Under the pieces are notes generated by a model. That model was not told where the DNA came from. It did no database searches and saw only the letters and a list, made by a program, of their open reading frames with translations. Source: an uncultured Acidobacteriota bacterium (GTDB lineage: Bacteria > Acidobacteriota > UBA6911). From it: a stretch of DNA of 64,000 bases. Below are positions 1 through 64,000 of this stretch, in pieces; positions within the stretch are counted from its first letter, which is position 1; every line of letters starts with the position of its first letter. The stretch lies in NCBI GenBank assembly GCA_963718845.1, contig CAVRAD010000009.1, positions 125,171 to 189,170 of the forward strand, read 5' to 3'. The position numbers and the translations under genes are program-made.

Positions 1-247
1 CCCGGGCCGAATTCGGTCAGGATTTCGATGCCGTTGGTCGCCGGGTAGTTGCACGCCGTGACCATGCGGATGCGTTTGCCCGACCGCACCTCGACGGTGC
101 AGATGCGGCACACGCCGTAGGGCTCCAGCAGCGGGTGATGGCACAGAGTCGGGATCTTGATCCCAAGCTTCTGCGCGATATTGAGGATCGGGGTCCGGTC
201 CTCGGCTTCGGTTTCAATCCCGTTGATTTTTACTTTGATAGTTTTCA
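1..247 (-). CDS. N-terminal 2Fe-2S ferredoxin-like domain of a [FeFe]-hydrogenase large subunit / NuoG-like protein (HydA/HndD-type). Partial; the gene continues beyond the window start.
   Basis: Minus-strand translation from the ATG at 247 gives MKTIKVKINGIETEAEDRTPILNIAQKLGIKIPTLCHHPLLEPYGVCRICTVEVRSGKRIRMVTACNYPATNGIEIL. This is the typical plant-type 2Fe-2S N-terminal domain (CxxxxC...CxxC pattern) that follows hydB in HydABC/Hnd operons. Confidence 0.6.
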
Positions 248-249
248 TG

Positions 250-2104
250 CTGCGTAGCTCCTGGGAACCTTGCGGATCGCCTCGCGTTTGCAGGCCTCGA
301 TGCATGCGCCGCATTTGACGCACTTGGCTTTGTCCAGCGTGTGCGTTTTCTTCACTTCGCCTGAGATCGCTTGCTACCGAGCAGCCCCGTGACGCAGGCA
401 TGGCAGCCGTCGCATTTTTCCGGGTCGATCGTGTACTCGATCAGTTCTTTGCAGACGCCGCCCGGGACAACGATGGTCTTTGATGTGCGCGTCGTACTCG
501 TCTTTGAAGTAGCGGAGGGTTGAAAGAACCGGATTGGGCGCCGAGGTGCCGAGGGCGCACAGGCAGCAGTCCTGCATCACCTCGGCCGATTTCCTGGAGC
601 AGTTCGATGTCGCCGGGGACGCCTTTTCCCTGGGTGATTCTGTCGAGCGACATCCAGAGACGTCCTGCAGGCCCTTCGCGGCACGGGCGTGCACTTGCCG
701 CACGATTCTTCGGTCAGGAACGCGATGAAGTAGCGGGCGACGTCCACCATGCAGGTCTGATCGTCCATGACGATCATCCCGCCCGAACCCATCATCGATC
801 CCGCTTCCGTCAGGCTGTCGAAATCGACCGGCATATCGAGATGCGTTTCGGGCAGGCAGCCGCCGGAAGGTCCGCCGGTCTGCACCGCCTTGAATTTCCG
901 TCCGTCGGGGATGCCTCCGCCGATATCGAAGATGATCTCGCGCAGCGAAATCCCCATGGGGACTTCGATCAGGCCGGTGTTGTTGATTTTGCCGACCATG
1001 CGAGAAAACCTTGGTCCCGCTGCTGCCGTTCCAGGGATTGTCGGCGACGTTGCCGGTGCCCATCGAGCTGAACCACTGCGCCCCGCGGTTGATGATCAGC
1101 GGCACATTCGCCCAGGTCTCCACGTTGTTGAGGTTGGTCGGGCGGTTTTTATAGCCATACTCAACGGTGTGGATGTACTTGGCCCGGGGTTCGCCGACGT
1201 TCCCTTCCAGCGAAGCCATGAGGGCCGTGGATTCGCCGCACACGAAGGCCCCGGCGCCCTGGACGATTTCGATGTCGAAATCCATGCCGCTGCCGAGGAT
1301 GTCCTTGCCCAGAAGTCCGTAGTCGCGCGCCTGGTCGATCGCTTTCAGCAGGCGTTCCCGCGCGATGGGGTATTCGTGCCGGATGTACACGAAGCCTTCC
1401 TTGCATCCGATGGCGCGCGCGCCGATGATCATTCCTTCGAGCACGGAGTGCGGATCGCTTTCGATGATGCTCCGGTCCATGAATGCTCCCGGATCGCCTT
1501 CGTCGGCGTTGCAGACGATCACGGGTTCCACTCCGCGGTGCTGGGCGGCATGCCGGCAGGTTTCCCATTTCACGCCGGCAGGGAATCCGCCGCCGCCGCG
1601 GCCCCGCAGGCCGGATCTCTTGATCTCCGAAAGGATCTGTTCCGGCGTCATCTGGAACAGAGCCTTTTCCAGCGCCGTATAGCCGTCGACCGCGATGTAG
1701 TCGTCGATCTTTTCCGGATCGATGACGCCGCGGTTGCGGAGAACCACCAGCTTCTGCTTTGCGAAGAAGGGGATCTCTTTCAACGCGGGGATCGGCCCCT
1801 TTTCCGCCGGAGGCGTGTACATCAGCTTCTTGACGGGCCTGCCCTTAACCAGGTGTTCTTCGACCAGACTGGCGGCGTCCTTCGCCTGGACACCGCAGTA
1901 GAAGATCCCGTCGGGCTGCACGATCACGATGGGGCCTTCAGCGCAGAACCCCTGGCAGCCGGTCCTGATCACCTGCACTTCCTGGGCGAGACCTTTTTTG
2001 TAAATTTCATTTTCCAGAGCCGTCGCTGTTGCGTAAGAATTGCCGGAAACGCATCCGGTTCCTGCGCAAACCAACACATTGGTGCGGAATGCCATGATAT
2101 TCAT
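250..2104 (-). CDS. NuoF/HoxF-family NADH-binding flavoprotein subunit of a multimeric (bifurcating-type) [FeFe] hydrogenase (HydB/HndC-like). Apparent frameshifts near 380, 485, 645 and 1000.
   Basis: ORF 374..2104 carries an N-terminal thioredoxin-like 2Fe-2S domain, then the NuoF core ([28 protein letters not shown]). The polypeptide continues in two other frames (ORF 577..999: [15 protein letters not shown]...ESCGKCTPV; ORF 441..653: [19 protein letters not shown]). The true C-terminus, with a 2x[4Fe-4S] tail ([16 protein letters not shown]), reads through to the stop at 250-252. Confidence 0.85.
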
Positions 2105-2121
2105 ACCTCCCAGCCGGCGGT

Positions 2122-2993
2122 TTAGCCGGTAGTTTCACAGCCACTTGCAAGCGCGTAATCGGTTACAATCTTGCCCCCGAGAACATGGTCTTTGAGAATC
2201 CTCACAATCGCTTCAGGTTTCAGATCCACATATTTCACGGGGGATTGACCGGCTATTTCCACGGTCGCCATCGGCTCCCGGCTGCACAGTCCCGCGCAGC
2301 CCGAGGTGGTGACGATGACATCGGTTACCTTCTGGTTTTCGATCTCCTTCAGCAGGGCGCCCATAACATCCCGCGCGCCTGCGGAAATCCCGCAGGTGCC
2401 CATGTGCACGGTCACTTTGGCCCGTGCCTCTCCGGACCGCAGGGTCAAAGTGCGCTTTGCGTCCTCACGTATCTTTTTCAAGTCATCAATGGACAGTCTG
2501 GGCATTTTCTGCCTCCTTTGGCTTCTCCGGAGTTTTGGCTGGTATTGCTTGACCATCTTCGGCACGGAGGCTATTTTCACCTTTCCGTGCACATCCGTTC
2601 CTACCGTGATCACGGGCGCCAGGCCGCAGCAGCCGACACAGTTCACCGTATCCAGGCCGAACAGTTCGTCCGGTGTGGTCTCGCCCTTCTTGATCTTCAG
2701 TTCGCGCTCCAGCGCATCCACCAGCAGCGGTCCGCCCTGGATATTGCAGGCTGTGCCGTTGCAGACGCGAATTGGATGGCGACCGACGGGCTTGAGGCTG
2801 AAAGCCTTGAAGAAGGTCGCGATGGCCAGGACGGATGTCAGCGGGATCATTCACTCCGGCGGCCACCGCCTCGAGCACTTCGCGAGGCAGGTAGCAATAT
2901 GCCTCCTGGCAATCGAGCAGAATGGCAATCATGCGCTCGCGTTTTGCGCCGTGCTGTTTCGAGGATGTCGTTTACTCTTGAAACATCCACCAT
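2122..2993 (-). CDS. NuoE-like 2Fe-2S subunit fused to an HndB-like thioredoxin-like ferredoxin domain (HydC/HndA-type). Frameshifts near 2845 and 2935.
   Basis: N-terminal MVDVSRVNDILETARRK / MIAILLDCQEAYCYLPREVLEAVAAGVN lies in ORF 2486..2932. It continues in ORF 2122..2850 with VLAIATFFKAFSLKPVGRHPIRVCNGTACNIQGG...CVGCCGLAPV (the NuoE motif), then a second domain VHMGTCGISAGARDV...TTSGCAGLC. A GGAGGAA RBS sits 5 nt upstream of the ATG at 2993. Confidence 0.8.
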
Positions 2994-3014
2994 AGTATTC
3001 CTCCCGCTTCTTAC

Positions 3015-3110
3015 TTTTCCTTTTGTGAGGACGGCTCTCCAGAGCCGTCCGGACGAAATCTGCGCATTTACAGTCCGGACGGCTCTGGAGAGCTGTCCTC
3101 ACAAAATCAA
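3015..3110. repeat. Inverted duplication of a ~30-bp palindromic unit (GTGAGGACGGCTCTCCAGAGCCGTCCGGAC and its reverse complement) with a ~20-bp spacer. Likely an operator or terminator.
   Basis: Read directly. Each unit has an internal 9-10-bp stem (GACGGCTC/GAGCCGTC). Unit 2 is the reverse complement of unit 1 with one mismatch. It lies between the 3' end of the upstream regulator gene and the hydC/nuoE-like start. Confidence 0.7.
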
Positions 3111-3129
3111 TCCCGCTTCGCCTCTTCGT

Positions 3130-3642
3130 GATTGCTTCCCGCAAAATCGCCAGCCCTATAGGCAATGTCAGATCAATTTCGGCCGCACGAAAATCGCCGG
3201 AATCCAGCTCAAAAATCCGATCGTTGACGCGATGACGGAAGCGGATGTTTTTATCCGGCTGTCCGGCGACGAGAACCATGAGAGTCGTTTCGATATCGCC
3301 CAGCGGCGCTCTGTCCAATATGCCTGTGCTGGAAGGTTGCGCGAATCGTTGTGCCCTGTCCCGGCTTGGAGTCGATCGTGAGCGCTCCTCCGGCAGCTTT
3401 GGCTGCGGCGGCCAGCAGCGGCAATCCCATCCCAACCTTGCGCGTGGTCCTCGTCGTAAAGAACGGGTCCGTTACTTTTGCCAGCGGTGTCCGCATCCAT
3501 GCCGCGCCCGTTATCGCGGACACGACAAGACCATGGCATCTCCAGGCAGGTCCTCCCATATCTCGATTTCAATTGCGCCGGCGCCGGCTTCCAGGCTGTT
3601 CTGCGCGATATCCAGGATGTGCAATGCGAGATCTTCCATCGG
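3130..3642 (-). CDS. Histidine-kinase-like ATPase (HATPase_c) protein, hfsC / anti-sigma-regulatory-factor-like, associated with the hydrogenase locus. Several frameshifts; the 3' end is uncertain.
   Basis: MEDLALHILDIAQNSLEAGAGAIEIEI (from the ATG at 3642), VRDNGRGMD, DPFFTTRTTRKVGMGLPLLAAAAKAAGGALTIDSKPGQGTTIRATF (N-, G1- and G2-box-like motifs) are spread over ORFs 3511..3858, 3168..3572, 3251..3559 and 2929..3435. Confidence 0.6.
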
Positions 3643-4378
3643 CCTTCCTCCGCCGAGGATTGTCCTGCCGCCTTCCCCGGTCAACGCGCGCCGCAATTCC
3701 GCCAGCGTGGCTTCTTTCATCAGCACGAATGTCGCCGCCCGTGCGACGTCTTTGGGCTCGTGGGCATCGGAAGCGCAGAGAATCGGATATTCTCCTTTTG
3801 GAGCGAACGACGCGCGCGCCCGAGGAAGCGAGCGTTCGCTGCGAAACCTCGATCGCATCCAGAGGCAGGCCCGGGGGAATAAATCCCAGCTGGCCGATGA
3901 TGCCGAATCCCTCTCTGTCGACGTGAGAGGCGATGGCCAGGCCGTCGACGTCGTGGATGGCGGCGACCACTCGGTCCAGGTTCAGCGTGGTCGCGCCCGA
4001 GAGCAGGTGCTCCTCGAAACCCAGGACTTCGCCGGATTCGTTGGCGATCACCTGCATGCCGAATGCGCTTTCGTCGTTTCGCCCGGGCAGCGATCGGTAC
4101 ACCTTGGATTGAAGCTCCATCGCGGCGGCGATGTTGGGCAGCAGTCCCAGGATGTGCACTTCCTCCGAACTGGTGATCTCCATCCCCGGGATTACTGCCA
4201 ATCCGGCAGCATTTCCGGCGCGCTGCACCGCCGCGGCGTTTTCGGCGGAGTTGTGGTCGCACACAGCTATGGAATCCAGGCCCGCCCGGATCGCGGCATC
4301 CACGATGGCAGACGGATGCATGTCCAACTCAGCGCATGGGGACAGGCAGGTATGGATGTGTGTGTCGACCATAAACAC
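3640..4378 (-). CDS. PHP-domain metal-dependent phosphoesterase. Frameshift near 3800.
   Basis: MFMVDTHIHTCLSPCAELD...IAVCDHNS...GMEITS...HILGL...ASHVDRE, then a C-terminal PILCASDAHEPKDVARAATFVLM in ORF 3511..3858. These are typical PHP motifs. The same neighbourhood (PHP, HATPase, DRTGG, HydS) occurs in Thermotoga/Thermoanaerobacter hydrogenase loci. Confidence 0.7.
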
Positions 4379-4380
4379 CT

Positions 4381-4731
4381 TCAGACTGTCCTCCTTCCGC
4401 GAACACCCTGGGCAAAAAGAATCCCGATGGCGTCAAAAGCCTGCAGGGGGGTGGAGATGATCGGGATGCCGATTTCGTCTGCGCGAGCGACCGTGTCCGG
4501 TTCCGGCTGTCTACCGTTGACCAGAACAATCGCGGCCAGATTGTTGAGCTGGGCGACGGCCACGATGTTCACGTGCTTTTGCATGGTGACCCAGATATCG
4601 CCTTCGCGGCTGTTTCCCATCACGTCCGAGAGCAGGTCGGACGCATAGCCCCCCTGGATTTCCCGGTCCACTGCGGAGCTTCCAGCCATCACTGTGCCTT
4701 CGATACTTTGTGCGGCTTCGGCGACGTTCAT
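4381..4731 (-). CDS. DRTGG-domain protein (CBS-associated regulatory domain).
   Basis: A 116-aa intact ORF: GGYASDLLSDVMGNSREGDIWVTMQKHVNIVAVAQLNNLAAIVLVNGRQPEPDTVARADEIGIPIISTPLQAFDAIGILF. Its start overlaps the stop of the upstream HydS-like gene (ATGA). Confidence 0.7.
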   Translation of the reverse strand: MNVAEAAQSIEGTVMAGSSAVDREIQGGYASDLLSDVMGNSREGDIWVTMQKHVNIVAVAQLNNLAAIVLVNGRQPEPDTVARADEIGIPIISTPLQAFDAIGILFAQGVRGRRTV

Positions 4732-6062
4732 GGTTGTCCTCCGACTGCGTGTCTTTGAGTTCTAACAAGGCCGGCAAGCTGCTCGATCCGGTTTTCGAGC
4801 TCCCGCGCCAGAAGAAAACGCACAATTCCTTGTCCGCGTCGCCGAGCACGACATCCTCGGCAAATGCCCGGCAGGAGGGGGCGCCGCATGCGCCGCAATC
4901 GATCCGGGGCAATTCACCCAGTATCCTGTCCCGTTCCTTCATTTTGAGGATGGCTCTGGAGATGTCCGCGTCCAGCGGCCGCAGCGGCCGGCCGGTAAGA
5001 TACTCGTCCATCAGGAATTCCTTTTTCCTGTACGCTAATTCCACTTCGTGACGGTCCACCATGCATCCGGCCGGCAGGTTCTGCTGAAGCTTGATCGCTT
5101 TGCCGCGCGCCAGGTAGGGATTTTCGACGGTGAGACATCCTCCGACGCAGCCTTCGGGACACGCATGGCATTCGATATAGCGGTATTTGCGCAGCCGACC
5201 TTTTTCGATGTCATCCAGTATGCGCATCACGTTGGGCAGTCCCGCTACAGACAGCGTGTTTTCTGCCGGCAGCGACCGCGGGAATCTGCCCAAGAAAGGC
5301 CCAATCCAGACCCGAGGCGGACTCGACCGGGTCGATTTTGTATTCGGTTTCCTGGACTCTCGAAACGGCGGCCGCCAGGGTCTGGAACAGATCGCAGATC
5401 GAGACTGCCGCGTCGAGATGGGACCGCTGCATGCCGGGGTGCTCCAGAATCGCGACAATCTTGGCCGGGCAGGGAGTGATATACACGGCTCCGATTTTTT
5501 CCAGCGGCAGTCCGGTTTCTTTCGACAGGCGGAGCTTCGCGGCTCGCGCGGAAATTTCTCTGGGGGCCAGCACGGGCAGGAGTTGATCGACCAGTTCCGG
5601 GTATTTCACCTGCAGCAGCCGCACCACGGTCGGGCAGAAGGAGGAAATCAGAGGATATTGTCCCCGGTATTCGTTCATGAAAATCTCCGTTGCGAGGGTG
5701 ACGGCGTCGCACGCGGGCGAGACGCTTTCGACATCGTCGAAGCCGCACTGTTTCAGGGCGGTAAAGATCATGCCGGGGAAAACTTCCGAATCGAACTGGG
5801 CGTAGAGCGCGGGGGAGGGAATAGCCACCTTGCATTCGAATTTGGAGAGGTCGGCCATCTGGTCGGTCAGCGGGACGATGGCAGCCCGCGGACAAACCCG
5901 GATGCATTCGCCGCAGTCGATGCACCGGTCGGCGAGCTTCACGGCTCGCTCATTGCGAATGCGGACCGCGGCGGTCGGGCAGACGCGCATGCAGGACATG
6001 CATCCGTCGCATCGTTCCACGTCAAATCGCAATGAGTGATGATATTGAGCAACCATTTTCAA
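4729..6062 (-). CDS. Sensory-type [FeFe]-hydrogenase-like protein (HydS/HfsB-like): N-terminal 2x[4Fe-4S], an H-cluster-like domain with variant motifs, and a C-terminal Fe-S domain. Frameshifts near 5270 and 4845.
   Basis: ORF 5211..6062 has CDGCMSCMRVCPTAAV / CIDCGECIRVCPRAAI, an L1-like ISSFCPTVV and an L2-like ITPCPAKI. ORF 4511..5458 continues with an L3-like YIECHACPEGCVGGC and LPRIDCGACGAPSCRAFAEDVV. The last 40 aa (ARELENRIEQLAGLVRTQRHAVGGQP*) sit in a third frame. Non-canonical L1/L2 motifs are characteristic of sensory rather than catalytic hydrogenases. Confidence 0.7.
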
Positions 6063-6498
6063 GCCTTATGACCGTTTGTTTCACCCGGATATGAAGCCGG
6101 GTGCCCCGACCCACTTCCGAACTGATATTGAATTCATCCGCGTTTCTTCGAATGTTCGGCAACCCCATCCCGGCTCCGAATCCCATTTCTCTCATCTCCG
6201 GAGTGGCCGTCGAGTAGCCTTCCTGCATTGCCAGATTGATGTCCGGGATGCCCGGGCCCCTCGTCTTCGATGCGAAGCGTGATGTCTTCGCTGCTGACGT
6301 TGAGCCGGACTTTCCGCGCGTGGCATACATGACGAGATTCATCTCCGCCTCATACGAAACGATGGCGACGCGTCGCACCACCGCGGGATGAACGCCGAGG
6401 CGCTTGAGCGTATCCTTGATTTGAGTAGAAACTTTTCCCGCATTTGCAAAATCTCTGCCCAAAACGCTATAGGTACTTTCAAGTGCCTCCGCCATCAT
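6022..6498 (-). CDS. HATPase_c-domain protein (anti-sigma regulatory factor / Ser-kinase-like), a second copy. Compensating frameshift pair near 6260-6300.
   Basis: MMAEALEST...VVRRVAIVSYEAEMNLVMYA...GPGIPD...GFGAGMGLPNIRRNADEFNISSEVGRGTRLHI. Between ~6300 and ~6260 the alternate frame reads ARKVRLNVSSEDITLRIEDEGPG, the expected kinase-core sequence, whereas the ORF frame gives SGSTSAAKTSRFASKTRGPG. Confidence 0.7.
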   Translation of the reverse strand: MMAEALESTYSVLGRDFANAGKVSTQIKDTLKRLGVHPAVVRRVAIVSYEAEMNLVMYATRGKSGSTSAAKTSRFASKTRGPGIPDINLAMQEGYSTATPEMREMGFGAGMGLPNIRRNADEFNISSEVGRGTRLHIRVKQTVIRLENGCSISSLIAI

Positions 6499-6499
6499 T

Positions 6500-6876
6500 T
6501 GCTCTCTGAAAGTGCCATGTAAATCCGGCCGGCGGCTTCAAACATTTTGAACGGCGTGCCGAGAACCGGGATCTTTGATTCTCTCGCCAGGGAGAGGATG
6601 TCTTCGCCGGGTTTCTTGCCGCGCACAAAAACCACTCCGCATAGGTCCGCCACAATGGCCGTTCGTGATCACCTGTGTGCTGACAAGACCGGTGAGAAGA
6701 AGCGTTCCCGTTTTGCTTGTAGCCAGGACATCACTCAGCAGGTCCGCAGCTCCCACCGCAGCGACTTCTACCGAGAGGTCGTCGCCGTTGAGCACTTCGG
6801 CTCCAGGAGGTCCCGGATGTCGGCAAGTGTGAGTTGCTTCAGACCTGTCATTGAACCGGACATTTTCACCTTCGCT
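6500..6876 (-). CDS. DRTGG-domain protein, a second copy. Frameshifts near 6815 and 6655.
   Basis: Reconstructed as MSGSMTGLKQLTLADIRDLL / AEVLNGDDLSVEVAAVGAADLLSDVLATSKTGTLLLTGLVSTQVIT / RTAIVADLCGVVFVRGKKPGEDILSLARESKIPVLGTPFKMFEAAGRIYMALSESK* over three frames. The stop overlaps the ATG of the downstream HATPase gene. Confidence 0.65.
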
Positions 6877-6899
6877 AGTGTGCGGGGACCTTGTGAAAT

Positions 6900-7760
6900 C
6901 CATTGCCCCTGTTATGGCTTGCTTCTGCTGCCTTTGTGCGGCCGATAACCAGATTGCCCTTGCGGATAACCCTGGCTGCCGGAATTTTTCTGGCCGGGCA
7001 GGATTCCCAGCAGAGCCCGCAGCCGGTGCATTTGGTGTGATCGACATACGTGGCGTTGTGCCGGACCTTCACCCGGAAGTTGCCGACGAATCCTTCGACC
7101 TCTTCCACTTCGCTGGAGGACATCAGCTTGATGTTCGGGTGCTTTCCGACCTGGACCATCTTGGGCGTCAGGATGCACGCGGCGCAGTCCAGCGTGGGAA
7201 AGGTTTTGTCGAACACGGCCATGTGCCCGCCGATCGAAGGCTGCTTTTCGACCAGATATACGGTGCGGCCCGCATCGGCGATATCGAGCGCGGCCTGGAT
7301 TCCGGCGATGCCGGCGCCCACGACCAGAGCCGCGGGATTCACCGGGACGGTCTTGTGGGGCAGCGACTGACAGGTTGGCCGCCTTGGCTACCGCACCGGC
7401 AAGGAGCGCTTTGGCTTTTTCGGTCGCCGCGTTGGGATCGACCGTCACCCAGGAGCAGTGCTCCCGGATATTCGCCATCTGGAACAGGTAGCGGTTCACG
7501 TTCGCCCTCTCGCAGGCCCCGCGGAACGTGGGTTCATGCATGAGCGGCGAACAGGAGGCAACGACGACCCGGTCGAGACCGAGGTTTTTGATGTCGTCCT
7601 CGATGAGGATCTGGCCGGGATCGGAACACATGAATTTGTATTCCCGGGCTATGACTACTCCGGGCAGTTTCTTGGCAAATTCCGTTACTTCCGCAACATC
7701 CACTTTGCCGGAGATATTCGTGCCGCAATGGCACACATAGACGCCGATCTTGGTACTCAT
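6900..7760 (-). pseudogene. hdrA: HdrA-like (heterodisulfide reductase subunit A) N-terminal fragment: the Cys-rich N-domain, start of the FAD domain and first ferredoxin motif only. Frameshifted near 7360 and ~6960 and C-terminally truncated.
   Basis: ORF 6912..7760 MSTKIGVYVCHCGTNISGKVDV...YKFMCSDPGQ...VVVASCSP...ANIREHCSW. ORF 6875..7342 ALVVGAGIAGIQAALDIADAGRTVYLVEKQPSIGGHMAVFDKTFPTLDCAACILTPKM...CTGCGLCWESCPAR. After ~300 aa the next gene (DRTGG) begins, so the C-terminal ~350 aa normally present in HdrA is absent. Confidence 0.7.
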
Positions 7761-7769
7761 GCGATCTCC

Positions 7770-8640
7770 TTATGCGTATTTGGCCGTGACTTCCGTCGCC
7801 GGGACGATGCAGTCATTCAATCCCAGGCCTTTCGAATCCAGTCCGAAGGCAACGCCCATCAATTGAGTGAAATACACAATTGGAAGATTGAAATTCGTGC
7901 CGTAGGTCTTGTTAATGGCTGATTGAAACGCATCCAGGTTCATTTGACATAGCGGGCATGTTACCGCAATGCATTGCGCGTCGTACTGCTGGGCGCAGAG
8001 AAGGAGATTGCGGCAGAGGCGAAGCGCGACGTCCTTGCGTATTCCCATCAGCGAACCGCCGCAGCACACCGTCTTCATCGGATAGTAGGTCGGAGTTGCG
8101 CCGAGCGCTACAAGCAGCTTGTCCATCATGGTCGGATTGTCCGCGTCGTCTTCGATGCCGTAGGGCCGGGCGATCTGGCAGCCGTAATAGGGCGCCACGC
8201 GCAGCCCTGTAAGCGGATGCTTCACGAGCGATTTGATGCGATCGAGCCCGACATCTTCCACGACTGTCTGAAGGAAGTGCTTTGTAACGATGCCTCCTTC
8301 ATAGCTCAAGCCCGCCTCGGCGAGAGCCGTATTTACTTTGCTCTTAATTTCCGGGAATTCGGCCAGGTAGGTTTCCGTTTTGCGCAGGTTGGTGTAGCAG
8401 GCGCTGCAGGCGGTGACCAGCGTATCGCCTATTTTCTTCGCCTGGCACAGGTTGCGCGCGCTCAGGCTGAAGGAGAGGGCTTCGTTTACGCTCATGTAGG
8501 CGGTGGCGCCGCAGCAGTTCCAGTCTTCGAGTTCTACCAGTTCGATCCCCAGCGCCTTGGCAACGCGCGGCCACCGATTCTTGGTACGGCCTTCCGGTTG
8601 CTTCCAGAGAGCATCCCGGGTAGTAGGCGTAGCGCATCAT
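7770..8640 (-). CDS. hdrB: Heterodisulfide reductase subunit B-like (two CCG domains). Frameshift near 8500.
   Basis: N-terminal MMRYAYYPGCSLEATGRPYQESV (ORF 8344..8640), then ORF 7770..8495 with ACSACYTNL...YYGCQIARP...TVCCGG...TCPLCQMNLD. Confidence 0.8.
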
Positions 8641-9221
8641 TCACCTCCCAATTCTTTGGCTTTGGCAACAATTTTCCGAAGTCCCTCGATGTCGCGAACC
8701 TTTTTCCCGAATAGGGGAAGGCGGTTGTGAGTAATCAAGCCCGAGTCCGACAGGCGCAAGGGACATTCCACTCAATGGGCTTTGTCGACAATCATGACTT
8801 TAAGCATCAACGAAGTCTCGTGGTTGCGCCCCTTTTTGTTGACAATGTCGAAGAATGCCCTCGATAAGGCGGCTGCATTCTTGCTGCGCTTCCTGTTTTC
8901 CCGCATGGCCATTCTTTTGAGCATGTACATGATGTCCGTGATCTTGATCTCCTGAGGGCAGCGGTGCATGCATTGATAGCAGGAAGCGCAGGTCCAGATG
9001 GTGGTGCTGTCCAGCACCTTGTCCCGCATCCCCGCCCGGATCATGGCAAAGATCTGCCGCGGCGTTTCCTCCATTGCCCATGAGACCGGGCAGGATCCGC
9101 TGCAGGTCCCGCACTGGATGCAATCCTTGATCTTTTCTCCGCCTGGGATGCGATAGATCTCGTCAAGGAAATTCAAATCCATGGCCTGTTCATAAATAAC
9201 CGTCTGCTGCACTCCATTCAT
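8637..9221 (-). CDS. hdrC: Heterodisulfide reductase subunit C-like (2x[4Fe-4S]) with an in-frame TGA at 8770-8772.
   Basis: ORF 8772..9221 has CIQCGTCSGSCPV...CASCYQCMHRCPQEI. The same frame continues after the TGA as VECPLRLSDSGLITHNRLPLFGKKVRDIEGLRKIVAKAKELGGE*. The stop overlaps the hdrB ATG. Confidence 0.7.
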
Positions 9222-9928
9222 GAAGAGCCTCCGGTGCCCGGCGCAATCTCACGGAATCCTAAGGGATGCTGTGCATCGCGGGCTAAACGACGTATACCTG
9301 TTTTCCTCGATTTAATATCAAAAGATAAAATTCCCGAGGGCAGCCTTACCCTCCCATCGGGTCCTCCATCTTCATGGTCTGAACTGTAGCGTGAACAAAT
9401 TACCTTATTGAGCGCGATTATAGGACACGGGTTGTCCTACTGAGTATGTTTTATATGCACTTAACCGGCCATATTTTGTGAATTCGTGGAATAAAAATAT
9501 AAAGTCAAATAATACAAGGATATAACAGGAGTATATTTATTCTATTTGAAATATTGCATGAAAAAGTCGGCGTGAAAAATCCCAAATTGTGGTTGAATGA
9601 ACCAATTATGCGGGTCAAATAACCCAACATGCAGGTCGCCGTGCCTGGTTATAGTGTCCCTTCAGTAAGATTCCTGATGCCAGATTCCAGATTTGGAAAC
9701 ACTACTGTCCGGTTAAGGATTTGCGCTGATTTGGTTTGTTTAGCGCATCCATTTTTCTGGCCGATAGGGATTCCAGTTTTTTCGCGAAGCATGAAATCCG
9801 GCCCGTGGTAGTATAGTCAGCCGCAATAGAATTTTGACAATCTGGTCCGAAATGATTGGAGTGGTGCCACAGGTTTTCAGCGAAGGACGCTTCATGTTCA
9901 GTCTTCCGCCTATTCTCCCGGACTTATA

Positions 9929-10831
9929 ATGGATCTAAATTACATACTGGGCGTTTTTACGGCAATCTTTTGCGGAGTTTGCATGCAAACCGGCATCATT
10001 CTCCAAAAGAAGGCAGTGAACGACATGCCCACAGCCGACAAAACGCAAAGGTTCCTGGCGGCGCTTCTTAAAAACCCTCGATGGCTGGGAGGCCTCGCAC
10101 TGGAATATGGCGTGGGCACCTGTGCATTCATGATCGCACAGAGCCTGATCGGTCCGGCCCTGGTTCCCGGGCTTATGGCCTCGGGCTTGATTGTTCTGGC
10201 AATTGGTTCGGTCAAGATAATTGGAGAAGCACTCAACCTATCGGAATATATTGGGATTGCCCTGCTGATGGCTGGAATCTTGTTGCTCGGTCTAAGTGAG
10301 CTTGAAATAAACGTGGATGTCGTCCGGGATCGTCTGGCGGATTCAAACACTGCTTTACGAATTGCCATCCTTAGCATAAGCCTCTTCTTGTTATGGGGCT
10401 GGACCCATTTTCAGTCGCTCAAGCTTGCACGACGAAAGGGCATTCTCATGGCCTTTTCGAACGGATTTCCATTCGCAATCTCCAATTTCTGGATCAGTCC
10501 GCTCATAGCTGTGTTCGCAGTTGTCATGACCGGCAATGGCAATTGGCGGCAGACCGGGCTGTTTGTGTTGGCCAGCGTTATTCTTGTGGGATGCAATGTT
10601 CTTGGCATCAGGCAGACCAACGAGGCATTCAAGTATGCCCAGGCAAGCAATGTCATCCCGGTACAGCAGCTGTCAGTGCAGATTACGCCCATCTTGTTTT
10701 ACTTTTACGTCTATGCCCTAAAGCCCTCGAAGACTATTTCCGCCGTGTTTATCCTTGTAGCCGTTGCACTGATTATCCTTGCGGCGTTCCTTCTGGGCAG
10801 AAGGCAGTCGGAGCTTGAAAAGATAAAGTAA
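9929..10831 (+). CDS. Integral membrane protein, DMT-superfamily (EamA-like) transporter, ~10 TM helices.
   Basis: A 300-aa hydrophobic ORF with two similar halves and no frameshift. Identity comes from general EamA-like topology only. Confidence 0.5.
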   Translation: MDLNYILGVFTAIFCGVCMQTGIILQKKAVNDMPTADKTQRFLAALLKNPRWLGGLALEYGVGTCAFMIAQSLIGPALVPGLMASGLIVLAIGSVKIIGEALNLSEYIGIALLMAGILLLGLSELEINVDVVRDRLADSNTALRIAILSISLFLLWGWTHFQSLKLARRKGILMAFSNGFPFAISNFWISPLIAVFAVVMTGNGNWRQTGLFVLASVILVGCNVLGIRQTNEAFKYAQASNVIPVQQLSVQITPILFYFYVYALKPSKTISAVFILVAVALIILAAFLLGRRQSELEKIK

Positions 10832-10866
10832 ATCTCTGCACCATCGATTTATTCATTCGTAAATCG

Positions 10867-12720
10867 TCATTCGACGGTGACACTTTTTGCGAGGTTGCGC
10901 GGTTGGTCGACATCGCATCCGCGCAGCACGGCGATGTGGTAGGCCAAAAGCTGCAGGGGAACGATCATCAGTATCGGGAGCAGGCAATCGGCGATTTCCG
11001 GTATGCGGATGACGTGTTTAGATAGCCCGGCAATGCGGTCATCGTCCTCGCTTGCCAGGGCAACGATGATCCCTTCCCGCGCGCGCACTTCTTCGATGTT
11101 GCTGATCATTTTTTCGTAGCGCAGCACGGATTTGGGATTTCGTTTATCTCTGGCGGCCAGTGTGATGACGGGGAGGTTCTGGTCGATCAGGGCGTTGGGC
11201 CCGTGCTTCATTTCCCCGGCCGGATATCCTTCGGCGTGGATGTAGGAAATTTCTTTCAGCTTCAGCGCGCCCTCGAGTGCGATCGGATAATGAATGCCGC
11301 GTCCCAGGTACAGGGCGTTATTGCATCGGAGCAGCCTCCGGGCGATTTCCTCGTAGGTAGAGGTCTGATCCAGCATCTGTTCGATGCAATGCGGCACGCG
11401 AGCCAGTTCAGCGAGCAGCGGCTCCATCTGTTCCTGCGGGATTTGATTTCGTGCTCGAGCCAGGTACAGCGCTACCAGGACGAGAACGGCAATCTGGCTG
11501 GTGAAAGCTTTTGTGGAAGCGACCCCGATCTCCGGCCCGCTGCGCGTGTACAGGTTTCCATCGCTTTCCCGGGAAAGCATGCTCCCGACGACATTGCAGA
11601 TCGACAGGATCCTGGCGTGTTTTGCCTTTGCTTCACGGACCGCGGCCAGCGTGTCTGCCGTCTCGCCGGATTGACTGATAGCGATGACAAGGGAATTGGC
11701 GTTGACCAGCGGATTGCGATAGCGGAATTCCGAACCATAGTCGATTTCTACCGGTATGCGCGCGAAATCCTCGATTAAGAATTTGCCGACCAGAGCCGCG
11801 TGCCAGGAAGTCCCGCAGGCCACAATGTGGATCCGCTCGATTTTACTGAGCACATCTTCGGGGATGTTTGCCTCCTCGAGCAGGACCTCTCCGGAGTCCA
11901 GGGAAACACGGCCTGCGATAGTTTCCCGCAAACTGCGAGGCTGCTCATAAATTTCCTTGAGCATGAAGTGAGGAAAGCCGCCCTTTTCGGCCATTTCCGA
12001 ACTCCACTGAACTTCCTGCGGCGTGAATCCGATCTCGTGTCCGTGGAAATCCTGGATGACGACTCCCCCGGGCGAAAGAATGGCTATTTCGCCGTCCTTC
12101 ATAAAATACATAGTGCGGGTATGCTCCAGCAGCGCTGGAACGTCGGATGCCACAAAGTACTCGGTATCGCCCAACCCCACGATGAGCGGCGGGCCGTTGC
12201 GGGCAGCTAAAATCGTTCCCGGGCAGTCGGCCGAAATAATGCAAACAGCAAGACTGCCGCGCAGCTGTTCTATTGCGGCGCACGCCGCTTCGGGGAATGT
12301 CCTTCCCGGCAACATCGACTCCACGAGGTGCGCAATAACCTCGGTATCGGTCTCGGTAACGAACCGGTGGTTGCTTTCCTGCAGCCTGGTTTTCAGCTCG
12401 AGATAGTTTTCGATGATTCCATTGTGCACAACGACGATCCGGCCCGTGCAGTCGCGGTGCGGGTGCGCATTTTCTTCCGTCGGGCGGCCGTGGGTTGCCC
12501 AGCGCGTATGGCCAATTCCATAGTCTCCATCCAACGGTTCGGATTCGAGGGAACGCACAAGATTCGTCAGCTTGCCTGAGGTCCGCCGGATCAAAACCTG
12601 GCGATCGCGCACGACCGCGATTCCTGCAGAATCATATCCGCGATATTCCAGCTTGCGCAGCCCATTGATAATGACGGAAACAACGGACTTTGAACCCACA
12701 TATCCGACAATCCCACACAT
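10867..12720 (-). CDS. glmS: Glutamine--fructose-6-phosphate aminotransferase (isomerising).
   Basis: MCGIVGYVG...[11 protein letters not shown]-terminal Ntn amidotransferase domain, two SIS domains and a C-terminal ...AKSVTVE. 617 aa, full length, no frameshift. Confidence 0.95.
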
Positions 12721-12956
12721 AGATCACCCTCGATTCATCGACTCAGTTTCCAGGGCTCCGAGTGACTTGCCCTGCCGCGCCTTCCAAAAGAAGACTTGCC
12801 CGGGCATTGCTAAACCATATTTGTGTTACAATCCCCGCCGGCGCTCCAAGTCGTGCCAAGATTATAGATTACGTGAGCAAACGGGGCAACTGTCAGTGAA
12901 TTATCGACGCCAGTTGCCGAGGCTCCCTATCCTTTATCGGATAATTGCGGTGAAAC

Positions 12957-13439
12957 ATGGAAATAAAAAACATCCGGCTGTCTGTTCCCGAAAACTGCAA
13001 TATCATCGTGGGTCAGAGTCATTTTATCAAAACGGTTGAAGATCTCTACGAGGCGATCACCACCGGGTGCGCGCACTGCAAATTCGGGATCGCTTTCTGC
13101 GAAGCTTCCGGGCCTTGCCTGATCCGGGTTGAAGGCAACGACGAGGAGCTGATAAGGGTTTCTGCCGAAAACGCCATAATCCTGGGCGCCGGTCACGCGT
13201 TTGTCATTCTGCTCAAAGACGCATTTCCAATCAACGTGCTCAACGCGATCAAAGGCTGCTCCGAGGTCTGCCATGTTTTTTGCGCCACCGCCAATCCGCT
13301 GGAAGCGATCGTGGCCGAAACGGATCAGGGTCGCGGCATCCTGGGAGTGATTGATGGGTTCTCGCCCAAGGGAATCGAAACCGAGGGAGACGCAAAAACA
13401 AGGAGAGAATTCCTGCGGAAAATCGGATACAAAAGATAA
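12957..13439 (+). CDS. Adenosine-specific kinase family protein (PF04008-like).
   Basis: [23 protein letters not shown]...[23 protein letters not shown]...[14 protein letters not shown]...FLRKIGYK matches my recollection of this conserved archaeal/bacterial family. 160 aa, intact. Confidence 0.6.
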
Positions 13440-13467
13440 ACCGGAAACGGTTTATTCGGGAGAATCG

Positions 13468-15900
13468 ATGAGCGCCAAAAACAATGAGCTGTCTCCGCAA
13501 TGTCTGCGCTGGACTTGTGATCCTTCTGTTTTTTCATTCAAGACGACGGCAGAGATACCTCCGCTTCAAGGCATCGTGGAGCAGGAGCGCCCGATCCGGG
13601 CTATTCGCTTCGGCCTCGATATAACCTCTCCTGGTTTCAACATTTATGTGAGTGGCCTGACAGGGACCGGGAAAACGACAGTTATCAAGACCTTCCTCGA
13701 GGAAATCGCCGCGAAAATGCCTTGCCCGGATGACTGGTGTTACGTCTACAATTTCCGGGATCCCTATTGCCCCACGATACTGAATCTGCCGGCCGGGCGG
13801 GCTAAAGGTCTCAAGGCTGAGATGGATGAGCTTGTCCGCCACTTTAAGACCGCTATTCCCAAGGCTTTCGAGTCCAAAGAATACGAAGAGAGCGTAACCC
13901 AGCTTCATCGCGAGAATCAGGTACAGCAGCAGCTCCTTCTGGAAAAGCTTTCAGAAAAAGCGCGCGCGGAACAATTCGAGATCGAAATTTCGAAAGTAGG
14001 CGTTTCTCTGCTGCCTATGATCGACGGAAAACCGATGACCGCCGACCAGTATGAAGCGCTGGATCCGGAGGCCAAAAAGCAGATTGATGTCCGCAGGTCC
14101 GGACTTGACCCGGAGATTCAGTCGTTTCTCCGGCAGGTGCGCGATGCGAACAAAGACAGCCGCGATCGAGTCAACGAAATGCACCGGCGCGTCGGACTCT
14201 ATGTCGTAGGTGTCCGGATTGACGGGATCAAAGAGCAACACCCCGGATTTCCGCAGATAACGTCCTATCTGGACGATGTTCAAGAATACATACTCTCTCA
14301 CCTGGAGGATTTCACCGAAGATTCTGCGAAACAGGATTCATCCGGCTTGTCTCAGCTCCGATTGGATGCGCCGATCGATCCTTTTGCCAAGTACACTGTC
14401 AATATCGTGGTAGACAACACGGATCTCAAGGGAGCTCCGGTAATCATTGAAACCAATCCTACGTATTACAACTTGTTTGGACGCGTGGAACGGCGCGCGC
14501 AGTTCGGCACGCTTTCAGGCGATTTCACTCTTATCCGCGCCGGTTCTTACGCCAAAGCGAATGGTGGATTTCTCGTTGTCAATGCGCACGATGTTCTCCT
14601 GAACGCCGGCGTTTGGGAAACTCTGAAGCGCACGGTGAAAAACAAGGAGGTGTGGATCGAGGACATGACCGAGCAGCTGGGACTTGTCGCGGTTGCGGGC
14701 ATGCGGCCGAATCCTATCCCCGCCAACGTGAAGGTCATCATGATCGGCCACCAGATGATTTACCACGAGCTGTATAGCCTGGACGAAGATTTCCGCAAAA
14801 TTTTCAAAGTGAAAGCAGACTTCGACTCTGAAATGGCCAGGGATGCGCGCGCCTTCGTGGACTATGCCTCCTTCATCAGCTCGCGCTGCCACGACGAGGG
14901 CCTGCTGCACTTCGCCCCGTCAGGAGTGGCGGAAGTGATCGAATACGGCTCATGGCTGGTAGACAATCAGCAGAAGCTGTCGGCCCGCTTCAGCGATATC
15001 GCCGACATCGTTCGAGAAGCGAATTACTGGGCGCGCAACGCCGGTGAACCCATTATTTCCGCCGCGCATGTGAGGCGCGCGATTGAAGAAAAATACTACC
15101 GGTCCAGCCTGATCGAAGAACGGATCCGGGAGATGATCACCGATGGAACGATTCTCGTGGATGTAGCCGGAGAGGCGGTGGGACAAGTAAACGGATTGGC
15201 GGTAATGGACCTGGGAGATATCCGCTTTGGCAGGCCTTCCCGCATCACCGCGAAGACCTTTATGGGCAAGAGCGGTGTCATCGACATAGAACGCGAATCC
15301 AAGATGAGCGGGAAGATTTATGACAAGGGAGTGCTTATTTTGAGCGGCTATCTCGGTTCCAGATTCGCGCAGGAACGGCCCCTGTCTGTCGCCGCCAGCC
15401 TCTGTTTCGAACAATCGTACGACGGGATCGACGGAGACAGCGCTTCCTCGACGGAGCTCTATGCGCTGCTTTCAAGCCTGTCAAAAATTCCCATTAAACA
15501 GGGGATTGCCGTAACAGGATCCGTCAACCAGAACGGCCAAGTTCAGCCCATCGGAGGCGTAAACCAGAAGATCGAAGGGTTTTTCGACGTGTGCAAAGCG
15601 CAGGGTTTAACCGGCACGCAGGGCGTGATGATCCCCGGTCAGAACGCGAAAAACCTGATGCTGCGCCACGATGTCGTGGATGCCGTAGCGGCCGGTACCT
15701 TTCACATTTATGCCGTCAGCACCATCGATGAGGGAATAGAAGTTTTGACCGGTATTCCTGCGGGTGAAAAGACCGATCAAAATGCCTTCCCGGAAGGCAC
15801 TGTAAATTATCGTGTCGAACAGCGTTTGAAGGAATTTGCCGAAGCTCTCCGCACGTTCGGCCGGGAAGAGGAAGCAAGGATTAAAGGATTAAAGGATTAA
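13468..15900 (+). CDS. Lon-related ATP-dependent protease (AAA+ ATPase with Lon S16 protease domain, no Lon N-domain).
   Basis: Walker A GLTGTGKTT, a long helical insert, and a C-terminal protease domain GDSASSTELYALLSSLSKIPIKQGIAVTGSVNQNGQVQPIGGVNQKIEG (Ser-Lys dyad context). The ORF extends to 13351, but the MSAKNN start at 13468 fits better. The stop codon TAA lies inside the GGATTAAA repeat. Confidence 0.8.
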   Translation: MSAKNNELSPQCLRWTCDPSVFSFKTTAEIPPLQGIVEQERPIRAIRFGLDITSPGFNIYVSGLTGTGKTTVIKTFLEEIAAKMPCPDDWCYVYNFRDPYCPTILNLPAGRAKGLKAEMDELVRHFKTAIPKAFESKEYEESVTQLHRENQVQQQLLLEKLSEKARAEQFEIEISKVGVSLLPMIDGKPMTADQYEALDPEAKKQIDVRRSGLDPEIQSFLRQVRDANKDSRDRVNEMHRRVGLYVVGVRIDGIKEQHPGFPQITSYLDDVQEYILSHLEDFTEDSAKQDSSGLSQLRLDAPIDPFAKYTVNIVVDNTDLKGAPVIIETNPTYYNLFGRVERRAQFGTLSGDFTLIRAGSYAKANGGFLVVNAHDVLLNAGVWETLKRTVKNKEVWIEDMTEQLGLVAVAGMRPNPIPANVKVIMIGHQMIYHELYSLDEDFRKIFKVKADFDSEMARDARAFVDYASFISSRCHDEGLLHFAPSGVAEVIEYGSWLVDNQQKLSARFSDIADIVREANYWARNAGEPIISAAHVRRAIEEKYYRSSLIEERIREMITDGTILVDVAGEAVGQVNGLAVMDLGDIRFGRPSRITAKTFMGKSGVIDIERESKMSGKIYDKGVLILSGYLGSRFAQERPLSVAASLCFEQSYDGIDGDSASSTELYALLSSLSKIPIKQGIAVTGSVNQNGQVQPIGGVNQKIEGFFDVCKAQGLTGTQGVMIPGQNAKNLMLRHDVVDAVAAGTFHIYAVSTIDEGIEVLTGIPAGEKTDQNAFPEGTVNYRVEQRLKEFAEALRTFGREEEARIKGLKD

Positions 15901-16010
15901 AGGATTAAAGAGGATTAGAGGATCAAAGGATTAAAGGGGTAGAGGGATATTGGTGGCTGTAACCTGCATCCGGTCCCTTTAATCCTCTAATCCTTTAATC
16001 CTCTAATCCT
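15875..16010. repeat. GGATTAAA-type tandem octamer/heptamer array forming an inverted-arm hairpin.
   Basis: aggattaaaggattaaaggattaaag...ccctttaatcctctaatcctttaatcctctaatcc. Directly abuts and supplies the lon stop codon, and precedes moeA. Confidence 0.85.
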
Positions 16011-16036
16011 AAGCTACAGGGGAGCGGGAGATTTAT

Positions 16037-17257
16037 ATGATAAGCGTGGAAGAGGCCCTGGAGATTTTGCAGTCAAACCTGCCTGAGCGCAAAGTGGAGT
16101 GTGTCCCGTTTCAGGAATCGCTGGGACGTGTCATAGCTGAAAATCTCGCGGCCACAAGCGATATACCGCCCTTTTACCGGTCTTCTATGGACGGCTATGC
16201 CGTACTGGCTGCCGATGTGGAAAATCCGCCCGTGGAGCTCAGGATTGCCGGAGAAAGCCGGGCCGGAGGCGGAATCCCCGGGACTCTGAAATCCGGCGAA
16301 GCCATTGCCACCATGACGGGCGCTCCTGTCCCTGAAGGGGCAGATGCTGTCCAGGTGATTGAGCAATGCGAAATCATCGACGGCGGGCGGAAAGTCAGGA
16401 TCTTGAAGCCGGTCAAGGCTCATGAAAATATTGCTCCACGCGGATCCGAAGCGAAATCCGGAAACGTTGTCCTGGCAGCGGGGCATCGAGTAGGGCCCGC
16501 GGAAATCGCCGTTATGGCGACGTTCGGATACGGCGAGGTCAAAGTTTACGGAAAGCCCGCAGTAGCGATTTTTGCGACCGGCGATGAACTGGTCGAGTTC
16601 GATCAGATGCCTCAGCCTGATCAAATCCGAAATTCCAATGCCTATTGTTTGGCCAGCCAATTGCGGCTCATGGGCTTGGAACCCGACTATCTTGGAATCG
16701 TGAGAGACGACCGGGAAGAGCTGCGGCAAAAGATGCTGGCGGGCCTCGAGCGGGATGTCCTGATCATTACCGGCGGAGTCTCCATGGGGGAATATGATTT
16801 CGTTCGGGATGTTTTTCAGGATCTGGAACTTGAAATTCTGTTCAGCAAGGTCGCCATCAAACCCGGCAAACCCACGGTGTTTGCCCGCCGAGGAAACAAA
16901 CTTGTTTTCGGGTTGCCGGGAAATCCCATATCCGCTTTGATTACATTCGAGTGCTTTGTCCGTCCCGTGCTGGGCCGGCTTTGCGGCGCGGCAAATCCGG
17001 AATTGCCCAGGATGAAAGGCGAATTGCTGGCCGACATGAGACAGTCTCCGGGACGAACTGCCTTCCTGCCTGCATGGGTGACCTGGCAGGACGATGGATG
17101 GAAAGTGGATCCGCTGCGGTGGAAGAGCTCGGCGGACATCGTCGGATTCACAGGTGCGAATGCAACGTTCATCTTTCCCAAGAACCGTGATCTTTTAAGC
17201 CGGGGAGAGATTGTGGAAATAATGCTGCTGCCTGACTTCTTTGTCCGGCAGCGCTAA
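16037..17257 (+). CDS. moeA: Molybdopterin molybdenumtransferase.
   Basis: A 406-aa MoeA/gephyrin E-domain protein (GDEL...ITGGVSMGEYD...GLPGNP). Intact. Confidence 0.9.
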   Translation: MISVEEALEILQSNLPERKVECVPFQESLGRVIAENLAATSDIPPFYRSSMDGYAVLAADVENPPVELRIAGESRAGGGIPGTLKSGEAIATMTGAPVPEGADAVQVIEQCEIIDGGRKVRILKPVKAHENIAPRGSEAKSGNVVLAAGHRVGPAEIAVMATFGYGEVKVYGKPAVAIFATGDELVEFDQMPQPDQIRNSNAYCLASQLRLMGLEPDYLGIVRDDREELRQKMLAGLERDVLIITGGVSMGEYDFVRDVFQDLELEILFSKVAIKPGKPTVFARRGNKLVFGLPGNPISALITFECFVRPVLGRLCGAANPELPRMKGELLADMRQSPGRTAFLPAWVTWQDDGWKVDPLRWKSSADIVGFTGANATFIFPKNRDLLSRGEIVEIMLLPDFFVRQR

Positions 17258-17258
17258 C

Positions 17259-17356
17259 CGGAATTACGAATTACGAATGACGAATTACGATTGGAATCAT
17301 CCTCCATCAATAATTCGTAATTCGTCATTCGTCATTCGAATTCGTAATTCGTAATC
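17259..17356. repeat. TTACGAA-type heptamer hairpin.
   Basis: ggaattacgaattacgaatgacgaattacga...taattcgtaattcgtcattcgtcattcgaattcgtaattcgtaat, immediately after the moeA stop. Confidence 0.85.
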
Positions 17357-17387
17357 TCTTATATGAGTATAAAAAAACAGACACGAG

Positions 17388-17861
17388 TTGACACATGTGG
17401 ATTCGAAGGGGCGGGCGCGGATGGTGGATGTTACGGAGAAGTCCGTTACTTCGCGGCGCGCCGTGGCGGAGTCTTTTGTCCGGCTTTCCCGCAAGACGCT
17501 GTCTCTGCTTCGCGGCGGCGCACTGCCTAAAGGAAATGCATTGGAAACAGCGCGACTTGCTGGCATCCTGGCAGCCAAGCGGACGCCGGACCTCATTCCC
17601 CTGTGCCACCCGCTTCTTCTGACGCATGTGGACGTGGAGGCGGAACCGCGTGGCAACGGCGTGCGGTTTCTCGCCAGCGTCTCCTGCGCCGGAACTACTG
17701 GCGTGGAGATGGAAGCGCTGACGGCTGCATCCGTAGCCGCGCTGACTCTTTACGATATGGTCAAAGCCGTGGAGAAAGGGGCCACGATCGAAAGGGTGCA
17801 GCTGCTGGAAAAAAGCGGCGGCAAGAGCGGCCTCTACCGACGTACTCGGACGGGACACTAG
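17388..17861 (+). CDS. moaC: Cyclic pyranopterin monophosphate synthase.
   Basis: [24 protein letters not shown]...LIPLCHPL...[20 protein letters not shown]; TTG or GTG start. Confidence 0.9.
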
Positions 17862-17921
17862 TGTCCCGTCCCGGAAGTCTCTGGTACACTGAACATGCGA
17901 TCCTAGAGCGCGAGAGGAATT

Positions 17922-18290
17922 ATGCCCATATTTGAATACTACTGCCGGAAATGCAAACGGAAGATGAGCTTCCTGGTTTTGTCGCCTTCCTCATTCAAGC
18001 CCGCCTGCAAATTCTGCCGGGGGGAAGATATCGAGCAGCTTTATTCACGGTTTGCCATGCCAAAATCAGAGGAGAGCAGGCTGGAGTCCCTGGCGGATCC
18101 GTCGAGTTTTTCAGGTCTGGACGAGAACGATCCCGGGAGCGTCGCCCGCTGGATGAAAAAAATGGGCAAGGAAATGGGTGAGGATTTTGCCGGAGAAGAT
18201 ATCGACCAGCTTGCGGACGAAGCTGCCCGCGAGGCTGCCGGCGAGGGAGAAACAGGCGATTCGGGCGGCGGCTCTTCAGACGATCTGTAG
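17922..18290 (+). CDS. FmdB-family zinc-ribbon protein with an acidic tail.
   Basis: MPIFEYYCRKCKRK...CKFCRG, a CxxC...CxxC zinc ribbon, followed by an Asp/Glu-rich C-terminus. Confidence 0.6.
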   Translation: MPIFEYYCRKCKRKMSFLVLSPSSFKPACKFCRGEDIEQLYSRFAMPKSEESRLESLADPSSFSGLDENDPGSVARWMKKMGKEMGEDFAGEDIDQLADEAAREAAGEGETGDSGGGSSDDL

Positions 18291-18307
18291 CCGGGCCGCT
18301 GAGCGGC

Positions 18308-18382
18308 CGGTTACAAGTTAACAGGTTTACAGGTTGCAGGATAAAACCTGGAATTTGTAACCTGGAACTTGAAACTTGGAAC
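18308..18382. repeat. ACAGGTT-type heptamer hairpin.
   Basis: ggttacaagttaacaggtttacaggttgcagg...aacctggaatttgtaacctggaacttgaaacttggaacc. Confidence 0.8.
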
Positions 18383-18418
18383 CGAAGATCCGGAGAATAG
18401 CGGTTAAGAGATCAATCC

Positions 18419-19699
18419 ATGATTGAAGAAATTGAAGCACTGGCCGGACGCTATCCGGACATTCCCATCGAAGCGGTTTTCAAAGAAGACCTGCTGCGGC
18501 GGGGAATGGCCTGGACTGCGGAAGCCCTCGAGATCGCCGCGCATTTTAAGCGGAAGGCCTACTTCATCTTTTCTTTTGACATGATCCCGATATCCGGGAT
18601 GGAAAGGAAAGAGCACTCGAAAGCTCCGGAAGAAGTCCGTCTGGCGGGCGGCCCCTATAATTTCCAGCCCGTGATCGTGTCAGTTCGCCTGAATCCCGCT
18701 TCGCCGTATTGCGTCGTATCCGAAGAAGGTTCGCTCGTCCTGAAGATGGATGGACAGGCCGTAGCCGAAGTGCAGCTTCAGAAATCTCCGGAGTATTACG
18801 GGAGAACGCTTGCGAGCGGCAAGCCGATTACGGACATCGCGCCCGCAATCGAATGGGGATATCTCCTGTATCTGACAGCATTCCGCCTTTGCCAGTATTT
18901 CGGGGCCCAGGAGGAGTGCCAGTTCTGCGACATCAATGAAAACTATCGCCAGCAGAAAAAATCCGGCAGACCCTATACTCCGGTGAAATCCGTGGAAGAA
19001 ATCGTCGAAGCCATGGAGATCATTGCCTCCGCCGATAGCGACAGCAGAGCCTATACCGTAACCGGCGGGAGCATTACGGGGACACTGGACGGGATGTCCG
19101 AGATCGATTTTTACATCCGTTATCCGGAAGCGATAGAAAAACGTTGGCCCGGCCGCTGGATCAGCAAGGTGGTCGTGCAGGCGCTCCCTAAGGATGAAGT
19201 GCAGAGGCTGAGGGACGTCGGCGTTCAGATCTATCATCCTAATTTTGAGATATGGGATAAACGCCTCTTTGAGCTCTATTGTCCGGGCAAATCCAGATAC
19301 GTCGGCCGCGAAGAATGGATCCGGCGGATATTGGATGCGGCTGCGGTGTTCGGGCCGGACCATGTGATTCCCAATTTCGTAGCGGGAGTGGAGATGGCTT
19401 TGCCTGCCGGATTTCTTGACGTCGACGAGGCGATCGCATCGACTACGGAGGGTCTCGAATTTTTCATGAGTCATGGCGTATCTCCCAGGTTTACAACCTG
19501 GTGTCCGGAACCTATGAGCGTTCTGGGAAAGAATCAGCCGGGAGCGCCGCTGGAATACCACGTCCGGCTGCTCCGAGCGTATCGCGATACGCGGGCAAAA
19601 TATCGGCTTCCGCCTCCCGCCGGGTATGGCGAGCCCGGACTTGGGAAAGCGGTTTTTTCCGTCTCTTCGTTTATGGATGTCCTTCCGCCTCTTAGATAG
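18419..19699 (+). CDS. Hypothetical protein with a Cx8CxxC motif, possibly a non-canonical radical-SAM-like or other Fe-S enzyme.
   Basis: A 426-aa intact ORF with LCQYFGAQEECQFCDI as its only cysteine cluster. I do not recognise the family. Confidence 0.4.
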   Translation: MIEEIEALAGRYPDIPIEAVFKEDLLRRGMAWTAEALEIAAHFKRKAYFIFSFDMIPISGMERKEHSKAPEEVRLAGGPYNFQPVIVSVRLNPASPYCVVSEEGSLVLKMDGQAVAEVQLQKSPEYYGRTLASGKPITDIAPAIEWGYLLYLTAFRLCQYFGAQEECQFCDINENYRQQKKSGRPYTPVKSVEEIVEAMEIIASADSDSRAYTVTGGSITGTLDGMSEIDFYIRYPEAIEKRWPGRWISKVVVQALPKDEVQRLRDVGVQIYHPNFEIWDKRLFELYCPGKSRYVGREEWIRRILDAAAVFGPDHVIPNFVAGVEMALPAGFLDVDEAIASTTEGLEFFMSHGVSPRFTTWCPEPMSVLGKNQPGAPLEYHVRLLRAYRDTRAKYRLPPPAGYGEPGLGKAVFSVSSFMDVLPPLR

Positions 19700-19701
19700 A
19701 A

Positions 19702-20535
19702 ATGCCTGAAATGCCCGAAGTCGAAACCATAGCGCGCAGACTCCGCAAGAGAATTGTCGGTAAGAGCATTTCTCATGTCCGTCTTTCAGGATTTTCTCTC
19801 CGCAGACCGCTGGATGGCGGGTTTGAGGACAATCTTCGGGGTCGAACCATACGGCGCATAATGCGGCGCGGAAAATACCTCGTCGTCGCGCTCGATCCGA
19901 GTGCATTTTGGCTGATCCATCTGGGAATGAGCGGAAGAATTTTGTATCATGCCCGTCCGGAAGCCGGAGACAAACATACACACGTCACGGTCAGGTTTTC
20001 CGATTTCACGGAGCTGGAGTATCGCGATCCGCGCCGGTTTGGACTCATGGCTGTGTATGACGTGCCGCGGCTGAGCATGATTCCGGAAATCAGAGCGCTG
20101 GGAAGAGATCCATTGAACTCTGGTTTCAATGGCAGCTGGCTTGAATTGCAGTTGAAGAAGAGCCGGCAGGAAATAAAGCCTTTTCTTCTGGATCAACGGA
20201 AGGTTGCCGGGCTTGGAAATATTTATGTTTGCGAATCCCTGTTCCTGGCGCAGATTCACCCGCAGCGCCGCTGCGGAACGATCACCGGAGGCGAAACGGC
20301 GCGGCTTGCGGACGCCATACGCGAAGTCCTGCGGAACTCGATCCGACGCCACGGGACCAGCTTTTCGGATTTTGTGGATTCCGACGGGAACCCTGGAGAA
20401 AACCAAAACCATTTAATGGTATTTCAAAGAGACGGGCAGGAGTGCATCCGGTGCAGGACGCCGATAGGGAGATTCCTGCAGGGAAACCGCAGTACGTTTT
20501 ATTGCTGTATTTGCCAGCGGAAAAAAGGAGATTAA
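19702..20535 (+). CDS. mutM: Formamidopyrimidine-DNA glycosylase.
   Basis: MPELPEVE-type N-terminus (PEMPEVETIARRL), H2TH domain, and a C-terminal zinc finger CIRCRTPI...CCICQ. Confidence 0.9.
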   Translation: MPEMPEVETIARRLRKRIVGKSISHVRLSGFSLRRPLDGGFEDNLRGRTIRRIMRRGKYLVVALDPSAFWLIHLGMSGRILYHARPEAGDKHTHVTVRFSDFTELEYRDPRRFGLMAVYDVPRLSMIPEIRALGRDPLNSGFNGSWLELQLKKSRQEIKPFLLDQRKVAGLGNIYVCESLFLAQIHPQRRCGTITGGETARLADAIREVLRNSIRRHGTSFSDFVDSDGNPGENQNHLMVFQRDGQECIRCRTPIGRFLQGNRSTFYCCICQRKKGD

Positions 20536-20537
20536 CG

Positions 20538-20738
20538 ATGGCTGAATCGTATCGAAGATGCTCGCATTGCAAAGGAACGGGGAAATGCCGCGCCTGTCAC
20601 GGGGAGGGCCGGTTGGCGCTGCAAAAGGGAAAAGTGTGCACTTTCTGCCAGCCGTACGGCAGCGGGAAATGCCAGAACTGCAAAGGCCTTGGTGGTTACG
20701 ATGCAGCCGGCAATCCGGCACCCAAACCTGAGAATTAG
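20538..20738 (+). CDS. Small DnaJ-type zinc-finger protein (four CxxC motifs).
   Basis: MAESYRRCSHCKGTGKCRACHGEGRL...CTFCQPYGSGKCQNCKGLGG is a CxxCxGxG-type repeat. It starts 3 nt after the mutM stop. Confidence 0.55.
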   Translation: MAESYRRCSHCKGTGKCRACHGEGRLALQKGKVCTFCQPYGSGKCQNCKGLGGYDAAGNPAPKPEN

Positions 20739-20739
20739 G

Positions 20740-20855
20740 AATGACGAATTACGAATTACGAATGACGATTTGAAACATACATTGTGGATAGAGGTTAATC
20801 CTTCGCTGCAATGTATTTTTTCATTCGTAATTCGTAATTCGTAATTCGTAATTTT
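20740..20855. repeat. TTACGAA-type heptamer hairpin with a ~50-nt loop.
   Basis: ggaatgacgaattacgaattacgaatgacga...loop...tcattcgtaattcgtaattcgtaattcgtaat. Confidence 0.85.
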
Positions 20856-20858
20856 GCT

Positions 20859-21623
20859 ATGTTTCTAGCTATTGACATTGGAAACACAAACGTCACCCTC
20901 GGTATCTATGAGGGAGAAGTTCTAGGTCCGCGCTGGCGTCTTGCCACGGGACACGACAGGACGCAGGACGAGTATGGCACTTTGATGCTGGGCCTTTTTC
21001 GCCGTGCGAAAATTTCCGCCCGGGATGTGCGCGCGATCGCGATGGCTTCTGTGGTACCGCCTTTGACCGGAACATTTGTAGAAGTCTGCCGTCAATTTCT
21101 CCGCCTGGAACCGCTGGTAGTCGATGGGACATGCCGTACCGGCGTCCGCATCCGATGCGATGATCCGAGCCAGGTGGGTGCCGACAGGATTGTGGATGTG
21201 GCGGCGGGGTACAAGCTTTACGGAGGGCCCGCCTGCATTATCGATTTTGGCACGGCGACTACCTTCGATGCGGTTTCCCCGGAGGGAGACTATCTCGGTG
21301 GCGCCATTGCTCCCGGGATCGGGATTGCATCTCAAGCGCTGTTTGAACACACCGCAAAATTGCCCAAAGTAGACCTTCGATGGCCGCCCTCTGCGATAGG
21401 AAGAAATACCATGCATTCATTGCAGTCGGGGCTCATGTTCGGTTATGTGGGACTCGTCGAGGGTGTTGTATCCCGGTTCCAGAAAGAACTGGGACCCGGC
21501 ACCCGGGTGATTGCAACCGGCGGTCTGGCGGAGGTTATAGCAAAAGAAACAAAAGTTATTTCCATTCTCGCACCATGGCTGACGCTTGACGGACTGCGCA
21601 TCATCCACGACCTTAATTCCTGA
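20859..21623 (+). CDS. coaX: Type III pantothenate kinase.
   Basis: MFLAIDIGNTNVTLGIY...IIDFGTATTFDAV...GRNT. Intact. Confidence 0.9.
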   Translation: MFLAIDIGNTNVTLGIYEGEVLGPRWRLATGHDRTQDEYGTLMLGLFRRAKISARDVRAIAMASVVPPLTGTFVEVCRQFLRLEPLVVDGTCRTGVRIRCDDPSQVGADRIVDVAAGYKLYGGPACIIDFGTATTFDAVSPEGDYLGGAIAPGIGIASQALFEHTAKLPKVDLRWPPSAIGRNTMHSLQSGLMFGYVGLVEGVVSRFQKELGPGTRVIATGGLAEVIAKETKVISILAPWLTLDGLRIIHDLNS

Positions 21624-21657
21624 TTCCAGATTCCGGATTCCAGATTCTGGATTCCGA
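21615..21657. repeat. GGAATCY-type heptamer hairpin.
   Basis: tgattccagattccggattccagattctggattccga, immediately after the coaX stop. Confidence 0.85.
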
Positions 21658-21705
21658 AATTATTGTGCTAACCATGACTGATTTATCTGACGATAGTAAG
21701 TAATT

Positions 21706-22326
21706 ATGCAGACTCTCGTTTGTTCTTCCAGCTGGCTGGCTGCCGCTCTGTCGGCGGACGCGCTGATTGTATCTCTGTCTGCTTCTGCCGAGCAATTCAC
21801 CGGTTATTCTGCCCAGGAACTTGTCGGCAGGCCGATTACCCAGATCCTGGCCGACCATTCGGCTTTTGAAATGCCGCAAATCCTGAATGCCGCAAAAGAG
21901 TGGGGCAATTGGGAAGGCGAACTCATACATCGCACCCGGAGCGGGCGATCCCTGGAAGCGCGCGGCGCAGTGACGTCGCTGGCAGGCAAGGGAAACTTGC
22001 CTGCTGGATTTCTACTGGTATCAAACCTGAATAGAACTCCGTCGATGAATGCGTGTGATAGTGCGGTTGTGGCCGATATTTCGGCCAGCCTGAGAGGGTT
22101 TGTCCATGACCTGAACAATCCTCTAGCTGTGATCATGGGATTTGCTCAACTGCTGGAATTGAACTCCGACTGCAACGGTAAGGTTCAAGCCGATATCAAA
22201 AAAATTTCTGAAGAGCTGAAGAATGTAGTCCGCATTGTCGAGAGATTGCACGGGTACGCAATCTCTCTGGATGATAAGCCTAAGAGTTTGATTCCAGATT
22301 CAGGAATTCTGACTCCTGAATTCTGA
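21706..22326 (+). CDS. PAS-domain plus HisKA (DHp) protein with no HATPase domain; its C-terminus is encoded by heptamer repeats.
   Basis: PAS-like region, then the H-box FVHDLNNPLAVIMGFAQLL. The ORF ends inside the gattccagattcaggaattctgactcctgaattctga repeat (aa ...SLIPDSGILTPEF). Confidence 0.6.
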   Translation: MQTLVCSSSWLAAALSADALIVSLSASAEQFTGYSAQELVGRPITQILADHSAFEMPQILNAAKEWGNWEGELIHRTRSGRSLEARGAVTSLAGKGNLPAGFLLVSNLNRTPSMNACDSAVVADISASLRGFVHDLNNPLAVIMGFAQLLELNSDCNGKVQADIKKISEELKNVVRIVERLHGYAISLDDKPKSLIPDSGILTPEF

Positions 22327-22343
22327 CTCCTGAATTCTGTCTT

Positions 22344-24270
22344 TTAGTAATAGGACTGCCGCGCAACCTCGTCTAAAGATTTTGAATTGATGCGAATCTT
22401 CCCCGCCTTTTCCAGCTCTTCGTAAATTCTGCGGATGTAATCCTGGAAATAAATATCCTGGCTCGATTTGAGCAGCTTCGCTTTCAATTCCGCCTTTCCC
22501 TGCTGGAATGCTGTTTCATCAAACGGGGAACGGGATTTAACCTGAAGCACAGCGGCATTCTCCGACAGCGGCACAGGAGAACTCACGCCTCCCTGCGGCA
22601 AATCGAAGGCGACCCTGTTGAAGGGGGTATTCGCGCCGATCTCGGCGTCCGGCGTCCCGGAGATATTAAAGGGCTGGCTAGCTTTGGTGCTCAAGCCCAT
22701 CTCTTTTGCGGCCTTTTCCAGACTGCCTTGCGTGCGTGCAGTGTCTGATAGCTTTTTCGCGGCCGCCTGCATCAGCTCTGTCGCTTTGGCGTCGATGTAA
22801 TCTTTCTCGATTTGGCTCTGGAATTGAGCGAAATCCCCGGGCTTGGGCATCTGCACCTCGATTAGTTTGGGGATGGCAAGACCCAGCGGGTGTTCCACTG
22901 GTTTTCCGATGGCATTGATTTCCTTAAGGGCGAAGACTTCGTCTCTCAGGGCTTGAGAGCCGAAGAGATCGAAAGAACTGTCATCCTTGGTGAAGAGGGG
23001 CGTTTCTTTGACTTCCGCTGCTATCCCCAGATTGTTGGCAGCCAGGTTGAGATTCTTGTTCTTCTGCAAAAGCTGCACAGCCGCTGCGGCCTTTTCTTTT
23101 GCCAGATCCTGTGCCTTTCTGCTTTGAACGGCCATCATCAGTTGAGGGCGGCTCGCTTCGAAAACAGGCGTTTCATGCCGCATGGCCTGAATGATGTGGT
23201 ACCCGTACTGCGTACGCACTAGTCCGGAGGTTTCGCCGACCTTCAACGCGAAAGCGGCATCCTCAAACTCCTTGACCATCTGGCCGCGCTGGAAAGGCCC
23301 GAGATATCCTCCCTGTGCCGCGCTGCCCGTATCCTGGGAATATTGTTTGGCGAGAGCTGCAAAATTCCCGCCGCTTTTCAGCTTTTTAAGGACCTCCTCG
23401 GCTTTCGCTTTAGCCTCGGCGTCTTTGGATTCATCGCCGACCTGGAGCAATATATGGGCCGCTTCCACCGTTTCCGCGTGCGGCTTCTTATTCCATTCCT
23501 CAAGAATTTCCTGATCGGTCACTTTGATGCCGGGAAGCATTTGTGCGACCGGGATCAGCAGATATTGCGCCTTGCGTTTCTCTTTTATCTGGTAAGAGGC
23601 TTTGTGATCTTCGAAATATGCGCGCAGATCCGCTTCGACCGGTTTCACGCGCGCTTTAAAATCCTGCTTTTTAAGGATGGCGTAATACACTTCGGCCTGC
23701 TCATTGGAGCGGGAAAATTCCTGCCGCAGTTCCTTGTCGCTCACGTCAATGGAATCCGTGATGACCGCCCGAAACTTGCTGATAAGCTGGGATTGGCGCA
23801 GATCTTTTTCGAAATTTTCGACGGAGAGATCGTTTGCCGCGAGAAGATCCTTGTACCGATCGATCCCGATAAACTTGCCCTGATCCTGGAAATACGGATA
23901 CGCTTCAATGGTGCGGCTGACCTCATTCGGCGTGACGTCTGATGCCGAGTCGTTGGGCGGCCATCTCGACCAGCTTGGAGGTTATCATTTCATTCAGCAC
24001 CTGCTGAGGGACTCCCATAGCCTTGAGGGTTTCGGGATCGGTTTTGTTTTTGCCCCCGTTACTGTAACTCTTTACGGTTCTGTGATATTCGAGGGCAAAA
24101 TCCGCGATCGTGATGGATTGGCCATCGACCGTAGCTGCGGAATTATCCGTTGTGACATTCTGCATGTCGAAGCCGGGCACAAAAAAGAGAAGCATGCCCA
24201 AGGCCAAGCTGAAGATTACAAACCATAGAATTACTTTTAGCCGCTTTTTACGGCGCATTAAATCCAGCAT
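22344..24270 (-). CDS. ppiD: Periplasmic chaperone / parvulin-type peptidyl-prolyl isomerase (PpiD-like), membrane-anchored. Frameshift near 23925.
   Basis: N-terminal TM segment (ORF 23923..24270), a SurA-N-like region, and a parvulin domain AAHILLQV...[23 protein letters not shown]...GYHIIQ. Reading continuity is restored in the +1 frame ([23 protein letters not shown]...). Confidence 0.75.
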
Positions 24271-24319
24271 AGGAAGATGCTGCCTCCATTCAGTGGAATA
24301 AAAAACGTGATTATAGCAT

Positions 24320-24590
24320 ACGATTCCAAATTACGGATTCCAGATTCCTGATTCCTGATTGAAGATTGCATGCAGCGATTAGGGAGAATCCTGAAATATT
24401 AGCAATTTACCAAGAACGACACCCAGATCCCGATGTAGTTTGCTGAATCTGGAATCTGGAATCTGGATGGAAGACCTCATGCGACGATCAGAGAGAATCC
24501 TGAAATATGAGCAATTTACCAAGAGCGACACCCGGATCCGGATGTAGCTCTTGTCCGGAATCTCGAATCCGGAATCCGGAATTATTTAAT
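24320..24590. repeat. Composite repeat: GGAATCY heptamer arms flanking two tandem copies of a conserved ~62-nt element.
   Basis: Copy 1 at ~24375-24440 (gcgattagggagaatcctgaaatattagcaatttaccaagaacgacacccagatcccgatgtag). Copy 2 at ~24487-24552 (gacgatcagagagaatcctgaaatatgagcaatttaccaagagcgacacccggatccggatgtagc). About 90% identical, each flanked by gattcc/ggaatc arrays. Confidence 0.8.
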
Positions 24591-24730
24591 ACCCAACTCA
24601 AGCCTTTCCGATGAGATTTAGGAGCGCACGGTCTTCCTGTGTTGATGTGCGTTTATTCTCAAATGCTTTCGCTGTTTTTTGAGGCATTGCGGCAATTCTC
24701 AAAATCGAGAGCCCTGGTTTATTCAGCGGC

Positions 24731-25503
24731 ATGAATATGGATCGCAGCCTGAGTGATTTTTTGCGTCATCCCGCCAAAAAAGGGTGGAATGGCATATTTA
24801 TTGTTGCGGGCATATGTGTGCTGTCCGCAGCGGCCCTTGTCAGTCTGATTCTTTATCGCTCAAATAGCAGTCTGGATATGACGCGCGCGGAAGCAAAGGC
24901 CAAGGGTCCCGTAGCGGAACTGGTTTCGGCAACGGGAATGGTATTAACAGGTAAACCCGGCCGGGCTGAATGGAATCAGATAGCGGTCGGCGCGCGCCTG
25001 ATGGAAGGAGACCTGATCCAGACGGATAAATCCGGCGGAGCCGGCATCCGATATTCCAACGGCAATACCGTTACCATTCAGGAGAATACCGTTTTGACGG
25101 TTCGAAGTGCCGGAGATGGCAGCATGGAAATCGGCGTGCCTTCGGCGGAAAATACTCCGCCTTCCTCCGGCTCTGGGCAGGAGCATGAGTCTTCCTCTCC
25201 GACGGCAGCGGAAGATAGAGCTGCCGTCGCCGCTTTCAATAAGGCGAGAGCTGGCGAGCCGGGTCCCTTCATACGATTAGACCGCATCGTGCCGTTTGGC
25301 AGGAGCCTGGAGCTGGTGGGGAACGTCGAAGCGGGGAGCAGATTGTCTGTAAACAATGAAAGCGTGGACGTGACCGGGGATGGATCATTTAAGCACTTCA
25401 CAAATCCTTTCTCCTGTTTCCGTGGGGAAGGCCAATCTTGTGATGAAGGTGACGGACCTTGCAGGGCGCACGCGTGTTGTTGCGGCCATTCACGACTTTA
25501 ATT
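24731..25503 (+). CDS. FecR-domain membrane protein. Frameshift near 25405.
   Basis: N-terminal TM segment and a FecR-like beta domain (MEGDLIQTDKSGGAGIRYSNGNTVTIQENTVLTV). The C-terminus continues in another frame as PVSVGKANLVMKVTDLAGRTRVVAAIHDFNSRGGDN*. Confidence 0.55.
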
Positions 25504-25521
25504 CACGCGGCGGGGATAATT

Positions 25522-27944
<2,423 letters not shown>

Positions 27945-27955
<11 letters not shown>

Positions 27956-28799
27956 ATTGACGGCGAGTGCAAATAAGGAACGGGCCGTTTTGGTGCTGAT
28001 GCCGCTGCTTGTTCTGCATCTCGCCCTGCTTTCGATTCAAATAGAAAGCTCTTCCGGTACATTGCTTTTTAAAACCTGGACGCTTGCCGTGCAGGCCCCG
28101 CTCCTTTCTCTTTCTTCGAATATAACGGGCGGGATCGGGCGCGTGTGGCACAATTACATCTGGACGGTGGGAGCCCGGGCCGAAAATGAACAGTTGCTGC
28201 AGACGGTGCACAAGCTCCTGCTGATAAATAACTCCTATGCACAATCGCAAAAAGAAAATGAACGATTGCGCCAGCTGCTTTCGCTGAACGATCGCCTGGA
28301 ATTCCGATCGGTCGGCGCCCGGGTTGTCGCCCGAACCCCGGGTTTTCTGTCCAATCTGGTTTATATCGACCGCGGTTCGGAAGAAGGGGTGCACACCGAT
28401 GCTGCCGTGCTTTCCGGTGACGGCATTATAGGCAGGGTGATCCTTGTCACGAAACATCAGTCCCAGGTGCAGTTGATCTCGAATCCGGATGCATCCATCG
28501 GCGCGCTGTTGGAGCAAACACGGACTCCGGGAGTACTGCGGGGATCAGGCGATGCTTTGCTGGAAATGGCGTATGTCGGCAACGCGGAGCCGGTGAAAGT
28601 CGGGGATATTGTCGTAAGCTCGGGACTGGAAGGGATTTATCCCAAAGGCCTGCCCATCGGAAAAGTTGTTGACTCACGCAAAGGCAAGGGTGTATTCCGT
28701 TTCATAAAGGTTGAGCCTCGGGTTGACCTGATTCGGGTTGAAGAGGTATCCGTGCTGCTCAATGAACGCAAGTCTTTGGAGGGAGTGACCGGGCAGTAA
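27945..28799 (+). CDS. mreC: Rod-shape-determining protein MreC.
   Basis: N-terminal TM segment, a coiled coil, and the MreC beta domains (…VVSSGLEGIYPKGLPIGKV). Confidence 0.85.
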
Positions 28800-28832
28800 T
28801 CCATATTACTTTCGGCCCTCAATCCGGATGCT

Positions 28833-29321
28833 ATGAAGTATTTATTCCTGGCTCTGTCGTCCTTTCTGGCGATCATTGCGCAGATGATTGCAGGGGACAA
28901 CTTTTTCCTGTTTAACTTTCTTGACCTGTCGCTGATCCTTATTGCCTATTGGGCAATTTACCGGAGCAGGATTCAGGCGCTTTTCGTCGGCGCATTGACC
29001 GGACTGCTTCTGGATGCCGCGCTGGGCTGGCCGCTCGGATATAATGGATTCGGCAGGACTCTGGCTGCATTCATGATCGGGCAGTGCTGGAAAAGGTTCA
29101 ACACGATGGAGCAGCCCTGGGTGAGGTTCACGATTATTGCGGCCTCTTCCTGCCTGAGCTCGCTGAGCGTTTTTATCTTGTTCTGGCTCCTGCAGCGATC
29201 CATGAACCGGATCTTCCTGGGGGCTTCCGTTTTGCAGGCATTCATTACGGCGGCCGTTGCGGTTATTGTGTTCGCTGCTTTCGAAACCTACAAGAGAAGT
29301 CAAACGAACAAAGTGCACTGA
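28833..29321 (+). CDS. mreD: Rod-shape-determining protein MreD.
   Basis: A 162-aa polytopic membrane protein directly after mreC. Confidence 0.75.
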   Translation: MKYLFLALSSFLAIIAQMIAGDNFFLFNFLDLSLILIAYWAIYRSRIQALFVGALTGLLLDAALGWPLGYNGFGRTLAAFMIGQCWKRFNTMEQPWVRFTIIAASSCLSSLSVFILFWLLQRSMNRIFLGASVLQAFITAAVAVIVFAAFETYKRSQTNKVH

Positions 29322-29328
29322 GCGAGAT

Positions 29329-31187
29329 GTGGCCCTGCAGCAGGAATCCAACCGGCAACTGATCCAGCAACGGCTGAATTTATTCCGCCTTCCTGTCGCA
29401 TTGATCTTTCTGATCCTTGCGGCACGTCTATGGCAGCTGCAGATCATTCAAGGCTCCGAATACGGGCTTCGGGCGGAACGCAACCGGATTCGCACAATCC
29501 AGCTGGTTGCTCCTCGCGGCACCATAGCCGATCGCAACAATACTCCGCTGGTCGAAAACCGGCCCTCCTTTAACGTTGTGCTGTACCGCGAGTGGATGGA
29601 GAACCGGGAAAACACCGCCCGGTTCATCACGGATAAACTTGGTGTCACGCGGGAAGATCTGGAAGCGCGTCTGCGCCGCGGCAAAAATACCGGCCTCTAT
29701 CATCCCATCGTTCTGAAGGAAGACGTTGGAATGGCGGACATCTCGGTCATTGAAGCGCACAAGCGCGATCATCCGGAAGTCCAGCTGAGTACCGAGCCGC
29801 GCAGGTTGTATCATTACGGCAGACTTGCCGCGCATCTGCTGGGGTATGTCGGTGAGATTTCGGAAAAGGAACTGGCTTCAAATATGTTTCCCGGCTCGGT
29901 GTCCGGTTCCCAGATCGGGCAGAGCGGCGTGGAAAGAACGTACAACAGGATTCTGTTCGGCAAAGATGGGTCGCGCCAGGTTCTGGTCAACAGCATGGGG
30001 CAGGAAGTCGGCCGTCTGGAGGAAATAGATTCTGTTATAGGCGGCGAGATTCAGCTGACGCTGGACCTGGATCTTCAGTCTGTTGCCGAAAAAGCCCTGG
30101 AAGATAAAGTCGGAGCGATCGTTGCCATGGATCCGCGCAACGGTGAAATCCTTGCGATGGCGAGCGCCCCCTCCTTCGATCCCAACGATTTTTCGACGCG
30201 CATATCCGAGGAAAAATGGGCGGAGCTGATCGATCACCCGGACCGGCCGATGCAGAACCGGGCTATCCAGAACAGCTATTCACCCGGTTCCATATTCAAG
30301 CTGATCATGGCGGACGCAGGTCTTGAAGAGGGCCTGCTTGAGGATAATCCGGCGGTGACCTGCAAGGGGGCGGCCAATTATTATGGCCGGACATTCCACT
30401 GCTGCGCAAAAGGATGGACATGGACCGCTTCGTCTGGAGCAGGCAATCGCTAAATCGTGCAACATCTTTTTCTATGAGTTGGGCCGGAGGCTCGGGATTT
30501 CCAAAATTGCGGAGCACGCACAGGCTTTGGGCTTGGGTTTGCAGACTGGCATCGATCTGCCGGGCGAGCGCGCGGGAGTCATGCCCAGCCCGGAATGGAA
30601 AATGAAAGCGCGCCGGTCCAAATGGTATGCAGGGGAGACGATATCCGTTTCGATCGGGCAGGGCGCTGTGAGCACGACGCCGATGCAGATGCTTCGCGCC
30701 GTGAGCGCCCTGGCAACCGATGGCTTGCTCACGACTCCGCATGTGCTGTTGCGCGCAGAAGGCAGCCGCGGAAAATAGTCTGAAATGGCCTGGGCGTCGG
30801 ATTCCCATCGGCTCAGAGAATGCGCGCCGGATACGGCAGGGAATGTGGGAGAGCGTCAATAACTATGGGACGGGGCATAATGCCGCAATCCCCGGGCTGG
30901 ATATTTGCGGAAAAACCGGCACCGTCCAGGTAATCAGCAATGAAGGGAAACGGCAATCAGGCGAAGACTTTGAAGACCATTCCTGGTTCGCAGGCTTTGC
31001 CAGCAGAGATAATCCAGAAATAGCGCTGGTCGTTTTCCTCGAACATGGAGGGAAAGGAGGCGTCGCGGCGGCTCCACTTGCCAGGCAGATTTTTGGCGCA
31101 TATTACGATAAAAAGAAAAACAAAACGGCCATCGGCGACCTGTCACGGAATGCGGGCCGACGGCGGCCAGTCACGGCTTTCCCATGA
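29329..31187 (+). CDS. mrdA: Penicillin-binding protein 2 (elongasome transpeptidase). Frameshifts near 30400 and 30760.
   Basis: ORF 29257..30453 (dimerisation domain), ORF 30383..30778 (...AIAKSCNIFFYELG...) and ORF 30720..31187 (...KTGT...) carry the SxxK/SxN/KTG transpeptidase elements. The stop overlaps the rodA ATG (ATGA). Confidence 0.85.
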
Positions 31188-32278
31188 TTAAAATAGACCA
31201 GAGGCTTTTGCTCAGTTTTGATTGGCTGCTGTTCCTGGCTATCCTCGTGCTGTCCTGTGCCGGGGTTGCCGCAATCTGGAGCACTACGGATGGAACAAGC
31301 CTGAACTCCTATTTTGGCAAGCAGGTGATTTATTTGTGCTGCGGACTTGCAGCCTTCGCCGTGCTGCTGTTCTTTGACTATCACTTTTTCTCCGATTTCA
31401 TAACGTTCATCTACCTGGCGGGATTGGCGGTTCTCGGACTGGTGTTGATTATCGGGCGATCCATTCACAGCAATAAAAGCTGGATAGACATCGGATTCTT
31501 CTCGTTCCAGCCTTCGGAGCTCATGAAGATCCTGGTGATTATTGCCCTGGCGAAATATTATTCGGAATTGGATTCGGAATACCTCGGATTCAGAGAATAT
31601 TTGACGGGAGGATTGATCGTTTTTGTGCCGGCGCTCCTGGTCGTATTCCAGGGAGACCTGGGCACGGCGGTCACCTTCTTCCCGGTTTATGCGGTGCTTA
31701 CCTGTCTTGCCGGAATACGACGCAAGCATTTCGTGTTCATGCTCATTGTCGTTGCCGTTGCGCTCCCGCTGGCCTGGTTCCTGCTCAGGGGATATCAGCA
31801 GGGCCGGATTGAAAACGTGTTCAATCCCGCAAGTGATCCGCATCGCATGGGCTATCAGACTATACAATCAGAGATCGCAATCGGCTCGGGCAAGTTTCTG
31901 GGAAAGGGATTTAAGCAGGGGTCGCAGGGACACCTCGGGTTTTTGCCTGCGCGGCACACCGATTTTGTTTTTGCCGTTCTGTCTGAAGAGAAGGGTTTTG
32001 CGGGGAGCATCACTATCCTGGGCCTTTTCTTCTTGGTCTCTGCGCGACTTTTTCGCACAGCTCGCGAGGCAAAAGATAAAATCGGCTCTCTCCTCGTAGT
32101 CGGCGTTCTGGCGCTTTTGCTTTTCCATGTGCTGATCAATGTGGGCATGGTCGTGGGATTGCTCCCGATCGCCGGGATCCCGCTTCCTTTCGTTAGCGCC
32201 GGGGGGTCGTCTCTGATTTCTTTCTACATGGCGATGAGCTTGTGCATGAATGTTAGAATGAGGCGGTATGTGAATTAG
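31184..32278 (+). CDS. mrdB: Peptidoglycan glycosyltransferase RodA (SEDS family).
   Basis: A 364-aa SEDS protein (...GDLGTA...; ...PFVSAGGSSL...). Intact. Confidence 0.9.
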   Translation: MIKIDQRLLLSFDWLLFLAILVLSCAGVAAIWSTTDGTSLNSYFGKQVIYLCCGLAAFAVLLFFDYHFFSDFITFIYLAGLAVLGLVLIIGRSIHSNKSWIDIGFFSFQPSELMKILVIIALAKYYSELDSEYLGFREYLTGGLIVFVPALLVVFQGDLGTAVTFFPVYAVLTCLAGIRRKHFVFMLIVVAVALPLAWFLLRGYQQGRIENVFNPASDPHRMGYQTIQSEIAIGSGKFLGKGFKQGSQGHLGFLPARHTDFVFAVLSEEKGFAGSITILGLFFLVSARLFRTAREAKDKIGSLLVVGVLALLLFHVLINVGMVVGLLPIAGIPLPFVSAGGSSLISFYMAMSLCMNVRMRRYVN

Positions 32279-32284
32279 CCTTGC

Positions 32285-32375
32285 GGCGGTTAACACGTTA
32301 GCAAGTTACAAGTTACAGGTTACAGGTTGGCAGGATGAGCATGCAGCTTTTAACCTGTAACCTGCCGCAGGGACA
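32285..32375. repeat. ACAGGTT-type heptamer hairpin.
   Basis: gttagcaagttacaagttacaggttacaggttggcagg...ttaacctgtaacctgccg, immediately after the rodA stop. Confidence 0.8.
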
Positions 32376-32829
32376 ACCTTTGCTTGCATTCGGCTTCCAT
32401 CCAAATTACCATTATCTATTCAGGCCGAATGAGGCCATACAGAATTTATAAGTTCGCAATCATGAAGTCAGCTCATAAAGAGCTGCATGATTTATAACAT
32501 TGACCGATCGCGAATCGATATATTGAGTGACGGATATAAGATCAGGTTTGGTTTCGGGATTTTAATACCAACTATGACGCGCAGCGTCAGAATACAAGTA
32601 TATGCCGTGCCGTGCGCAATTAAAAAAGTGTGTGCCCCGGTTCTGTTGACGATGTTTGGCGCATGCATCATAGTCCCTTCCCGAATGAAGCGGGTTTGAT
32701 GGCTGTAATTTGATTGTTTGCCGTGCATCCATCCAGGATGGTAGTCCCCGAGACCCATTCGGCATTCCGCCCGCACAACTGCCCGTCCCTATCTTTCGCG
32801 CCCGTGTCCAAAATAACCGGAGCATCTAA

Positions 32830-34868
32830 ATGATTAAAGAAATGATTGTTTCCAGCACAGCTTTGGAAACAAAGGTCGCTATTTTAGAAGACGACCAACT
32901 GGCCGAGCTTTATATAGAACGGAATCGAAGCCGCGGCATACTCGCCAACACCTATAAAGGAAAAGTGACCAAAGTCCTTCCGGGGATGCAGTCTGCTTTT
33001 GTCAACATCGGCCTTGAAAAGGACGCCTTTCTCTACGTCTCCGATTTTGTCGAAGAAAATGAGGATTGCGACCCGGTAATCACTGCGGCCGAAGAGCAGG
33101 TGGACGCGGCCATCGCGGAGGTGGAGACACAGGAGCGGCCTCAACGACGCGAGCGGAAAGGGGATAAAAGCCGCTGGCGGGAGAGGCGAGAACGGGCGGA
33201 TGCGTCCCGCACGCAAGCCGCACCATCCGAAGCCGGCGGAGAAGCGCAGGTCTCACAGTTGGAGCACTGGAATATCAGCGCCGAAACCGAACGGGAAGTG
33301 GAATCTCGTCTGGAATCGGATGTGCTCTATGCGCCATCTGATATACCGGAGCCCCTGCCCTCCGTTTCCAGCCATGCCGGCGGGTGAATTCTCAGAGACG
33401 AACTCCCCGGCGCCGGTGCCGGCCGCAGATGAGATAGGGATGGATGCCGCGAGCAGTGCCCGAAATCCGCCCGGACGCGGAGATCCAGGAGACTTTTTCC
33501 GATAATCCGTCGCATGATTCCGCCGCGATCCGGGATGAAGGTAAAACGCTGCCTTTCAGCGCAGACCAGGATAATTCCCAGCCAGGATTCGCCCGCCGTC
33601 GGGGCGCGGCCACGAGGCGCAAGCGCTATACTACAGCACGCAACACCCCCCGGCCCGAGCGTCAGTCCATCGATGACATGCTTCAGGAAGGCCAGGAAGT
33701 CCTCGTTCAGGTTGCCAAAGAGCCGATCGCGAAAAAAGGAGCGCGGGTTACCAGCCACATCGCGCTGCCCGGCCGCTACCTTGTATACATGCCGACGGTA
33801 GACCACATCGGCGTCTCCCGCAAAATCGGTACGGATGCCGAACGCGTCCGGCTGAAGGAAATCATTCTGAGACACCGGGACCGCTTTCCCGGCGGAGTGA
33901 TTGTGAGAACGGCTGCGGAAGAGCACAGCGAGCAGGATCTGGTCAACGACCTCACTTTCCTGACGCGGATTTGGGAAGATATGCGTTCCCGCGCGGAGAA
34001 AGTTTCCGCGCCTGCCCTCATTCATGCGGAAATGAACCTCGTCCAGAGGCTGCTAAGGGATCAGTTCTCGTTCGAGTTTGCGGCCATACGCGTTGACGAC
34101 GAAATGGAATATCAGAGAATCGTGGAGTTCGTGGACAAGATTTTCCCGAACCTTGTGCACCGGGTCAAACTCTACACGAAGGAAAACTACATTTTTGACG
34201 AATTCGGGATCACTCCTGAAATCGATAAGCTGCTGCAGCCGAAAATCTGGCTGAAATCCGGCGGCTATATCGTAATCAATCAAACAGAGGCCCTCGTCAG
34301 CATCGATATCAATACCGGCAAGTTTGTCGGCCGCGGAAACAGTCTCGAGGAAACCATCACGCGCACCAATCTCGAGGCCGTCAATGAGATCGTTCGACAG
34401 ATCCGGCTCCGGGATCTTGGAGGCATCATCGTCATCGATTTTATCGATATGGATGAACGGAAAAATCGCAAGCGCGTGATGGAAGCGCTGTCCGAAGAGA
34501 TCGCCAGGGACAAGTCCCCCAGCAAAATTCTCGAATTCAATGAGTTCGGCTTGGTTGCGATAACGCGCAAGAGAGTGAAGCAATCGCTGGAGCGCGCGCT
34601 GTGCCAGCCATGCCCCTACTGCACCGGTTCCGGCATGGTGAAATCCATTTCAACGACCTGCTACGGCATCTTTCACGAAATAGAAAAAATGAGGAATGAC
34701 ATGGACGATCGCTCGGAGCTGATGATCCGCGTGCATCCCGATGTGGCGCGGGCATTGCGCGAATCCGAGTCGATGGTGGTTGAGGAGATCCGTCACATGT
34801 TAAAAAGAGACGTGGTCATAAAATCCGATCCGACTCTTCACATCGAGCATTACAACATCGTGTCGTAA
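32830..34868 (+). CDS. rne: Ribonuclease E/G family endoribonuclease with a ~200-aa low-complexity insertion inside the S1 region. Frameshift(s) near 33400.
   Basis: S1 domain N-half (ORF 32830..33387), an Arg/Glu/Ala-rich insert, then ORF 33444..34868 with the catalytic domain (...DINTGKFVG...IIVIDFIDM...) and a Zn-link CQPCPYCTG. It is preceded by a ~430-bp AT-richer leader (32400-32829). Confidence 0.8.
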
Positions 34869-35765
34869 TCCCTGATTCCGGATTCCAGATTCCAGATTCT
34901 CGATTCCAGATTTCAGTCTGGAATCTGGAATTTGGAATCCGGAATCGTTTGCGGTCGTAGCTGCTTCTTGCTTTTTCGCCTCATCCCAGAGCGCGTCCAT
35001 TTCGGCGAGAGAGGCATCCTTCAGTTCACGCCCCTGTTTTTTGATCGCGGATTCAATGTGCCGGAAACGACGGTCGAACTTCCGGTTGCTGCGGCTCAGA
35101 GCCGTTTCAGGATCGATGCCAAGGAACCGGGCGATGTTTACTGCCACAAAAAGCAGGTCGCCGATTTCATCGGCAACTTTTTGAGTGTCTTTCTGCGCAT
35201 GCGCCTCCAGAAGCTCGGAGGTTTCCTCTTTTAATTTTAGGAGGATGTCGTCCAGTTGCGACCAGTCGAAACCGACCCGGGAAGCCTTCGCTGTCATTTG
35301 ATACGCCCGATGCAATGCCGGCAGTTTCGACGGGATGCCGTCCAGGAGGGATCTTTCGGCATCCGGATGCGAAGAAGAGGGGACCCCTTTTTCCGCGGCT
35401 TTGATATCTTCCCAGTTCTTTAAAACATCCCCCGCTGTTTTCAAGTCGGCGTTCGCGAAGATATGGGGATGCCTGCGCACCATTTTTTCATGCGAACGAT
35501 CGATGACATCGGCCAGGTCAAATTCATTCTTCTCCCTGGAAATCTGGGCGTGAAAGACGACCTGAAACAGCAGGTCGCCCAATTCATCCTTCAGTTCCGC
35601 CGGATCTCTGGAATCGAGCGCATCGAGCACTTCGTATGCTTCTTCGATCAGCATGGGCTTCAGCGTCTCCCGCGTCTGCTCCCTGTCCCAGGGACATCCA
35701 TTTGTCGCCTCGCAGCTGTCGACAAGACCTTCCAGCTTTCCGATATCCGCGTATTTCTTGTCCAT
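34800..35765 (-). CDS. mazG: Nucleoside triphosphate pyrophosphohydrolase MazG; the C-terminal tail reads through a GGAATCY repeat hairpin.
   Basis: Two MazG EExxE domains (LIEEAYEVLDA..., LKEETSELLEA...). The ORF continues ~45 aa past the usual end (…ALWDEAKKQ) into sequence encoded by the gattccagattc repeats at 34871-34948. Confidence 0.8.
   Translation of the reverse strand: MDKKYADIGKLEGLVDSCEATNGCPWDREQTRETLKPMLIEEAYEVLDALDSRDPAELKDELGDLLFQVVFHAQISREKNEFDLADVIDRSHEKMVRRHPHIFANADLKTAGDVLKNWEDIKAAEKGVPSSSHPDAERSLLDGIPSKLPALHRAYQMTAKASRVGFDWSQLDDILLKLKEETSELLEAHAQKDTQKVADEIGDLLFVAVNIARFLGIDPETALSRSNRKFDRRFRHIESAIKKQGRELKDASLAEMDALWDEAKKQEAATTANDSGFQIPDSRLKSGIENLESGIRNQGLRHDVVMLDVKSRIGFYDHVSF
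34871..34948. repeat. GGAATCY-type heptamer hairpin.
   Basis: cctgattccggattccagattccagattctcgattccagatttcag|tctggaatctggaatttggaatccggaatc. Confidence 0.85.
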
Positions 35766-35778
35766 AGGTATTCCTCAT

Positions 35779-35892
35779 TTACGAATTACGAATGACGAAT
35801 TATGCAAGGAAACAACCTTCTGATTGCGGTTGCTTCCTTGCCTAGGGGGTATGCTTCCATTCGTCAATCGTAACTCGTCATTCGTAATTCAT
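35779..35892. repeat. TTACGAA-type heptamer hairpin with a ~60-nt loop.
   Basis: ttacgaattacgaatgacgaat...loop...attcgtcaatcgtaactcgtcattcgtaattc, between the mazG start and the degT-like stop. Confidence 0.8.
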
Positions 35893-37008
35893 TTATCCGA
35901 TGACCTGGTTCAGGGCGTGAAGCACTTCTTGGGCGTCTGATACCTGCATTCCCGAAAAGACCGGCAGACAGATATGTCTTGCGCACAGATCTTCGGAGAT
36001 CGGGAGCGGGCCCGTGCCGTATTTTTCAAATACGGGCTGCTTATGCAGTGGTTCTTCGTAGACTTCGCCTGCCAGTGAAACCCCATATTGTTCACGCAGC
36101 AGGGTCTTCAGCTCCTTGCGGTCTCGCTTTTCTTTCAGCACGGCGATGTATTTATAGTAATTGCAGATTCCGTCCGGAGGAACCGGCAGTGCAACCAGGT
36201 TTCTGAATCCTTGCAGGCCGCGGTCATAAACGGCGGCAATCGCTCTCCGATCCGCGATCATTCCGGGCAGGCGCTCCAGGTGCCTGAGCCCTATGATGGC
36301 GTGAGGTTCGGACATGCGCCAGTTGTAGCCCATGCGCACGTGCGCATTCACGGTAAAGCTGGCCTTTCCCTGGTCGCGATAAATCCGGGATTCCTCCGCT
36401 ATTTTGTCGTCGTTTGTCACGATCATGCCGCCCTCGGCGGATGTCATGACCTTCGTTGGATAGAAGCTGAAGGAGCTGGCGATGCCGAAGGCGCCTGCTT
36501 TTGTGGATCGCAGCGAAGACCCGTGCGCATGGGCGGCATCTTCGACAAGCCAGAGGCCTTTTCTGTTTGCCAGTTCCACCAGGGCGGGCATTTGTGCTGA
36601 AACAATGCCCCCGATGTGCACAACGATCACGCCGGCCGTATTCGGCGTGAGGCTTTTTTCCACAACATCGGGCCGCACGGAAAATGATTCGGGATCCATG
36701 TCCAGCAAAACAGGATTTCCGCCGGCATGCACAACAGCAGCCGCCGTTGCGAAAAAGGTGTTGGTCGGAACGAGCACGTCCCGTCCTTCAATTCCGAGAG
36801 ACCGCAAAATGATTTCCAGGGCGCTGGTTCCGCTGTTCACGGCAATGGCATGGCGCACTCCGCAGAGAAGGGCGAATTTCTCCTCGAATTCCTTGCCGTA
36901 TTTGCCGAGCGTCAACTGGCCGCTGGCCAGCACTTCCTGAATTCGATCCGCAATCCATACTCTGTCTTCCGGAAAAAACTGTATTTTTGCTGCAGGAACC
37001 GGGGCCAT
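35893..37008 (-). CDS. DegT/DnrJ/EryC1/StrS-family PLP-dependent aminotransferase.
   Basis: 371 aa: ...AIAVNSGTSALEIIL..., the active-site Lys region SFSFYPTKVMTSAEGGMIV. Intact. Confidence 0.8.
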   Translation of the reverse strand: MAPVPAAKIQFFPEDRVWIADRIQEVLASGQLTLGKYGKEFEEKFALLCGVRHAIAVNSGTSALEIILRSLGIEGRDVLVPTNTFFATAAAVVHAGGNPVLLDMDPESFSVRPDVVEKSLTPNTAGVIVVHIGGIVSAQMPALVELANRKGLWLVEDAAHAHGSSLRSTKAGAFGIASSFSFYPTKVMTSAEGGMIVTNDDKIAEESRIYRDQGKASFTVNAHVRMGYNWRMSEPHAIIGLRHLERLPGMIADRRAIAAVYDRGLQGFRNLVALPVPPDGICNYYKYIAVLKEKRDRKELKTLLREQYGVSLAGEVYEEPLHKQPVFEKYGTGPLPISEDLCARHICLPVFSGMQVSDAQEVLHALNQVIG

Positions 37009-37109
37009 AGGATTGATCCTTTCTATCCGGACTAGCTGTTGCCTCCGGCGCGGGCGATTGGTGGTACACCGATAATTACCAGGACGATTCCCACCCCGCG
37101 GACGTTTTG

Positions 37110-38027
37110 TTAAAGATCGCTGAATGCGATCGTTTTTAGGCTTTTTGCGTTCAAGGCATGCATCAGCGCTTCACTCGTGAGGGCCTGAAGTTCATCTTCG
37201 TGCCTGTAGCCGGGCATGGTGCTGTCGATTTCCGCACAGCGGCTCACCGCCGGATGAAAGCAAAGCTCGGTTGCTCCATCGGGGAGATGCCGCACAAGGC
37301 GAAGTGCCAAATCCAATGTCATTGCCCCGCTATCATTCATTCCGAAGAGAAAATCGTTATGGCGCACGTTCGCCCGGCGCATCATTCCCTTCATGAGATG
37401 TAGCCACGGGAAAAGAAATATCCACGATGCGAATCTCGATCCGAGCGACGTTTTTGCCGCCCGCCAAGACCGCAAAGGCGGTTCGTTGGGCAGCCGGATC
37501 GCCTTCAGTCCATAATCCCTGCCGACTTTCAATATCAGTCGCAGCACCGTCGGATGCAGGTGCATATGGTTGTGCGCATTGACGTGATCCAGCACGAATC
37601 CTGTTTTATGAAATGCGTCAAACTGCGCGCGTATCTCCGCCTCGATCTGCTTTCGGATGCCCGGGTAAAAGAAAAATTTAAAGCCCGCCCGTGTGAGATG
37701 GGTCGGGAACGATCCGGATGCATCCACTAGATCCGGTATCCTCTGCGGAGGCAGAACGGAAATTCCTTCCACCAGCGTTAAATGCAGCCCCACTTTGAGG
37801 GAAGGATGCTTCCTGGCCCGCTCTGCGGCATCCCCGGCAAACTTCGCTCCTACCATAAGACTTGCGGTTGTCAGGACACCCTTTTGATGCGCTTCTTCGA
37901 TCGCTTCATTGACCGGCAAGGCCAGGCCGAAATCATCTCCGGTAATTATGATTCTTTTCAATGCACCTTTCGCGCTACGGAGTGGTGACGGCCAAAACGC
38001 ATGAAACCGCATGGGCCGATCCGCCAA
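37110..38027 (-). CDS. YdjC-family carbohydrate deacetylase (HpnK-like).
   Basis: KRIIITGDDFGLALPVNEAIEEAHQKGVLTTASLMV...HLTLVEG is the YdjC/ChbG-type N-terminus. Confidence 0.65.
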   Translation of the reverse strand: MADRPMRFHAFWPSPLRSAKGALKRIIITGDDFGLALPVNEAIEEAHQKGVLTTASLMVGAKFAGDAAERARKHPSLKVGLHLTLVEGISVLPPQRIPDLVDASGSFPTHLTRAGFKFFFYPGIRKQIEAEIRAQFDAFHKTGFVLDHVNAHNHMHLHPTVLRLILKVGRDYGLKAIRLPNEPPLRSWRAAKTSLGSRFASWIFLFPWLHLMKGMMRRANVRHNDFLFGMNDSGAMTLDLALRLVRHLPDGATELCFHPAVSRCAEIDSTMPGYRHEDELQALTSEALMHALNAKSLKTIAFSDL

Positions 38028-38101
38028 TGGCCGGAATCAGAAATAGCCACTCCAATGTGCGCCGCACGACGCTTGCCATCTGTTGTGCGCGCCTCCACTA
38101 A

Positions 38102-39250
38102 TCAATCCGCTCTATGTCTGATCTTGAAACCCAGAGCTGCAAATGTTGCTGCTAAGTTTATATGTGCTTTGTCCAAATCCACAATGAAATGACGAAACTC
38201 CGGCCGCAAAGGATGTCGGGTGCGCAGGCGCTCGAAGCTCTCGGCGGCCTTTTCTGGAGGAGCACTCTCCAGGGCCCTCAGGTCGGCGTCATCCTTCCGG
38301 ATGTCGAAAGCTTGCAGAAGCACGGATAAAACGCTTTCCTGCGGTCCTGTTTCCGAGGCCGGATGCAGAACTCGAGCTTCGGGATAAACGGGATCCATGG
38401 GTTGCGCCGGGCGCCTTTCAAGAAAATCACAAAGCGCCTTGCGCGTCATTTCCGTGGCTCGAATTTTCCCATCCAAAGCATTACCGGCAATGTGAGGCGT
38501 TCCAATATCGACGAGTTCCAAAAGAGAATAGTCGATTCGAGGCTCTTCTTCCCAGACGTCAAGAACGGCTCCCTCAATTCTGCCCTCCCGAAGGGCTGCC
38601 TTTACCTCCCGGCTGTCGAAAACAGTCCCTCGAGATGAATTGATGAGGAATTGTCTTGGCGAAAGAAAGTCTAGGAACCGGCGGTTTACCATATGCCAGG
38701 TCGGATAGGGTCCCTTAAAGACGAGAGGCACATGAAAACTTAAAATATCCGAGTTCATGACATCGTCCAGGCGTTGGTATTGGGCGTCTCCCGTCGAATC
38801 GCGGAGCGGAGGATCGCATAGCAGAACTTTCATCCCCAGGGCGCGAGCCTTCTGCGCGACGCGGGAGCCTACGTTACCCACGCCCACGACTGCCAGCGAT
38901 TTGTCTTTGAGAATCCAGCGCTTGCGGGACGCTATGATATGCAGCGCCGTCGCGATGTATTCTGAAACGGAGTTGGCATTGCATCCTGCGGCGTAGGAGA
39001 AATGGATCCCGCGGGCTTGCAGGTAAGCCTGATCGATATGATCTGTCCCGGCGCTGGCCGCGGCTACAAACCGGACCGAACTGCCTTCCAGCAGGGCAGC
39101 ATTCACGGTCGTAACGGTGCGAACAACCAGGATGTCCGCGTCCCTGATGTCGGCCGGCTTGAGTCCTTTGGCCGAATAGGGCCGAATTCTGCCAAGCTCC
39201 GAAAACGCTTCTTCCCAGTCTGGTATTGCTTCATCTACTGCAATAATCAT
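38102..39250 (-). CDS. pdxB: D-isomer-specific 2-hydroxyacid dehydrogenase, erythronate-4-phosphate dehydrogenase-like.
   Basis: ...AAASAGTDHID..., the NAD-binding VVGVGNVGSRVAQKARALGMKVLLCDPP, and ...GTPHIAG.... The overall PdxB-like layout has the catalytic domain first. Confidence 0.65.
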   Translation of the reverse strand: MIIAVDEAIPDWEEAFSELGRIRPYSAKGLKPADIRDADILVVRTVTTVNAALLEGSSVRFVAAASAGTDHIDQAYLQARGIHFSYAAGCNANSVSEYIATALHIIASRKRWILKDKSLAVVGVGNVGSRVAQKARALGMKVLLCDPPLRDSTGDAQYQRLDDVMNSDILSFHVPLVFKGPYPTWHMVNRRFLDFLSPRQFLINSSRGTVFDSREVKAALREGRIEGAVLDVWEEEPRIDYSLLELVDIGTPHIAGNALDGKIRATEMTRKALCDFLERRPAQPMDPVYPEARVLHPASETGPQESVLSVLLQAFDIRKDDADLRALESAPPEKAAESFERLRTRHPLRPEFRHFIVDLDKAHINLAATFAALGFKIRHRAD

Positions 39251-39375
39251 CTAATCCCCAAAGAATCCATATATTGCAGGCATTTATATGCAAAATCAAA
39301 TCCGTTTTGTGCTGCCGCAGATATGCGTCCGATGGCACCCATTTCTTGGGATACCGATTTATCTAAAACTGGGTT

Positions 39376-40237
39376 ATGATGAGAACTATGGATTGGTTTA
39401 AAAAAGAGAAAAGTCCGATCGCAAACACCAAAGAAGAGGATAAGACGGTAAAGACGGAGGGTCTTTTCAAGAAGTGCGACAATTGTCGCGCCTTCATTTG
39501 GAAAAAAGACCTGGATGCGAACTCGAAGGTTTGTCCCAAATGCGCGTTTCACTTCCGTATCAACTCGAAAGAACGGCTTGAGATGCTGTTTGACGATCAT
39601 GCGTATCAAATGCTCGACCAGCAGCTGATTTCAACCGATCCCCTGAATTTCGTCGACCGCGAACCCTATCTTAAGAGGACTTGAGACTGCCAGGAACGCA
39701 ACGGGATTGAACGATGCCCTGGTGAATGCCACCGGCAAGATCGGCGGCCGCCCCGTCCAGATTTCTGCCATGGAATATGCCTTTATTGGCGGCTCGATGG
39801 GCTCGGTTGTCGGTGAGATGATCACGCTGGCCGTTGAAAGATCCACGAAAGAGAAAGTGCCCCTCATCATTGTGTCCGCGTCCGGGGGGGCCCGCATGCA
39901 CGAAGGGACGCTTTCGCTTATGCAAATGGGCAAAGTGAGCGCCGCACTGGCGTATCTGGATGAAGCGCGTGTCCCCTTCATTTCGATCCTGACGGACCCC
40001 ACGACGGGGGGCGTCACCGCGAGTTATGCGATGCTGGGAGATTTGAACATCGCAGAACCCGGAGCTTTGATCGGCTTTGCGGGACCGCGGGTTATTGAGC
40101 AGACCATTCGCCAGAAACTCCCCAAGGGATTTCAGCGCTCCGAATTCCTTCTTGAGCATGGGATGCTGGATGCGATCGTGGACCGGCGGGAAATGCGCGA
40201 GTATCTCATTAATGCCTTGAATTTCTTCATGAAGTGA
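39376..40237 (+). CDS. accD: Acetyl-CoA carboxylase carboxyltransferase subunit beta. Frameshift near 39690.
   Basis: N-terminal Zn ribbon CDNCRAFIW...CPKCAFHFR (ORF 39376..39684), then the carboxyltransferase domain ...[13 protein letters not shown]...[11 protein letters not shown]... (ORF 39707..40237). Confidence 0.85.
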
Positions 40238-40243
40238 AAAAAA

Positions 40244-40417
40244 AGTCTGAAGTATTTAGTCTTTAGTCGGCAGTCGTACCGATAATCGTCGTCAGTTGGC
40301 AGGTCGAACAAGCGGCCTTTCAGGCAATCGGACATGAAACCAGAAACAAGCGGGCCCGGCTCCAACCTGGCCAACCTGAAAAACTGTAGCGATGTGACTA
40401 CTGACTGCGACTACTGA
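40244..40417. repeat. GTAGTCA/GACTACT-type heptamer repeat hairpin.
   Basis: agtctgaagtatttagtctttagtcggcagtcgtaccg...gatgtgactactgactgcgactactgactaccgac, between the accD stop and the ligA stop. Confidence 0.7.
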
Positions 40418-42450
<2,033 letters not shown>

Positions 42451-42610
42451 TTAAATATTTCAGGGATGCGGTAAAGCGCGCGAAAAGGCGTCGGCCTGCC
42501 GGTATTCTTCAATCCCTTTTTCTCCAGTTTCCAGATAGAATACATTAATTTGCTGTCAAGAAGCATACCAGCGATATTAGAATGATCCGGGCAGACGCCA
42601 AGAGATAAAT

Positions 42611-43282
42611 ATGGGAAATCAGAACCAACAACCGCGGCCGGAAACCGATAGGATCGCGTTCGACCTAGAACGTTTTTCAGGCCTGAGCTCCGAAATGGTC
42701 GCGCTGCTGGAGACGCTTGCCCAGGATATCAATCGATCTGCGCAGGAGCTCCAGGATATCCGGGCCGCAGTGGATGCCGGGAAGAAGGAGCTTGCCGCGC
42801 TGCGCGAAAGCGAGAGGGAAGTGTCGGTCTTGAAGCTGCAACTCGAGGATCTCCGCCTGCAGAAAGAAAGCCTCGAAAACCTCATCGCGGATCAGCGGAA
42901 TGCCTGGGAGGAAGAAAAAACAAAACAGGACTTGGAAGAAAGGGAACGTGAGGAGAATCTCAAAACCCTGCGACAGAGGGAAGAGGAAGAGTATCGGCTG
43001 ATGCGGGAAAACGAGCAGATGCAAGCCCGGCAGAAATTTGAAGAAGAGCTGGAGACGATGCGACAGAAAAGCGCGGAAACCCGGACTGCAGGGGAAACGG
43101 ATATTCTCGCAAGGGAATCGGCGCTCAAAAAAAAGGAGCAGGAGTTGAGCCGGCTCATGCAGGAACTGGAAAAGTTTTTGTCCGGGCTTGCCGGCCGGAA
43201 AGGGACTGCGGCAGCGGATCCGGGTGTATCGGGTCCGGATTCGAGATTCGAGATTCGAGATGCGAGATTGCAGATCTATTGA
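42611..43282 (+). CDS. Coiled-coil protein of unknown function; the C-terminus runs into TCGAGAT repeats.
   Basis: 223 aa rich in E/K/R/Q heptad-like repeats. The tail ...GPDSRFEIRDARLQIY is encoded by the gattcgagattcgagat array. Confidence 0.4.
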   Translation: MGNQNQQPRPETDRIAFDLERFSGLSSEMVALLETLAQDINRSAQELQDIRAAVDAGKKELAALRESEREVSVLKLQLEDLRLQKESLENLIADQRNAWEEEKTKQDLEEREREENLKTLRQREEEEYRLMRENEQMQARQKFEEELETMRQKSAETRTAGETDILARESALKKKEQELSRLMQELEKFLSGLAGRKGTAAADPGVSGPDSRFEIRDARLQIY

Positions 43283-43400
43283 TCCTGCACGCATTTGCGT
43301 TATCATAAACCGGCACATCCTATAGGCCTGGGCTTCAGCCCCAGCCTATATTTTAATCTCGAATCTCGAATATCGAATCTCGAATCGCTGCTTATGCCTT
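43205..43400. repeat. TCGAGAT-type heptamer hairpin with a ~110-nt loop containing an internal near-palindrome (cctataggcctgggcttcagccccagcctata).
   Basis: gattcgagattcgagattcgagatgcgagattgcag...loop...aatctcgaatctcgaatatcgaatctcgaatc. Confidence 0.8.
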
Positions 43401-43489
43401 GACAGGCCTTAACTTGGACGATTAAGATTGCGAGTGATTTCGCAGAGGATTATTTTGACAATGATCGCCGATATTTTTTATACCGCCCG

Positions 43490-43936
43490 ATGACAAAAAT
43501 AACCAACGATATCGAAGTAATCATAAGCAGCGCCCTGGAAAACCTCGATCTTATCCAAGCCCTTACGGATTGCATTACGCATTACATGAGTTTTGATGAG
43601 GATTCCGCGCACTGGATCGGGATGTCGGTGCGCGAATCGGTTACGAATGCGATCCAGCACGGAAACAAGCTGGATCTGGGCAAAAAAGTCGATATTCGCT
43701 TTGAAGTCAGGACGGACAAACTATCCATTTCCGTCAGGGATCAGGGCAATGGATTCAATGTCGAAGAAGTGCCGAATCCGCTGGATGCCGAAAACCTGCT
43801 GAAGCCGAGCGGTCGCGGGATATTTTATATCCGCACCTTCATGGATGAGGTCGAATTCCGGCCTCTTTCCCAGGGGGGAATGGAAGTGTATATGGTGAAG
43901 AAGGTTTCTTCAAAACATCAAGGAGAGTTGCTATGA
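43490..43936 (+). CDS. rsbW: Anti-sigma regulatory factor / serine-protein kinase (RsbW/SpoIIAB-like HATPase_c).
   Basis: ...ESVTNAIQHGN... (N-box), ...VRDQGNGF..., ...GRGIFYIRTFMDEV.... 148 aa. Confidence 0.75.
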   Translation: MTKITNDIEVIISSALENLDLIQALTDCITHYMSFDEDSAHWIGMSVRESVTNAIQHGNKLDLGKKVDIRFEVRTDKLSISVRDQGNGFNVEEVPNPLDAENLLKPSGRGIFYIRTFMDEVEFRPLSQGGMEVYMVKKVSSKHQGELL

Positions 43937-44271
43937 AGATCGAAATGCGCACTATTGGGGACGTCCGAATACTGGATTGCAGCGGCAAAATCACGCTGGG
44001 AGAGGGCACGATGACCGTGCGCAATACAGTGCTGGATATCTTAAAAGATGGCGGAAAGAAGATAATTGTGAACCTGGCGGATGTGAACTATATCGACAGC
44101 TCGGGGATCGGCGAACTGGTGAGAACGTACATCACGGTTTCCGGCGGCGGCGGTCAGTTGAAGCTGTTGAACCTGACAAAGAAGATCCAGGAATTGCTGC
44201 AGATCACAAAGCTGCTGACGGTTTTCCAGGTGTTTGACAGCGAATCCGCGGCTCTGGCCAGCTTTTCCTAA
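43933..44271 (+). CDS. rsbV: STAS-domain anti-sigma-factor antagonist (RsbV/SpoIIAA-like).
   Basis: 112 aa with the phosphorylatable Ser context ...NYIDSSGIGELV.... Overlaps the rsbW stop (ATGA). Confidence 0.75.
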   Translation: MKIEMRTIGDVRILDCSGKITLGEGTMTVRNTVLDILKDGGKKIIVNLADVNYIDSSGIGELVRTYITVSGGGGQLKLLNLTKKIQELLQITKLLTVFQVFDSESAALASFS

Positions 44272-44278
44272 GACGGGA

Positions 44279-45690
44279 TCACCGAAAGATGCGGTGGATG
44301 TCGATGATCTTCGAGAGATCGTTGAATACGACAAAGCCCATCAGGAGAATGAGGAAAACAAAACCGACCTGAACGATCCTTTCCTTGAGATTAAGGCTGA
44401 GATCCCTGCCAATCAGCCCTTCGATCAGGAGAAGCAAAATTACCCCTCCATCCAGAATCGGGATTGGGAGCAAGTTAAACACGCCGAGCTGAAGGCTTAC
44501 CAGCCCCAAAAATCCAAAGAAAACGCGAGCGCTGCCTGTGCGGGCGGCGCTCCCGGATATCCGGGCGATCTCTATCGGGCCGGATAGCGTCCGCACGGAT
44601 GCGGATCCCTTGATAATCCTGCCGATTATTTTGAACGTCAAAGAAGACAGCTCGTAGTTTCGCCGGATAGACTGCGTAATGGCGCCGATGATACCGAACT
44701 TCTGCAGGTCGGACGGATAGTCGTGCTACGAATCCGATAATGACGCGCCCCTTCTCTTCGATCGGCGTGATATTGAGATGCAGGATACTGCTGTCCTTGT
44801 CCGACGGATGATTCCCAGATCTGATCCTTTGAAGGTTCCGCATTTGGCCTGCGGATTTTGAAGCGCAGCGGAATGCCTTTGCTTTCCGAGATGATGTTCA
44901 ATATCCCGTTATAGCCTGTCGCTGTGCCATGCTTTCCTGTGACGGAGAGTATCTCGTCTCCTGCTTTCAATCCGGCTTTCTGTGCCGGGGAACCTTCGTC
45001 CACCGCAAACACGATCGCCCGGGGCAGCGAGTATCTGAAACCCAGCAGGCCAGGGTCAATCGGATCTTTTGATGCAGGCGCTTCAAAATGGAGCTGCAAA
45101 TTCTGATTATTGCGCAGGACCTCGACATTCAAAGCGTCCCTGGGAGCTGTCCCCAGCGCAACCTCCAGATCTTCCCACGTCATGATTTGATTGCCGTGTA
45201 CGCTGACGATCTGGTCCCCGGTTTGCAGTCCCGCTCGTTTTGCGATGGAATCTGCCGCAACCGGTCCTACGATTGCCGCCTCTTTCGGATACCTGGCAAC
45301 ATAGACCCCCTCGATATAAGAAAAAGTCAAAATGAACACTGCCAGGAGGATGTTCATGCAGGGGCCGGCAACTGCGACCAGAAACCGGTGCCATTTCGGA
45401 TGAGACAGGAATTCGTCCGGAGACCCTTGGCGTTCATCGTCGTACGTCTCGCCGGCCATTTTCACATAGCCGCCTATTGGGAACGGGCTTAGACGATACT
45501 CCGTTCCGCCGCGAGTGAATCCCAGGAGTTTGGGGCCAAATCCCAGGGAAAATACGAGGACCCGGATTTTCAGGAGCTTCGCCATGGCAAAGTGGCCAAA
45601 CTCATGAATCGTGATTGTAATGCCCAGCACCACTACAAAAGCCAGAATTGTAGTTATCAATGCAAAATCCCTCCGCCCTTCTCCCATATG
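44279..45690 (-). CDS. rseP: Site-2 protease RseP (zinc metalloprotease with PDZ domains). Several frameshifts in 44640-44900. The annotated ORF extends upstream through a heptamer array.
   Basis: HEFGHF (HExxH) soon after MGEGRRDFALITTILAFVVVLG, PDZ regions, and a C-terminal LLPIPILDGG (LDG motif) in ORF 44279..44641. The first ~70 codons of ORF 44638..45897 translate the GGAATCT array (WNLESGIWN...) and are probably not coding. Confidence 0.8.
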
Positions 45691-45696
45691 ATGCCC

Positions 45697-46010
45697 TAAA
45701 TATGGGAAAGGCTCAACCACCGATACAATCGATTCGGATTCCAGATTCAGATTCGAGATTCCAGGTTCCAGATTCGAGATTCCGAAGGTTCCAGATTCCA
45801 GATTCCAGGTTCCAGATTCCAGATTCCAGTTCCAGATTCCAGATTCGAGATTCCAGATTCCAGCAGTTCGAGATTGGCAGATTTCGAATCTGTTCATTGG
45901 GTTGTTATATCCGCAATCGAAATTTGATTTAGCTCCCCGCTACCATAACTCCACTGCAGAACTTGAGGCGCATCAATATCCGAAATTACGTTTTTCTCTG
46001 GAATCCGGAA
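45697..46010. repeat. Long GGAATCY heptamer array (~25 units) plus a ~90-nt conserved element plus a short inverted arm.
   Basis: About 180 bp of gattccagattccaggttccagattcgagattcc..., then gattggcagatttcgaatctgttcattgggttgttatatccgcaatcgaaatttgatttagctccccgctaccataactcc (45885-45975), then ggaatccggaatctggaatccggaatc. Confidence 0.85.
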
Positions 46011-46024
46011 TCTGGAATCCGGAA

Positions 46025-47222
46025 TCAAATGGAGATCGCCTGCCTCGGGGACTGGCAATAGACTCTGGCTTCCTCTCTGGCCCAGGCGTCGGCGGTCAGA
46101 ACGGTTTCCAGATCGGTTGCCTCTTTGGGCGAGTGCGCGTCCAGCACCGACTCGATGATTTGCGGGATCTCCTGATAGGCAATCCCGCCATTTAGAAACG
46201 CCTCTACGGCCACTTCGTTGGCTGCATTGAGCACGGCCGGCGCGGTGCCCCCGGTCCGCAGCGCTCGATATGCCAGGCTCAGGCAGGGGAACTTTTCCTG
46301 GTCAGGCTTGAAGAACTCAAGCTTGGGCAATTGATAAATATCCAGAGAGGGAAGAGGCGAATTCCACCGTTCGGGGTACGTCAGGGCATATTGGATGGCG
46401 ATCCGCATGTCCGTCAATCCCAGCTGCGCCAGGACAGAACCGTCGACAAACTCGACCATGGAGTGGACAACGCTCTGAGGATGCACGACAACGTGGATTT
46501 CTGTCGGCTGCCACTTCAAACAGCCGGGACGCTTCGATCACCTCGAGCCCCTTATTCATCAACGTGGCGGAATCGATCGTTATTTTTCTGCCCATACTCC
46601 ATGTCGGATGGTTGAGTGCCTGGTCGAGCGTTACCGACGACATTTTCTCCCTGGGAGTTTCCCGGAAAGGCCCTCCGGATGCCGTCAGGATCAGGCGCGC
46701 CACCTCTTTGTGCCGCCCGCCCCTCAAACACTGGTGGATCGCGTTGTGCTCGCTGTCCACCGGTAAGATCTCGACATTCCTCTCTCGCGATTTGCGCATC
46801 ATCAGCTCGCCCGCGACCACCATTGTTTCCTTGTTTGCGAGCGCGATGCTCTTTCCCCGTTCCAGCGCACGGTAGGTAGGCACAAGACCTGCTGCGCCGG
46901 AGATCGCGGAGAGAACCATTGAGGACTCGGGATGGCAGGAAACCTCGATGTGTCCTTCCATCCCGTAGACGAAACGCGTGCGCGCCATGGGATAGCCGCG
47001 CTGCCGCAGTAGACTCTGCAGTTCGGCAGAGACGTGTTCGTCTCCGCTGGAGGCGATTTCCGGGCGCACTTCTTCGATCTGCTGCGCCAGAAGCGTAACG
47101 TTTTTGCCTCCGGTCAGACCCACGACTCGGAATTCTTTTGGAAAGCTGGAAGTAACTCTGAGGGTGTTTGTGCCGATGGATCCGGTGGAACCGAGAATGG
47201 AGATTGTTTTCATCAATGCCAA
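46025..47222 (-). CDS. dxr: 1-deoxy-D-xylulose 5-phosphate reductoisomerase. Frameshift near 46520.
   Basis: ISILGSTGSIGTNTL...LANKE... (ORF 46317..47222). The C-terminal half ...SMVEFVDGSV...NAANEVAV... is in ORF 46025..46519. Confidence 0.9.
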
Positions 47223-47263
47223 CCTAAAGAGCGATCATTGTAGCACTAATATTCGCAAGGCAG

Positions 47264-48010
47264 CTAATAAAGCTGGAGCAGGTAGCAATAGAGCACAGGG
47301 AGGGCAAACAGCAAGCTGTCCATGCGGTCGAGCGCTCCGCCATGTCCCGGAATAAGATGGGAGCTGTCTTTTATCTCCGCCGCTCTCTTCAGCAATGATT
47401 CCGCGAGATCACCGAGCTGGCCGAATACACCGAGCAGCAACGAAACGATGATTACATGAACCATCGGAAGGTCCGGCAAAAGAAGATGCTGGGCCGCAGC
47501 TGCAATTCCGACGCCTCCCAGTAGTCCCGCGACGGCGCCTTCATAGGTTTTTTTAGGGCTCAGAACCGGAGCCAGGAGACGTTTTCCGAACGATTTCCCC
47601 GCGAGCAGCGCAAACGTATCACCGGCCCATATCACCACCAGCAGAAGCAGAATCCATTGCATGCCGATTCTAGGGCCAAAATCATAGCGCACAGGGATCG
47701 CAGGGTAGAGGCACAGCACAAAGTAGAATATTCCCAGCACTTCTGCCATGAGCGACAACGCGCGCTCCCGGACCGTGCTCTTCCGCCAGAGCGCCGACAG
47801 AAACGCGGCGATCAGCACAAGGGCGAGAAGTGTGACAGCAGGAAACCGGCCCTGGCGCAACGCGATCAGCAATCCCCAGAACGCCAAGAGCCCGAACAGC
47901 GGCTGGACACGAATTCCCATTGCGCGCATCAGTCCAAAATACTCATATAGACATGCTGTTCCGATGAGCCCGATGCCGATCAGAAAAAATATCGGAGGCG
48001 CGTAGACCAC
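47264..48010 (-). CDS. cdsA: Phosphatidate cytidylyltransferase.
   Basis: A polytopic membrane protein with the C-terminal CTP-transferase signature ...KRAAEIKDSSHLIPGHGGALDRMDSL.... Confidence 0.85.
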   Translation of the reverse strand: MVYAPPIFFLIGIGLIGTACLYEYFGLMRAMGIRVQPLFGLLAFWGLLIALRQGRFPAVTLLALVLIAAFLSALWRKSTVRERALSLMAEVLGIFYFVLCLYPAIPVRYDFGPRIGMQWILLLLVVIWAGDTFALLAGKSFGKRLLAPVLSPKKTYEGAVAGLLGGVGIAAAAQHLLLPDLPMVHVIIVSLLLGVFGQLGDLAESLLKRAAEIKDSSHLIPGHGGALDRMDSLLFALPVLYCYLLQLY

Positions 48011-48099
48011 GATGAGTATCGCAAGGGGTATCAGTACAAGTGCGGAAATTATTCGGCGTCATAGGGCTTCAATCCGGCTAATTGTTAGCTGATTGCCGA

Positions 48100-48861
48100 C
48101 TAAACTCCGCCGTACCGCCTGTCTCGCTGCTGGTATTCAAGGATAGCCTCGAGCAGATGCTTGCGGCGAAAATCCGGCCAGTACGTTGGAGTGATGTAGA
48201 TCTCGGAATAGGCGATTTGCCACAGCAGAAAATTGCTGATGCGCATTTCGCCGCTGGTTCGAATCAGCAGGTCCGGATCCGGGATGCCGGAGGTATATAA
48301 AAATTGCGAAATTACTTCCTCGCTGACCGCAGGCTGGTTCCCGTTTTGTTTGAATTCACGCAGGATCCGGTTGAAAGTATCGACGATCTCCGCGCGGCCG
48401 CTGTAATTCAGTGCGACGTTGAGAAGCATGCCCGTATTGTTTTTGGTCGCACTCATGGCCTGCTGCAATTCCGCGCGCACGGATTCATCGAGCTCCTGAA
48501 TTCTCCCGATCGCCTGGAACCGGATATTGCGCTTGTGTATGCGGTTCAGCTCCAGCCGGATGTATTCTTTCAACAACCTCATGAGGGTGCGGACTTCGCT
48601 GCGCGGTCTCTTCCAGTTTTCAACTGAAAAGGCGTAAAGCGTGAGCGCTTCCAGTCCGAGCTCGGCCGAGCTGTTCACTATTTCGCGCACGGATTCAATT
48701 CCGGCACGATGCCCAGCAACCCGGGGGAGTTTGCGCAACCCAGCCCAGCGGCCGTTTCCGTCCATAATTACCGCTATATGTTTGGGCAGGAGTTTCCTGT
48801 CGATCTTTTGTAAAAGATCGGCTTCCTGACTCCCGGGCTCGGCGAAGCCCTCCAGTTCCAT
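48100..48861 (-). CDS. uppS: Isoprenyl transferase (undecaprenyl-diphosphate synthase).
   Basis: HIAVIMDGNGRWA...LTLYAFSVENWKRP...RTSGE.RISNFLLWQ. Intact. Confidence 0.9.
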   Translation of the reverse strand: MELEGFAEPGSQEADLLQKIDRKLLPKHIAVIMDGNGRWAGLRKLPRVAGHRAGIESVREIVNSSAELGLEALTLYAFSVENWKRPRSEVRTLMRLLKEYIRLELNRIHKRNIRFQAIGRIQELDESVRAELQQAMSATKNNTGMLLNVALNYSGRAEIVDTFNRILREFKQNGNQPAVSEEVISQFLYTSGIPDPDLLIRTSGEMRISNFLLWQIAYSEIYITPTYWPDFRRKHLLEAILEYQQRDRRYGGV

Positions 48862-48888
48862 ACAGATAGCCTCCAGCCCGCTATGATA

Positions 48889-49644
48889 TCAGAATTCTCC
48901 GGGCGCTCCGTATTTTACTTTCAGGAGGACCAGGCCATGCGAAGGGGCTGTGAATCCGGCCAGTCTCCGGTCCCGCTTTAAAAAAAGGTCTTCAAAATCT
49001 TTCAGGCTTATGGATCCTCTTCCGACATCCAGTAAAGTCCCCGCCATGTTACGGACCATGTGATGGAGGAAACCGTTTCCCTCTACTGTCAAATGTAGGC
49101 GATGCCCTCGCTTCTGCAGTTTGCAGCGGAAGATCCGTCGGATTGTGCTGGAGGCGGACGTGTTGGTCTTCGCAAAACTGGCGAAATCGTGCTCTCCCTG
49201 AAACAGACGGGCTGCCCTGGCGATTTTCGCCAGGTCGACGGGAAGCGGGTAATGGAAATATTCGCGGATCCGATGGGGGGGCAGGATTGGGCCCAGATAC
49301 ATCTGGTATCGATATATTTTTGAAGTGGCGTCCTTCCGGGCGTGGAAATTCAGAGGGGCCAGGCGCGCGGACAAAACACGGATATCCCTGGGCAGCAAGC
49401 TGTTCAAAGCCCGCACCATCTGTCCGGGGGCTATCCGCGATCCGGTGAAAAAATTGGCCACTAGCCCGCGGGCGTGAGTCCCCGCGTCCGTTCTCCCGCT
49501 GCCCGTCGGGATTACCCTCTCACCGGTGATTCTGGCGATTGCATCAGAAAGCAATCCCTGAACAGTCTGGGAATCGTTCTGGATCTGCCACCCGTGATAG
49601 GCCGTCCCGTCGAAAGCAAGAATCAGCCGGATATTCCTTTTAAC
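48889..49644 (-). CDS. truA: tRNA pseudouridine(38-40) synthase.
   Basis: ...RLILAFDGTAYHGWQIQ...GRTDAGTHA.... The ORF extends to 49710, but the VKRNIRL (GTG) start near 49644 avoids overlap with pyrE. Confidence 0.85.
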   Translation of the reverse strand, partial: VKRNIRLILAFDGTAYHGWQIQNDSQTVQGLLSDAIARITGERVIPTGSGRTDAGTHARGLVANFFTGSRIAPGQMVRALNSLLPRDIRVLSARLAPLNFHARKDATSKIYRYQMYLGPILPPHRIREYFHYPLPVDLAKIARAARLFQGEHDFASFAKTNTSASSTIRRIFRCKLQKRGHRLHLTVEGNGFLHHMVRNMAGTLLDVGRGSISLKDFEDLFLKRDRRLAGFTAPSHGLVLLKVKYGAPGEF

Positions 49645-49658
49645 ACTCTGGCAGACTC

Positions 49659-50231
49659 CTAGCGACTGCCGGGTTTGATTGCCTTGCTTCCTGTCTTGCA
49701 TAATGGGCACTCTTCGGGCGAAAAAGCAGGGACATCCAGTACGGCCAGGGCCACTCGGGGCACTCCCAGATCTGTTCTTCCGCCGCTGCGGTCGATCAGG
49801 GATCCGGCGGCCAGAACAACGGCTCCTGCCTTGAGAACAACCTCCATAGTTTCCTTTGTCGAACCTCCTGTCGTGACGACATCCTCCACGACAAAGGCTT
49901 TTTCGCCCGGCTCGATCCGGAATCCACGACGCAGCGTAAGCATTCCGTCCTGGCGCTCCGCGAAGAGGCCGCGTACGCCGAGCGCACGCGCCACCTCATG
50001 GGCTACGAGAATGCCTCCCAGTGCGGGAGCGATCACCAGATCGGGTTGGTTCCCCAGGGCGCGCAGACGGGCTGCCAGCGCGGCGCCTAGCGCCTCGGCC
50101 TGTCGCGGATTTTGAAGCACTAGAGCACATTGCAGATACCGGTCGCTGTGCAGGCCGGATGTAAGCCGGAAATGACCTTCCAGTAAGGCCTCCGACTGTT
50201 TGAACATTTTTATTACTTCGTCTTGAGTCAT
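49659..50231 (-). CDS. pyrE: Orotate phosphoribosyltransferase.
   Basis: ...LLEGHFRLTSGLHSDRYLQC...VVEDVVTTGGS.... Confidence 0.8.
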   Translation of the reverse strand: MTQDEVIKMFKQSEALLEGHFRLTSGLHSDRYLQCALVLQNPRQAEALGAALAARLRALGNQPDLVIAPALGGILVAHEVARALGVRGLFAERQDGMLTLRRGFRIEPGEKAFVVEDVVTTGGSTKETMEVVLKAGAVVLAAGSLIDRSGGRTDLGVPRVALAVLDVPAFSPEECPLCKTGSKAIKPGSR

Positions 50232-50235
50232 ATCA

Positions 50236-50335
50236 GTCCCTTTGATTCCGGATTCCGGATTCCAGAATCCAGATTACAGACTGTAGAATAGGGATATTTA
50301 TCTGGAATCTGGAATTTGGAATCCGGAATCGATTG
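50236..50335. repeat. GGAATCY-type heptamer hairpin with a ~30-nt loop.
   Basis: gattccggattccggattccagaatccagattacag...atctggaatctggaatttggaatccggaatc, upstream of pyrE. Confidence 0.85.
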
Positions 50336-50441
50336 AATTCAAGTCCGTCTTCTAACGTTTTCATAATCTTGTTCACAAGATCCTGTTCGATAACGCGAAC
50401 TATGATAAAATGAAATTTTTCGTTGGCAAAGGAGTCATTTT

Positions 50442-51182
50442 ATGTCGGGTCACTCAAAGTGGAGTTCTATTAAGCACAAGAAAGCGGCAACGGATTCCAA
50501 ACGGGGCCGGATATTTACACGTTTAATCAAAGAAATGACGGCTGCGGCACGGAATGGCGGCGGCGATCCTGATATGAACCCACGGTTGCGCCTCGCAATC
50601 AACACCGCGAAGGCAAGCAATATGCCTGCCGAGAATATCAAACGGGCCGTCATGCGCGGCACGGGAGAGCTCCCCGGCGTTTCCTACGAGGATGTGAATT
50701 ACGAAGCCTATGGACCCGGAGGCGTGGCTATCATCATGCGCGGTCTTACAGACAATAAGAACCGCACCGTAGCGGAGCTGAGACACGCCCTTTCCAAGGG
50801 TGGCGGGAACCTTGGCGAGACAGGATGCGTCGGCTGGATGTTCGATAGAAAAGGATACTTCGTAGTCGAGAAATCGGCGGCAGATGAAGAGAAGCTGTTC
50901 GAGCTTGTGCTTGGTGCAGGCGCGGACGATATGCGCGAAGATGGAAGTAACTTCGAAATCCTGACGGCTCCGGAAAATTTCGAAGCTGTGCGAGCGGCAT
51001 TGGAATCGGCCGGCATCGGCACGGTCGCAGCCGAGATTTCGATGATTCCTCAGAACTACGTCAAGCTGGAAGGCAAGAATGCGCAGACCATGCTTAATCT
51101 CATGGAAGTTCTGGAAGACCATGAGGACATCCAGAATGTCTGGGCGAATTTCGACATCGACGAATCGGAGTTAAAGGACTAA
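50442..51182 (+). CDS. yebC: YebC/PmpR-family DNA-binding transcriptional regulator.
   Basis: MSGHSKWSSIKHKKA...; 246 aa, intact. Confidence 0.9.
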   Translation: MSGHSKWSSIKHKKAATDSKRGRIFTRLIKEMTAAARNGGGDPDMNPRLRLAINTAKASNMPAENIKRAVMRGTGELPGVSYEDVNYEAYGPGGVAIIMRGLTDNKNRTVAELRHALSKGGGNLGETGCVGWMFDRKGYFVVEKSAADEEKLFELVLGAGADDMREDGSNFEILTAPENFEAVRAALESAGIGTVAAEISMIPQNYVKLEGKNAQTMLNLMEVLEDHEDIQNVWANFDIDESELKD

Positions 51183-51202
51183 GCCTCCTAAGGCAGCCGG
51201 TA

Positions 51203-51682
51203 ATGCGGATACTGGGTATTGACCCCGGAAGTGGAACCACCGGTTACGGTATCATCGAAACCGATGGCTCTCAGCACACGGCTGTCCTGTACGGCGCTAT
51301 TAAAACGAATCCACGACAACCCTTCCACGAACGCCTTCTCAAGATCCACACGGATCTGTGCGCTATCGTTGCGCGCGAGAAGGTGGACATCATGGCGATC
51401 GAGGAGGTGTTTCACGCCACCAACGTGCAGTCGGCTCTCCGCCTGGGCCATGCCAGGGGGATTGCTCTGCTGGTTGCCGCGCAGCAGAGAATCGGTGTCT
51501 TCGAATACTCACCCCTGGAAATCAAAAGCGCCGTTGTCGGATATGGCCGGGCGGAAAAAACGCAGGTACAAATCATGGTCCGTCTTCTCCTCAACCTTTC
51601 ACAAATCCCCACGCCGGATGACGCCGCCGACGCGCTAGCCGTAGCCATATGCCACGCCAACAAAATGACGAATTACGAATGA
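51203..51682 (+). CDS. ruvC: Crossover junction endodeoxyribonuclease RuvC.
   Basis: MRILGIDPGSGTTGYGII...IEEVF...DAADALAVAICHA. Confidence 0.9.
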   Translation: MRILGIDPGSGTTGYGIIETDGSQHTAVLYGAIKTNPRQPFHERLLKIHTDLCAIVAREKVDIMAIEEVFHATNVQSALRLGHARGIALLVAAQQRIGVFEYSPLEIKSAVVGYGRAEKTQVQIMVRLLLNLSQIPTPDDAADALAVAICHANKMTNYE

Positions 51683-51832
51683 CGAATTAACAAATACTTG
51701 TTTGTTCGGGCAAAGAGCCGGAACAAATGCGAGAGGATACATCGAGACTGCCTATGATTAGTCAGCAGCCCATACCTGGCAGTATGTTTTCATTCGTAAT
51801 TCGCAATTCGTCATTCGTAATTAGGTTACGAC
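51663..51832. repeat. TTACGAA-type heptamer hairpin with a ~100-nt loop.
   Basis: cgaattacgaatgacgaatta...loop...ttcattcgtaattcgcaattcgtcattcgtaatt. Overlaps the last codons of ruvC (…KMTNYE). Confidence 0.8.
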
Positions 51833-52625
51833 GATTCCCGCATAAGCCACCACCTGTTCATAGTCGCCACTGGCTTCGCCCGAATTGGTGTAGCGGATCA
51901 AATGGCCGGAAACGGCTCCCGCATCGCGGCACGCGGTGAGGACCGCGACGGCAGGGGCAAAGCCGCACATAGTGATGTCCTTATCCAATACAACTTCGTA
52001 GAGCCCCGCGGGATCTAGCGCCAGGATGCGGTCGATGGCGAATTGGTCCTGCCTGGCCGCATCCTCCTTCGATTCGTAGTGCGTCATGTCGGAGCTTGCA
52101 ACAAGCAGCACGGGTTCTTTCAGCGAGCCGATGACTCTTGCCATGGCATGCCCGAGATCTTTAAGGATGGAGAAGTCTATTTGCCGGATGCAGATGGCGC
52201 AGAAAGTAAATTCCGGCTGCAGTATTTGAAGGAAAGGAATTTGGACCTCTAAAGAGTGTTCATACCGGTGCGCTGCGGCATCCTCCTCGAGTTCGGGGCA
52301 CTCTGCCATCAGTTCCCGGTTCATCTCCGCGTCGATGGATGCGGTGCCCAGCGGCGTCTCCCACGTGCCTGCCGGCGCAAGTGCGAAGCGATGCGCCTCT
52401 GCCTGAATGATTAGGGCCCAAAAGGATGATTCGGCGGGGCAGGCGCACGGATGAAAAAACTTCGCCCGTCACCGCGCCCGAGTAGATATATCCCGCGTGT
52501 GGAACGACGACGGCTTTGGCGTCCAGCAATACCTCGGGTTTGCGGATGAATGACGCGATGGTCTCGCGCAACTCATCCGGATCATCCGGATAAAATCTGC
52601 CCTCGACCGTTGCCTCTCGTTTCAT
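51821..52625 (-). CDS. MEMO1-family protein (AmmeMemoRadiSam system protein B-like). Frameshift near 52300-52400.
   Basis: ...AVVVPHAGYIYSGAV...ILLGPNHSG... (ORF 52260..52625) and ...SLEVQIPFLQ...SSDMTHYES... (ORF 51821..52324). Confidence 0.7.
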
Positions 52626-52639
52626 TGGTCCTTCCTAGA

Positions 52640-52800
52640 AAAAACATGTGGGTCGGGGCTTCAGAGTCTGTCTTCTCCACTGGAAACTATAGTTTAGTTC
52701 GGCAGAGATCAAGATCTCGTGGACAGCTCTCCGACGCGTGGGAGATTCTGTATGGTCGCGAAGTGCCGGGGCTGAAGCCCCGACCCACAGTTGTCTTCTT
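52640..52800. mobile_element. MITE-like element (~160 bp) with 17-bp terminal inverted repeats GTGGGTCGGGGCTTCAG.
   Basis: Left end gtgggtcggggcttcagagtctgtc; right end ...ggggctgaagccccgacccac. The same termini occur at 62833-63113. Confidence 0.6.
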
Positions 52801-52806
52801 TTTACC

Positions 52807-54072
52807 TTACGCTACGACGCAGTGCTGCTGCTGAATATGCGCCGCAAATTCGTCGTAGAATTTCCGGATATAGCTTTCTATCGGCATGGCCGCCGCGTCA
52901 GAAAGCGGGCAAATAGTCAGTGCCTTCATGTTAGCGCAGATGTCCAGCAGAAGCTCCAGGTCGCCGTTGCGGCCGTTCCCGTTCTCCAGCCTGATCAGGA
53001 TCCGGTGCATCCATTCTGTTCCTTCCCGGCATTGCGTGCACTGGCCGCAGGACTCCTCGGCGTAGAATTGAGAAATTCGCATGGCCGCTTTCACCATGCA
53101 GGTGGAGTCGTCCATCACGATAACGCCTGCAGATCCCAGCATGCTCCCGGCTTTTGCGATGGAGTCAAAGTCCAGCGAAACGTCTATCTGGTCCGGTGTC
53201 AGGACCGGGACGGAGGATCCTCCCGGAACAACCGCCTTGAGCCTGCGATCGTCGCGTATCCCGCCGCAGTGATCATAAATCAGCTCACGCAACGAAATAC
53301 CCATCGGCAGCTCATAGACTCCCCGCTTCTTAACGTGACCGCTGACGCCAAACAGGCGCGTCCCTGCGTTGCGCTCCACCCCGATCGACGCAAACCACTC
53401 CGCGCCGTTGTTGATAATGTGGGAAATGTTCGCCAGGGTTTCCACATTGTTGATGACCGTCGGCGAACCGTACAGTCCGACGACGGCGGGGAACGGAGGC
53501 TTCAGGCGCGGGTGCCCGCGTTTTCCCTCGATGGATTCCAGCAGCGCCGTTTCTTCTCCGCAGATGTATGCGCCCGCTCCGCGGTGAACCATCAGATCGA
53601 GATCGAATCCCGAACCCAAAATGTTTTTGCCCAGATACCCCTTCTCATAGGCTTCCTGGATCGCCCTGTTCAGGACTTCCGCACCATAGGCAAACTCCCC
53701 GCGAATGTAAATGAAAGCCTGATGGCATCCGAGCGCATAGGCGGAGATGATCACACCTTCCAGTAATTGATGCGGATCCTTTTCGATGATCAAGCGGTCT
53801 TTGAAAGTTCCCGGCTCGCTTTCGTCGGCATTGACGCAGAGATAAACGGGCTTGCCCGTACCCTTGGGCACGAATCCCCATTTCATCCCCGTGGGAAAAC
53901 CCGCGCCGCCGCGGCCGCGCAAGCCGGACATCTTTACAATATCGATGATTTCTGCGGGCTGGTGCTCCCTAAGGGCTTTGGCTACAGCTTTGTATCCACC
54001 CAGCGATTCGTAGACGCCGATTCGCTGAAGGTCCGCCACATGCATGTTTTTCGTCAGTATCTTTGTCGACAT
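52807..54072 (-). CDS. nuoF: NADH-quinone oxidoreductase subunit F (complex I 51-kDa subunit), apparently stand-alone.
   Basis: 421 aa: ...GLRGRGGAGFPTGMKW..., ...CVNADESEPGTF..., ...ESCGQCTQCREG.... Intact and distinct from the hydB paralog at 250..2104. Confidence 0.9.
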   Translation of the reverse strand: MSTKILTKNMHVADLQRIGVYESLGGYKAVAKALREHQPAEIIDIVKMSGLRGRGGAGFPTGMKWGFVPKGTGKPVYLCVNADESEPGTFKDRLIIEKDPHQLLEGVIISAYALGCHQAFIYIRGEFAYGAEVLNRAIQEAYEKGYLGKNILGSGFDLDLMVHRGAGAYICGEETALLESIEGKRGHPRLKPPFPAVVGLYGSPTVINNVETLANISHIINNGAEWFASIGVERNAGTRLFGVSGHVKKRGVYELPMGISLRELIYDHCGGIRDDRRLKAVVPGGSSVPVLTPDQIDVSLDFDSIAKAGSMLGSAGVIVMDDSTCMVKAAMRISQFYAEESCGQCTQCREGTEWMHRILIRLENGNGRNGDLELLLDICANMKALTICPLSDAAAMPIESYIRKFYDEFAAHIQQQHCVVA

Positions 54073-54139
54073 GGGAAAACACTCATCCTTTGTCAGTTGC
54101 CACTATACTACCACAGGATACCGGGTGTCGTGAATCAGT

Positions 54140-54402
54140 AGGATTAAAGGATTAAAGGATTAAGGGATTAAGGGATTAAGGGATAAAGGGATTAAAGGAT
54201 TAAAGGATTAAGGGATTAAAGGATTAAGGGTGTAAAGGGTTAAAGAGGTAAAGAGATGGGGAGCCAGAAGCAAGAATCCAGAAGCTGGACTCCCGAATCT
54301 GGAATCTCGAATCTCGAATCTGGAATCTGGAATCTGGAATCTCGAATCTGGAATCTGGAATCCGGAATCCGGAATCCGGAATCTCGAATCGGAATCATGC
54401 TA
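54140..54402. repeat. Tandem GGATTAAA array (~14 units) immediately followed by a GGAATCT array (~17 units).
   Basis: ggattaaaggattaaaggattaagggattaagg... then ctggaatctcgaatctcgaatctggaatctgg.... Both arrays are in a single orientation here, not an obvious hairpin. Confidence 0.85.
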
Positions 54403-54992
54403 GGCGGCCAACGCGGACCTGAGCGGGACGGAGCAGCTGGCCGTTCATGCAGTATCCGGATTGGACTTCTTCCACGACTACGCCATCACTGTCGGCGTCT
54501 TTGACTTTGACCGTCCCGACGGCTTGCTCCAGGTTGGGATCGAATGGCTGGTTCAAGGCGGGAATGGCTTCCACGCCCATTGCCTGGAGCTTGGAGCGAA
54601 AGAGGTTCGCGGTCATCTGCACGCCTTCGAGCAGATGCTCTACGGTTCCTGCCTGCGAGGCGGAATCCAGCGCGCGCTGCAGGTTGTCCATGACATCTAA
54701 GAAACGGAAGAATAATTTTCTGCTTCTCCAGCGCAAGCTTGCGTTCGAAATCACTTTCAAGCCTGGCTTTGGTGCGACTTATCTCTGCGTCGATCTGCTG
54801 CTTCTTTTCCTGAAACTTGCGTTCGGTCTCCGCCATTCGTCCCATCAGTTCTTCTACGTAGGAAGGGTATCGGGGTTTTTCTTCTGCGAGAGTTTTTTTG
54901 TCGATGGCCTCCAGATTCACAAACTGCCTTTTGTCGGTGACATTAAAATTCACGATGTCCGTTTCTTCGTCTTGTATTTCCTGATTCGCCAT
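54395..54992 (-). CDS. grpE: Nucleotide exchange factor GrpE. Frameshift near 54740.
   Basis: ORF 54486..54992 has the N-terminal coiled coil (...ERKFQEKKQQIDAEISRTKARLESDFERKLALEKQKIILPF). ORF 54395..54760 has LDVMDNLQRAL...GYCMNGQLLRPAQVRV. Confidence 0.85.
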
Positions 54993-55046
54993 TGCCGATT
55001 TCCTTAAGAATGATTTGAGATTCGAGATTTATGAGTTCGGTTTGAA

Positions 55047-55901
55047 TTATCTGTCTCCCGCGAGGAGCCGCTCGATGCGCTTCTGCGTGGGTGGGTGCGT
55101 GCTGAAGAGGTTCATCAGAGACCTGCCGGAGAACGGATGCATGATGAACATGTGCGCCGTGGCGGGAGACGCTTCCATAGGGATGCGCTTGGAGTAGTTT
55201 TCCAGCTTTTGAAGCGCAGATGCCAGGCCGCGGGGATTGCCCGCCGTTTCCGCGGCGCTTGCATCTGCCTGATATTCGCGGGTTCGCGAAATCCACATCT
55301 GTATCAGCATGGCTGCGATGGGTGCCACAATGATCGTCACTAATCCCCCCAGCCCGCCTCCCCCTTCGTCGTCGCGATCCCGTCCGCCTCCAAAGATAGC
55401 CGCAAAACGCGCCATGTTGGCGACCCACATGATGATGCCGGCCAGTGTGGCTGCGACGCTGCTGATCAGTATGTCCCTGTTCTTCACGTGCGCGATTTCA
55501 TGAGCCAGGACGCCAGTGATTTCTTCTTCGTTCAAAAGCCGCCGCGCGCCTTCCGTGATGGCAACCGAAGCATGCTGCGGATTGCGTCCCGTGGCAAAAG
55601 CATTCGGTGATTCATCGGGGATGATGTAAACCTTCGGCATCGGGATGCCATTGCGAGTGCAGAGGAAATCCAGGATGCGGTAAATCTGCGGCGCCTGTTC
55701 CCGCTCCACCGGCTGGGCGTGGTACATGCGCAGCGCAATCTTGTCGGAGAAGAAATAGCTCGCAAAATTCATCACGATCGACATGACCAGCGCGATCGTG
55801 AGCCCCTGTTGCCCCCAGAAGCTGCCGATGAACAAAATGATTCCGGTCAGCAAACCGAGTAGCAAGACAGTTTTTAAGTTGTTCGCCATATCCGTTCTCA
55901 A
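55047..55901 (-). CDS. htpX: Zinc metalloprotease HtpX (M48).
   Basis: Four TM segments, HEIAHV (HExxH), and ...REYQADA... (EYxAD). Confidence 0.9.
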   Translation of the reverse strand: MRTDMANNLKTVLLLGLLTGIILFIGSFWGQQGLTIALVMSIVMNFASYFFSDKIALRMYHAQPVEREQAPQIYRILDFLCTRNGIPMPKVYIIPDESPNAFATGRNPQHASVAITEGARRLLNEEEITGVLAHEIAHVKNRDILISSVAATLAGIIMWVANMARFAAIFGGGRDRDDEGGGGLGGLVTIIVAPIAAMLIQMWISRTREYQADASAAETAGNPRGLASALQKLENYSKRIPMEASPATAHMFIMHPFSGRSLMNLFSTHPPTQKRIERLLAGDR

Positions 55902-55924
55902 TAAGTTAAAACCTAATCATAGCA

Positions 55925-56025
55925 GCCTAATTGATGATTGACGATTTACGATTGAAGGACCCCGATGCTTAGTTTCCATGAGTAATTCGTCATTCGTAAT
56001 TCGTAATTTAGCTATGCTGCTTCCC
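55925..56025. repeat. TTACGAA-type heptamer hairpin (partial arms) with loop.
   Basis: …gatttacgattgaagg...gagtaattcgtcattcgtaattcgtaattt. Confidence 0.6.
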
Positions 56026-58596
56026 AAATACTAATTCTCCGCTCTGCGTGTCGAGGCCCAAATGAATTGAATCTCCGGGGCTGACGTCTCCATTCAGGAG
56101 CAGCATGGCCAGTCGGTCCTGAATCTTTTTTTGGATGAGGCGCTTGAGCGGTCTGGCACCGTACACCGGGTCATACCCTTCGCGGGCGATTTGTTCAACG
56201 GCCGCGGGCTGAGACGGTCAGCGAGAGTTCTTTCTGTGCCAAAATCTTTTCCAGCTGCTTGAGCTGCAATTCAACGATGCCTTTGATCAGATCCTGCGTC
56301 AGGCGGTGGAACACGATCACGTCGTCGATCCGGTTGAGGAACTCCGGCCGGAACGTGCTGCGCAGAGCCTCCATGAGCTGGGGCATTGCTTTGTCCATGT
56401 CTCCGGAGGATGTCGCTGATTGCCTGGCTGCCGATATTGGATGTCATGATGATCACGGTGTTTTTAAAATCAACCGTGCGGCCTTTCCCGTCTGTGAGCC
56501 GTCCGTCGTCCAGGATCTGGAGCATGATGTTGAAGACATCCGGATGGGCTTTTTCGATCTCGTCAAACAACAGAACGGCATAGGGCCGGCGACGGATAGC
56601 CTCCGTCAGATACCCGCCCTCTTCGTATCCGACATAGCCCGGGGGCGCGCCGATCAGGCGCGCCACCGAATGTTTCTCCATGTACTCCGACATGTCGATA
56701 CGCACCATGGCGTGTTCATCATCGAAAAGGAACTCGGCCAGGGCTTTTGCAAGCTCGGTTTTCCCGACACCGGTGGGGCCGAGAAATATGAACGATCCCA
56801 TAGGCCGCCGGGCATCCTGCAAGCCTGCCCTTGCGCGTCTGATCGCATTCGATACGGCAGCCAGCGCATCATCCTGTCCCAGTACGCGCTGGCGCAGGCG
56901 ATCTTCCATGTGAACCAGTTTCTGAATCTCTCCTTCCAGCATCTTGCGTGACCGGGATCCCGGTCCACTTGGCCACGACTTCGGCAATATCTTCCTCGTC
57001 CACTTCTTCCTTCAGGAATTTTTTGCTCGATTGCAGCTGTGTCAGCCTGTCGTTCTGCTGGGAGAGTTCTTTCTCCAGCTGCACGAGGGTGCCGTAGCGC
57101 AGTTCCGCGGCCTTGCCCAGGTCCCCGAGGCGCTCGGCATTCTGTTCCTGAGCTTTGACGTTTTCGATCTTTTCTTTGACGGCTCGGATCGAGCCGATAA
57201 TTTCGCGCTCCTGCTGCCAGTGCAGCTTCATCCCGCGCTTTTTTCCTGCAACTCGGCCAACTCGGCATTCAGAGCGTCCAGCCTGTCCAGCGACGCCTTG
57301 TCGGTTTCCTTGGAGAGTGCCTGGCGCTCTATTTCCAGCTGCGTGACCCTCCGCTCGACCTCGTCGATTTCAACCGGCATGCTGTCGATTTCGATGCGCA
57401 GTCGCGACGCCGCTTCATCCATCAGATCGACGGCTTTGTCCGGCAGAAAACGGTCGGCGATGTAGCGGTGGGACAGAACTGCCGCCGCGACAATGGCGGA
57501 GTCGGTGATGCGCACTCCGTGATGCACTTCGTATTTTTCCTTCAGTCCGCGCAGGATGGCGATGGTGTCTTCCACGGAAGGCTCGCCGACAAATACGGGC
57601 TGGAACCGGCGCTCCAGCGCTGCGTCTTTTTCGATGTGCTTCTTGTATTCGTTGAGCGTGGTAGCGCCGATGCAGCGCAATTCCCCGCGGGCAAGGGCCG
57701 GCTTGAGCATATTGGAGGCATCGATCGCTCCCTCGGCGGCTCCTGCGCCGACCAGCGTGTGAAGCTCGTCAATGAAGAGGACAATCTGCTCCGGCCGACT
57801 CCTCGATTTCCCGGAGAACCGCTTTCAGCCGGTCTTCGAATTCGCCGCGGTATTTGGCTCCGGCCAGCATCCCGCCAAGATCCAGCGCGACCATCTGCTT
57901 CTTTTTAAGAGTCTCGGGAACGTCCCCGGCGACGATGCGTTGCGCCAGTCCTTCCACGATAGCTGTTTTGCCTACACCCGGTTCTCCGATCAATACGGGA
58001 TTGTTCTTGGTTCTGCGCGACAGGACTTGAATAACCCGCCGGATTTCGTCGTCCCGTCCAATCACAGGGTCCAGTTTGCCGCGACGGGCCAGGTCCGTGA
58101 GATCACGCGCATATCGCTTTAGTGCCTGGTATTTCTCTTCAGCATTCGGGTCGGTCACCCGCTGGCCGCCCCTGATCGAAGCAAGGGCTTTGAGGATGTT
58201 GTCTTTGCTTGCCCCCTGCCTGCGCAGGAGTTCGCCCGCCAAGCCGTCCGCAGCGGCGAGAGCCAGCAGAAGGTGCTCGGTCGAGACATATTCATCTTTA
58301 AACTGGTCGGCCTCTTTCTCAGCCTGCGAGAAAACCGCATCCAGCCTTTGTGAAAAAGAGAGCTGTCTCCCATCGACTTTGGGTTGCGAGGAGAAATGCC
58401 GGTCGAGTTCGGAGCGCATCGAATCGATCGACACTCCAAGCTTTTTCAGCAGGGGAGCAACAATGCCGTCCTCCTGCCAGGCCAGCGCTTCGAGCAAATG
58501 CTCGGGCTCAAGCTGCGCGCTTTTCAGGGTTTCCGCCCTCCGCTGGGCTACCTGTAACGCTTCCTGAGCCTTCAGGGTGAATTTATCTAACCGCAT
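56011..58596 (-). CDS. clpB: Chaperone ClpB (Clp/Hsp100 AAA+ disaggregase). At least five frameshifts.
   Basis: N-domain and NBD1 in ORF 57769..58596 ([15 protein letters not shown]). The M-domain coiled coil is in ORFs 57228..57710 and 56869..57231. NBD2 is in ORF 56271..56987 ([15 protein letters not shown]...). The C-terminal domain is in ORF 56195..56398 and a further frame, ending ...[10 protein letters not shown] at 56011. Confidence 0.9.
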
Positions 58597-58654
58597 AGTA
58601 TGCGAACCTCACTAATATTATTTAGTCCGCTCACTACATAATATCTTAGTGGGT

Positions 58655-58870
58655 TATTGTCAAACTTAACAATTCCAGATTCCAGATTCCGGATAAAAAC
58701 GCAATTTCTGATGTTGACGATCCTCAAGCTCTGCGGCGGAGTAATGGTAACGGGGAGCTAAATCAAATGTAGATTGCGGATATAACGACCCAATGAACAG
58801 CTTCGAAATTTGCCAATCTGGAATCTCGAATCCGGAATCCGGAATCTCGAATCAAAGGCATCCGGAATTA
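58655..58870. repeat. GGAATCY heptamer arms flanking a second copy (reverse orientation) of the ~90-nt element also found at 45885-45975.
   Basis: 58730-58815 reverse-complemented reads gattggcaaatttcgaagctgttcattgggtcgttatatccgcaatctacatttgatttagctccccgttaccattactcc, ~90% identical to 45885-45975. Flanked by ccagattccagattccgg and ctggaatctcgaatccggaatccggaatctcgaatc. Confidence 0.85.
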
Positions 58871-60901
58871 CATTATTGCCGTCGGCGGTGCCGGTTCGTC
58901 GGGCTTTCCGGCATTTGCCAGGGGCACGCGGATCATGACCAGGAACAGGATGAAGAATGCGATCAGCATGCCGATCCAGTGGGGCGATTTGAGCAGAACA
59001 GGCGTTTGACCTTGCCAGATGGCTGCAATCGCTAAGCCGCACAGGGCTTCGCCGGCGATCAGGCCGGAGGAGGTAAGTATCCCTGCGTTTTCGACGCGGG
59101 CTTTCTGGGCCTCATTCAATCCCCTCCGATCACGCAGCTTATCGGTGATCGCGCGGATGATGCCGCCGATGAAAATGGCGAAAGTGGTGTTAAGGGGCAG
59201 GTACATTCCGACGGCAAACAGCATAGGGCTGCGGACTTTGACCAGGATCAAAGAAAAGCCCATGAGTATTCCGACGACTACAAGCGGCCAAGCCATGCTT
59301 CCGCCTACGATGCCCTGGGCGAGCATAGCCATCAATCCGGCCTGTGGTGCCGACAACTCCGGGCTGCCGAAATGATACGCCCTGTCGAGAGCCATGATGG
59401 GAAAGAACAGGATCAGCGATGCGACAATGATGCCGAGAATATCGCCGATTTGCATTCTGGATGGAGTTCCGCCGAGGATGTGGCCGACTTTCAAATCCTG
59501 CAGCATTTCGCCGGCGACCGCGGATGAGACGCACACTATCGCAGCCACTCCAAGCACTGCAGCCACACCGCTGACTCCGCCGACACCCATGCCAACCATT
59601 AGCAGGGCAGCCACGACCAGGGTACACAGTGTGAGTCCTGAGACCGGATTGTTGGACGAGCCGATCATGCCGACGAGATTACCGGATACTGCCGCAAAAA
59701 AGAATCCGAGGATCAGCATGACGAGGGCGGCGGTGATGGCGCCCGCCCAGATTGTGGATCCGGCTAAAGTGCCGGCGCCGGCGATGAAATAATAATAGAG
59801 GCCGATCATCGCCAGGAACACCACTGCGATGCTGAGAAATACCGCCTTTGTGTTCAAATCGCGTTCCGTTCGGTCTGCCGCTTTGTGGGTTTCAGCCGAT
59901 TTTCTGAGATCGCTGAGGGCGCGCGCCATTCCAACGCCGAGCTGCTTGCGCATGCGGAAAAGGGTATAGCCGGCGCCGACCAGCATGCCGCCGACGGCGA
60001 TGGGGCGGACGATGGAAAAATAAACCGCGCCCGCGAGCGTGTCCCATCCGACTTTGCCTTGCTGCAGAGATCCCTGCAGTTGCGGCCCCAGCAGGTATGT
60101 GAGCAGCGGAACCATCAAGCCCCAGGCGAGGACGCCGCCCGCGAAGTTCAATGCGGCCAGGCTAGGGCCGATGATGTAGCCGACACCCAGGTATGCAGGG
60201 CTGACCGCCGGTGAACTGAACGTACTTACGCCCCCGGTTGTCAGGTTTGCGACATTGGGATTTGTGCTGGTGCGCAGCAGGATGTTTTTGCCGAGCGCTC
60301 CGATATTCACCGTAAACGTCTTTACATATTCAAAAACGTTCAATTGCGCGAGCGCATATAGCAGCGCGCCGAATCCCATATTGGCAAACAGGATTTTGGC
60401 CGCCTTCGCGCTTTGTTGTCCGGCCTTATGAATCTCCGCGGCAGCCACTGATTCCGGGAAGGGAAGCTCCGTATCTTCGACCATGACGCGCCGTAGCAAA
60501 GTGACAAAGAGTATGCCAAGCAGCCCTCCGATCACCATGAGCGCGACCGATTGCCAGTAGTGTTCCATCCCGAGGCCCGGCCAGAGACCCGCAAGGACAA
60601 AGGCCGGTATCGTAAAACAGGCGCCGGCGGCAACGGATTCCCCGATGGACCCGATCGTGCGGGCCATGTTTTCTTCCAGCAGCGATCCTCTCATGAGCCG
60701 CAGCAGCGCCATGCTGAGGACCGCGGCTGGATAGGTCGCGGCAATCGTCATGCCTGCTTTGAGCCCAAGATAGGCGTTTGCGGCGCCCAGGATCCCGGTC
60801 AGAAGCAGCCCTAGGATCACGGCTCTGAAAGTGAACTCGCTCATCTTCACATCTGCCGGCACATAGGGTCGGAATTTCGGTTTCTCATCGGCATTCTGCA
60901 T
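58868..60901 (-). CDS. OPT-family oligopeptide transporter.
   Basis: About 680 aa with ~16 TM helices and the characteristic N-terminal MQNADEKPKFRPYVP...FTFRAVILG. Intact. Confidence 0.75.
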   Translation of the reverse strand: MQNADEKPKFRPYVPADVKMSEFTFRAVILGLLLTGILGAANAYLGLKAGMTIAATYPAAVLSMALLRLMRGSLLEENMARTIGSIGESVAAGACFTIPAFVLAGLWPGLGMEHYWQSVALMVIGGLLGILFVTLLRRVMVEDTELPFPESVAAAEIHKAGQQSAKAAKILFANMGFGALLYALAQLNVFEYVKTFTVNIGALGKNILLRTSTNPNVANLTTGGVSTFSSPAVSPAYLGVGYIIGPSLAALNFAGGVLAWGLMVPLLTYLLGPQLQGSLQQGKVGWDTLAGAVYFSIVRPIAVGGMLVGAGYTLFRMRKQLGVGMARALSDLRKSAETHKAADRTERDLNTKAVFLSIAVVFLAMIGLYYYFIAGAGTLAGSTIWAGAITAALVMLILGFFFAAVSGNLVGMIGSSNNPVSGLTLCTLVVAALLMVGMGVGGVSGVAAVLGVAAIVCVSSAVAGEMLQDLKVGHILGGTPSRMQIGDILGIIVASLILFFPIMALDRAYHFGSPELSAPQAGLMAMLAQGIVGGSMAWPLVVVGILMGFSLILVKVRSPMLFAVGMYLPLNTTFAIFIGGIIRAITDKLRDRRGLNEAQKARVENAGILTSSGLIAGEALCGLAIAAIWQGQTPVLLKSPHWIGMLIAFFILFLVMIRVPLANAGKPDEPAPPTAIM

Positions 60902-61003
60902 GGAAAGCCCTCCTTGGATGAAACCACACGATCGATGGGGACAGGATACAAGAATCCCGATGCGCGACACAAGCAGGAAGGCAAAATACGTACCTGGTTA
61001 TAG

Positions 61004-61046
61004 TGTCCCCCAAACTAAGAATCTGGAATCTGAATCCGGAATCACA
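61004..61046. repeat. GGAATCY-type heptamer run (single arm) preceded by the 20-nt motif CCTGGTTATAGTGTCCC (60987-61003).
   Basis: acctggttatagtgtcccccaaactaagaatctggaatctgaatccggaatc. The same 17-20-nt motif occurs at 9641-9660. Confidence 0.7.
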
Positions 61047-62766
61047 CTAATGAATGCCGCAGGTCCCGTCTTTGCAGGTCACGGGTGCGGGCATCCTGAT
61101 GGGTTTTGCGTCAAAACAAATTCCCTTCTTTGGAATCCACTTGTCGATGGACACGGTCTGTGTGTAGGTGAAATCCGTTGTCGTGAACATCGGATTCCAT
61201 TCCCCCCCACTACAACGAGGTTAATCGCCATCGCCCTCATCGGGAAAGGGCCTGCGGGTTTTTTGATCCGGTCAAGAAGCCACTGGCGGAACTCTTCCTT
61301 AGTTTTAAAGTTTTCCAGTCTTTTGAGATTTTTGGCTGTCAGCGGATCCAATATAAATGTTCCACCGGGAATCATAGACTGCATGCCATTTAGCGCATCT
61401 GACATTCTATCCGCCATCTGGCCCGCAGCGCCCATTCCCAGGTGATTGATATTCCAGCCCCGGAAAAGGCTTACCGTGCTTTCCTCCGGCTTGAAGCCTT
61501 TTTCTACGTGCAAAGGCGCCCAGGGGGACTCTTCTTCGTTTTCTCCGGCGAACATGTTGTTATAGTTCGTAACGTTTCCGAAAGTAGCGGTGAAATTTTC
61601 GTTGATTTTGGCGTTGCCGAAATTGAAGCTCATGAGCGTGTACGCCCTTCCGATAACGGAATTGGCGAAATTAAAAGGACTGAATGCCCCGGCCCCGCAG
61701 TTGATGGCTATCTGTTTTCGTATCGGCCCGTTCACAATCACCATCCTTCCGAATGAAGTGGTCGAGCTGGGCATGGACGGCTCCTGGCTGGCCGCCAGGG
61801 CAAGGATCACGGGGAAGTGTTCGGGCCTCGCGCCTGCCATGACTGCATTCACGGCCACCTTTTCAACCGTGTATTCATATCTTTCCTCATGGGTTGTGAC
61901 GGACATTCTGCCGACAACCTCATCCGGGGGATGGTCTGTGCCAGCCAGCATCTCCGCGACTTTTTCTTCCGTGGGAAGCTCTATAGGCATGCCATCGGTC
62001 CACCCATTCTCGATGAACATCCGCTTATAGTTTTCTGCTGTATCCTTCTTTAGCAGCCGCGGCCTTGTGGGTCTTTTAATTACTTTGGGATTTTTTTCGT
62101 CATCGGTCAGAGGCTGGGTAAGGGCATCCACCATTTCCTGCATCAGCGGCCTGCCCGTTACCGGATCATTGCCATCGACATAGCCGCGCAATACTTCCTT
62201 TGACATCCATCCCACCGGGTAGGGCGGATAGGCATAGCGAAGGGGCATCCCGTGACTATCGGAATCCCGGAATACGTAATTGGCAAACTTGGCTGTTACT
62301 ACCGCGCATGTGGGTACGCGGTGCGTGTGTTCCAGCGTTCTGCTGAATTCGGCGATACTCGCCGAACAGCCGTCTCAACCGCCTACCCCGACGATAGCGG
62401 CATCGCCTCTTTCCGCAATTTCCGCCCATAGGGCGGGATCGTCCGTGAATATCATGCCTTGCGTGCTGCGGGATTCGATCTTCACGGCAGGCATATTGCG
62501 CACAAACCATTCCGCCGCTTGATCCATGAAATCCTTGGCTCCATGGAAGCCCGTTTCAACCAGGTAGACAACCTTTCCCTCCAGGCTGTTCAGGCGGAGG
62601 GCCATTAACTGTCCTTCCATGGATGACAGGTCCTGGGTCGGCTGGCGATAGGGATCCAAAACCACGCCGGTATTTTTTGAAGTGGGATCGGATACCCGTC
62701 CGAATATTCCGGATGGCTGGCCTACCGGGTCCAAAACATTTTCAAAAATAATGTTTTCCGCCATAT
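61047..62766 (-). CDS. Candidate selenoprotein (~570 aa): N-domain, a thioredoxin-fold-like UxxC motif (in-frame TGA at 62373-62375), and a large C-terminal domain of unknown family. Frameshifts near 62310 and 61205.
   Basis: An AAGGAG RBS sits 7 nt upstream of ATG 62766 (MAENIIFENVL...). The protein reads ...GDAAIVGVGG-TGA-DGCSASIAEFSRTLEH, a beta-strand, then U/CxxC, then helix context. Coding continues as ...RVPTCAVVTAKFANYVFRDSDSHGMPLRYAYPPYP... (ORF 61079..62248) and ends ...TCKDGTCGIH* after a 7-G homopolymer shift. Confidence 0.55.
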
Positions 62767-62832
62767 CAATTCTCCTTGCGCAGACCATTAAGACTCTGCT
62801 GTCATCATAAGCCAGGCAATCAGTCCATCCCG

Positions 62833-63113
62833 TGGGTCGGGGCTTCAGAGGCTGTCTCAAAACTCGCATTGGGCGGGCCTTCAGCCCTTGATTTTCTTTT
62901 ACGACTTTTTCCTGGGGCTTCGCCCCAGGCTGGTATGGATCGCGCCTTCGGCGCTTTAAGATCCTAAATTTACAGCAATTTAAGCGCCGAAGGCGCGCGC
63001 TATATCAGCCTAGGGCGAAGCCCTAGGAATTTAGCGACAACCAGGAAAAGGGCTGTAAGCCCGCTCAATGGGCGAGTTTTGAGACAGCCTCTTCAGCCCC
63101 GACCCACTTGTTC
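62833..63113. mobile_element. MITE-like element (~280 bp): GTGGGTCGGGGCTTCAG terminal inverted repeats enclosing nested perfect palindromes.
   Basis: gtgggtcggggcttcagaggctgtctcaaaactcgc...gcgagttttgagacagcctcttcagccccgacccac. Inner palindromes include gggcgggccttcagccc/gggctgtaagcccgctc, ggggcttcgccccagg/ctagggcgaagccctag and gcgccttcggcgc/gcgccgaaggcgc. Confidence 0.65.
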
Positions 63114-63252
63114 TTGTCCACAATAGCCGAAACGACAGCTCTCTATTATCTTTTACACTGAATAGGGGGCGGCTGTCAGCCCTCAAAAGATATTGGCTTC
63201 GAGGGCTTCTGCAATCTGCAGCGCCAAACTTTCCCACACGCTCCGTGATGCA

Positions 63253-63543
63253 TCATGCTGCGGACTTTTTCTTAAATCTGGAGAGAGACTCGGAAAGAAG
63301 CAGTTTGATCAGAGCTTGATAGGGTATGTCGGTTTCTGAACTAATCGCCTTTAGTTCGTTCAATAACGGAGAGGGTAACCGGATTGAAATAACCTGCGTT
63401 GGCGGAACTGCCGGCAACTTCAGCCCAAGGTCTTCAAGCTTCAACGGCTTGGATGGATCGATCATACCGGTCGTTTCGACGGCGTCATAGTCGCTGATAG
63501 CGCGTCGTGGTTTTTGTTTACCGCTCGACTTTTTCCTCTTCAT
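63253..63543 (-). CDS. brnA: BrnA-family antitoxin (CopG/RHH-like).
   Basis: MKRKKSSGKQKPRRAISDYDAVE...ISIRLPSPLLNELKAISSETDIPYQALIKLLLSESL. Confidence 0.75.
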   Translation of the reverse strand: MKRKKSSGKQKPRRAISDYDAVETTGMIDPSKPLKLEDLGLKLPAVPPTQVISIRLPSPLLNELKAISSETDIPYQALIKLLLSESLSRFKKKSAA

Positions 63544-63817
63544 AAATCTGCCGTTCCTTTCGTGATGCAGCTCTCGCTGTAATGACTCGAACCCGGGCTC
63601 CCCTGGCTGTGAACCCAATCATCAGCACGCGATTCTCGAGACTCCTTCCATAGAGAATGTAGCGGGCTTCGCGGGAAGTGGAGTGCTTGCCATCTTGGTA
63701 CAGTTTATATCCGGGATCGTAAAATGCGCTTTCAGCCTCTAACCGGCCCACACCATGCTTGACCTCGTTTTTCTGGATGTTCCATTGATCCCAATCGAAC
63801 TCGATGAGCTTGGTCAC
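63518..63817 (-). CDS. brnT: BrnT-family toxin (DUF497 ribonuclease toxin).
   Basis: ...LIEFDWDQWNIQKNEVKHGVGRLEAESAFYDP...RYILYGRSLENRVLMIGFTARGARVRVITARAASRKERQIYE. Probable GTG start at 63817 (the ORF track extends to 63856). Overlaps the brnA start. Confidence 0.75.
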   Translation of the reverse strand: MTKLIEFDWDQWNIQKNEVKHGVGRLEAESAFYDPGYKLYQDGKHSTSREARYILYGRSLENRVLMIGFTARGARVRVITARAASRKERQIYEEEKVER

Positions 63818-63840
63818 GAGAGCAGAATAGCACCCTAAAT

Positions 63841-63861
63841 CTGTAGTGTCAAACACTACAG
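63841..63861. promoter_or_regulatory. Perfect 8-bp inverted repeat (CTGTAGTG-tcaaa-CACTACAG) ~25 nt upstream of brnT; candidate autoregulatory operator.
   Basis: Read directly. Type II TA operons are typically autoregulated by the antitoxin binding a palindrome at the promoter. Confidence 0.4.
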
Positions 63862-64000
63862 AACCTAGGTGTGAACCGGGCAGGGAACGATTCGCCAGGG
63901 ATGGACCTTTATGCTTTCCAGTGTCCTCCGGGTTCGGTCGTTGGATACATAGCAGAGCAGATGATCGGGAATCGCCCCATACACTTCCATAAAGATCTCC

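What the first reader, a model, noticed from the sequence alone, without database searches (positions are those of the whole stretch)
1..9221. Electron-bifurcating-type [FeFe]-hydrogenase locus with a sensory HydS-like protein, duplicated DRTGG/HATPase regulators, a PHP phosphoesterase and a co-oriented HdrCBA
All genes here lie on the minus strand in one apparent transcription direction: hdrC-hdrB-hdrA', then DRTGG, HATPase, hydS-like, DRTGG, PHP, HATPase, a palindromic spacer, then hydC(nuoE-like+HndB)-hydB(nuoF-like)-hydA. The HydS-like protein has degenerate H-cluster motifs (ISSFCP, ITPCPAK, ECHACPEGCVGG) plus an extra C-terminal CGACGAPSC Fe-S domain, typical of non-catalytic H2-sensing hydrogenases. 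The DRTGG + HATPase + PHP trio matches the poorly characterised putative Ser/Thr-phosphorylation relay found beside trimeric hydrogenases in Thermotoga/Thermoanaerobacter. Here the DRTGG/HATPase pair is duplicated and the module is joined to heterodisulfide-reductase genes, an unusual combination linking H2 sensing, flavin-based bifurcation and Hdr.
Basis: partly seen in the sequence, partly recalled or inferred. Interest (0 to 1): 0.7.

Follow-up and report, generated by a model that had tools for sequence, protein, structure and literature searches.

The report
Hydrogen-sensor cassette inside Hdr/NiFe-hydrogenase operon
This stretch is the front part of a large operon, conserved in several groups of anaerobic bacteria, that combines a nickel-iron hydrogenase, a heterodisulfide reductase whose flavoprotein is split in two, an NADH/ferredoxin module and a built-in putative hydrogen-sensor gene set.

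Summary
The gene order and domains reported for 1-9221 (minus strand) are real. Three points of the interpretation fail.

(1) The gene cut by the window start is not HydA. In the 94%-identical relative and in five other lineages it is a 585-aa fusion of a BfuA/NuoG-like Fe-S N-terminus with the C-terminal two-thirds of HdrA. MvhD, MvhG, MvhA ([NiFe] group 3c-like) and HycI follow it.

(2) "hdrA'" is not a remnant. It is the conserved N-terminal half (about 294 aa) of this split HdrA.

(3) The roughly 30 frameshifts are private 1-bp indels, mostly insertions. The same lineage's substitutions are 79% synonymous, so the indels are long-read consensus errors, not decay. Synteny in more than 10 independent assemblies excludes a chimera.

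The HydS-like protein meets every sequence criterion of group D (M2e, TamHydS-type) putative sensory [FeFe]-hydrogenases.

The unit DRTGG-HATPase-HydS-DRTGG-PHP-HATPase, plus an HndB-like ferredoxin, is a portable cassette. Elsewhere it precedes a true HydABC or an Rnf operon.

The locus is best read as a new, undescribed-looking Hdr/Bfu/Mvh variant carrying that cassette. Its mechanism is inferred, not shown.

The parts
8637..9221 (-). hdrC (about 193 aa; 2x[4Fe-4S]). The C-terminal third is frameshifted by three private 1-bp insertions at 8793, 8776 and 8743.
   Evidence: Pfam Fer4_8/Fer4_17; NCBIfam CoB_CoM_SS_C E 1.5e-24, below cut-off; coordinates and indels.
7770..8640 (-). hdrB (289 aa; two CCG domains); one private insertion at 8565.
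   Evidence: Pfam CCG E 4.6e-24, 2 stretches; TIGR03288 E 1e-59, below cut-off.
6875..7760 (-). hdrA N-terminal half (about 294 aa): N-terminal Fe-S domain, first part of the FAD domain, and the first Cys motif of the inserted ferredoxin domain (CTGCGLCWESCP at 6995-7030). It ends with a conserved stop; one private insertion at 7371.
   Evidence: The L001 orthologue matches residues 12-268 of HdrA 8rvu (5-258 of 5odc) at E 9e-100. Proteins of the same 275-303 aa length occur in L018, L020, L021, L024 and L027.
6495..6874 (-). DRTGG protein 1 (about 125 aa); four private indels.
   Evidence: Pfam DRTGG on a window fragment and on the L001 orthologue, E 4e-8.
6063..6498 (-). HATPase 1 (about 144 aa), a SpoIIAB-like GHKL ATPase / Ser-kinase type; three private indels.
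   Evidence: Pfam HATPase_c and HATPase_c_2; PDB anti-sigma F factor 1til, E 1e-6; TIGR01925 E 4e-11, below cut-off.
4728..6062 (-). Group D (M2e-type) HydS-like [FeFe]-hydrogenase homologue (about 442 aa): 2x[4Fe-4S], H-domain, C-terminal Cx2Cx4Cx16C; two private indels (5293, 4804).
   Evidence: Pfam Fe_hyd_lg_C E 5e-30 and PF04060 E 4e-13 on the L001 orthologue; alignment to DdH; motif conservation in 88 relatives; criteria from PMC8163306.
4381..4731 (-). DRTGG protein 2 (116 aa), intact.
   Evidence: Pfam DRTGG E 6e-7; 35% identical to DRTGG1.
3099..4378 (-). PHP phosphoesterase fused to HATPase 2 (about 426 aa); five private insertions. The stop codon (3101-3099) lies inside the hairpin arm.
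   Evidence: Pfam PHP, PHP_C, HATPase_c; a single 426-aa ORF in L001; PDB histidine-kinase CA domains and PHP/TrpH-type enzymes; NCBIfam.
3021..3106 (-). Intercistronic hairpin with 34-nt arms and an 18-nt loop, followed by the RBS GGGAGG and the nuoE ATG at 2993.
   Evidence: Conserved in L012; relatives carry different palindromes at the same place. No Rfam family and no terminator-like U-tract.
2486..2993 (-). nuoE/hydC-like BfuC (about 169 aa); three private indels.
   Evidence: Pfam 2Fe-2S_thioredx E 4e-44 on the L001 orthologue; HoxE/NuoE NCBIfam hits.
2122..2505 (-). HndB-like thioredoxin-type [2Fe-2S] ferredoxin (127 aa), intact. It co-occurs with the sensor cassette, not with the Bfu core.
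   Evidence: Present in L018, L024, L027, L023 and L026. No HndB-like gene is called between NuoE and NuoF in the cassette-free L021; L022 is only partly annotated there.
245..2104 (-). nuoF/hydB-like BfuB (616 aa): N-terminal [2Fe-2S], FMN, SLBB, NADH_4Fe-4S, C-terminal 2x[4Fe-4S]; seven private indels.
   Evidence: Pfam. The L001 orthologue aligns over its full length to A. mobile NiFe-HydB 7t2r_B (E 5e-234), HydB 7q4v_B and 9mqx_B.
1..248 (-). First 82 codons ([2Fe-2S] domain) of the BfuA-like::HdrA C-terminal fusion gene, cut by the window start.
   Evidence: 97% identical over 78 aa to the start of the L001 fusion protein. DNA is 94% identical to L012, where the ORF continues to 610 aa, of which the 585 aa from the conserved start match HdrA positions 245-651. 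Pfam Fer2_4.

Best explanation
SHOWN (by sequence comparison):
- Window 1-9221 is the 5' two-thirds of a roughly 14-kb, 16-19-gene operon.
- Its order is hdrC, hdrB, hdrA(N half), then the cassette (DRTGG1, HATPase1, group-D HydS, DRTGG2, PHP-HATPase2), a hairpin, then nuoE (BfuC), an HndB-like ferredoxin, nuoF (BfuB) and the BfuA-like N-terminus fused to the HdrA C half. In relatives, just beyond the window start, mvhD, mvhG, mvhA and hycI follow (plus hypB/hypA in L018/L019).
- The only [FeFe]-hydrogenase-type protein is the sensor-type HydS. The catalytic hydrogenase is an Mvh-like [NiFe] enzyme.
- HdrA is split exactly at the first Cys motif of its inserted ferredoxin domain.
- The Bfu genes lie between the two hdrA halves, and the sensor cassette too in some lineages.
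- The frame breaks are consensus errors of a long-read assembly.

INFERRED (mechanism):
- The products form one cytoplasmic complex.
- H2 oxidised at MvhAG enters the HdrA flavin via MvhD.
- The high-potential branch reduces an unidentified disulfide at HdrBC.
- The low-potential branch normally leaves HdrA through the inserted ferredoxin domain. Here it is hard-wired through the BfuA clusters (A4-A2-A1) into the BfuBC FMN/Fe-S site, which handles NAD(P)(H) and ferredoxin.
- The reaction may run in either direction.
- The cassette measures H2 with the slow, high-affinity group-D H-cluster protein. It passes the signal through the two GHKL ATPases, the two DRTGG proteins and the PHP phosphoesterase.
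- The cassette has no DNA-binding protein, so the target is probably the NADH-binding flavoprotein module encoded immediately downstream (NuoEF here and in HydABC loci, RnfC in Selenihalanaerobacter), not a promoter.
For: Gene content and order.

Split HdrA: HdrA-N matches HdrA residues 5-268 (E 1e-100). The fusion's residues 149-582 match HdrA residues 230-652 (E 5e-118). The fusion's residues 1-190 match BfuA/NuoG-type N-termini (9mqx_A E 9e-39), and it has no Fe_hyd_lg_C domain.

BfuB identity: full-length match to 7t2r_B, E 5e-234.

MvhA-like subunit: 5odc_F E 6e-125 and 7t2r_D E 6e-122.

Conservation of the whole arrangement:
- 16 Acidobacteriota MAG loci, colinear over window 3-9240 wherever the contigs reach that far.
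- Aminicenantes L018/L019.
- Two further lineages whose HydS is only 37% and 42% identical.
- Cassette-free versions of the core operon in L020, L021 and L022.
- More than 110 full-length fusion clusters at 58-91% identity.

Cassette portability: the same gene set stands before a true HydABC in L026 and before rnfCDGEA + hdrCBA in Selenihalanaerobacter shriftii L023. HndB-like travels with it.

Group-D features.

TamHydS biochemistry (high H2 affinity, low rates, unknown partners): PMC8163306 and PMC13104023.

Tight gene packing with overlapping or abutting stops and starts supports co-translation.

Indels as artefacts:
- 30 private indels: 23 of +1 bp, 5 of -1 bp, one +2 and one +3.
- None of 1 bp in L001, L003, L006 and L014, one in L005, and 7 in the other nanopore MAG, L012.
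- Private substitutions fall 24/4/1 on codon positions 3/1/2, with 23 synonymous against 6 nonsynonymous.
- Other housekeeping genes in the window are also frameshifted.
Against: - No experiment exists on any member. Complex formation, substrates, direction and the disulfide are all unknown.
- The fusion, MvhDGA and HycI lie outside the window. They are inferred for this genome from a 94%-identical relative.
- Whether these genomes carry hydE/F/G, needed for an H-cluster in HydS, could not be checked.
- TamHydS's C-terminal cluster does not respond to H2 (PMC13104023), so the signalling route is open.
- The PHP domain is nearest to nucleotide phosphoesterases of the TrpH/YciV type, not to protein phosphatases. 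This weakens a simple kinase/phosphatase relay.
- The claim that the inserted ferredoxin domain is the low-potential exit of HdrA rests on my recollection of Wagner et al. 2017, not on a tool result.
- Indel density is uneven: none in glmS and Lon, about 3 per kb in the locus. I cannot explain that without reads.
- I could not read Appel et al. 2021, so a prior description of the split HdrA cannot be excluded.
Confidence: 0.65

Rival explanations
1. One reading: a trimeric electron-bifurcating [FeFe]-hydrogenase HydABC with its sensor and regulators, which merely happens to sit next to hdrCBA.
For: NuoE-, NuoF- and [2Fe-2S] HydA-like N-terminal domains are present in the window in the HydC-HydB-HydA order. 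The same cassette does precede a true HydABC in L026.
Against: In every relative that extends past the window start (L001, L012, L018, L019, L024, L027), the third gene lacks Fe_hyd_lg_C and is HdrA residues 230-652, followed by MvhDGA. Its N-terminus lacks the His-ligated cluster motif that the true HydA of L026 has, in 0 of 113 family members. The window's 78 aligned residues are 97% identical to the L001 fusion.
Confidence: 0.03
2. The locus is a decaying pseudogene cluster: the frameshifts are real mutations and the enzyme is dead in this organism.
For: About 30 frame-disrupting indels lie in 9.3 kb while the adjacent glmS and Lon genes are intact.
Against: - Private substitutions of the same lineage are 79% synonymous and 83% at third codon positions.
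- Apart from a stop shared with L012 one codon before the end of HATPase1, there is no in-frame nonsense codon and no deletion longer than 1 bp.
- Insertions outnumber deletions 25:5, opposite to the deletional bias of bacterial pseudogenes (my own knowledge: Mira, Ochman and Moran 2001).
- Housekeeping genes elsewhere in the window (mreB, PBP2, dxr, clpB-like) are also frameshifted.
- The other nanopore MAG, L012, has 7 such indels. L001, L003, L006 and L014 have no 1-bp private indel and L005 has one.
Confidence: 0.05
3. The operon is real, but the HydS-like protein and its partners do not sense H2. Either they sense the redox state of the ferredoxin/NADH pool through Fe-S clusters only, with no [2Fe] subsite, or they are accessory or assembly factors or extra electron-transfer subunits of NuoF/RnfC-type modules.
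For: - No hydEFG lies in the 64-kb window.
- The cassette accompanies enzymes whose common element is a Complex1_51K flavoprotein (NuoF or RnfC), and one of them (Rnf, L023) neither makes nor uses H2.
- An HndB-like ferredoxin travels with it.
- The cassette has no DNA-binding output.
- The C-terminal cluster of TamHydS does not respond to H2.
Against: All four H-cluster cysteines and the CN-binding lysine are kept in about 85 of 88 relatives despite 65-93% overall identity. That argues for a bound H-cluster. TamHydS binds the [2Fe] subsite and turns over H2 (PMC8163306). GHKL, DRTGG and PHP domains are signalling or regulatory types, not redox subunits.
Confidence: 0.22
4. One operon encodes separate enzymes: a BfuABC-type NADH/ferredoxin module and an Hdr-Mvh hydrogenase that work independently. 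The split HdrA would be a gene-order accident with no physical wiring between the two.
For: No biochemical data exist. Operons can encode several enzymes.
Against: The BfuA-like Fe-S N-terminus and the HdrA C half are one polypeptide in more than 110 sequence clusters. The junction sits at homologous ferredoxin motifs. The Bfu genes are always sandwiched between the two HdrA halves, in seven loci from five or more lineages. This is the same argument used for Codh-, Mbh- and Nuo-Bfu in PMC9304861.
Confidence: 0.1

Closest known systems
MvhAGD-HdrABC of methanogens ([NiFe] group 3c hydrogenase / heterodisulfide reductase; PDB 5ODC, 8RVU)
   Same: HdrB with two CCG domains, HdrC, all HdrA domains, MvhD, and the [NiFe] small and large subunits are present. 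E-values to the solved chains run from 1e-95 to 1e-125.
   Different: HdrA is split into two genes at the inserted ferredoxin domain. Its C half is fused to a BfuA-like [2Fe-2S] + 2x[4Fe-4S] module. NuoE/NuoF (BfuCB) genes lie between the halves. It is bacterial, so CoM-S-S-CoB is not the substrate. All NCBIfam Hdr equivalogs score below their cut-offs.
Bfu family, especially the NiFe-HydABCSL of Acetomicrobium mobile (PDB 7T2R) and Bam-Bfu (class II benzoyl-CoA reductase BamB-I)
   Same: A full-length BfuB (E 5e-234 to 7t2r_B) and a BfuC. The BfuA N-terminus has the A1/A2/A4 motifs but not the His-ligated cluster, like the Type 2 / clade 45 enzymes. Like Bam-Bfu it combines a Bfu core with an HdrA module. 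Like NiFe-Bfu it uses a group-3 [NiFe] hydrogenase.
   Different: BfuA is covalently fused to part of HdrA. HdrBC and MvhD are present. There is no tungsten/AOR subunit (unlike Bam) and no BfuA C-terminal domain. No Hdr- or Mvh-Bfu type and no Acidobacteria appear in the main text of the family survey PMC9304861; its supplementary tables were not searched.
Group D (M2e) putative sensory [FeFe]-hydrogenase, TamHydS of Thermoanaerobacter mathranii
   Same: N-terminal 2x[4Fe-4S], an H-domain with all four Cys ligands, no Cys299, Thr in place of Met353, the exact C-terminal Cx2Cx4Cx16C motif, no PAS domain, and a flanking histidine-kinase-like ATPase.
   Different: It is encoded inside an Hdr/Bfu/[NiFe]-Mvh operon rather than upstream of a group A [FeFe]-hydrogenase. 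No AraC-type regulator lies nearby. Phe occupies position 299 and His position 497.
Group C HydS of Thermotoga maritima (M2f)
   Same: A putative sensory [FeFe]-hydrogenase with N-terminal clusters and a C-terminal four-Cys motif, encoded near a NuoEF-type enzyme (PMC8163306).
   Different: Group C carries a C-terminal PAS domain. None is found here (Pfam).
The same cassette upstream of a true trimeric HydABC (locus L026, GCA_964651435.1) and upstream of Rnf (Selenihalanaerobacter shriftii, L023)
   Same: HATPase, M2e HydS, a DRTGG-like protein, PHP, HATPase and an HndB-like protein in the same order, directly before a NuoE/NuoF or RnfC gene. L023 also has the first DRTGG gene.
   Different: The downstream enzyme differs: an [FeFe] HydA with Fe_hyd_lg_C + Fe_hyd_SSU, or RnfCDGEA. 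HndB-like precedes NuoE or RnfC there, rather than following NuoE. PHP and HATPase2 are separate genes.
Archaeal hybrid [FeFe]/[NiFe] hydrogenase complexes (group F; Greening et al. 2024, PMC11216029)
   Same: An [FeFe]-hydrogenase-family gene, a group-3 [NiFe] large subunit and NuoE/F/G-like subunits in one cluster.
   Different: There the [FeFe] subunit is catalytic and fused to the [NiFe] small subunit. Here it is a separate group D sensor-type protein surrounded by signalling domains, and Hdr is present.

Membership tests
Electron-bifurcating trimeric [FeFe]-hydrogenase HydABC (group A3) | [quoted passage not shown] | tested here: not met
   The orthologues of the gene at window 248-1 (L001, L012, L018, L024, L027) have no Fe_hyd_lg_C and align to HdrA residues 230-652. 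A true HydA in L026 shows what the positive looks like.
Electron-bifurcating trimeric [FeFe]-hydrogenase HydABC (group A3) | HydB (NuoF-like, with an N-terminal [2Fe-2S] and C-terminal 2x[4Fe-4S]) and HydC (NuoE-like) | tested here: met
Bfu family (BfuBC core enzymes) | A conserved BfuB with an FMN site and N- and C-terminal Fe-S domains, plus BfuC | tested here: met
   Full-length alignment to 7t2r_B, 7q4v_B, 9mqx_B and 8a6t_B, E 1e-211 to 5e-234. NuoE-like 2Fe-2S_thioredx, E 4e-44.
Bfu family (BfuBC core enzymes) | A BfuA-type N-terminal Fe-S module that feeds the core | tested here: met
   Fer2_4 plus two CxxCxxCxxxC motifs in 112 of 113 family members, and no His-cluster motif (Type 2-like).
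Bfu family (BfuBC core enzymes) | Demonstrated NAD(P)H/ferredoxin-coupled bifurcation | not testable with these tools
   Needs enzyme assays.
MvhAGD-HdrABC ([NiFe] group 3c) | HdrB with two CCG domains and HdrC with two [4Fe-4S] motifs | tested here: met
MvhAGD-HdrABC ([NiFe] group 3c) | HdrA as one roughly 650-aa polypeptide | tested here: not met
   It is split into a 294-aa N half and a fusion protein carrying the C half.
MvhAGD-HdrABC ([NiFe] group 3c) | MvhD, MvhG and MvhA encoded with Hdr | tested here: met
   Met in the relatives L001, L012, L018-L022, L024 and L027. For this genome the region lies outside the window.
Group D (M2e) putative sensory [FeFe]-hydrogenase | Two N-terminal [4Fe-4S] motifs, an H-domain, a C-terminal Cx2Cx4Cx16C motif and no PAS domain | tested here: met
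   The window sequence CGACGAPSC-x16-C fits exactly. Criteria are from PMC8163306.
Group D (M2e) putative sensory [FeFe]-hydrogenase | Cys299 absent; Met353 replaced by Ser or Thr; the H-cluster Cys ligands retained | tested here: met
   ISSFCP, ITPCPAK and ECHACPEGC, aligned to DdH. Conserved in the family.
Group D (M2e) putative sensory [FeFe]-hydrogenase | Encoded upstream of a group A bifurcating [FeFe]-hydrogenase (the usual, not strictly defining, context) | tested here: not met
   The downstream enzyme is Bfu/HdrA/Mvh.
Group D (M2e) putative sensory [FeFe]-hydrogenase | An assembled H-cluster (hydEFG in the genome) and an H2 response | not testable with these tools
   Only 64 kb of this genome is available, with no hydEFG in it.
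Group C HydS (T. maritima type, M2f) | A C-terminal PAS domain | tested here: not met
   No PAS hit in Pfam.
SpoIIAB-type partner-switching Ser kinase module | A GHKL kinase of the SpoIIAB type plus a STAS-domain substrate and a PP2C phosphatase | tested here: not met
   HATPase1 resembles SpoIIAB only weakly (E 1e-6 in PDB; TIGR01925 at 42.9 bits against a cut-off of 135). No STAS or PP2C gene is in the locus.
Bam-Bfu (class II benzoyl-CoA reductase) | A tungsten-pterin BamB (AOR family) subunit together with HdrA-like and BfuABC subunits | tested here: not met
   No AOR-family gene appears in any of the operons listed.

The most novel reading that the evidence does not exclude
The operon encodes a single super-complex in which two mechanistically different electron-bifurcating modules are covalently wired together through a BfuA::HdrA fusion. 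One is the HdrA FAD site and the other is the BfuBC FMN/Fe-S site. Both are coupled to a [NiFe] hydrogenase and a disulfide reductase. [quoted passage not shown] The cassette's DRTGG, GHKL and PHP proteins would then be the long-sought signalling partners of group D HydS.
Probability: 0.3. Interest if true: 0.8.

Novelty: new variant of a known kind. Interest (0 to 1): 0.6.

Why it matters
Three open questions become testable.

(1) Workers on group D HydS state that its interaction partners and signalling route are unknown (PMC13104023). The strictly conserved neighbours defined here name the candidates: two DRTGG proteins, two GHKL ATPases, a PHP phosphoesterase and an HndB-like ferredoxin. 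The three contexts of the cassette (HydABC, Rnf, Hdr/Bfu/Mvh) point to NADH-binding NuoF/RnfC modules as the likely target.

(2) A natural BfuA::HdrA fusion would be the clearest genetic evidence yet that a Bfu core and an HdrA flavin can be wired in series. That idea has so far only been proposed for Bam-Bfu (PMC9304861).

(3) The enzyme is common in uncultured Acidobacteriota, Aminicenantes and other anaerobes of soils and sediments. Automatic annotation calls its parts '4Fe-4S binding protein' or 'HdrA'. H2/NADH/ferredoxin budgets inferred from such MAGs may therefore be wrong. A reader seeing only NuoE-NuoF-[2Fe-2S] would miscall it an [FeFe]-hydrogenase, as happened here.

Tried and rejected
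- **Chimeric assembly at the hdrA'/DRTGG junction (about 6875).** Rejected. The junction is colinear in more than 10 independent MAG assemblies, and the 294-aa HdrA-N ends at a conserved stop.
- **Low-quality contig end as the cause of the indels.** The closest relative's locus lies inside a 657-kb contig, and frameshifts occur all over the window. The error is assembly-wide but uneven. Not resolved further.
- **Real pseudogenisation.** Rejected on substitution pattern and indel spectrum.
- **The Bfu genes and fusion N-terminus descending from a truncated HydA of an A3 operon that brought the cassette along.** Rejected. The fusion N-terminus lacks the His-ligated cluster motif present in true HydA. 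It is closer to the WorA-type 9mqx_A and to cassette-free fusions than to the HydA of L026 (54% against 31% identity). Cassette-free core operons also exist.
- **Recent duplication of DRTGG/HATPase.** Rejected (35% and 24% identity).
- **The spacer hairpin as a known RNA family, an intrinsic terminator or a repeated REP-like element.** There is no Rfam hit, no U-tract and no other copy in the window.
- **Sigma-54 or sigma-70 promoter scans.** Nothing above chance.
- **Literature searches for a prior description of a split HdrA with NuoEF and Mvh, or of the DRTGG/PHP/HydS cassette.** Nothing found. Appel et al. 2021 is not held.
- **PDB sequence search for DRTGG2.** No informative hit.

Full report
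**1. What is in the window**

From high to low coordinates it is:
- HdrC (Fer4_8).
- HdrB (two CCG stretches, E 5e-24).
- An HdrA-like N-terminal protein (FAD_oxidored/NAD_binding_8 plus one Fer4 motif).
- DRTGG.
- HATPase_c.
- A protein with two Fer4 motifs, Fe_hyd_lg_C and the PF04060 Fe-S motif.
- DRTGG.
- PHP + PHP_C.
- HATPase_c.
- A spacer.
- A NuoE-like protein (2Fe-2S_thioredx, E 1e-36).
- A NuoF-like protein (Complex1_51K E 5e-43, SLBB, NADH_4Fe-4S, Fer4).
- At the very edge of the window, a Fer2_4 [2Fe-2S] domain.

The quoted motifs lie at 5631-5648, 5460-5480, 5138-5173 and 4871-4897. Nearly every gene is broken across frames.

**2. Not a chimera; a conserved operon**

A scan of one genome per species with the reconstructed HydS-like protein returned 16 loci, all from Acidobacteriota MAGs. 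One of them, L012 (MFD02979.bin.2.93), is 94% identical in DNA to window 3-9693.

Window 3 to about 9240 is colinear in L001, L003, L005, L006 and L012, and in two blocks in L004, L008, L014 and L016. This includes the hdrA'/DRTGG junction, and glmS follows in several of them.

L001, an 80%-identical MAG, has every gene intact:
- HdrC.
- HdrB (289 aa).
- A 294-aa HdrA-N that ends at a stop codon.
- DRTGG1 (125 aa).
- HATPase1 (144 aa).
- HydS-like (442 aa).
- DRTGG2 (116 aa).
- A single 426-aa PHP-HATPase2 protein.
- NuoE (169-180 aa).
- A separate, overlapping HndB-like gene (127 aa).
- NuoF (616 aa).
- A 585-610-aa protein.
- MvhD (FlpD, E 2e-56).
- A [NiFe] small subunit (Oxidored_q6).
- A [NiFe] large subunit.
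- A maturation protease.

**3. The 'hydA' is a BfuA::HdrA fusion, and 'hdrA'' is the other half**

- The L001 protein whose first 78 residues are 97% identical to the window's edge gene has no Fe_hyd_lg_C domain.
- Against the PDB, its residues 1-190 match BfuA/NuoG/HydA N-terminal Fe-S modules. The best is 9mqx_A at E 9e-39, an entry mentioned in the WorABCSL paper PMC12318220.
- Its residues 149-582 match residues 230-652 of HdrA (9sfi_A E 5e-118; 5odc_A E 6e-112).
- HdrA-N matches residues 12-268 of HdrA 8rvu (5-258 of 5odc) at E 9e-100.
- Together the two proteins therefore cover a whole HdrA.
- The break is at the first Cx2Cx2Cx3CP motif of the inserted ferredoxin domain, and both halves keep that motif.
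- The L012 orthologue gives the same result with NCBIfam: HdrA positions 245-651, with only positions 1-92 of an [FeFe]-hydrogenase model.
- The large subunit downstream is Mvh-like (5odc_F E 6e-125; 7t2r_D E 6e-122).
- NuoF is a full-length BfuB/HydB (7t2r_B E 5e-234).

**4. Distribution**

The fusion family has more than 110 full-length clusters at 58-91% identity. Sources annotate them as 'heterodisulfide reductase subunit A' or '4Fe-4S binding protein'.

Gene neighbourhoods:
- Aminicenantes (L018/L019) has the identical order including the cassette, plus HycI, HypB and HypA.
- A 'Deltaproteobacteria' MAG (L020), a sediment contig (L021) and GCA_026416715.1 (L022) have HdrC-HdrB-HdrA-N-NuoE-NuoF-fusion-MvhDGA-HycI without the cassette. 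HdrA-N and part of NuoE are not called in L022, and NuoF is not called in L020.
- Identities among all these lineages are similar: 55-69% for HdrA-N and the fusion.
- The split-HdrA core is therefore old. The cassette was gained or lost independently of it.
- The fusion N-terminus carries a [2Fe-2S] motif and two CxxCxxCxxxC motifs. It never carries the His-ligated cluster motif, in 0 of 113 members. That matches the Type 2 / clade 45 BfuA pattern (A1, A2, A4) of PMC9304861. It differs from the true HydA of L026, which has the motif.

**5. The sensor cassette**

*HydS-like protein.* It aligns to the D. desulfuricans enzyme with all four H-cluster cysteines and the lysine of the MPCxxK motif retained. 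Phe replaces the proton-relay Cys299, Thr replaces Met353 and His replaces Met497. Its C-terminus is exactly Cx2Cx4Cx16C, and no PAS domain is found. These are the criteria given for the M2e subclass / group D, of which TamHydS is the prototype (PMC8163306). The motifs are conserved in about 85 of 88 relatives. An exhaustive search finds 335 clusters (at 50% identity) with E below 1e-30, most aligned over their full length.

*Contexts of distant representatives.*
- L024 (37% identical HydS) and L027 (42%) have the same Hdr/cassette/Bfu/fusion/Mvh operon.
- L026 has HATPase, HydS, a 115-aa DRTGG-like protein (no Pfam hit recorded), PHP, HATPase and HndB-like, followed by NuoE, NuoF and a true HydA with Fe_hyd_lg_C + Fe_hyd_SSU.
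- Selenihalanaerobacter shriftii (L023) has the full set DRTGG, CBS-HATPase, HydS, DRTGG, PHP, HATPase and HndB-like, followed by rnfCDGEA and then hdrCB and a full-length hdrA.
- L025 has only DRTGG-HATPase-HydS.

*Other cassette members.*
- The two DRTGG proteins are 35% identical and the two HATPases 24%. They are old paralogues and both are standard cassette members.
- HATPase1 is SpoIIAB-like.
- HATPase2 is a histidine-kinase CA domain without a DHp/HisKA domain.
- The PHP part is nearest to TrpH/YciV-type nucleotide phosphoesterases.
- The HndB-like ferredoxin is 33-60% identical between all these loci. No HndB-like gene is called between NuoE and NuoF in the cassette-free L021, and L022 is only partly annotated there. 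I therefore count it as a seventh cassette gene.

**6. The frameshifts**

- In a seven-genome alignment the window has 30 private indels in 9.3 kb: 23 of +1 bp, 5 of -1 bp, one +2 and one +3.
- L012, another nanopore MAG, has 7 single-base ones. L001, L003, L006 and L014 have none of 1 bp and L005 has one. Only some of the window's indels lie in homopolymers.
- The window's private substitutions fall 24/4/1 on codon positions 3/1/2, and 23 of 29 are synonymous. The only in-frame stop in the corrected alignment is one shared with L012, a single codon before the end of HATPase1.
- Housekeeping genes elsewhere in the window are also split: mreB, PBP2, dxr, a Memo-like gene and a clpB-like gene.
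- The sequence is therefore under purifying selection, and the indels are consensus errors.
The NuoE+HndB 'fusion' comes from a deletion at 2536. The 149-aa HdrC comes from insertions at 8743-8793.
- Why glmS and Lon next door are clean remains unexplained.

**7. The spacer**

- Between the PHP-HATPase2 stop (3101-3099) and the nuoE RBS and ATG (2993) lies an almost perfect hairpin at 3106-3021. It has 34-nt arms, dG -71.7 kcal/mol and z -8.3.
- The arm sequence occurs nowhere else in the window.
- It is conserved in L012. In L014 it is interrupted by about 300 bp. In L001, L003, L005 and L006 different palindromes occupy the same place. In Aminicenantes it is absent, because the genes overlap there.
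- It has no U-tract and no Rfam match.
- Conservation of structure but not of sequence suggests an RNA-level role, either differential stability or attenuation between the two operon halves. This is inference only.

**8. Mechanism (inferred)**

- Genes abut or overlap throughout, and the Bfu genes are always sandwiched between the two HdrA halves. A single complex is therefore the economical reading.
- By analogy with MvhAGD-HdrABC, H2 would reduce the HdrA FAD via MvhD, and HdrBC would take the high-potential electron to a disulfide.
- As I recall from Wagner et al. 2017 (not a tool result), the inserted ferredoxin domain is the low-potential exit. Here it is continuous with BfuA.
- Low-potential electrons would then pass into, or come from, the BfuBC site that handles NAD(P)H and ferredoxin. 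This resembles the series arrangement proposed for Bam-Bfu (PMC9304861).
- The cassette would report H2. TamHydS has high H2 affinity and low turnover.
- It has no DNA-binding member. Its constant downstream neighbour is a Complex1_51K flavoprotein module, NuoEF or RnfC. I therefore favour direct control of that module, with low confidence.

**9. Comparison and novelty**

All building blocks belong to known families: Hdr-Mvh, Bfu and group D HydS. Three things appear not to be described:
- The split HdrA fused to BfuA.
- The placement of a group D sensor cassette inside a [NiFe]/Hdr operon, or before Rnf.
- The full seven-gene definition of the cassette.

I base this on the searches I could make. 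The main text of the Bfu survey names no Hdr/Mvh type and no Acidobacteria; I did not search its supplementary tables. The group D papers place the gene next to group A hydrogenases and call the partners unknown. Appel et al. 2021 could not be read, so priority is uncertain.

I rate the locus a new variant of known kinds, of moderate to high interest to specialists. The headline '[FeFe]-hydrogenase locus' is wrong.

Noticed in passing
window 2122-2505 (-); L023 12981-13337; L026 12076-12435: The HndB-like thioredoxin-type [2Fe-2S] protein follows the sensor cassette into Rnf and true-HydABC contexts. No such gene is called between NuoE and NuoF in the cassette-free L021 operon, and L022 is only partly annotated there. 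It therefore looks like a cassette member rather than an enzyme subunit. In L026 its Cys ligands are replaced.
   Followed up: partly
window 3640-4378 (-), PHP part of PHP-HATPase2: The PHP domain scores best against TrpH/YciV-type nucleotide phosphoesterases (pAp phosphatase NF041577, RNase AM NF047791, PDB 7ug9), not against protein phosphatases. This hints at a nucleotide signal rather than a plain kinase/phosphatase relay.
   Followed up: partly
window 9929-10831 (+): A 300-aa hydrophobic ORF with no Pfam hit lies between glmS and the hdrC upstream region. It is absent at this position in the 94-96% identical relative L012, so it is a recent gene-sized indel.
   Followed up: no
window 26857-27952, 29257-31184, 46028-47222, 51824-52468, 56274-58596: mreB, PBP2, dxr, a Memo-like gene and a clpB-like gene are each split over two or more frames. 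The indel problem therefore affects the whole window, though glmS (10867-12720) and the Lon-like gene (13351-15900) are intact.
   Followed up: partly
window 52810-54072 (-): A second, canonical-length NuoF (421 aa; Complex1_51K, SLBB, NADH_4Fe-4S) stands without a recognisable NuoE or NuoG neighbour among the ORFs scanned.
   Followed up: no
L023 (Selenihalanaerobacter shriftii FUWM01000011.1) 8718-21299: The complete sensor cassette is followed by rnfCDGEA and then by hdrC, hdrB and a full-length hdrA. This is a second, independent association of the cassette with Hdr genes, in a cultured Firmicute that could be used for experiments.
   Followed up: partly
L024 6139-6720 and L027 5055-5576: In two distant lineages a second HycI-like protease gene (a weak or faint Pfam hit) precedes hdrC at the head of the operon. 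No counterpart lies upstream of hdrC in the window.
   Followed up: no
L014, region aligned to window 3021-3106: In this 84-87% identical relative the two hairpin arms are separated by about 300 bp of extra sequence that itself contains nested palindromes. The spacer may be a hotspot for insertion of small palindromic elements.
   Followed up: no

Follow-up and report, generated by a model that had tools for sequence, protein, structure and literature searches.

Genes of the hydrogenase/Hdr locus

The left end of the window, meaning the whole 64 kb stretch of DNA analyzed here, is occupied by a reverse-strand operon of putative redox and regulatory genes in the order hdrC-hdrB-hdrA(N)-[DRTGG, HATPase, HydS-like sensor, DRTGG, PHP-HATPase]-nuoE-small ORF-nuoF-[nuoG(N)::hdrA(C)], which in relatives continues with mvhD-mvhG-mvhA-hycI. 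Domain calls (Pfam, PDB) were made mostly on orthologs from L011, one of the related Acidobacteriota loci. The operon begins with hdrC (8637..9221), encoding a 4Fe-4S dicluster protein, followed by hdrB (7770..8640), with two CCG domains, and a short hdrA (HdrA-N; 6875..7760, 294 codons after repair of the indels described below), whose stop lies 12 nt ahead of the start of a gene for a DRTGG-domain protein (6495..6863). Next come genes for a histidine-kinase-like ATPase (HATPase; 6066..6498), a HydS-like protein (4728..6056), a second, intact DRTGG-domain protein (4381..4731), and a PHP phosphoesterase fused to a histidine-kinase-like ATPase (3099..4378). These are followed by a nuoE/hydC gene for a thioredoxin-like [2Fe-2S] protein (2486..2993; Pfam 2Fe-2S_thioredx, E 3e-42), a conserved small protein of 127 aa with no Pfam match (2122..2505), and a nuoF/hydB-type (BfuB-like) flavoprotein of 616 aa when repaired (245..2104; Pfam Complex1_51K, NADH_4Fe-4S, SLBB, and two Fer4). 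At the window start lie the first 83 codons (1..248, mapping to L011 12592-12840) of a gene whose product in relatives joins NuoG/BfuA-like FeS domains to the C-terminal half of HdrA.

In the HydS-like protein, a ferredoxin domain is combined with an [FeFe]-hydrogenase H-domain (Fe_hyd_lg_C, E 2e-31 in the L011 ortholog) and, at the C-terminus, an FeS domain (E 4e-13 in the same ortholog); cysteine motifs were read by eye, and Pfam matched no PAS domain. It is presumed to be an H2 sensor. Lying among HATPase, PHP phosphoesterase, and DRTGG genes directly upstream of nuoE, it belongs to a cassette that we take to resemble the HydS-type sensory [FeFe]-hydrogenase cassettes found beside multimeric hydrogenase operons, and we infer that this cassette serves in sensing and signaling.

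Upstream of hdrC, an intergenic stretch (9222..9692) leads to a segment found only in the window (9693..10853, forward strand), which carries an intact NIPA/EamA-like membrane ORF (9929-10831; Pfam Mg_trans_NIPA over its full length, E 2e-5). In relatives, glmS and hdrC are separated by only 368-618 nt.

Frame-breaking indels inside and outside the locus

Window positions 1-9700, taken as the reverse complement, were aligned to seven related Acidobacteriota loci, among them L002, L008, L003, L011, L013, and L005; L002, a sister genome, is 94% identical to the window locus at the nucleotide level. Within the genes of 250-9221 this alignment yielded 28 frame-breaking indels, or 3.1 per kb, all of them private to the window. 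The nuoF/hydB gene has eight insertions (372, 390, 466, 588, 650, 668-669, of 2 nt, 687, and 1000), the PHP-HATPase gene five (3128, 3319, 3485, 3523, and 3832), hdrC three (8743, 8776, and 8793), which shorten its ORF to 149 aa, and hdrA-N and hdrB one each (7371 and 8565, respectively). In nuoE/hydC there are three indels (2536, a deletion, 2849, and 2959), and because of the deletion nuoE is joined in frame to the next gene in a 242-aa ORF (2122-2850); the 127-aa gene itself has no indel. The hydS-like gene has two (4804, a deletion, and 5293) and the HATPase gene three: an insertion at 6071, shortly ahead of the stop, and a compensating pair 54 nt apart (insertion 6256, deletion 6310). The DRTGG gene at 6495..6863 contains two frameshifts (insertion 6666, deletion 6801) as well as an in-frame 3-nt insertion at 6847-6849. 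A further private insertion at position 16, in gene 1..248, and intergenic indels at 6873, 9407, and 9521 belong to the same error-rich zone, which extends past the window start and has its last private insertions, 9407 and 9521, upstream of hdrC. Compared with six relatives, 36 indel bases are found only in the window and none is common to any relative; L002 has eight indels of its own at this locus, at other sites.

Coding frameshifts elsewhere in the window number ~25-27 in the 46.3 kb for which references were available (0.55 per kb). They fall in mrdA (three), mreB, ligA (two), accD, rseP (two), dxr, clpB (five), grpE, mazG (a pair), ppiD, RNase E/G (two), and other genes, with clpB forming a second hot spot of five breaks in 2.6 kb. 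Comparison with relatives found no coding frameshift between 9.9 and 23.9 kb; the only 1-nt indels there, at 17849 and 17872, sit on opposite arms of an intergenic hairpin, and the former is the first private indel beyond the 9693 junction. The ppiD frameshift at 23944 and the ligA frameshift at 40947 are shared with independent sister assemblies (L080 and L085, respectively), so random error is not necessarily the source of every break in the window.

The preliminary description, made from open reading frames, had counted ~18 breaks in the locus and ~0.4 per kb elsewhere. Both values were too low, but the roughly five-fold excess that it reported is borne out (ratio 5.4-5.8; binomial p 1e-9 to 3e-9). 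Its gene tallies need correction: hydB has eight breaks instead of four, hdrA one instead of two, and hdrC had been overlooked. Among its 14 listed break positions, 13 lie within ~65 nt of an indel and one, 6960, has none. It was right about the break-free stretch and about breaks in the essential genes mreB, mrdA, ligA, clpB, and dxr, and it recognized the compensating pair in HATPase, though at a spacing of 40 nt.

Origin of the frame breaks

On comparative evidence, the breaks at the locus are most probably (probability about 0.85) single-base assembly errors over an intact operon, with the short HdrA as its native state. Insertions outnumber deletions 27:5 at the locus and ~17:3 elsewhere (Fisher p = 1), and all coding lesions at the locus are of 1 nt except one of 2 nt and the in-frame one of 3 nt. 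Read-level indel errors had already been proposed, and the private, almost exclusively one-base, insertion-biased lesions, alike inside and outside the locus, agree with that view. A homopolymer origin, which had also been suggested, does not hold at the locus: no run of seven or more is present there, and 19 of the 27 one-base insertions have no identical neighbouring base. Once the indels are removed, ORFs of 202, 289, 297, 125, 156, 445, 126, 442, 203, 149, and 626 codons are restored, in agreement with the repaired lengths in L002, and none contains a nonsense codon or in-frame stop. Substitutions on the window branch fall at third codon positions in 117 of 144 cases (81%) and are largely synonymous (115 versus 29 non-synonymous; 193 versus 54 on the L002 branch), and the window branch is not the longer of the two (153 changes versus 213). 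By these substitution patterns, the operon is intact and under purifying selection.

Two marks of a decaying locus were looked for. Relaxed selection on the window lineage is not seen: the non-synonymous share is not raised and the branch is no longer than that of L002. The mixed lesion spectrum of a pseudogene (nonsense codons, varied deletions, inherited lesions) is not seen either, none of its elements being found at the locus.

Real decay of an accessory module, with the frameshifts as true mutations and the C-terminal half of HdrA deleted, had been entertained in the preliminary description. A break density ~5.5-fold that found elsewhere in the window and an HdrA of just 294 aa would fit such a history, but several observations speak against it, and we regard it as scarcely credible. 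Nonsense codons and gene-internal deletions of more than 1 nt are absent, 80% of window-branch changes are synonymous, as in a sister branch under selection, and none of the 28 lesions is shared with L002, the comparison with a close relative that had been thought informative. Bacterial pseudogenes have an established deletional bias, to which the insertion excess, nearly all in single bases, runs opposite. The same insertion-biased lesions occur in indispensable genes (mrdA, mreB, ligA, dxr, accD, and clpB), the length and tail of the short HdrA are kept across phyla, and its other half is found elsewhere in the operon of relatives.

The window's nearest relatives (L002/L080 and L085; 93-96% nucleotide identity) are Microflora Danica (MFD) MAGs, assembled from Nanopore reads only with Flye and one round of Medaka (PMC12313526). 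In these MAGs, too, genes (PBP2, MreB, Lon, PpiD, LigA, and others) are split by single inserted bases, with the same insertion bias and at 0.65-0.8 per kb; in the window, unlike in these MAGs, the rate rises ~5.5-fold over one 9.5 kb stretch. The window's insertions, being mostly non-homopolymer, also differ from the long-homopolymer errors that are discussed, together with low coverage, in PMC12313526. The window is probably a long-read metagenome consensus that retains single-base indel errors, chiefly spurious inserted bases, at ~0.5 per kb throughout and climbing to ~3 per kb in the first 9.5 kb. An insertion-biased, mostly non-homopolymer, indel-only spectrum departs from the textbook Nanopore error pattern. 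This non-textbook spectrum is also present in the sister Nanopore MAGs.

The local excess probably arose because reads support this assembly poorly here, whether through low depth, near a contig end, or at a strain-variable junction (9693); the contig edge or low coverage, as previously suggested, is plausible. Alternatively, the errors may be real artefacts whose local excess is driven by features of the sequence itself that impair base-calling, such as high GC, local structure, or a modification motif. The first 8 kb are indeed the most GC-rich part of the window (0.57-0.61 versus ~0.54), and the clpB hot spot lies in a bin of GC 0.578. Outside the locus, however, GC and indel density are uncorrelated (Spearman 0.09, p 0.70), a GC model fitted there yields an expected 9.5 events at the locus, where 32 were observed, and at a GC of only 0.51 the 8-10 kb bin still has 3.5 events per kb. 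No common motif was seen around the inserted bases of the locus, and L002, a Nanopore/Flye/Medaka MAG 94% identical to the window, lacks the excess, with eight indels in 9.7 kb of the same locus (0.8 per kb) compared with 0.65 per kb elsewhere in L080. A sequence-driven excess is therefore quite improbable, and the excess does not appear to be intrinsic to the DNA. We give somewhat more credence, while still thinking it unlikely, to the idea that the 9.5 kb are a badly supported graph branch from a minor or mixed strain, joined to a better-covered contig at 9693; this is a variant of the assembly-error explanation and not a true alternative to it. The end of the zone, between 9521 and 9929, coincides with the left junction of the 1.16 kb segment found only in the window, and could point to a join that is chimeric or mixes strains. 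The segment's 300-aa ORF is unbroken where ~3 breaks would be expected at the locus rate, and single MFD samples can hold several related populations, as with L013 and L016, which share a sample of origin. On the other hand, the window diverges from L002/L080 by ~1.7% on either side of the junction and hence shows no sign of a different lineage, and a mixed-strain consensus should scramble substitutions too, whereas 80% of them remain synonymous.

With ~55 coding frameshifts in 64 kb, gene callers would report dozens of false pseudogenes, and the hydrogenase/Hdr module of this Acidobacteriota genome would be falsely annotated as decaying when it should be read as intact. Polarizing indels against relatives, together with the insertion/deletion spectrum and the signature of selection in lineage-specific substitutions, offers a route to separating assembly indels from decay that does not require reads. 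The conserved division of HdrA around a NuoEF module is the only real biology behind the original observation.

The divided HdrA and its putative partners

HdrA-N comprises the N-terminal domain and the start of the FAD domain, marked in the window ORF by the GxGxxG motif VVGAGIAGIQAALD; the inserted ferredoxin domain is represented by its first Cys motif, after which comes a conserved tail. In L011, the orthologous protein matches 5ODC_A over residues 5-258 (E 5e-99). The preliminary description correctly noted that HdrA is short regardless of indels, but its shortness is no evidence of truncation: a protein of ~290 aa is found in every related locus, short-read assemblies and other phyla included. 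In 12 loci from three phyla (Acidobacteriota, Sumerlaeota, and Fischerbacteria) it measures 287-297 aa with the tail motif kept, in all relatives it ends ~30 residues past the first Cys motif, and its 90% cluster has 20 members of mostly 287-294 aa. Judged by this conservation, the short HdrA is of native length and not a relic of truncation. Short counterparts are also present in Anaerolineae.

In relatives, a gene downstream of nuoF joins the C-terminal half of HdrA to NuoG-like iron-sulfur domains, and mvhDGA come after it; this half is known from relatives only, because the window ends 83 codons into the fusion gene. In L011, the N-terminus of the fusion protein matches NuoG-like chains and the remainder matches HdrA residues 236-652 of 5ODC_A (E 9e-112). 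The complete FAD domain, the C-terminal ferredoxin domain, and the two halves of the inserted one are thus not united in a single polypeptide, residues ~259-652 being on the separate fusion protein in relatives. HdrA is split inside its inserted ferredoxin domain, with the N-terminal 290 aa alone and, in relatives, the C-terminal 400 aa behind NuoG/BfuA-type FeS domains. Each piece carries one four-cysteine half-motif, so that both presumably reassemble in trans.

Compared with the electron-bifurcating hydrogenase/heterodisulfide reductase MvhADG-HdrABC (PDB 5ODC and related entries), the operon of relatives contains homologues of HdrB, HdrC, MvhD, MvhG, and MvhA, and its two HdrA pieces jointly span HdrA residues 5-652. 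Unlike in that complex, HdrA here is split at ~residue 258, with NuoG-like FeS domains attached to its C-terminal piece, and nuoE and nuoF, in Acidobacteriota along with a HydS-type regulatory cassette, lie between the pieces. The locus also resembles the Bfu family, whose bifurcating enzymes are NuoEF-based; it includes NiFe-HydABCSL of Acetomicrobium mobile, and of its listed members only Bam-Bfu has an HdrA module as well (PMC9304861). The locus encodes a NuoE-like subunit with 2Fe-2S_thioredx, a NuoG-like, BfuA-type subunit, and a long NuoF-like subunit whose additional ferredoxin domains are two Fer4 at residues 556-607. On this domain content, the nuoEF module is assigned as putatively Bfu-type; a bifurcating BfuB is defined by particular residues, among them the His that ligates the penta-coordinate B2 cluster (PMC9304861). 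The fusion of the BfuA-like subunit to the C-terminal half of HdrA sets the relatives' operon apart from Bfu, and a description of such a subunit was not found in PMC9304861 or in the other literature searched.

A trans-assembled HdrA would link its flavin site to the NuoEF (Bfu-type) NADH/ferredoxin module, an Mvh-type [NiFe] hydrogenase, and HdrBC. How such a complex would assemble and work is inferred from the genes present and their conservation. Tentatively, and at somewhat less than even odds, we propose that Acidobacteriota, Sumerlaeota, Fischerbacteria, and Anaerolineae share an undescribed architecture in which the HdrA halves flank nuoE-nuoF, the C-terminal half sits on a NuoG/BfuA-type FeS wire, and the two reassemble in trans, bringing two bifurcation sites (the HdrA flavin and the Bfu module) into one complex that also includes HdrBC and an Mvh-type [NiFe] hydrogenase and that in Acidobacteriota would be controlled by a HydS-like H2 sensor. 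If confirmed, the split would represent new wiring between two families of electron-bifurcating enzymes.

Smaller features are likewise reminiscent of Bfu hydrogenase operons, which also have a small ORF and a HATPase gene; the 127-aa protein (2122..2505) occupies the position of hydD, and the operon here adjoins a [NiFe] hydrogenase. The best non-HdrA PDB match of the BfuA-like subunit is 9MQX_A (E 8e-38), a 247-residue "NADH:ubiquinone oxidoreductase chain G-like protein" from a structure cited in PMC12318220 (PDB 9MQX; tungsten-oxidoreductase Bfu "plug").

Frameshift density inside and outside the locus

The hydrogenase/Hdr locus (window 250-9221), in which all genes lie on the minus strand, was compared with 79 loci obtained by scanning species-representative genomes with the nuoE ORF as query, the closest belonging to Acidobacteriota MAGs. 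The relative L002 (MFD02979.bin.2.93) matches window 3-9693 at 94% identity with 47 gap openings, and window 10853-13643 at 95.9% identity with one; the loci L008, L003, L011, L013, L005 and L006, mostly from short-read assemblies, are collinear with the window at 75-84% identity. Indels were polarised by aligning window 1-9700, reverse-complemented, to the loci of six relatives, an indel being called private where a base was present, or absent, in the window alone. This alignment yielded 28 private frame-breaking events within the genes of 250-9221, along with further private indels in the zone: one at position 16, one in-frame 3-nt insertion and three intergenic. L002 has 8 private indels, all at sites different from the window's, and across window 1-9700 no 1-nt coding indel is common to the window and any of the six aligned loci.

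Reference DNA for most of the remaining window was found via PpiD, PdxB and OPT transporter orthologues, and comprised two sister Nanopore MAGs (L080 and L085), megahit-type (k141) contigs taken as short-read assemblies (L081-L083 and L086) and a more distant NCBI MAG (L084). Three-way alignments, combined with a tblastn frame-change scan using all reference ORFs as queries, gave about 25-27 coding frameshifts over the 46.3 kb with references, a baseline that omits 49.1-52.8 kb and 60.9-64 kb, both without reference. These frameshifts fall in mrdA (three), mreB, ligA (two), accD, rseP (two), dxr, clpB (five), grpE, mazG (a compensating pair), the end of pdxB, ppiD, RNase E/G (two) and two unnamed genes, with none found by reference comparison in 9.9-23.9 kb. 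The "roughly five-fold" excess proposed in the preliminary description is thus borne out, since the locus carries 3.1 frameshifts per kb versus 0.54-0.58 per kb elsewhere (ratio 5.4-5.8; binomial p 1e-9 to 3e-9; baseline 0.50 per kb in the best-referenced 38 kb). Indels match 13 of the 14 positions it listed, the exception being 6960, but its per-gene counts were too low: the nuoF-type gene hydB holds 8 events rather than 4, and three events in hdrC had been overlooked.

Consensus error versus decay

When private insertions are removed and private deletions filled, every gene assumes the length it has in the short-read relatives and in L002 after repair, and no in-frame stop is left in the locus. 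Window-branch substitutions, polarised with outgroups, lie at third codon positions in 81% of cases, number 115 synonymous to 29 non-synonymous (193 to 54 on the L002 branch) and include no nonsense codon in the locus. The window's branch is not longer than that of L002 (153 vs 213 changes), and substitutions are not enriched beside indels. Genuine decay of an accessory redox module had been offered as one interpretation of the broken frames; however, drift lasting long enough for 28 frameshifts should give neither a short branch nor substitutions unenriched around the breaks. The decay interpretation is not supported, and the "decaying locus" is not a real biological feature.

Read-level indel error, the other explanation in the preliminary description, fares better. 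The locus indels, nearly all of 1 nt, comprise 27 insertions and 5 deletions, a spectrum matched by the indels outside it (about 17:3; Fisher p = 1), and similar insertion-type lesions occur in PBP2, MreB, Lon, PpiD and LigA of the sister MAGs. Names and records place these MAGs in the Microflora Danica long-read catalogue, built from Nanopore data alone by Flye assembly and a single round of Medaka polishing (PMC12313526). Because repair restores the genes, selection appears intact, the spectrum matches the rest of the window and the sister MAGs share the lesion type, we conclude from this comparative evidence that the locus frameshifts are most probably consensus errors. A homopolymer origin was rejected, as no run in the locus reaches 7 and 19 of its 27 single-base insertions do not adjoin an identical base. 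A single noisy read carrying mismatches was likewise rejected as the source, given that the window branch shows no excess of substitutions and these are not enriched near indels. Five frame changes in the 2.6 kb of clpB (window 56004-58595; about 1.9 per kb) form a second, smaller hot spot, and the distribution of indel errors is thus uneven across the window as a whole.

The local excess could relate to base composition, yet GC and indel density are uncorrelated outside the locus, a GC-based Poisson model predicts 9.5 events where 32 were observed, and indels are just as dense in the 8-10 kb bin, where GC is 0.51, as in GC-rich bins; composition was rejected as the cause. Nor does the DNA of the locus appear to be intrinsically error-prone, because the 94%-identical L002 has just 0.8 indels per kb there (L080 has 0.65 per kb elsewhere). 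The error-rich zone, which has an indel at position 16, continues beyond the left edge of the window. Its other end falls between 9521 and 9929 and coincides with the left junction of a segment of 1.16 kb (window 9693-10853, between glmS and hdrC) that is absent from all relatives and contains an intact plus-strand gene for a NIPA/EamA-like membrane protein (9929-10831). The most economical reading of the excess is poor read support specific to the window's assembly, possible forms of which are low depth, the end of a contig and a strain variant with weak support.

A split HdrA and the putative complex

The preliminary description also took the short HdrA (HdrA-N, window 6875-7760, minus strand) for a truncated protein and a sign of decay. 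This was not borne out: in relatives the missing half is encoded in a separate fusion gene, and the short form is conserved. In Pfam and PDB searches with intact orthologues from the collinear locus L011, the 287-aa HdrA-N aligns to HdrA residues 5-258 (5ODC_A, E 5e-99), a span that takes in the N-terminal domain, the beginning of the FAD domain and the first of the Cys motifs in the inserted ferredoxin domain. The gene that follows nuoF in L011 encodes a 585-aa fusion whose N-terminus carries a [2Fe-2S] domain together with NuoG/BfuA-like ferredoxin-type FeS domains. Among PDB entries other than HdrA, the fusion matches 9MQX_A best (E 8e-38), a 247-residue "NADH:ubiquinone oxidoreductase chain G-like protein". 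The rest of the fusion, which resumes HdrA at PFLQAVP and bears the second Cys motif, corresponds to HdrA residues 236-652 (E 9e-112), and each HdrA piece retains one four-cysteine half of the ferredoxin domain. Since the two pieces together cover residues 5-258 and 236-652, HdrA is split rather than truncated; of the fusion gene, no more than the initial 83 codons fall inside the window.

Among Acidobacteriota, Sumerlaeota (L001) and Fischerbacteria (L023), twelve loci share the short form, with 287-297 codons, an invariant C-x2-C-x2-C-x3-CP motif and a conserved R-x-I-x-x-G-x-L-V-I tail. In five Anaerolineae/Chloroflexi loci (L019, L024, L067, L070 and L071), short hdrA-N directly abuts nuoE without the regulatory cassette, and what looks like an early stop in it is an in-frame TGA at a conserved Cys position (LDCST-U versus LDCAAC in Acidobacteriota), presumably encoding selenocysteine. 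At 90% identity the short protein falls in a cluster of 20 sequences from independent assemblies, mostly of 287-294 aa; the fusion's own cluster holds 155, mostly of 585 aa. When used as query against representative proteins, the HdrA-N fragment retrieved chiefly metagenomic fragments and long HdrA-like proteins of several domains, with only two clear representatives of ~290 aa. The split HdrA is a genuine variant of known Hdr/Bfu systems, and a conserved one. Within the literature searched we found no published split HdrA or NuoG-HdrA fusion, the nearest described system to pair Bfu and HdrA modules being Bam-Bfu (PMC9304861).

Beyond the fusion, the operon of relatives continues with mvhD, mvhG ([NiFe] small subunit), mvhA ([NiFe] large subunit) and a HycI-type maturation protease (L002 14333-17900; L011 14333-17964), making the catalytic hydrogenase of the locus an Mvh-type [NiFe] enzyme; the HydS-like protein, a presumed sensor, is alone in being of [FeFe] type. 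Together, HdrA-N and the fusion protein may reassemble an HdrA-like flavoprotein, which would be wired to NuoEF through the NuoG-like clusters and associated with the Mvh-type [NiFe] hydrogenase and HdrBC. A regulatory cassette would be made up of the HydS-like protein, two HATPases, a PHP phosphoesterase and two DRTGG proteins.

Shared breaks, a hairpin and tandem arrays

Two frameshifts outside the locus recur, within a few bases, in a sister assembly: that at 23944 in ppiD is common to the window and the independent assembly L080, and that at 40947 in ligA, which adjoins an A6 run, is common to the window and L085. L081-L083 and L086 are intact at these sites, as are PpiD orthologues of 92-94% identity, and the shared breaks are either recurrent systematic errors or real shared mutations. 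The indels at 17849 and 17872 were rejected as moaC frameshifts and excluded from the coding count, because they are insertions that match each other across the two arms of a hairpin lying between genes (17845-17875; GGGACGGGACAC-TAG-TGTCCCGTCC). Each arm has one extra base relative to L080 and the stem still pairs, which looks like genuine compensatory change, not error.

Many intergenic gaps of the window are occupied by tandem arrays of period 7, 8 or 14 (15876-16010, 17261-17355, 20732-20853, 21616-21656, 34874-34916, 43238-43386, 45737-45863, 54140-54396 and 58815-58853), with units such as GATTCCA, GAATCTG, TAATTCG and AGGATTAA; none occurs in window 1-15 kb. Similar arrays occupy corresponding intergenic sites in L080, L081, L085 and L086, and one array is translated as a false N-terminus of the ORF at 44638-45897. 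A second, shorter nuoF-type gene (52807-54072; 421 aa) is intact and unrelated to the locus; in L084, the gene that comes after it belongs to the histone-deacetylase family.

Follow-up and report, generated by a model that had tools for sequence, protein, structure and literature searches.

The 64-kb window (the whole stretch of DNA analysed here) contains 20 loci with tandem arrays of heptamers or octamers, approximately one locus per 3 kb, and about 14 of the 20 have an inverted-arm layout, in which a 5' array is followed by a loop and an inverted 3' array. This class of repeats is real, fast-evolving and of an already known kind, and does not represent a new type of terminator. The repeats appear to be of the same kind as the cyanobacterial STRR, the Xanthomonas GGGAATC repeats and the paired repeats of Geobacter, and to differ from them in sequence family. 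On balance, we consider it somewhat probable that they are palindromic simple-sequence repeats of this kind, with REP-like behaviour, maintained at the DNA level by slippage and conversion.

Tandem arrays were found by TRF and by our own periodicity scan at every coordinate given in the initial annotation, with corrected starts for the TCGAGAT arrays (43233, not 43205) and for the GGAATCY arrays at 45.7 kb (45737). The density is indeed unusually high. At a laxer threshold, the scan returned 31 period-7 arrays vs 0–3 in three shuffles, and four period-8 arrays vs 0–1. Self-match of at least 80% was seen in 22 regions at lag 7 (998 nt) and three regions at lag 8 (209 nt), and in no stretch of the window at lags 5, 6, 9, 10 or 11. 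The TRF periods were 7, 8, 14 and 21, and enrichment was restricted to lags 7 and 8. The loci are listed below, unstranded; zd and zm are folding z-scores against dinucleotide and mononucleotide shuffles, given with their positions, and handles beginning with L denote syntenic loci from relatives.

9669..9694, short, weak solo array between divergent genes, (GATTCCW)x3.7; z -0.3
15876..16010, octamer hairpin (GGATTAAA)x7.5 - loop - (TTTAATCC)x4.4 in the lonC/moeA spacer; zd -5.3 (15866); orthologous hairpins in L111-L115
17261..17355, hairpin (GAATTAC/GAATGAC)x4.3 - loop - (GTAATTC)x6.6 in the moeA/moaC spacer; zd -7.2 (17255); L111, L115 and L116 differ in the unit of both arms
18311..18382, ACAGGTT-type hairpin between a Zn-ribbon gene and a radical-SAM gene; zd -6.0 (18305); orthologues present
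20732..20856, hairpin (GAATTAC/GAATGAC)x4-5 - 45-nt loop - (GTAATTC)x4.4, ending 2 nt upstream of the coaX start codon; zd -9.9 (20728); GACGATT/AATCGTC units at this site in relatives
21612..21656, solo 5' arm (ATTCCRG)x5.7 across the stop codon of coaX; z -1.8; 5' arm, 125-nt core and 3' arm at the orthologous site in L111-L114
22290..22341, mixed arrays, GATTCCA followed by the 14-mer GAATTCTGACTCCT x2.6, in a spacer between convergent genes
24322..24585, composite locus between divergent surA and an mtxA-like gene: (GATTCCW)n, copy 1 of a core of about 70 nt (24368-24440), (TGGAATC)x3.3, core copy 2 (24471-24556), (GGAATCC)x4; arm and loop types reassorted across L111-L114
32288..32375, GTTACAR / TGTAACC hairpin 3' of a rodA/ftsW-family gene (Pfam); zd -3.9 (32280)
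34866..34947, hairpin (GATTCCR)x6 - 4-nt loop - (YGGAATC)x4.3 in the convergent rng/mazG spacer; zd -8.2 (34862)
35776..35890, hairpin (GAATTAC)x3.4 - 53-nt structured loop - (GTMATTC)x4.6, beginning 2 nt past the stop codon of a DegT-family gene; zd -8.1 (35772)
40248..40429, weak AGTC-type heptamer hairpin, loop of 130 nt, in the convergent spacer of an accD-like gene and ligA; z -2.0
43233..43389, hairpin (GATTCGA)x4.6 - 80-nt loop - (TCGAATC)x4.6; zm -9.7 (43228)
45737..46028, hairpin with highly unequal arms, (GATTCCA)x18 / (GGAATCY)x3.9, enclosing a dispersed 125-nt core (45866-45995), in the dxr/rseP spacer; zm -6.4 (45735)
50241..50331, hairpin (GATTCCR)x5.3 - loop - (YGGAATC)x4.4 between divergent phosphoribosyltransferase gene and yebC; zd -8.8 (50236)
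51663..51822, hairpin (GAATGAC/GAATTAC)x3.4 - 100-nt loop - (GTAATTC)x4.4 in the convergent spacer of ruvC and a Memo-like gene; zm -4.8 (51658)
54140..54396, adjoining unlike arrays, (AGGATTAA)x13 then (GAATCYG)x15, from the grpE stop codon; not a matched pair but probably the outer arms of what were once two hairpins
55928..56010, degenerate hairpin (GACGATT-type / GTAATTC); z -1.8
58669..58854, hairpin (CAGATTC)x3.3 - 125-nt core (58697-58814) - (GGAATCY)x5.6 in the OPT/clpB spacer; core inverted relative to the copy at 45866
61019..61043, short solo array (GAATCYG)x3.7; z -2.4

The paired loci fold well below shuffles, with z from -4 to -10. The reading of most arrays as inverted-arm hairpins needed qualification at the solo arrays 9669-9694, 21612-21656 and 61019-61043, the degenerate locus 55928-56010, the weak locus 40248-40429 and the unpaired arrays at 54140-54396. 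Arms consist of 3–18 tandem units, which sets them apart from REP/BIME elements of the E. coli type, as had been noted, and the stems are 20–45 bp long, A+U-rich and repetitive. The six families named in the initial annotation are not independent. They intergrade, and most have a 5' arm expressible as NNNRATT (or GGTT). The loop of 43233..43389 contains a small GC stem and a T-run at 43328-43353.

Array edges lie at a median of -2 nt from the adjoining stop codon, with 11 of 21 overlapping the ORF end, and at a median of 51 nt from the adjoining start codon; the arrays thus do begin within a few nucleotides of stop codons. At 15876..16010, the lonC stop codon falls within the first repeat units, and the mazG ORF continues through the hairpin at 34866..34947. 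The hairpin loci take up 2291 of the 7833 nt of intergenic DNA (29%) and are found in 13 tandem, four of six convergent and three of six divergent spacers. They also separate the co-oriented, possibly co-transcribed neighbours lonC|moeA and moeA|moaC. According to a Pfam scan of the window ORFs, the flanking genes are unrelated housekeeping genes.

The position of the arrays and the very stable folds raise the possibility that these are RNA-level elements, i.e. terminators lacking a U-tract or stabilisers of 3' ends or intercistronic mRNA, selected for a stem-loop behind the stop codon. STRR hairpins have been proposed as transcript stabilisers or translation couplers (PMC2670836), and the retention of hairpins at the same spacers in relatives, described below, also fits such a role. 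The missing U-tract was confirmed, as no T-runs were seen on reading the 3' flanks of the hairpins. Also in keeping with an RNA-level role, canonical terminators (stem and T-run) are not enriched between 35 and 55 kb (25 vs 22.5 +/- 5.1 in shuffles). Rfam gave no match at gathering score on any hairpin; the sole match within 45700-46100 was a 13-bit chance one. However, the implied role in termination sits poorly with the hairpins in divergent and co-oriented spacers. The arms are wildly unequal in length, solo arms persist at 21612 and 61019, and the asymmetry between stop and start codons is equally expected if arrays cannot invade promoters and ribosome-binding sites. Together with the evidence from arm pairing and from relatives given below, this makes selection at the RNA level a doubtful explanation, albeit one with some weight.

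Pairing between the arms was assessed over 3908 stem positions in 130 hairpins; orthologous loci are not independent samples. Watson-Crick pairs accounted for 88% of the positions, and G·T (140) was about matched by A·C (129). On the transcribed strand, G·U was not favoured over A·C in a hand tally (21 vs 23), in keeping with pairing at the DNA level, but at low power with its 44 informative mismatches. In 25 of 31 cases the own partner arm was a better match than same-family arms elsewhere (Wilcoxon p=3e-4).

The window was compared with nine syntenic loci from independent long-read and short-read assemblies of relatives, graded from 96% to 75% identity (L115, L116 and L129 are SPAdes- or MEGAHIT-style short-read contigs). 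At flank identities of 93–96%, a hairpin was kept in every compared spacer, and copy number, unit and even period differed in both arms together, as did loop content. Copy number varies at the same sites between the window and L111-L114. Hairpins stay at the same spacers down to approximately 75–80% nucleotide identity (L115, L116, L129). In the moeA|moaC spacer, the window and L112-L114 share GAATTAC/GTAATTC arms, whereas L115 has AATTCGA/TCGAATC and L116 has GATTCGA/GAATCTS. The arms in the surA spacer are GATTCCA in the window and L114, the 8-mer GATTCCGA in L111 and L113, and GATTCGA in L112, with the loop types distributed unlike the arm types. At the 3' end of the OPT gene, the window has GATTCCR arms and a core, whereas the hairpin of L129 consists of GATTCGA units around a short loop, with no core. 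There are 7–12 arrays per 21 kb in L111-L116, vs two in L117 and one in L118, and the latter two lack hairpins at gene junctions matching those of the window, which also counts against RNA-level elements.

These comparisons also bear on the concern, raised initially, that the repeats might be confined to one contig or be an assembly artefact of low-complexity sequence. The sister MAG CAVXIH01 carries hairpins on other contigs too, and the same loci bear hairpins in nine independent assemblies from differing samples and assemblers, including the short-read L115, L116 and L129. Furthermore, the arrays are period-specific. Several genes in the window appear split (clpB, dxr, rseP, surA and ligA), a point in favour of an artefact; such splits suggest long-read indel errors, so that exact unit counts may be off. 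The arrays as such are almost certainly not artefactual.

We propose that replication slippage adds and removes units, as suggested by the unit-step length differences and the higher-order periods of 14 and 21 nt. Watson-Crick complementarity of the arms would then be upheld at the level of the DNA. Their co-variation is observed, and it may arise through copying between arms (quasi-palindrome template switching), through conversion among copies sharing arm sequence, or both; the same process could also move cargo located in the loop, for instance the 125-nt core. Arrays would grow into any dispensable spacer, which would account for their observed position at or over stop codons and about 50 nt from start codons. 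Finally, as seen for the loci examined, the arrays have invaded some lineages genome-wide and are missing from related ones, and so are not gene-specific regulators. Once transcribed, the repeats would fold into stem-loops with energies of about -30 to -90 kcal/mol directly past the stop codon, most plausibly serving as generic, REP-like 3' barriers, insulators or translation dampers.

Neither stem length nor a gene-specific function appears to be under selection: the arms at 45737-46028 have 18 vs 4 units, the spacers are of mixed types, and the hairpins make up more than a quarter of the intergenic DNA. As a counterpoint, hairpins kept at the same spacer to 75–80% identity could equally reflect selection for structure. 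Furthermore, a purely mutational model predicts neither the polarity of the GGAATCY family nor the occurrence of its unit in a 67%-GC genome of planctomycete type. In 43 of 48 pairs (43:5), (GATTCCR)n is the 5' arm and (YGGAATC)n the 3' arm, and 82 hairpins vs 15 have RATT in their 5' arm. The same unit with the same polarity is found in Isosphaeraceae MAGs, including CAWHUG01 (GC 0.67, vs 0.55 here). Fixed polarity and this shared unit hint at a sequence-specific partner or at horizontal spread.

Such features also fit non-autonomous mobile elements resembling MITEs or REPINs, with tandem heptamers as terminal inverted repeats, a trans-acting enzyme that would read them in a fixed orientation, loop cargo and horizontal spread between phyla. 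Dispersed copies are, to judge from the alignments, related by descent: 58672-58853 and 45835-46018 are 85% identical over 184 nt, and 50252-50335 and 34868-34951 have variant units in identical order. At the coaX site, the 125-nt core occurs in L111-L114 and is missing in the window, i.e. its presence varies at an orthologous site, and IS elements of Geobacter insert at a set distance from paired repeats (PMC2700814). Inverted arms and dispersed copies with a common core do occur. However, no target-site duplication was seen by eye at four core-bearing copies, and paralogous copies are only 78–85% identical, which gives no indication of recent transposition. Among approximately 50 window ORFs scanned with Pfam, there was no gene for a transposase or RAYT-like protein, site positions are stable across long divergence, and only five viral contigs carry the 4-unit pattern. 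Mobile elements of this type are therefore unlikely. A broader version, in which a horizontally spreading, non-autonomous class has a candidate trans-acting enzyme or binding protein that reads RATT-phased 7–8-nt units in one orientation, with loops as exchangeable cargo, is likewise improbable. If true, such a partner would explain the polarity, the GGAATCY unit that Acidobacteriota, at 55% GC, share with Isosphaeraceae, at 67% GC, and the all-or-none pattern among related genomes.

A related speculation, put forward earlier for the paired repeats of Geobacter, which are annotated as 'global regulator binding sites, mostly in pairs' (PMC2700814), and for Nostoc heptamers, is that the arrays are binding sites for a sequence-specific DNA- or RNA-binding protein, e.g. 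a global regulator or nucleoid protein. In Nostoc, heptamer repeats alter the expression of recF and recO (bioRxiv 10.1101/2022.06.06.494920), and in our loci the 7–8-nt phasing is constant and the RATT/AATY half-unit common to the families. On the other hand, unit and even period switch at a single spacer among strains with 93–96% flank identity, the flanking housekeeping genes are unrelated, and copy number ranges from 3 to 18. This makes binding arrays very unlikely, and we retain palindromic repeats maintained by slippage and conversion as the preferred reading.

Knowledge of heptameric intergenic repeats goes back to 1990 and the STRR. The STRR1-3 units are CCCCAGT, TTGGTCA and CAACAGT, unlike those of the window. 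Vioque is said to have reported in 1997 an STRR in the gene for RNase P RNA, where it lies inside a helix. The REP, BIME and REPIN elements of proteobacteria are imperfect intergenic palindromes, present in hundreds, inside operons or at 3' ends and often few nucleotides from stop codons. Their families are lineage-specific and influence mRNA stability, termination and translation in a generic way. A REP is a single 20–40-nt palindrome with a conserved head (GTAG/CGTC), associated with a RAYT (Y1 transposase), whereas the arms in the window are tandem heptamers in variable number with no such head. We know of no RAYT for heptamer-array hairpins. Intrinsic terminators share the stem-loop 3' of the stop codon, but have a short G+C-rich stem and a U-tract, in contrast to the long A+U-rich stems found here, in divergent spacers as well.

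The distinctness implied by the initial annotation is not supported, since the architecture, with several families of tandem 7–8-nt units set as inverted pairs beside stop codons, is known from Xanthomonas (PMC4692102), Geobacter metallireducens (PMC2700814) and cyanobacterial STRR (PMC2670836). STRR are chromosomal, intergenic tandem units of 7 bp that can form hairpins, e.g. at hupS-hupL, with proposed roles in transcript stability, translational coupling and termination (PMC2670836). The window units are likewise tandem, intergenic, 7 bp long and able to form hairpins; in Nostoc only a few inverted pairs occur, whereas here they dominate.

The GGGAATC repeats of Xanthomonas occur in 2–26 tandem copies at about 185 strongly intergenic loci per genome, including 70–75 inverted pairs, on average 28 nt from the upstream ORF and 160 nt from the next, mostly between co-oriented ORFs (Rehm et al. 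2015, PMC4692102). Sites are the same in Xcc and Xac, with unlike lengths (PMC4692102). The window resembles this in its tandem intergenic 7-nt units, inverted pairs, nearness to the upstream ORF and length change at shared sites, and YGGAATC is one base apart from GGGAATC. However, none of the window units (YGGAATC, GAATTAC, TCGAATC, GGATTAAA, ACAGGTT and AGTC-type) has a G3 tract and therefore the G-quadruplex potential seen in Xanthomonas. Unlike Xanthomonas, the window also has several coexisting families, including octamers, and divergent spacers are not visibly avoided (three of six, a small sample). The Xanthomonas pairs are called 'convergent', which we read as (GGGAATC)n followed by (GATTCCC)n, i.e. 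polarity opposite to that of the window.

In Geobacter metallireducens, several classes of 3–5 tandem 7–9-nt units lie on opposite strands at variable pair distance, in dozens of intergenic copies, and such multicopy sequences distinguish it from G. sulfurreducens (Aklujkar et al. 2009, PMC2700814). The several classes, opposite-strand pairs, variable gap and lineage specificity are shared with the window, but the Geobacter arrays are shorter, consist of other units and were read as regulator binding sites, and the IS association reported there was not seen in the window. TAACTGA repeats of Beggiatoaceae, cyanobacteria and Bacteroidetes are also intergenic tandem heptamers with a patchy distribution across phyla, suggesting horizontal spread (MacGregor 2015, PMC4679880). 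In contrast to the window repeats, they have a single unit sequence, are nearly all direct (with one inverted set) and lie just upstream of start codons (PMC4679880). Mrazek et al. 2007, as cited in PMC4692102, found heptameric intergenic repeats over-represented in many bacterial genomes.

The lineage is a favourable case for such repeats, as it combines very high density and dominant inverted pairs with relatives graded in identity, and the hairpin-poor L117 and L118 provide a natural control. Any model has to accommodate that, at one and the same site, the two arms change unit and even the period in concert, as well as the fixed polarity and the same unit across phyla of very different GC. 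For annotation of such MAGs, it matters that the arrays make up a large share of intergenic DNA and are likely hot spots of assembly and gene-calling error; the ORFs of lonC, mazG and rseP are lengthened by them.

Tandem Repeats Finder returned 67 rows for the window, and nearly all of the intergenic rows had a period of 7, 8, 14 or 21. A lag scan found stretches with at least 80% self-match at two lags only, 7 (22 regions, 998 nt) and 8 (3 regions, 209 nt); lags 5, 6, 9, 10 and 11 gave none. At a laxer threshold we counted 31 period-7 arrays, against 0–3 in shuffled sequence, and four period-8 arrays, against 0–1. The arrays fall into 20 loci, about 14 of which consist of a 5′ array, a loop of 4–130 nt and an inverted 3′ array. 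Solo or degenerate arrays make up four loci (9669, 21612, 55928 and 61019), the locus at 40248 is a weak hairpin, and 54140–54396 holds two unrelated arrays side by side. Eight loci of at most 150 nt fold with z-scores of −3.9 to −9.9 against dinucleotide shuffles, none of which equalled the real fold, and longer loci with −4 to −10 against mononucleotide shuffles. Tandem Repeats Finder and the periodicity scans thus confirmed arrays at every coordinate listed in the initial annotation, and the repeats are real, being period-specific and folding far better than shuffles.

The hairpins matched no family in an Rfam search. That they form a distinct new class, as had been implied, was not borne out, since precedents exist among the STRR, Xanthomonas and Geobacter repeats. 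Xanthomonas carries about 185 GGGAATC-type heptamer repeats per genome, 70–75 inverted pairs included (Rehm et al. 2015, PMC4692102). These are intergenic, near the upstream ORF and transcribed, no function has been found for them, and their sites are conserved between species and their lengths variable (PMC4692102). For the general over-representation of heptameric repeats among bacteria, and for the idea of polymerase slippage, that paper cites Mrazek 2007. Four classes of paired tandem 7–9-nt repeats on opposite strands have been annotated in Geobacter metallireducens (Aklujkar et al. 2009, PMC2700814). Furthermore, STRR hairpins have been discussed between hupS and hupL and upstream of hoxW (PMC2670836), TAACTGA repeats have been described (PMC4679880), and Nostoc heptamers affect recF and recO expression (2022 preprint). 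No report of such repeats in Acidobacteriota or Planctomycetota was found in the literature searched. The best reading of the present loci is as palindromic heptamer repeats of the STRR, Xanthomonas or Geobacter kind, REP-like in behaviour and putatively maintained at the DNA level.

The flanking genes are ordinary chromosomal ones (lonC, moeA, moaC, fpg, coaX, surA, mreB, rodA, rng, mazG, ligA, dxr, rseP, ruvC, yebC, grpE, clpB and an OPT transporter gene). Our own gene calls are approximate, as frameshifts break up several genes; on these calls the array edge lies at a median of −2 nt from the adjacent stop codon, with 11 of 21 edges overlapping the ORF end, and at a median of 51 nt from the adjacent start codon. 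Hairpin loci cover 2291 of 7833 nt of intergenic DNA, and they occupy 13 tandem spacers (most of those of at least 80 nt), four of six convergent and three of six divergent ones. Consensus stem-plus-T-run terminators are not enriched (25 in the 35–55-kb part versus 22.5 ± 5.1 in shuffles).

ORFs run into arrays at 15876–15900, where the lonC stop codon sits within a GGATTAA unit; at 34800–34947, where the mazG ORF reads through the entire 34866–34947 hairpin because GGAATCY units hold no stop codon in any frame; and at 45737–45897, where 18 units artificially lengthen the rseP ORF upstream. Automatic gene calling will be distorted by arrays of this kind. A number of housekeeping genes are truncated or broken into 2–4 adjacent ORFs, namely clpB (56271–58596), dxr (46025–47222), rseP (44279–45897), surA (22344–24270), ligA (40459–42441) and grpE (54395–54760). 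The orthologues of surA, clpB and grpE are intact in relatives, and the splitting of dxr, rseP and ligA was deduced from partial Pfam domain coverage. The split genes look like long-read assembly indel errors or pseudogenes, and caution is needed with the exact numbers of repeat units in the window.

An exact look-up of the window's MoeA (16037–17257) found no record; among its homologues, one from the uncultured Acidobacteriota MAG MFD02979.bin.2.93 (CAVXIH01) shares 98% identity with it. We compared nine syntenic loci, all from independent assemblies: L111–L118 around moeA, with MoeA identities to the window spanning 98% to 75%, and L129 around the OPT gene. Flank identity to the window is 93–96% for L111–L114, which come from long-read metagenomes (ERZ250395xx), and about 73–84% for L115 and L116. 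Close relatives carry a hairpin at every compared spacer, with differing content, as listed below.

Hairpin content at conserved spacers in the window and in syntenic loci.
moeA–moaC spacer, window and L112–L114: 5′ (GAATTAC)n, 3′ (GTAATTC)n
moeA–moaC spacer, L111: 5′ arm mixed, 3′ arm octamer
moeA–moaC spacer, L115: 5′ (AATTCGA)n, 3′ (TCGAATC)n
moeA–moaC spacer, L116: 5′ (GATTCGA)n, 3′ (GAATCTS)n, much expanded
moeA–moaC spacer, L117: single decayed arm
moeA–moaC spacer, L118: nothing
surA divergent spacer, window and L114: arms GATTCCA
surA divergent spacer, L111 and L113: octamer arms GATTCCGA
surA divergent spacer, L112: arms GATTCGA
coaX 3′ end, L111–L114: 5′ arm, 125-nt core, 3′ arm
coaX 3′ end, window: only the 5′ arm
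coaX 3′ end, L115: (CAATTCT)n, (AGAATTG)n
coaX 3′ end, L116: GATTCGA arms with a different 300-nt loop between
OPT 3′ end, window: GATTCCR arms and core
OPT 3′ end, L129: (GATTCGA)n hairpin, short loop

This spacer-by-spacer comparison shows that the sites are stable, with rapid turnover of unit, period, copy number and loop. Turnover is concerted, both arms changing together at conserved sites. The loop types of the surA spacer (type A in the window, L113 and L114; type B in L111 and L112) are distributed differently from the arm types. In L117 and L118 we found only two arrays and one array per 21 kb, against 7–12 in L111–L116, and the hairpins are therefore a lineage-wide trait rather than a requirement of these gene junctions. 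The initial annotation had allowed that the arrays might be assembly artefacts; the same spacers carry hairpins of varying lengths and units in independent assemblies of close relatives.

The segment beside glmS also differs among close relatives (window 9694–10853, L111 4434–4802, L112 3009–4815). The window has a NIPA/EamA-like transporter gene there (9929–10831) and a glmS 3′ end without a hairpin, and L112 an alginate-export-type porin gene with a GAATTAC hairpin after it.

The arms of a locus co-evolve: 25 of 31 matched their own partner better than same-family arms from other loci (Wilcoxon p = 3e-4). Higher-order periods of 14 and 21 nt were detected by Tandem Repeats Finder, and arms can be very unequal, as at 45737–46028 (18 versus 4 units). 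Both features are more readily explained by unit-wise slippage or unequal exchange than by selection on stem length. We propose that slippage and arm-to-arm or copy-to-copy conversion, perhaps with template switching, would preserve the hairpins at the DNA level, and that the arrays would fill dispensable spacer as far as the stop codon.

The arms have a fixed polarity. In the GGAATCY family 43 of 48 pairs run 5′ (GATTCCR)n, 3′ (YGGAATC)n, and in the GAATTAC family (GAATTAC)n always comes first. With all families pooled, 82 hairpins against 15 have RATT in the 5′ arm, these samples not being independent. Most families can be written with NNNRATT or GGTT in the 5′ arm (CCAGATT, CCGGATT, CGAGATT, CCGAGATT, ACGAATT, GACGATT, AAAGGATT, ACAGGTT and CTCAATT), and unit families intergrade inside single arrays, for example in the moeA–moaC 5′ arm of L111. 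Duplex thermodynamics are identical for both polarities. Common descent or a specific partner may account for the asymmetry, and these are the sole explanations to hand.

Other candidates were rejected. Purine/pyrimidine or stop-codon content as the cause of polarity is inconsistent across families, and a quasi-palindromic unit (GGAATCC versus GGATTCC) as the source of inverted arms would apply to one family only and predicts no polarity. Methylation sites of the CcrM/HinfI type (GANTC) occur only in the GGAATCY and TCGAATC families, not in GAATTAC, GGATTAAA or ACAGGTT. A CsrA sponge, offering GGA every 7–8 nt, fails at 54140–54245, where the neighbouring genes lie on the minus strand and their transcript would therefore carry the complement without GGA; in hairpins, GGA is base-paired.

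A dedicated terminator role, raised in the initial annotation, is not favoured. There is no wobble bias. Watson-Crick pairs account for 3450 of the 3908 stem positions aligned in 130 array hairpins from all loci analysed, and the mismatches include 140 G·T and 129 A·C. A low-power hand tally of transcription-oriented hairpins between co-oriented genes (window and L111–L116) gave 21 G·U versus 23 A·C. As G·U is not in excess over A·C, there is no sign of pairing maintained on the transcript only. Any RNA-level effects of the hairpins on transcripts would, on the reading preferred here, be at most generic.

Some hairpins are dispersed copies of each other. The segments 58672–58853 and 45835–46018 share 85% identity over 184 nt, a stretch that takes in a 125-nt loop core, and the order of variant units is identical in 50252–50335 and 34868–34951. 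Judged by such sequence identity, dispersed copies are related by descent. The core has two copies in the window (45866–45995 and 58697–58814), a third in another fetched locus (L082, 7640–7766) and, in L111–L114, a fourth at the coaX site (about 15610–15740); these four relatives thus have it at the coaX 3′ end, where the window lacks it. At each of its four or more independent loci it is bracketed by GATTCCR/YGGAATC arms, and it can point either way with respect to flanking transcription. The core has no Rfam match, and the idea of a structured RNA was rejected (no covariation; consensus fold only −9.4 kcal/mol).

The core pattern CCGCAATCN5TTGATTTWGCTC gave five chance matches and no real copy in JGI metagenomes. 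Two metagenome contigs, found only as such chance matches, hold (AATCCGC)x3–4 heptamers (L126, 870–900; L127, about 1460–1490) in a stretch that is conserved between these unrelated contigs and looks protein-coding. Elsewhere in the window, a loop sequence of about 70 nt is in tandem duplicate (24368–24440 and 24471–24556), each copy followed by a (YGGAATC)n array, and column identity across the aligned copies is 89% when the arm units are counted in; a loop-plus-3′-arm unit appears to have been duplicated within one hairpin at 24368–24556.

The repeats are not confined to the window, a possibility the initial annotation had left room for, as GGAATCY arrays occur in many other genomes. Scanning one genome per species for (GGAATCY)x4 gave >110 stretches. 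Among the matches listed, genomes with many matches belong to Acidobacteriota (Pyrinomonadaceae, Blastocatellia, Chloracidobacterium and unclassified MAGs) and Isosphaeraceae, and scattered matches to Patescibacteria, Armatimonadota, Verrucomicrobiota, Bacteroidota and a few isolates. Hairpin-rich genomes include CAVXIH01, the Pyrinomonadaceae genomes OZ244585.1 and OZ252034.1, and CAWHUG01. Many of the (GGAATCY)x4-bearing loci also hold several other heptamer families. The Isosphaeraceae MAG CAWHUG01 (67% GC), whose proteins are 41–64% identical to those of the window, carries the GGAATCY unit in the same polarity. This cross-phylum reuse of the unit, together with the fixed polarity, hints at a less likely reading, in which a specific trans-acting partner or a mobile family would be involved. 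Viral contigs gave just five matches to the four-unit GGAATCY pattern, and hence no sign of phage origin.

The window also holds palindromes of other kinds. Rfam identified two Acido-Lenti-1 motifs (62911–62955, plus strand, and 62983–63027, minus strand; 43 and 50 bits), both within a 276-nt imperfect palindrome of small GC-rich hairpins at 62832–63107. This is a second palindromic repeat type in the same genome, unrelated to the heptamer hairpins. An 86-nt near-perfect palindrome without heptamer structure (3021–3106; 86% self-complementary by BLAST) sits in a hydrogenase/heterodisulfide-reductase-like gene cluster. Finally, the loop of the 43233–43389 hairpin contains, at 43328–43353, a small GC-rich stem (CTGGGCTTCAGCCCCAG) with a T-rich tail after it, and this stem resembles the GC hairpins of the 62832–63107 palindrome.

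Follow-up and report, generated by a model that had tools for sequence, protein, structure and literature searches.

A long-form UGSC selenoprotein gene of 572 codons that reads through an in-frame TGA

The minus-strand gene at 61047..62764 of the window, i.e. the whole 64,000-nt stretch of DNA analysed here, encodes one cytoplasmic protein of 572 aa, with UGA-130 decoded as selenocysteine (Sec), and judged by its profile matches and its redox column it is a long-form variant of the known UGSC family, so a misannotated gene of a known kind and not a new kind. The joint explanation of the locus, which we regard as probable, comprises a Sec-decoded UGSC fusion protein, its action as a reductase recharged by a thioredoxin-type system, and an assembly error in a run of G near the 3′-end. 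The following features were assigned.

61047..62764, minus strand: coding sequence of the long-form UGSC selenoprotein, 572 aa once the TGA is read as Sec and one G is restored
62772..62777, minus strand: Shine-Dalgarno sequence AAGGAG, 7 nt 5′ of the ATG at 62764-62762, by direct reading
62375..62377, minus strand: selenocysteine codon UGA (U130 of U-D-G-C133), TGA in 68 of 68 orthologous loci and aligned with Cys in homologues
62349..62365, minus strand: core of the predicted SECIS hairpin, UCGGCGA-GUA-UCGCCGA, 7 bp with the loop GUA, paired, covarying and within the constraints on bacterial SECIS elements
62342..62370, minus strand: extended hairpin with the lower stem GCUG/CAGC, −15.6 kcal/mol, lower stem partly conserved
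62183..62644, minus strand: UGSC domain, residues 41-194, lying across the UGA; PF24696 at 60.5 bits (cutoff 25)
61134..62182, minus strand: C-terminal domain, about residues 195-544, with conserved motifs and no family model
61050..61133, minus strand: clade-specific C-terminal tail PKKGICFDAKPIRMPAPVTCKDGTCGIH, C564 and C569 invariant in 72 clade members
61074-61076 and 61059-61061, minus strand: codons of the tail Cys pair, C564 and C569 (C564-x4-C569)
61202..61208, minus strand: run of seven G, one G short (frameshift); the orthologues all read VVGGEWNP
61049-61047, minus strand: stop codon TAG, end of the repaired coding sequence

From the ATG the frame runs through 129 codons to the TGA, which is codon 130 (62377-62375, translated context AAIVGVGG-*-DGC-SASIAEF), and continues in the unrepaired window sequence for 431 open codons, unbroken to 61079. 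A first-pass annotation of this DNA had described a minus-strand gene of ~570 aa with the ribosome-binding site AAGGAG, an in-frame TGA in a GVGG-U-DGC-SAS context and coding sequence going on beyond it; all of this was borne out, with the start codon moved from 62766 to 62764. Of the two indels suspected there, that at 62310 is absent, the frame being open straight through from the ATG, and that near 61205 is real. In a scan of in-frame TGA codons over the whole window, the one at 62377-62375 stood out as an outlier with 209 open codons upstream and 431 downstream, and no other convincing selenoprotein candidate with an in-frame TGA was found in the same window.

A genome scan, taking one genome per species, found relatives in 365 genomes, with orthologue matches spanning residues 1-572; in the best 78 loci either residues 1-572 were matched or the match began at residues 4-21 (one at a contig end). 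These 78 loci belong to Acidobacteriota (including Acidiferrales), Desulfobacterales, Dehalococcoidia, Bacillota and Leptospirales, and the TGA loci were drawn from five or more phyla. A complete relative, OY761556.1, has two copies of the gene (L006 and L067). At all 68 loci where the motif GVGG-U-[DE][GA]C-SAS could be placed the codon was TGA, with TAA, TAG or a sense codon in none, and a chance open frame is ruled out by this conservation. An exhaustive HMMER search yielded in addition full-length homologues of 545-570 aa without Sec, and Cys occupies the TGA column in P0256, P0270 and P0285 (CSTC), P0260 (CPGC), and P0321 and P0362 (CGSC). BLASTP aligned P0256 at 39% identity over 479 residues (E = 6e-102) with C-S-T-C over U-D-G-C, and P0321 with C-G-S-C over the same four residues; Cys-containing orthologues had been proposed as a check on the selenoprotein reading, and they do place CSTC or CGSC exactly there. 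A bacterial selenoprotein is recognised by a conserved in-frame UGA with coding conservation on both sides and by homologues carrying Cys at the UGA, and the former was observed at 68 of 68 loci and the latter in six homologues. Judged by this pattern of conservation the gene is a genuine selenocysteine-encoding gene, and the first-pass claim of a selenoprotein stands on the invariant TGA, a SECIS hairpin agreeing with the published consensus and the aligned Cys homologues. Within the 64-kb window itself no tRNA was found, and none of selA, selB, selC and selD was seen.

Public gene callers annotate the locus otherwise, namely with the TGA as a true stop that separates a 129-aa UGSC fragment from a second protein of ~390-420 aa, and the databases indeed carry both halves as separate proteins. 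Among the best 120 of 287 N-terminal fragments all stop at the TGA, nearly all being exactly 129 aa and a few differing in length at the N-terminus (P0121, for which no encoding contig is on record, is 100% identical to the window), and the C-terminal fragments begin at arbitrary start codons 3′ of the TGA; most of the downstream halves are named ‘hypothetical protein’, and a few, though without an NCBIfam match, are named ‘UGSC family (seleno)protein’ by NCBI. The separate listing and naming of the halves can be taken to favour two genes. Against this, ATG, GTG and TTG are all absent in frame over 42 conserved codons 3′ of the TGA in the window, so that this stretch could be produced only by read-through, and both the Pfam UGSC model and the BLASTP alignments pass across the TGA unbroken. 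The codon is moreover invariably TGA and never TAA or TAG, a SECIS hairpin lies at the proper distance, and the Cys homologues are single proteins of 545-570 aa. Neither a stop or gene boundary in the orthologues nor a split into two genes, two of the outcomes that the first-pass annotation had named as fatal to its proposal, was seen, and we consider a true stop at this codon extremely improbable.

The RNA just downstream of the UGA is predicted to fold into the 17-nt core hairpin, which begins 9 nt past the codon, and into an extended 29-nt form that begins 4 nt past it and not ~6 nt as first proposed; the folding energies on the window sequence are −9.9 and −15.6 kcal/mol, respectively, and a 56-nt region gives z = −2.28 against shuffles. 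With the U of UGA as position 1, the stem joins positions 13-19 to 23-29 around the loop G20-U21-A22, which puts the loop 16 nt from the UGA. Over 65 distinct sequences from orthologues, 98.7% of the cells were paired and G20 and U21 were invariant; at pair 15:27, G-C gives way to A-U twice and to U-A on one occasion, and at pair 16:26 a single change to C-G, in L062, comes at the cost of two amino-acid changes (CSPSIGDF). Conservation of the lower stem is partial, with its GCUG/CAGC pairs retained in 25-100% of sequences. Third-position entropy of codons +4 to +8 (TCG GCG AGT ATC GCC) is 0-0.37 bits, whereas Gly and Val codons of equal conservation immediately 5′ reach 1.4-1.85 bits and codons further 3′ reach 1.5-1.8 bits, which shows that the RNA as such is under selection. 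As published, the consensus for bacterial SECIS elements comprises a 4-16 bp stem, a loop of 3-9 nt with G in the first two loop positions, a distance of 16-37 nt from the UGA and a minimum free energy of −7.5 kcal/mol or below (PMC13188914), and the window hairpin agrees with it in having 7 bp, the loop GUA or A-GUA-U, 16 nt and −9.9 kcal/mol. The hairpin, spacing and GU-containing loop noticed in the first pass are thus confirmed, apart from the offset. An Rfam search of 61000-63000 at E ≤ 10 returned no SECIS-type match, its sole match being an Acido-Lenti-1 RNA upstream. From folding and covariation, the 17-nt hairpin is the predicted and well-supported SECIS element that directs decoding of the UGA.

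The ‘UGSC-containing protein’ was first listed in 2007 as a bioinformatically predicted selenoprotein family (PMC1976440), in work by Zhang and Gladyshev of 2007-2008 (PMC1976440, PMC2398784). In the Global Ocean Sampling data UGSC, with its UxxC motif, ranked among the most abundant selenoprotein families, with 255 Sec versus 21 Cys sequences, and its fold was proposed in 2008 to be ‘likely a Trx-like fold’ (PMC2398784); reviews of 2022 and 2026 still treat the family as uncharacterised. The present protein matches the Pfam model PF24696 in one piece, residues 41-194 lying on profile positions 4-157 of 172, well above threshold, and U130-D-G-C133 falls on the Sec/Cys column of the family, aligned with CGSC in P0321 and with CSTC in P0256; as in the family at large, Sec forms are far commoner than Cys forms. 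The N-terminal domain is therefore not of an unrecognised family as first reported, and that description is left to the C-terminal domain, which has no match in Pfam, NCBIfam or the PDB. Several differences set the long form apart: its motif is U-[DE]-[GA]-C instead of U-G-S-C; it adds a domain of ~350-380 aa and a CxxxxC tail; its predicted fold is flavodoxin-like and not Trx-like; and against NF041046, the equivalog for the short form of ~150 aa, it scores 44.7 bits, far under the cutoff of 125. The full-length Cys homologues likewise score under that cutoff (32-86 bits), which suggests that the long form is a related yet distinct subfamily. A ‘UGSC/Unknown_1 fusion’ reported in 2008 (Fig. 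S1A of PMC2398784) likewise joins a UGSC domain to a conserved domain with a conserved Cys, a likeness drawn from its description only, and the motifs of the C-terminal domain were absent from the part of the Global Ocean Sampling sequence supplement (PMC2398784) that was available.

Structure models were made of two relatives, P0001, representing a 96%-identical C-terminal part, and P0256, the 39%-identical full-length Cys form (pLDDT 90.3, pTM 0.90). In the P0256 model the N-terminal domain has the order β-α-β-α-β-α-β-α-β with the CxxC placed immediately after strand 3, where helix 3 begins, so that the predicted fold of the UGSC domain is flavodoxin-like; a thioredoxin fold carries its CxxC after β1, and this arrangement was not found. 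The thioredoxin-like UxxC of the first-pass annotation hence survives as a strand followed by UxxC at a helix N-terminus and fails as a thioredoxin fold. Conservation is very strong in the C-terminal domain, where dozens of residues are invariant; it carries the motifs GWTDGxP, PTEE, VEKVAVNAVMAGARPEH, PSSTTS, NGPIR, ANSVIGRA, NYNNM, ENEE, FRGW, VVGGEWNP and DKW and a conserved polar cluster of TDG, PTE, VEK, ANxxIGRA and ENEE. A profile built from the domain found 4,754 clusters at 50% identity, including 793 below 1e-30, and comparison of the domain with the PDB gave no sequence match, nor did Foldseek return a structural relative there. Beyond it, the tail motif CxDGxCG occurs only in the clade of the window protein, and distant homologues end in ...DxWR.

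Near the 3′-end, GTG GGG GGG GAA is required where the window shows seven G (61208-61202), and one added G yields ...VVGGEWNPMFTTTDF...CKDGTCGIH*, the same reading as in every orthologue; the repaired C-terminus is ...NLVVVGGEWNPMFTTTDFTYTQTVSIDKWIPKKGICFDAKPIRMPAPVTCKDGTCGIH followed by the TAG, and the homologues agree. Compared with L079, a 93%-identical relative, the missing G is the single indel in 1.7 kb, and the Memo gene of the window carries a 1-nt insertion against L079 and its ClpB gene is broken up (into ORFs identified through L079). The missing G is most likely an assembly error, as argued both by its being the sole indel against L079 and by the indel-broken Memo and ClpB genes. 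Taken as it stands, the sequence does contain the frameshift, and a real deletion would make the gene a pseudogene in this genome, without its 52 C-terminal residues, among them conserved strands and the Cys tail. We think this unlikely, given that the loss amounts to one base within a G run, that no further indel or stop is found elsewhere in the gene against the 93%-identical relative, and that the ClpB fragments and the Memo insertion in the same window are typical of an error-prone assembly.

Across the broader family the redox column is occupied by Sec, by CxxC or by neither (MDTL, TVTS, SSST and others). A separate subfamily likewise has a TGA (GVGH-U-SSC) together with a signal peptide, some Sec forms are lipoprotein-like, one CGSC form bears a Tat-type leader, and L080 is a Sec form without the tail. 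As many members have neither Cys nor Sec at the redox column, the core function of the C-terminal domain would need no redox centre, and the long-form UGSC family may be functionally heterogeneous.

The gene neighbourhoods differ between the Cys and the Sec forms. Four CxxC forms with flanking sequence (P0256, P0321, P0260 and P0270) each have a same-strand adjacent Pyr_redox_2 gene, encoding 300-327 aa beside P0256, P0321 and P0260 and a 162-aa fragment, ended by the contig end, beside P0270, and all of these neighbours contain the thioredoxin-reductase-type motif C-A-[STLC]-C-D. No thioredoxin-reductase-like neighbour was found for the exported CGSC form, for the redox-less P0244 and P0296 (one of which stands between glycyl-radical enzymes) or adjoining the Sec-clade loci. 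At the Sec loci, SDR genes occur in 38 of 64 cases, mostly immediately downstream and typically at 30-40 nt, and CoA-transferase III, MarR and SBP_bac_5/Opp genes recur; P0260 lies in an array of SDR, TrxR-like, SDR and UGSC genes, and P0256 adjoins an Opp-type ABC system. Both in the window and in a 96%-identical relative the next gene downstream encodes an OPT oligopeptide transporter, and the neighbourhood is otherwise poorly conserved among the closest relatives. The host had been described as anaerobic with hydrogenase and Hdr genes, and this context is confirmed by the [FeFe]-hydrogenase-like and NuoE/F-like genes of the window and its CCG-domain and 4Fe-4S ferredoxin-domain genes of the type known from heterodisulfide reductase B/C subunits.

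The thioredoxin-reductase-like genes beside four Cys forms and the SDR genes at 38 of 64 Sec loci point to a Sec/Cys reductase. In the mechanism that we propose from these sequence features, and which we rate as a serious possibility somewhat short of probable, the selenolate of U130 would attack a small organic substrate bound by the C-terminal domain, C133 would resolve the adduct to leave a selenenylsulfide, and a thiol-reductase system would re-reduce the enzyme. For the Cys-form paralogues this system would be the dedicated adjacent thioredoxin-reductase-like flavoprotein; for the Sec clade, where no reductase gene is adjacent, it would presumably be the general thioredoxin system, possibly acting through the C-terminal CxxxxC tail. 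The frequent SDR neighbours, together with the OPT transporter here and the Opp-type ABC system elsewhere, suggest that the substrate may be an imported compound that additionally undergoes oxidation or reduction of a hydroxyl or keto group.

Two other functions have to be weighed against such a reductase. The residues U130, C133, C564 and C569 are four invariant soft ligands in the clade and could together bind a metal, a metalloid or a cluster at one four-ligand site, serving ion binding, trafficking or sensing without redox turnover; the UxxC and CxxC motifs of several other predicted selenoproteins have been proposed as metal binders (PMC13188914). This seems to us decidedly unlikely in view of the tail-less Sec form L080, of the pairing of Cys forms with thioredoxin-reductase-like genes, which favours disulfide chemistry, and of the lack of any conserved metal transporter or chaperone nearby. 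The UxxC domain might also be a general thiol-disulfide oxidoreductase or antioxidant module to which the C-terminal domain contributes non-catalytic binding or a scaffold, and a generic redox role is what the literature assumes for UGSC; exported or lipoprotein homologues and the occurrence of redox-less ones would suit it too. However, the C-terminal domain is conserved more strongly than the N-terminal one and has many invariant polar residues, and the genes linked to it in operons, for SDRs, CoA-transferases and transporters, have a catabolic character, so a general oxidoreductase has in our judgement a small chance.

The proposed reductase can be set beside two known kinds of system. In GrdB (protein B of glycine/sarcosine/betaine reductase) and PrdB (D-proline reductase), Sec is the nucleophile and Cys resolves. 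Long-form UGSC resembles their Sec-dependent reductive cleavage in its logic, a likeness of functional analogy only: common to both are Sec in a UxxC, a thiol-reducing system, anaerobic hosts and nearby genes for amino-acid or peptide uptake, whereas the window protein is a single polypeptide, and neither a pyruvoyl partner nor a GrdA-like carrier appears in its neighbourhood. No homology was detected, since the GRDB model (PF07355) does not match the window protein, whose Pfam matches at E ≤ 1 are to UGSC only. With thioredoxin and low-Mr thioredoxin reductase it has in common the redox motif at a helix N-terminus and, in the Cys forms, an adjoining Pyr_redox_2 flavoprotein of ~310 aa with CxxC-D, but the redox domain, as modelled for P0256, has no thioredoxin fold and the Sec clade has no adjacent reductase.

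A broader proposal, possible in our view though doubtful, is that long-form UGSC proteins make up an undescribed class of selenoenzymes consisting of one polypeptide, in which a flavodoxin-like Sec/Cys domain is joined to a catalytic domain whose fold lacks a solved relative, for the reduction, driven by thioredoxin or its reductase, of an imported compound in concert with SDRs; the CxxxxC tail would shuttle electrons, and redox-less paralogues would have been recruited elsewhere, for example beside glycyl-radical enzymes.

The long-form UGSC gene leaves the understanding of selenocysteine decoding unchanged, and its significance concerns the family. Few predicted selenoproteins of aquatic metagenomes are as abundant as UGSC proteins, and the long form is systematically split by public annotation into two ‘hypothetical proteins’, so that reading it as one protein mends thousands of gene calls. 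Its C-terminal domain of ~350-380 aa spans thousands of sequence clusters and yet has no family model or solved structural relative, and the links of the Cys form to TrxR-like genes and of the Sec form to SDR genes yield, for the first time, a concrete biochemical hypothesis on the family.

Inspection of the orthologous selenocysteine locus L062 revealed that a G-C pair in the stem of the SECIS, the hairpin 3′ of the in-frame TGA, had been swapped to C-G (6358-6405); the swap is kept although it changes two amino acids (SAS..A to SPS..G), which shows that protein sequence has been overridden by RNA structure in L062. At L012 and L014 (Acidiferrales) and at L042 and L073 (Dehalococcoidales), the long-form gene is present as two or three adjacent paralogues, and every copy carries a separate in-frame TGA; one of these copies is a GVAG-U-PGC variant, and the RNA 3′ of its TGA folds into a different hairpin.

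Around the selenoprotein gene and elsewhere in the window, the following features were identified:

374-9221, minus strand: cluster of NuoF-like, NuoE-like, [FeFe]-hydrogenase large-subunit-like, HATPase, CCG-domain and 4Fe-4S ferredoxin-domain genes
34874-34946, 45737-45863, 54140-54396 and 61019-61043: examples of tandem-repeat sites
51821-52625: broken Memo gene, with a 1-nt insertion near 52389 relative to the close relative's locus L079
56271-58596: ClpB gene, in pieces
62911-62955, plus strand: Acido-Lenti-1 RNA (RF01687; 43.3 bits, gathering score 37; E = 5e-8)
63253-63856, minus strand: BrnT toxin/CopG-type antitoxin pair, directly upstream of the selenoprotein gene

The Acido-Lenti-1 RNA is encoded on the strand opposite to the selenoprotein gene, ∼150 nt upstream of its ATG, with a second, weak and partial match at 62983-63000 (minus strand), and fits an acidobacterial origin. 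In the 96%-identical relative L079, what follows the position of the BrnT/CopG pair is instead a gene cluster for sulfate assimilation and siroheme (NIR_SIR, two PAPS_reduct, a CysN/C-like GTPase/APS-kinase gene and TP_methylase). Short tandem repeats with a period of 7-8 nt and up to 18 copies (units GATTCCA/GAATCTG, AAGGATTA and ATTCGTA) occupy ∼25 intergenic sites, mainly at gene ends or between genes, one being immediately 3′ of the selenoprotein stop codon. Fragmentation of the conserved ClpB and Memo genes, and probably of a third conserved gene at 29257-31187, suggests an indel-prone assembly. No further convincing in-frame TGA gene was found across the whole window. The CCG-domain and 4Fe-4S ferredoxin-domain genes at 374-9221 are of the kind occurring in heterodisulfide reductase B/C subunits, and the cluster supports an anaerobic host.

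Lipoprotein-, Sec- or Tat-type leaders were recognized in some selenocysteine- or cysteine-containing members (the N-termini of L057, L061 and L067; L080, 580-951; and the CGSC-form homologue P0362). Part of the family, selenoproteins included, appears to be exported. At L083 (3571-13102), two redox-less long-form homologues, in which MDTL replaces UxxC, are interspersed with a pair of glycyl-radical enzymes and a radical-SAM activase, suggesting that this branch has a different role, not a redox one.
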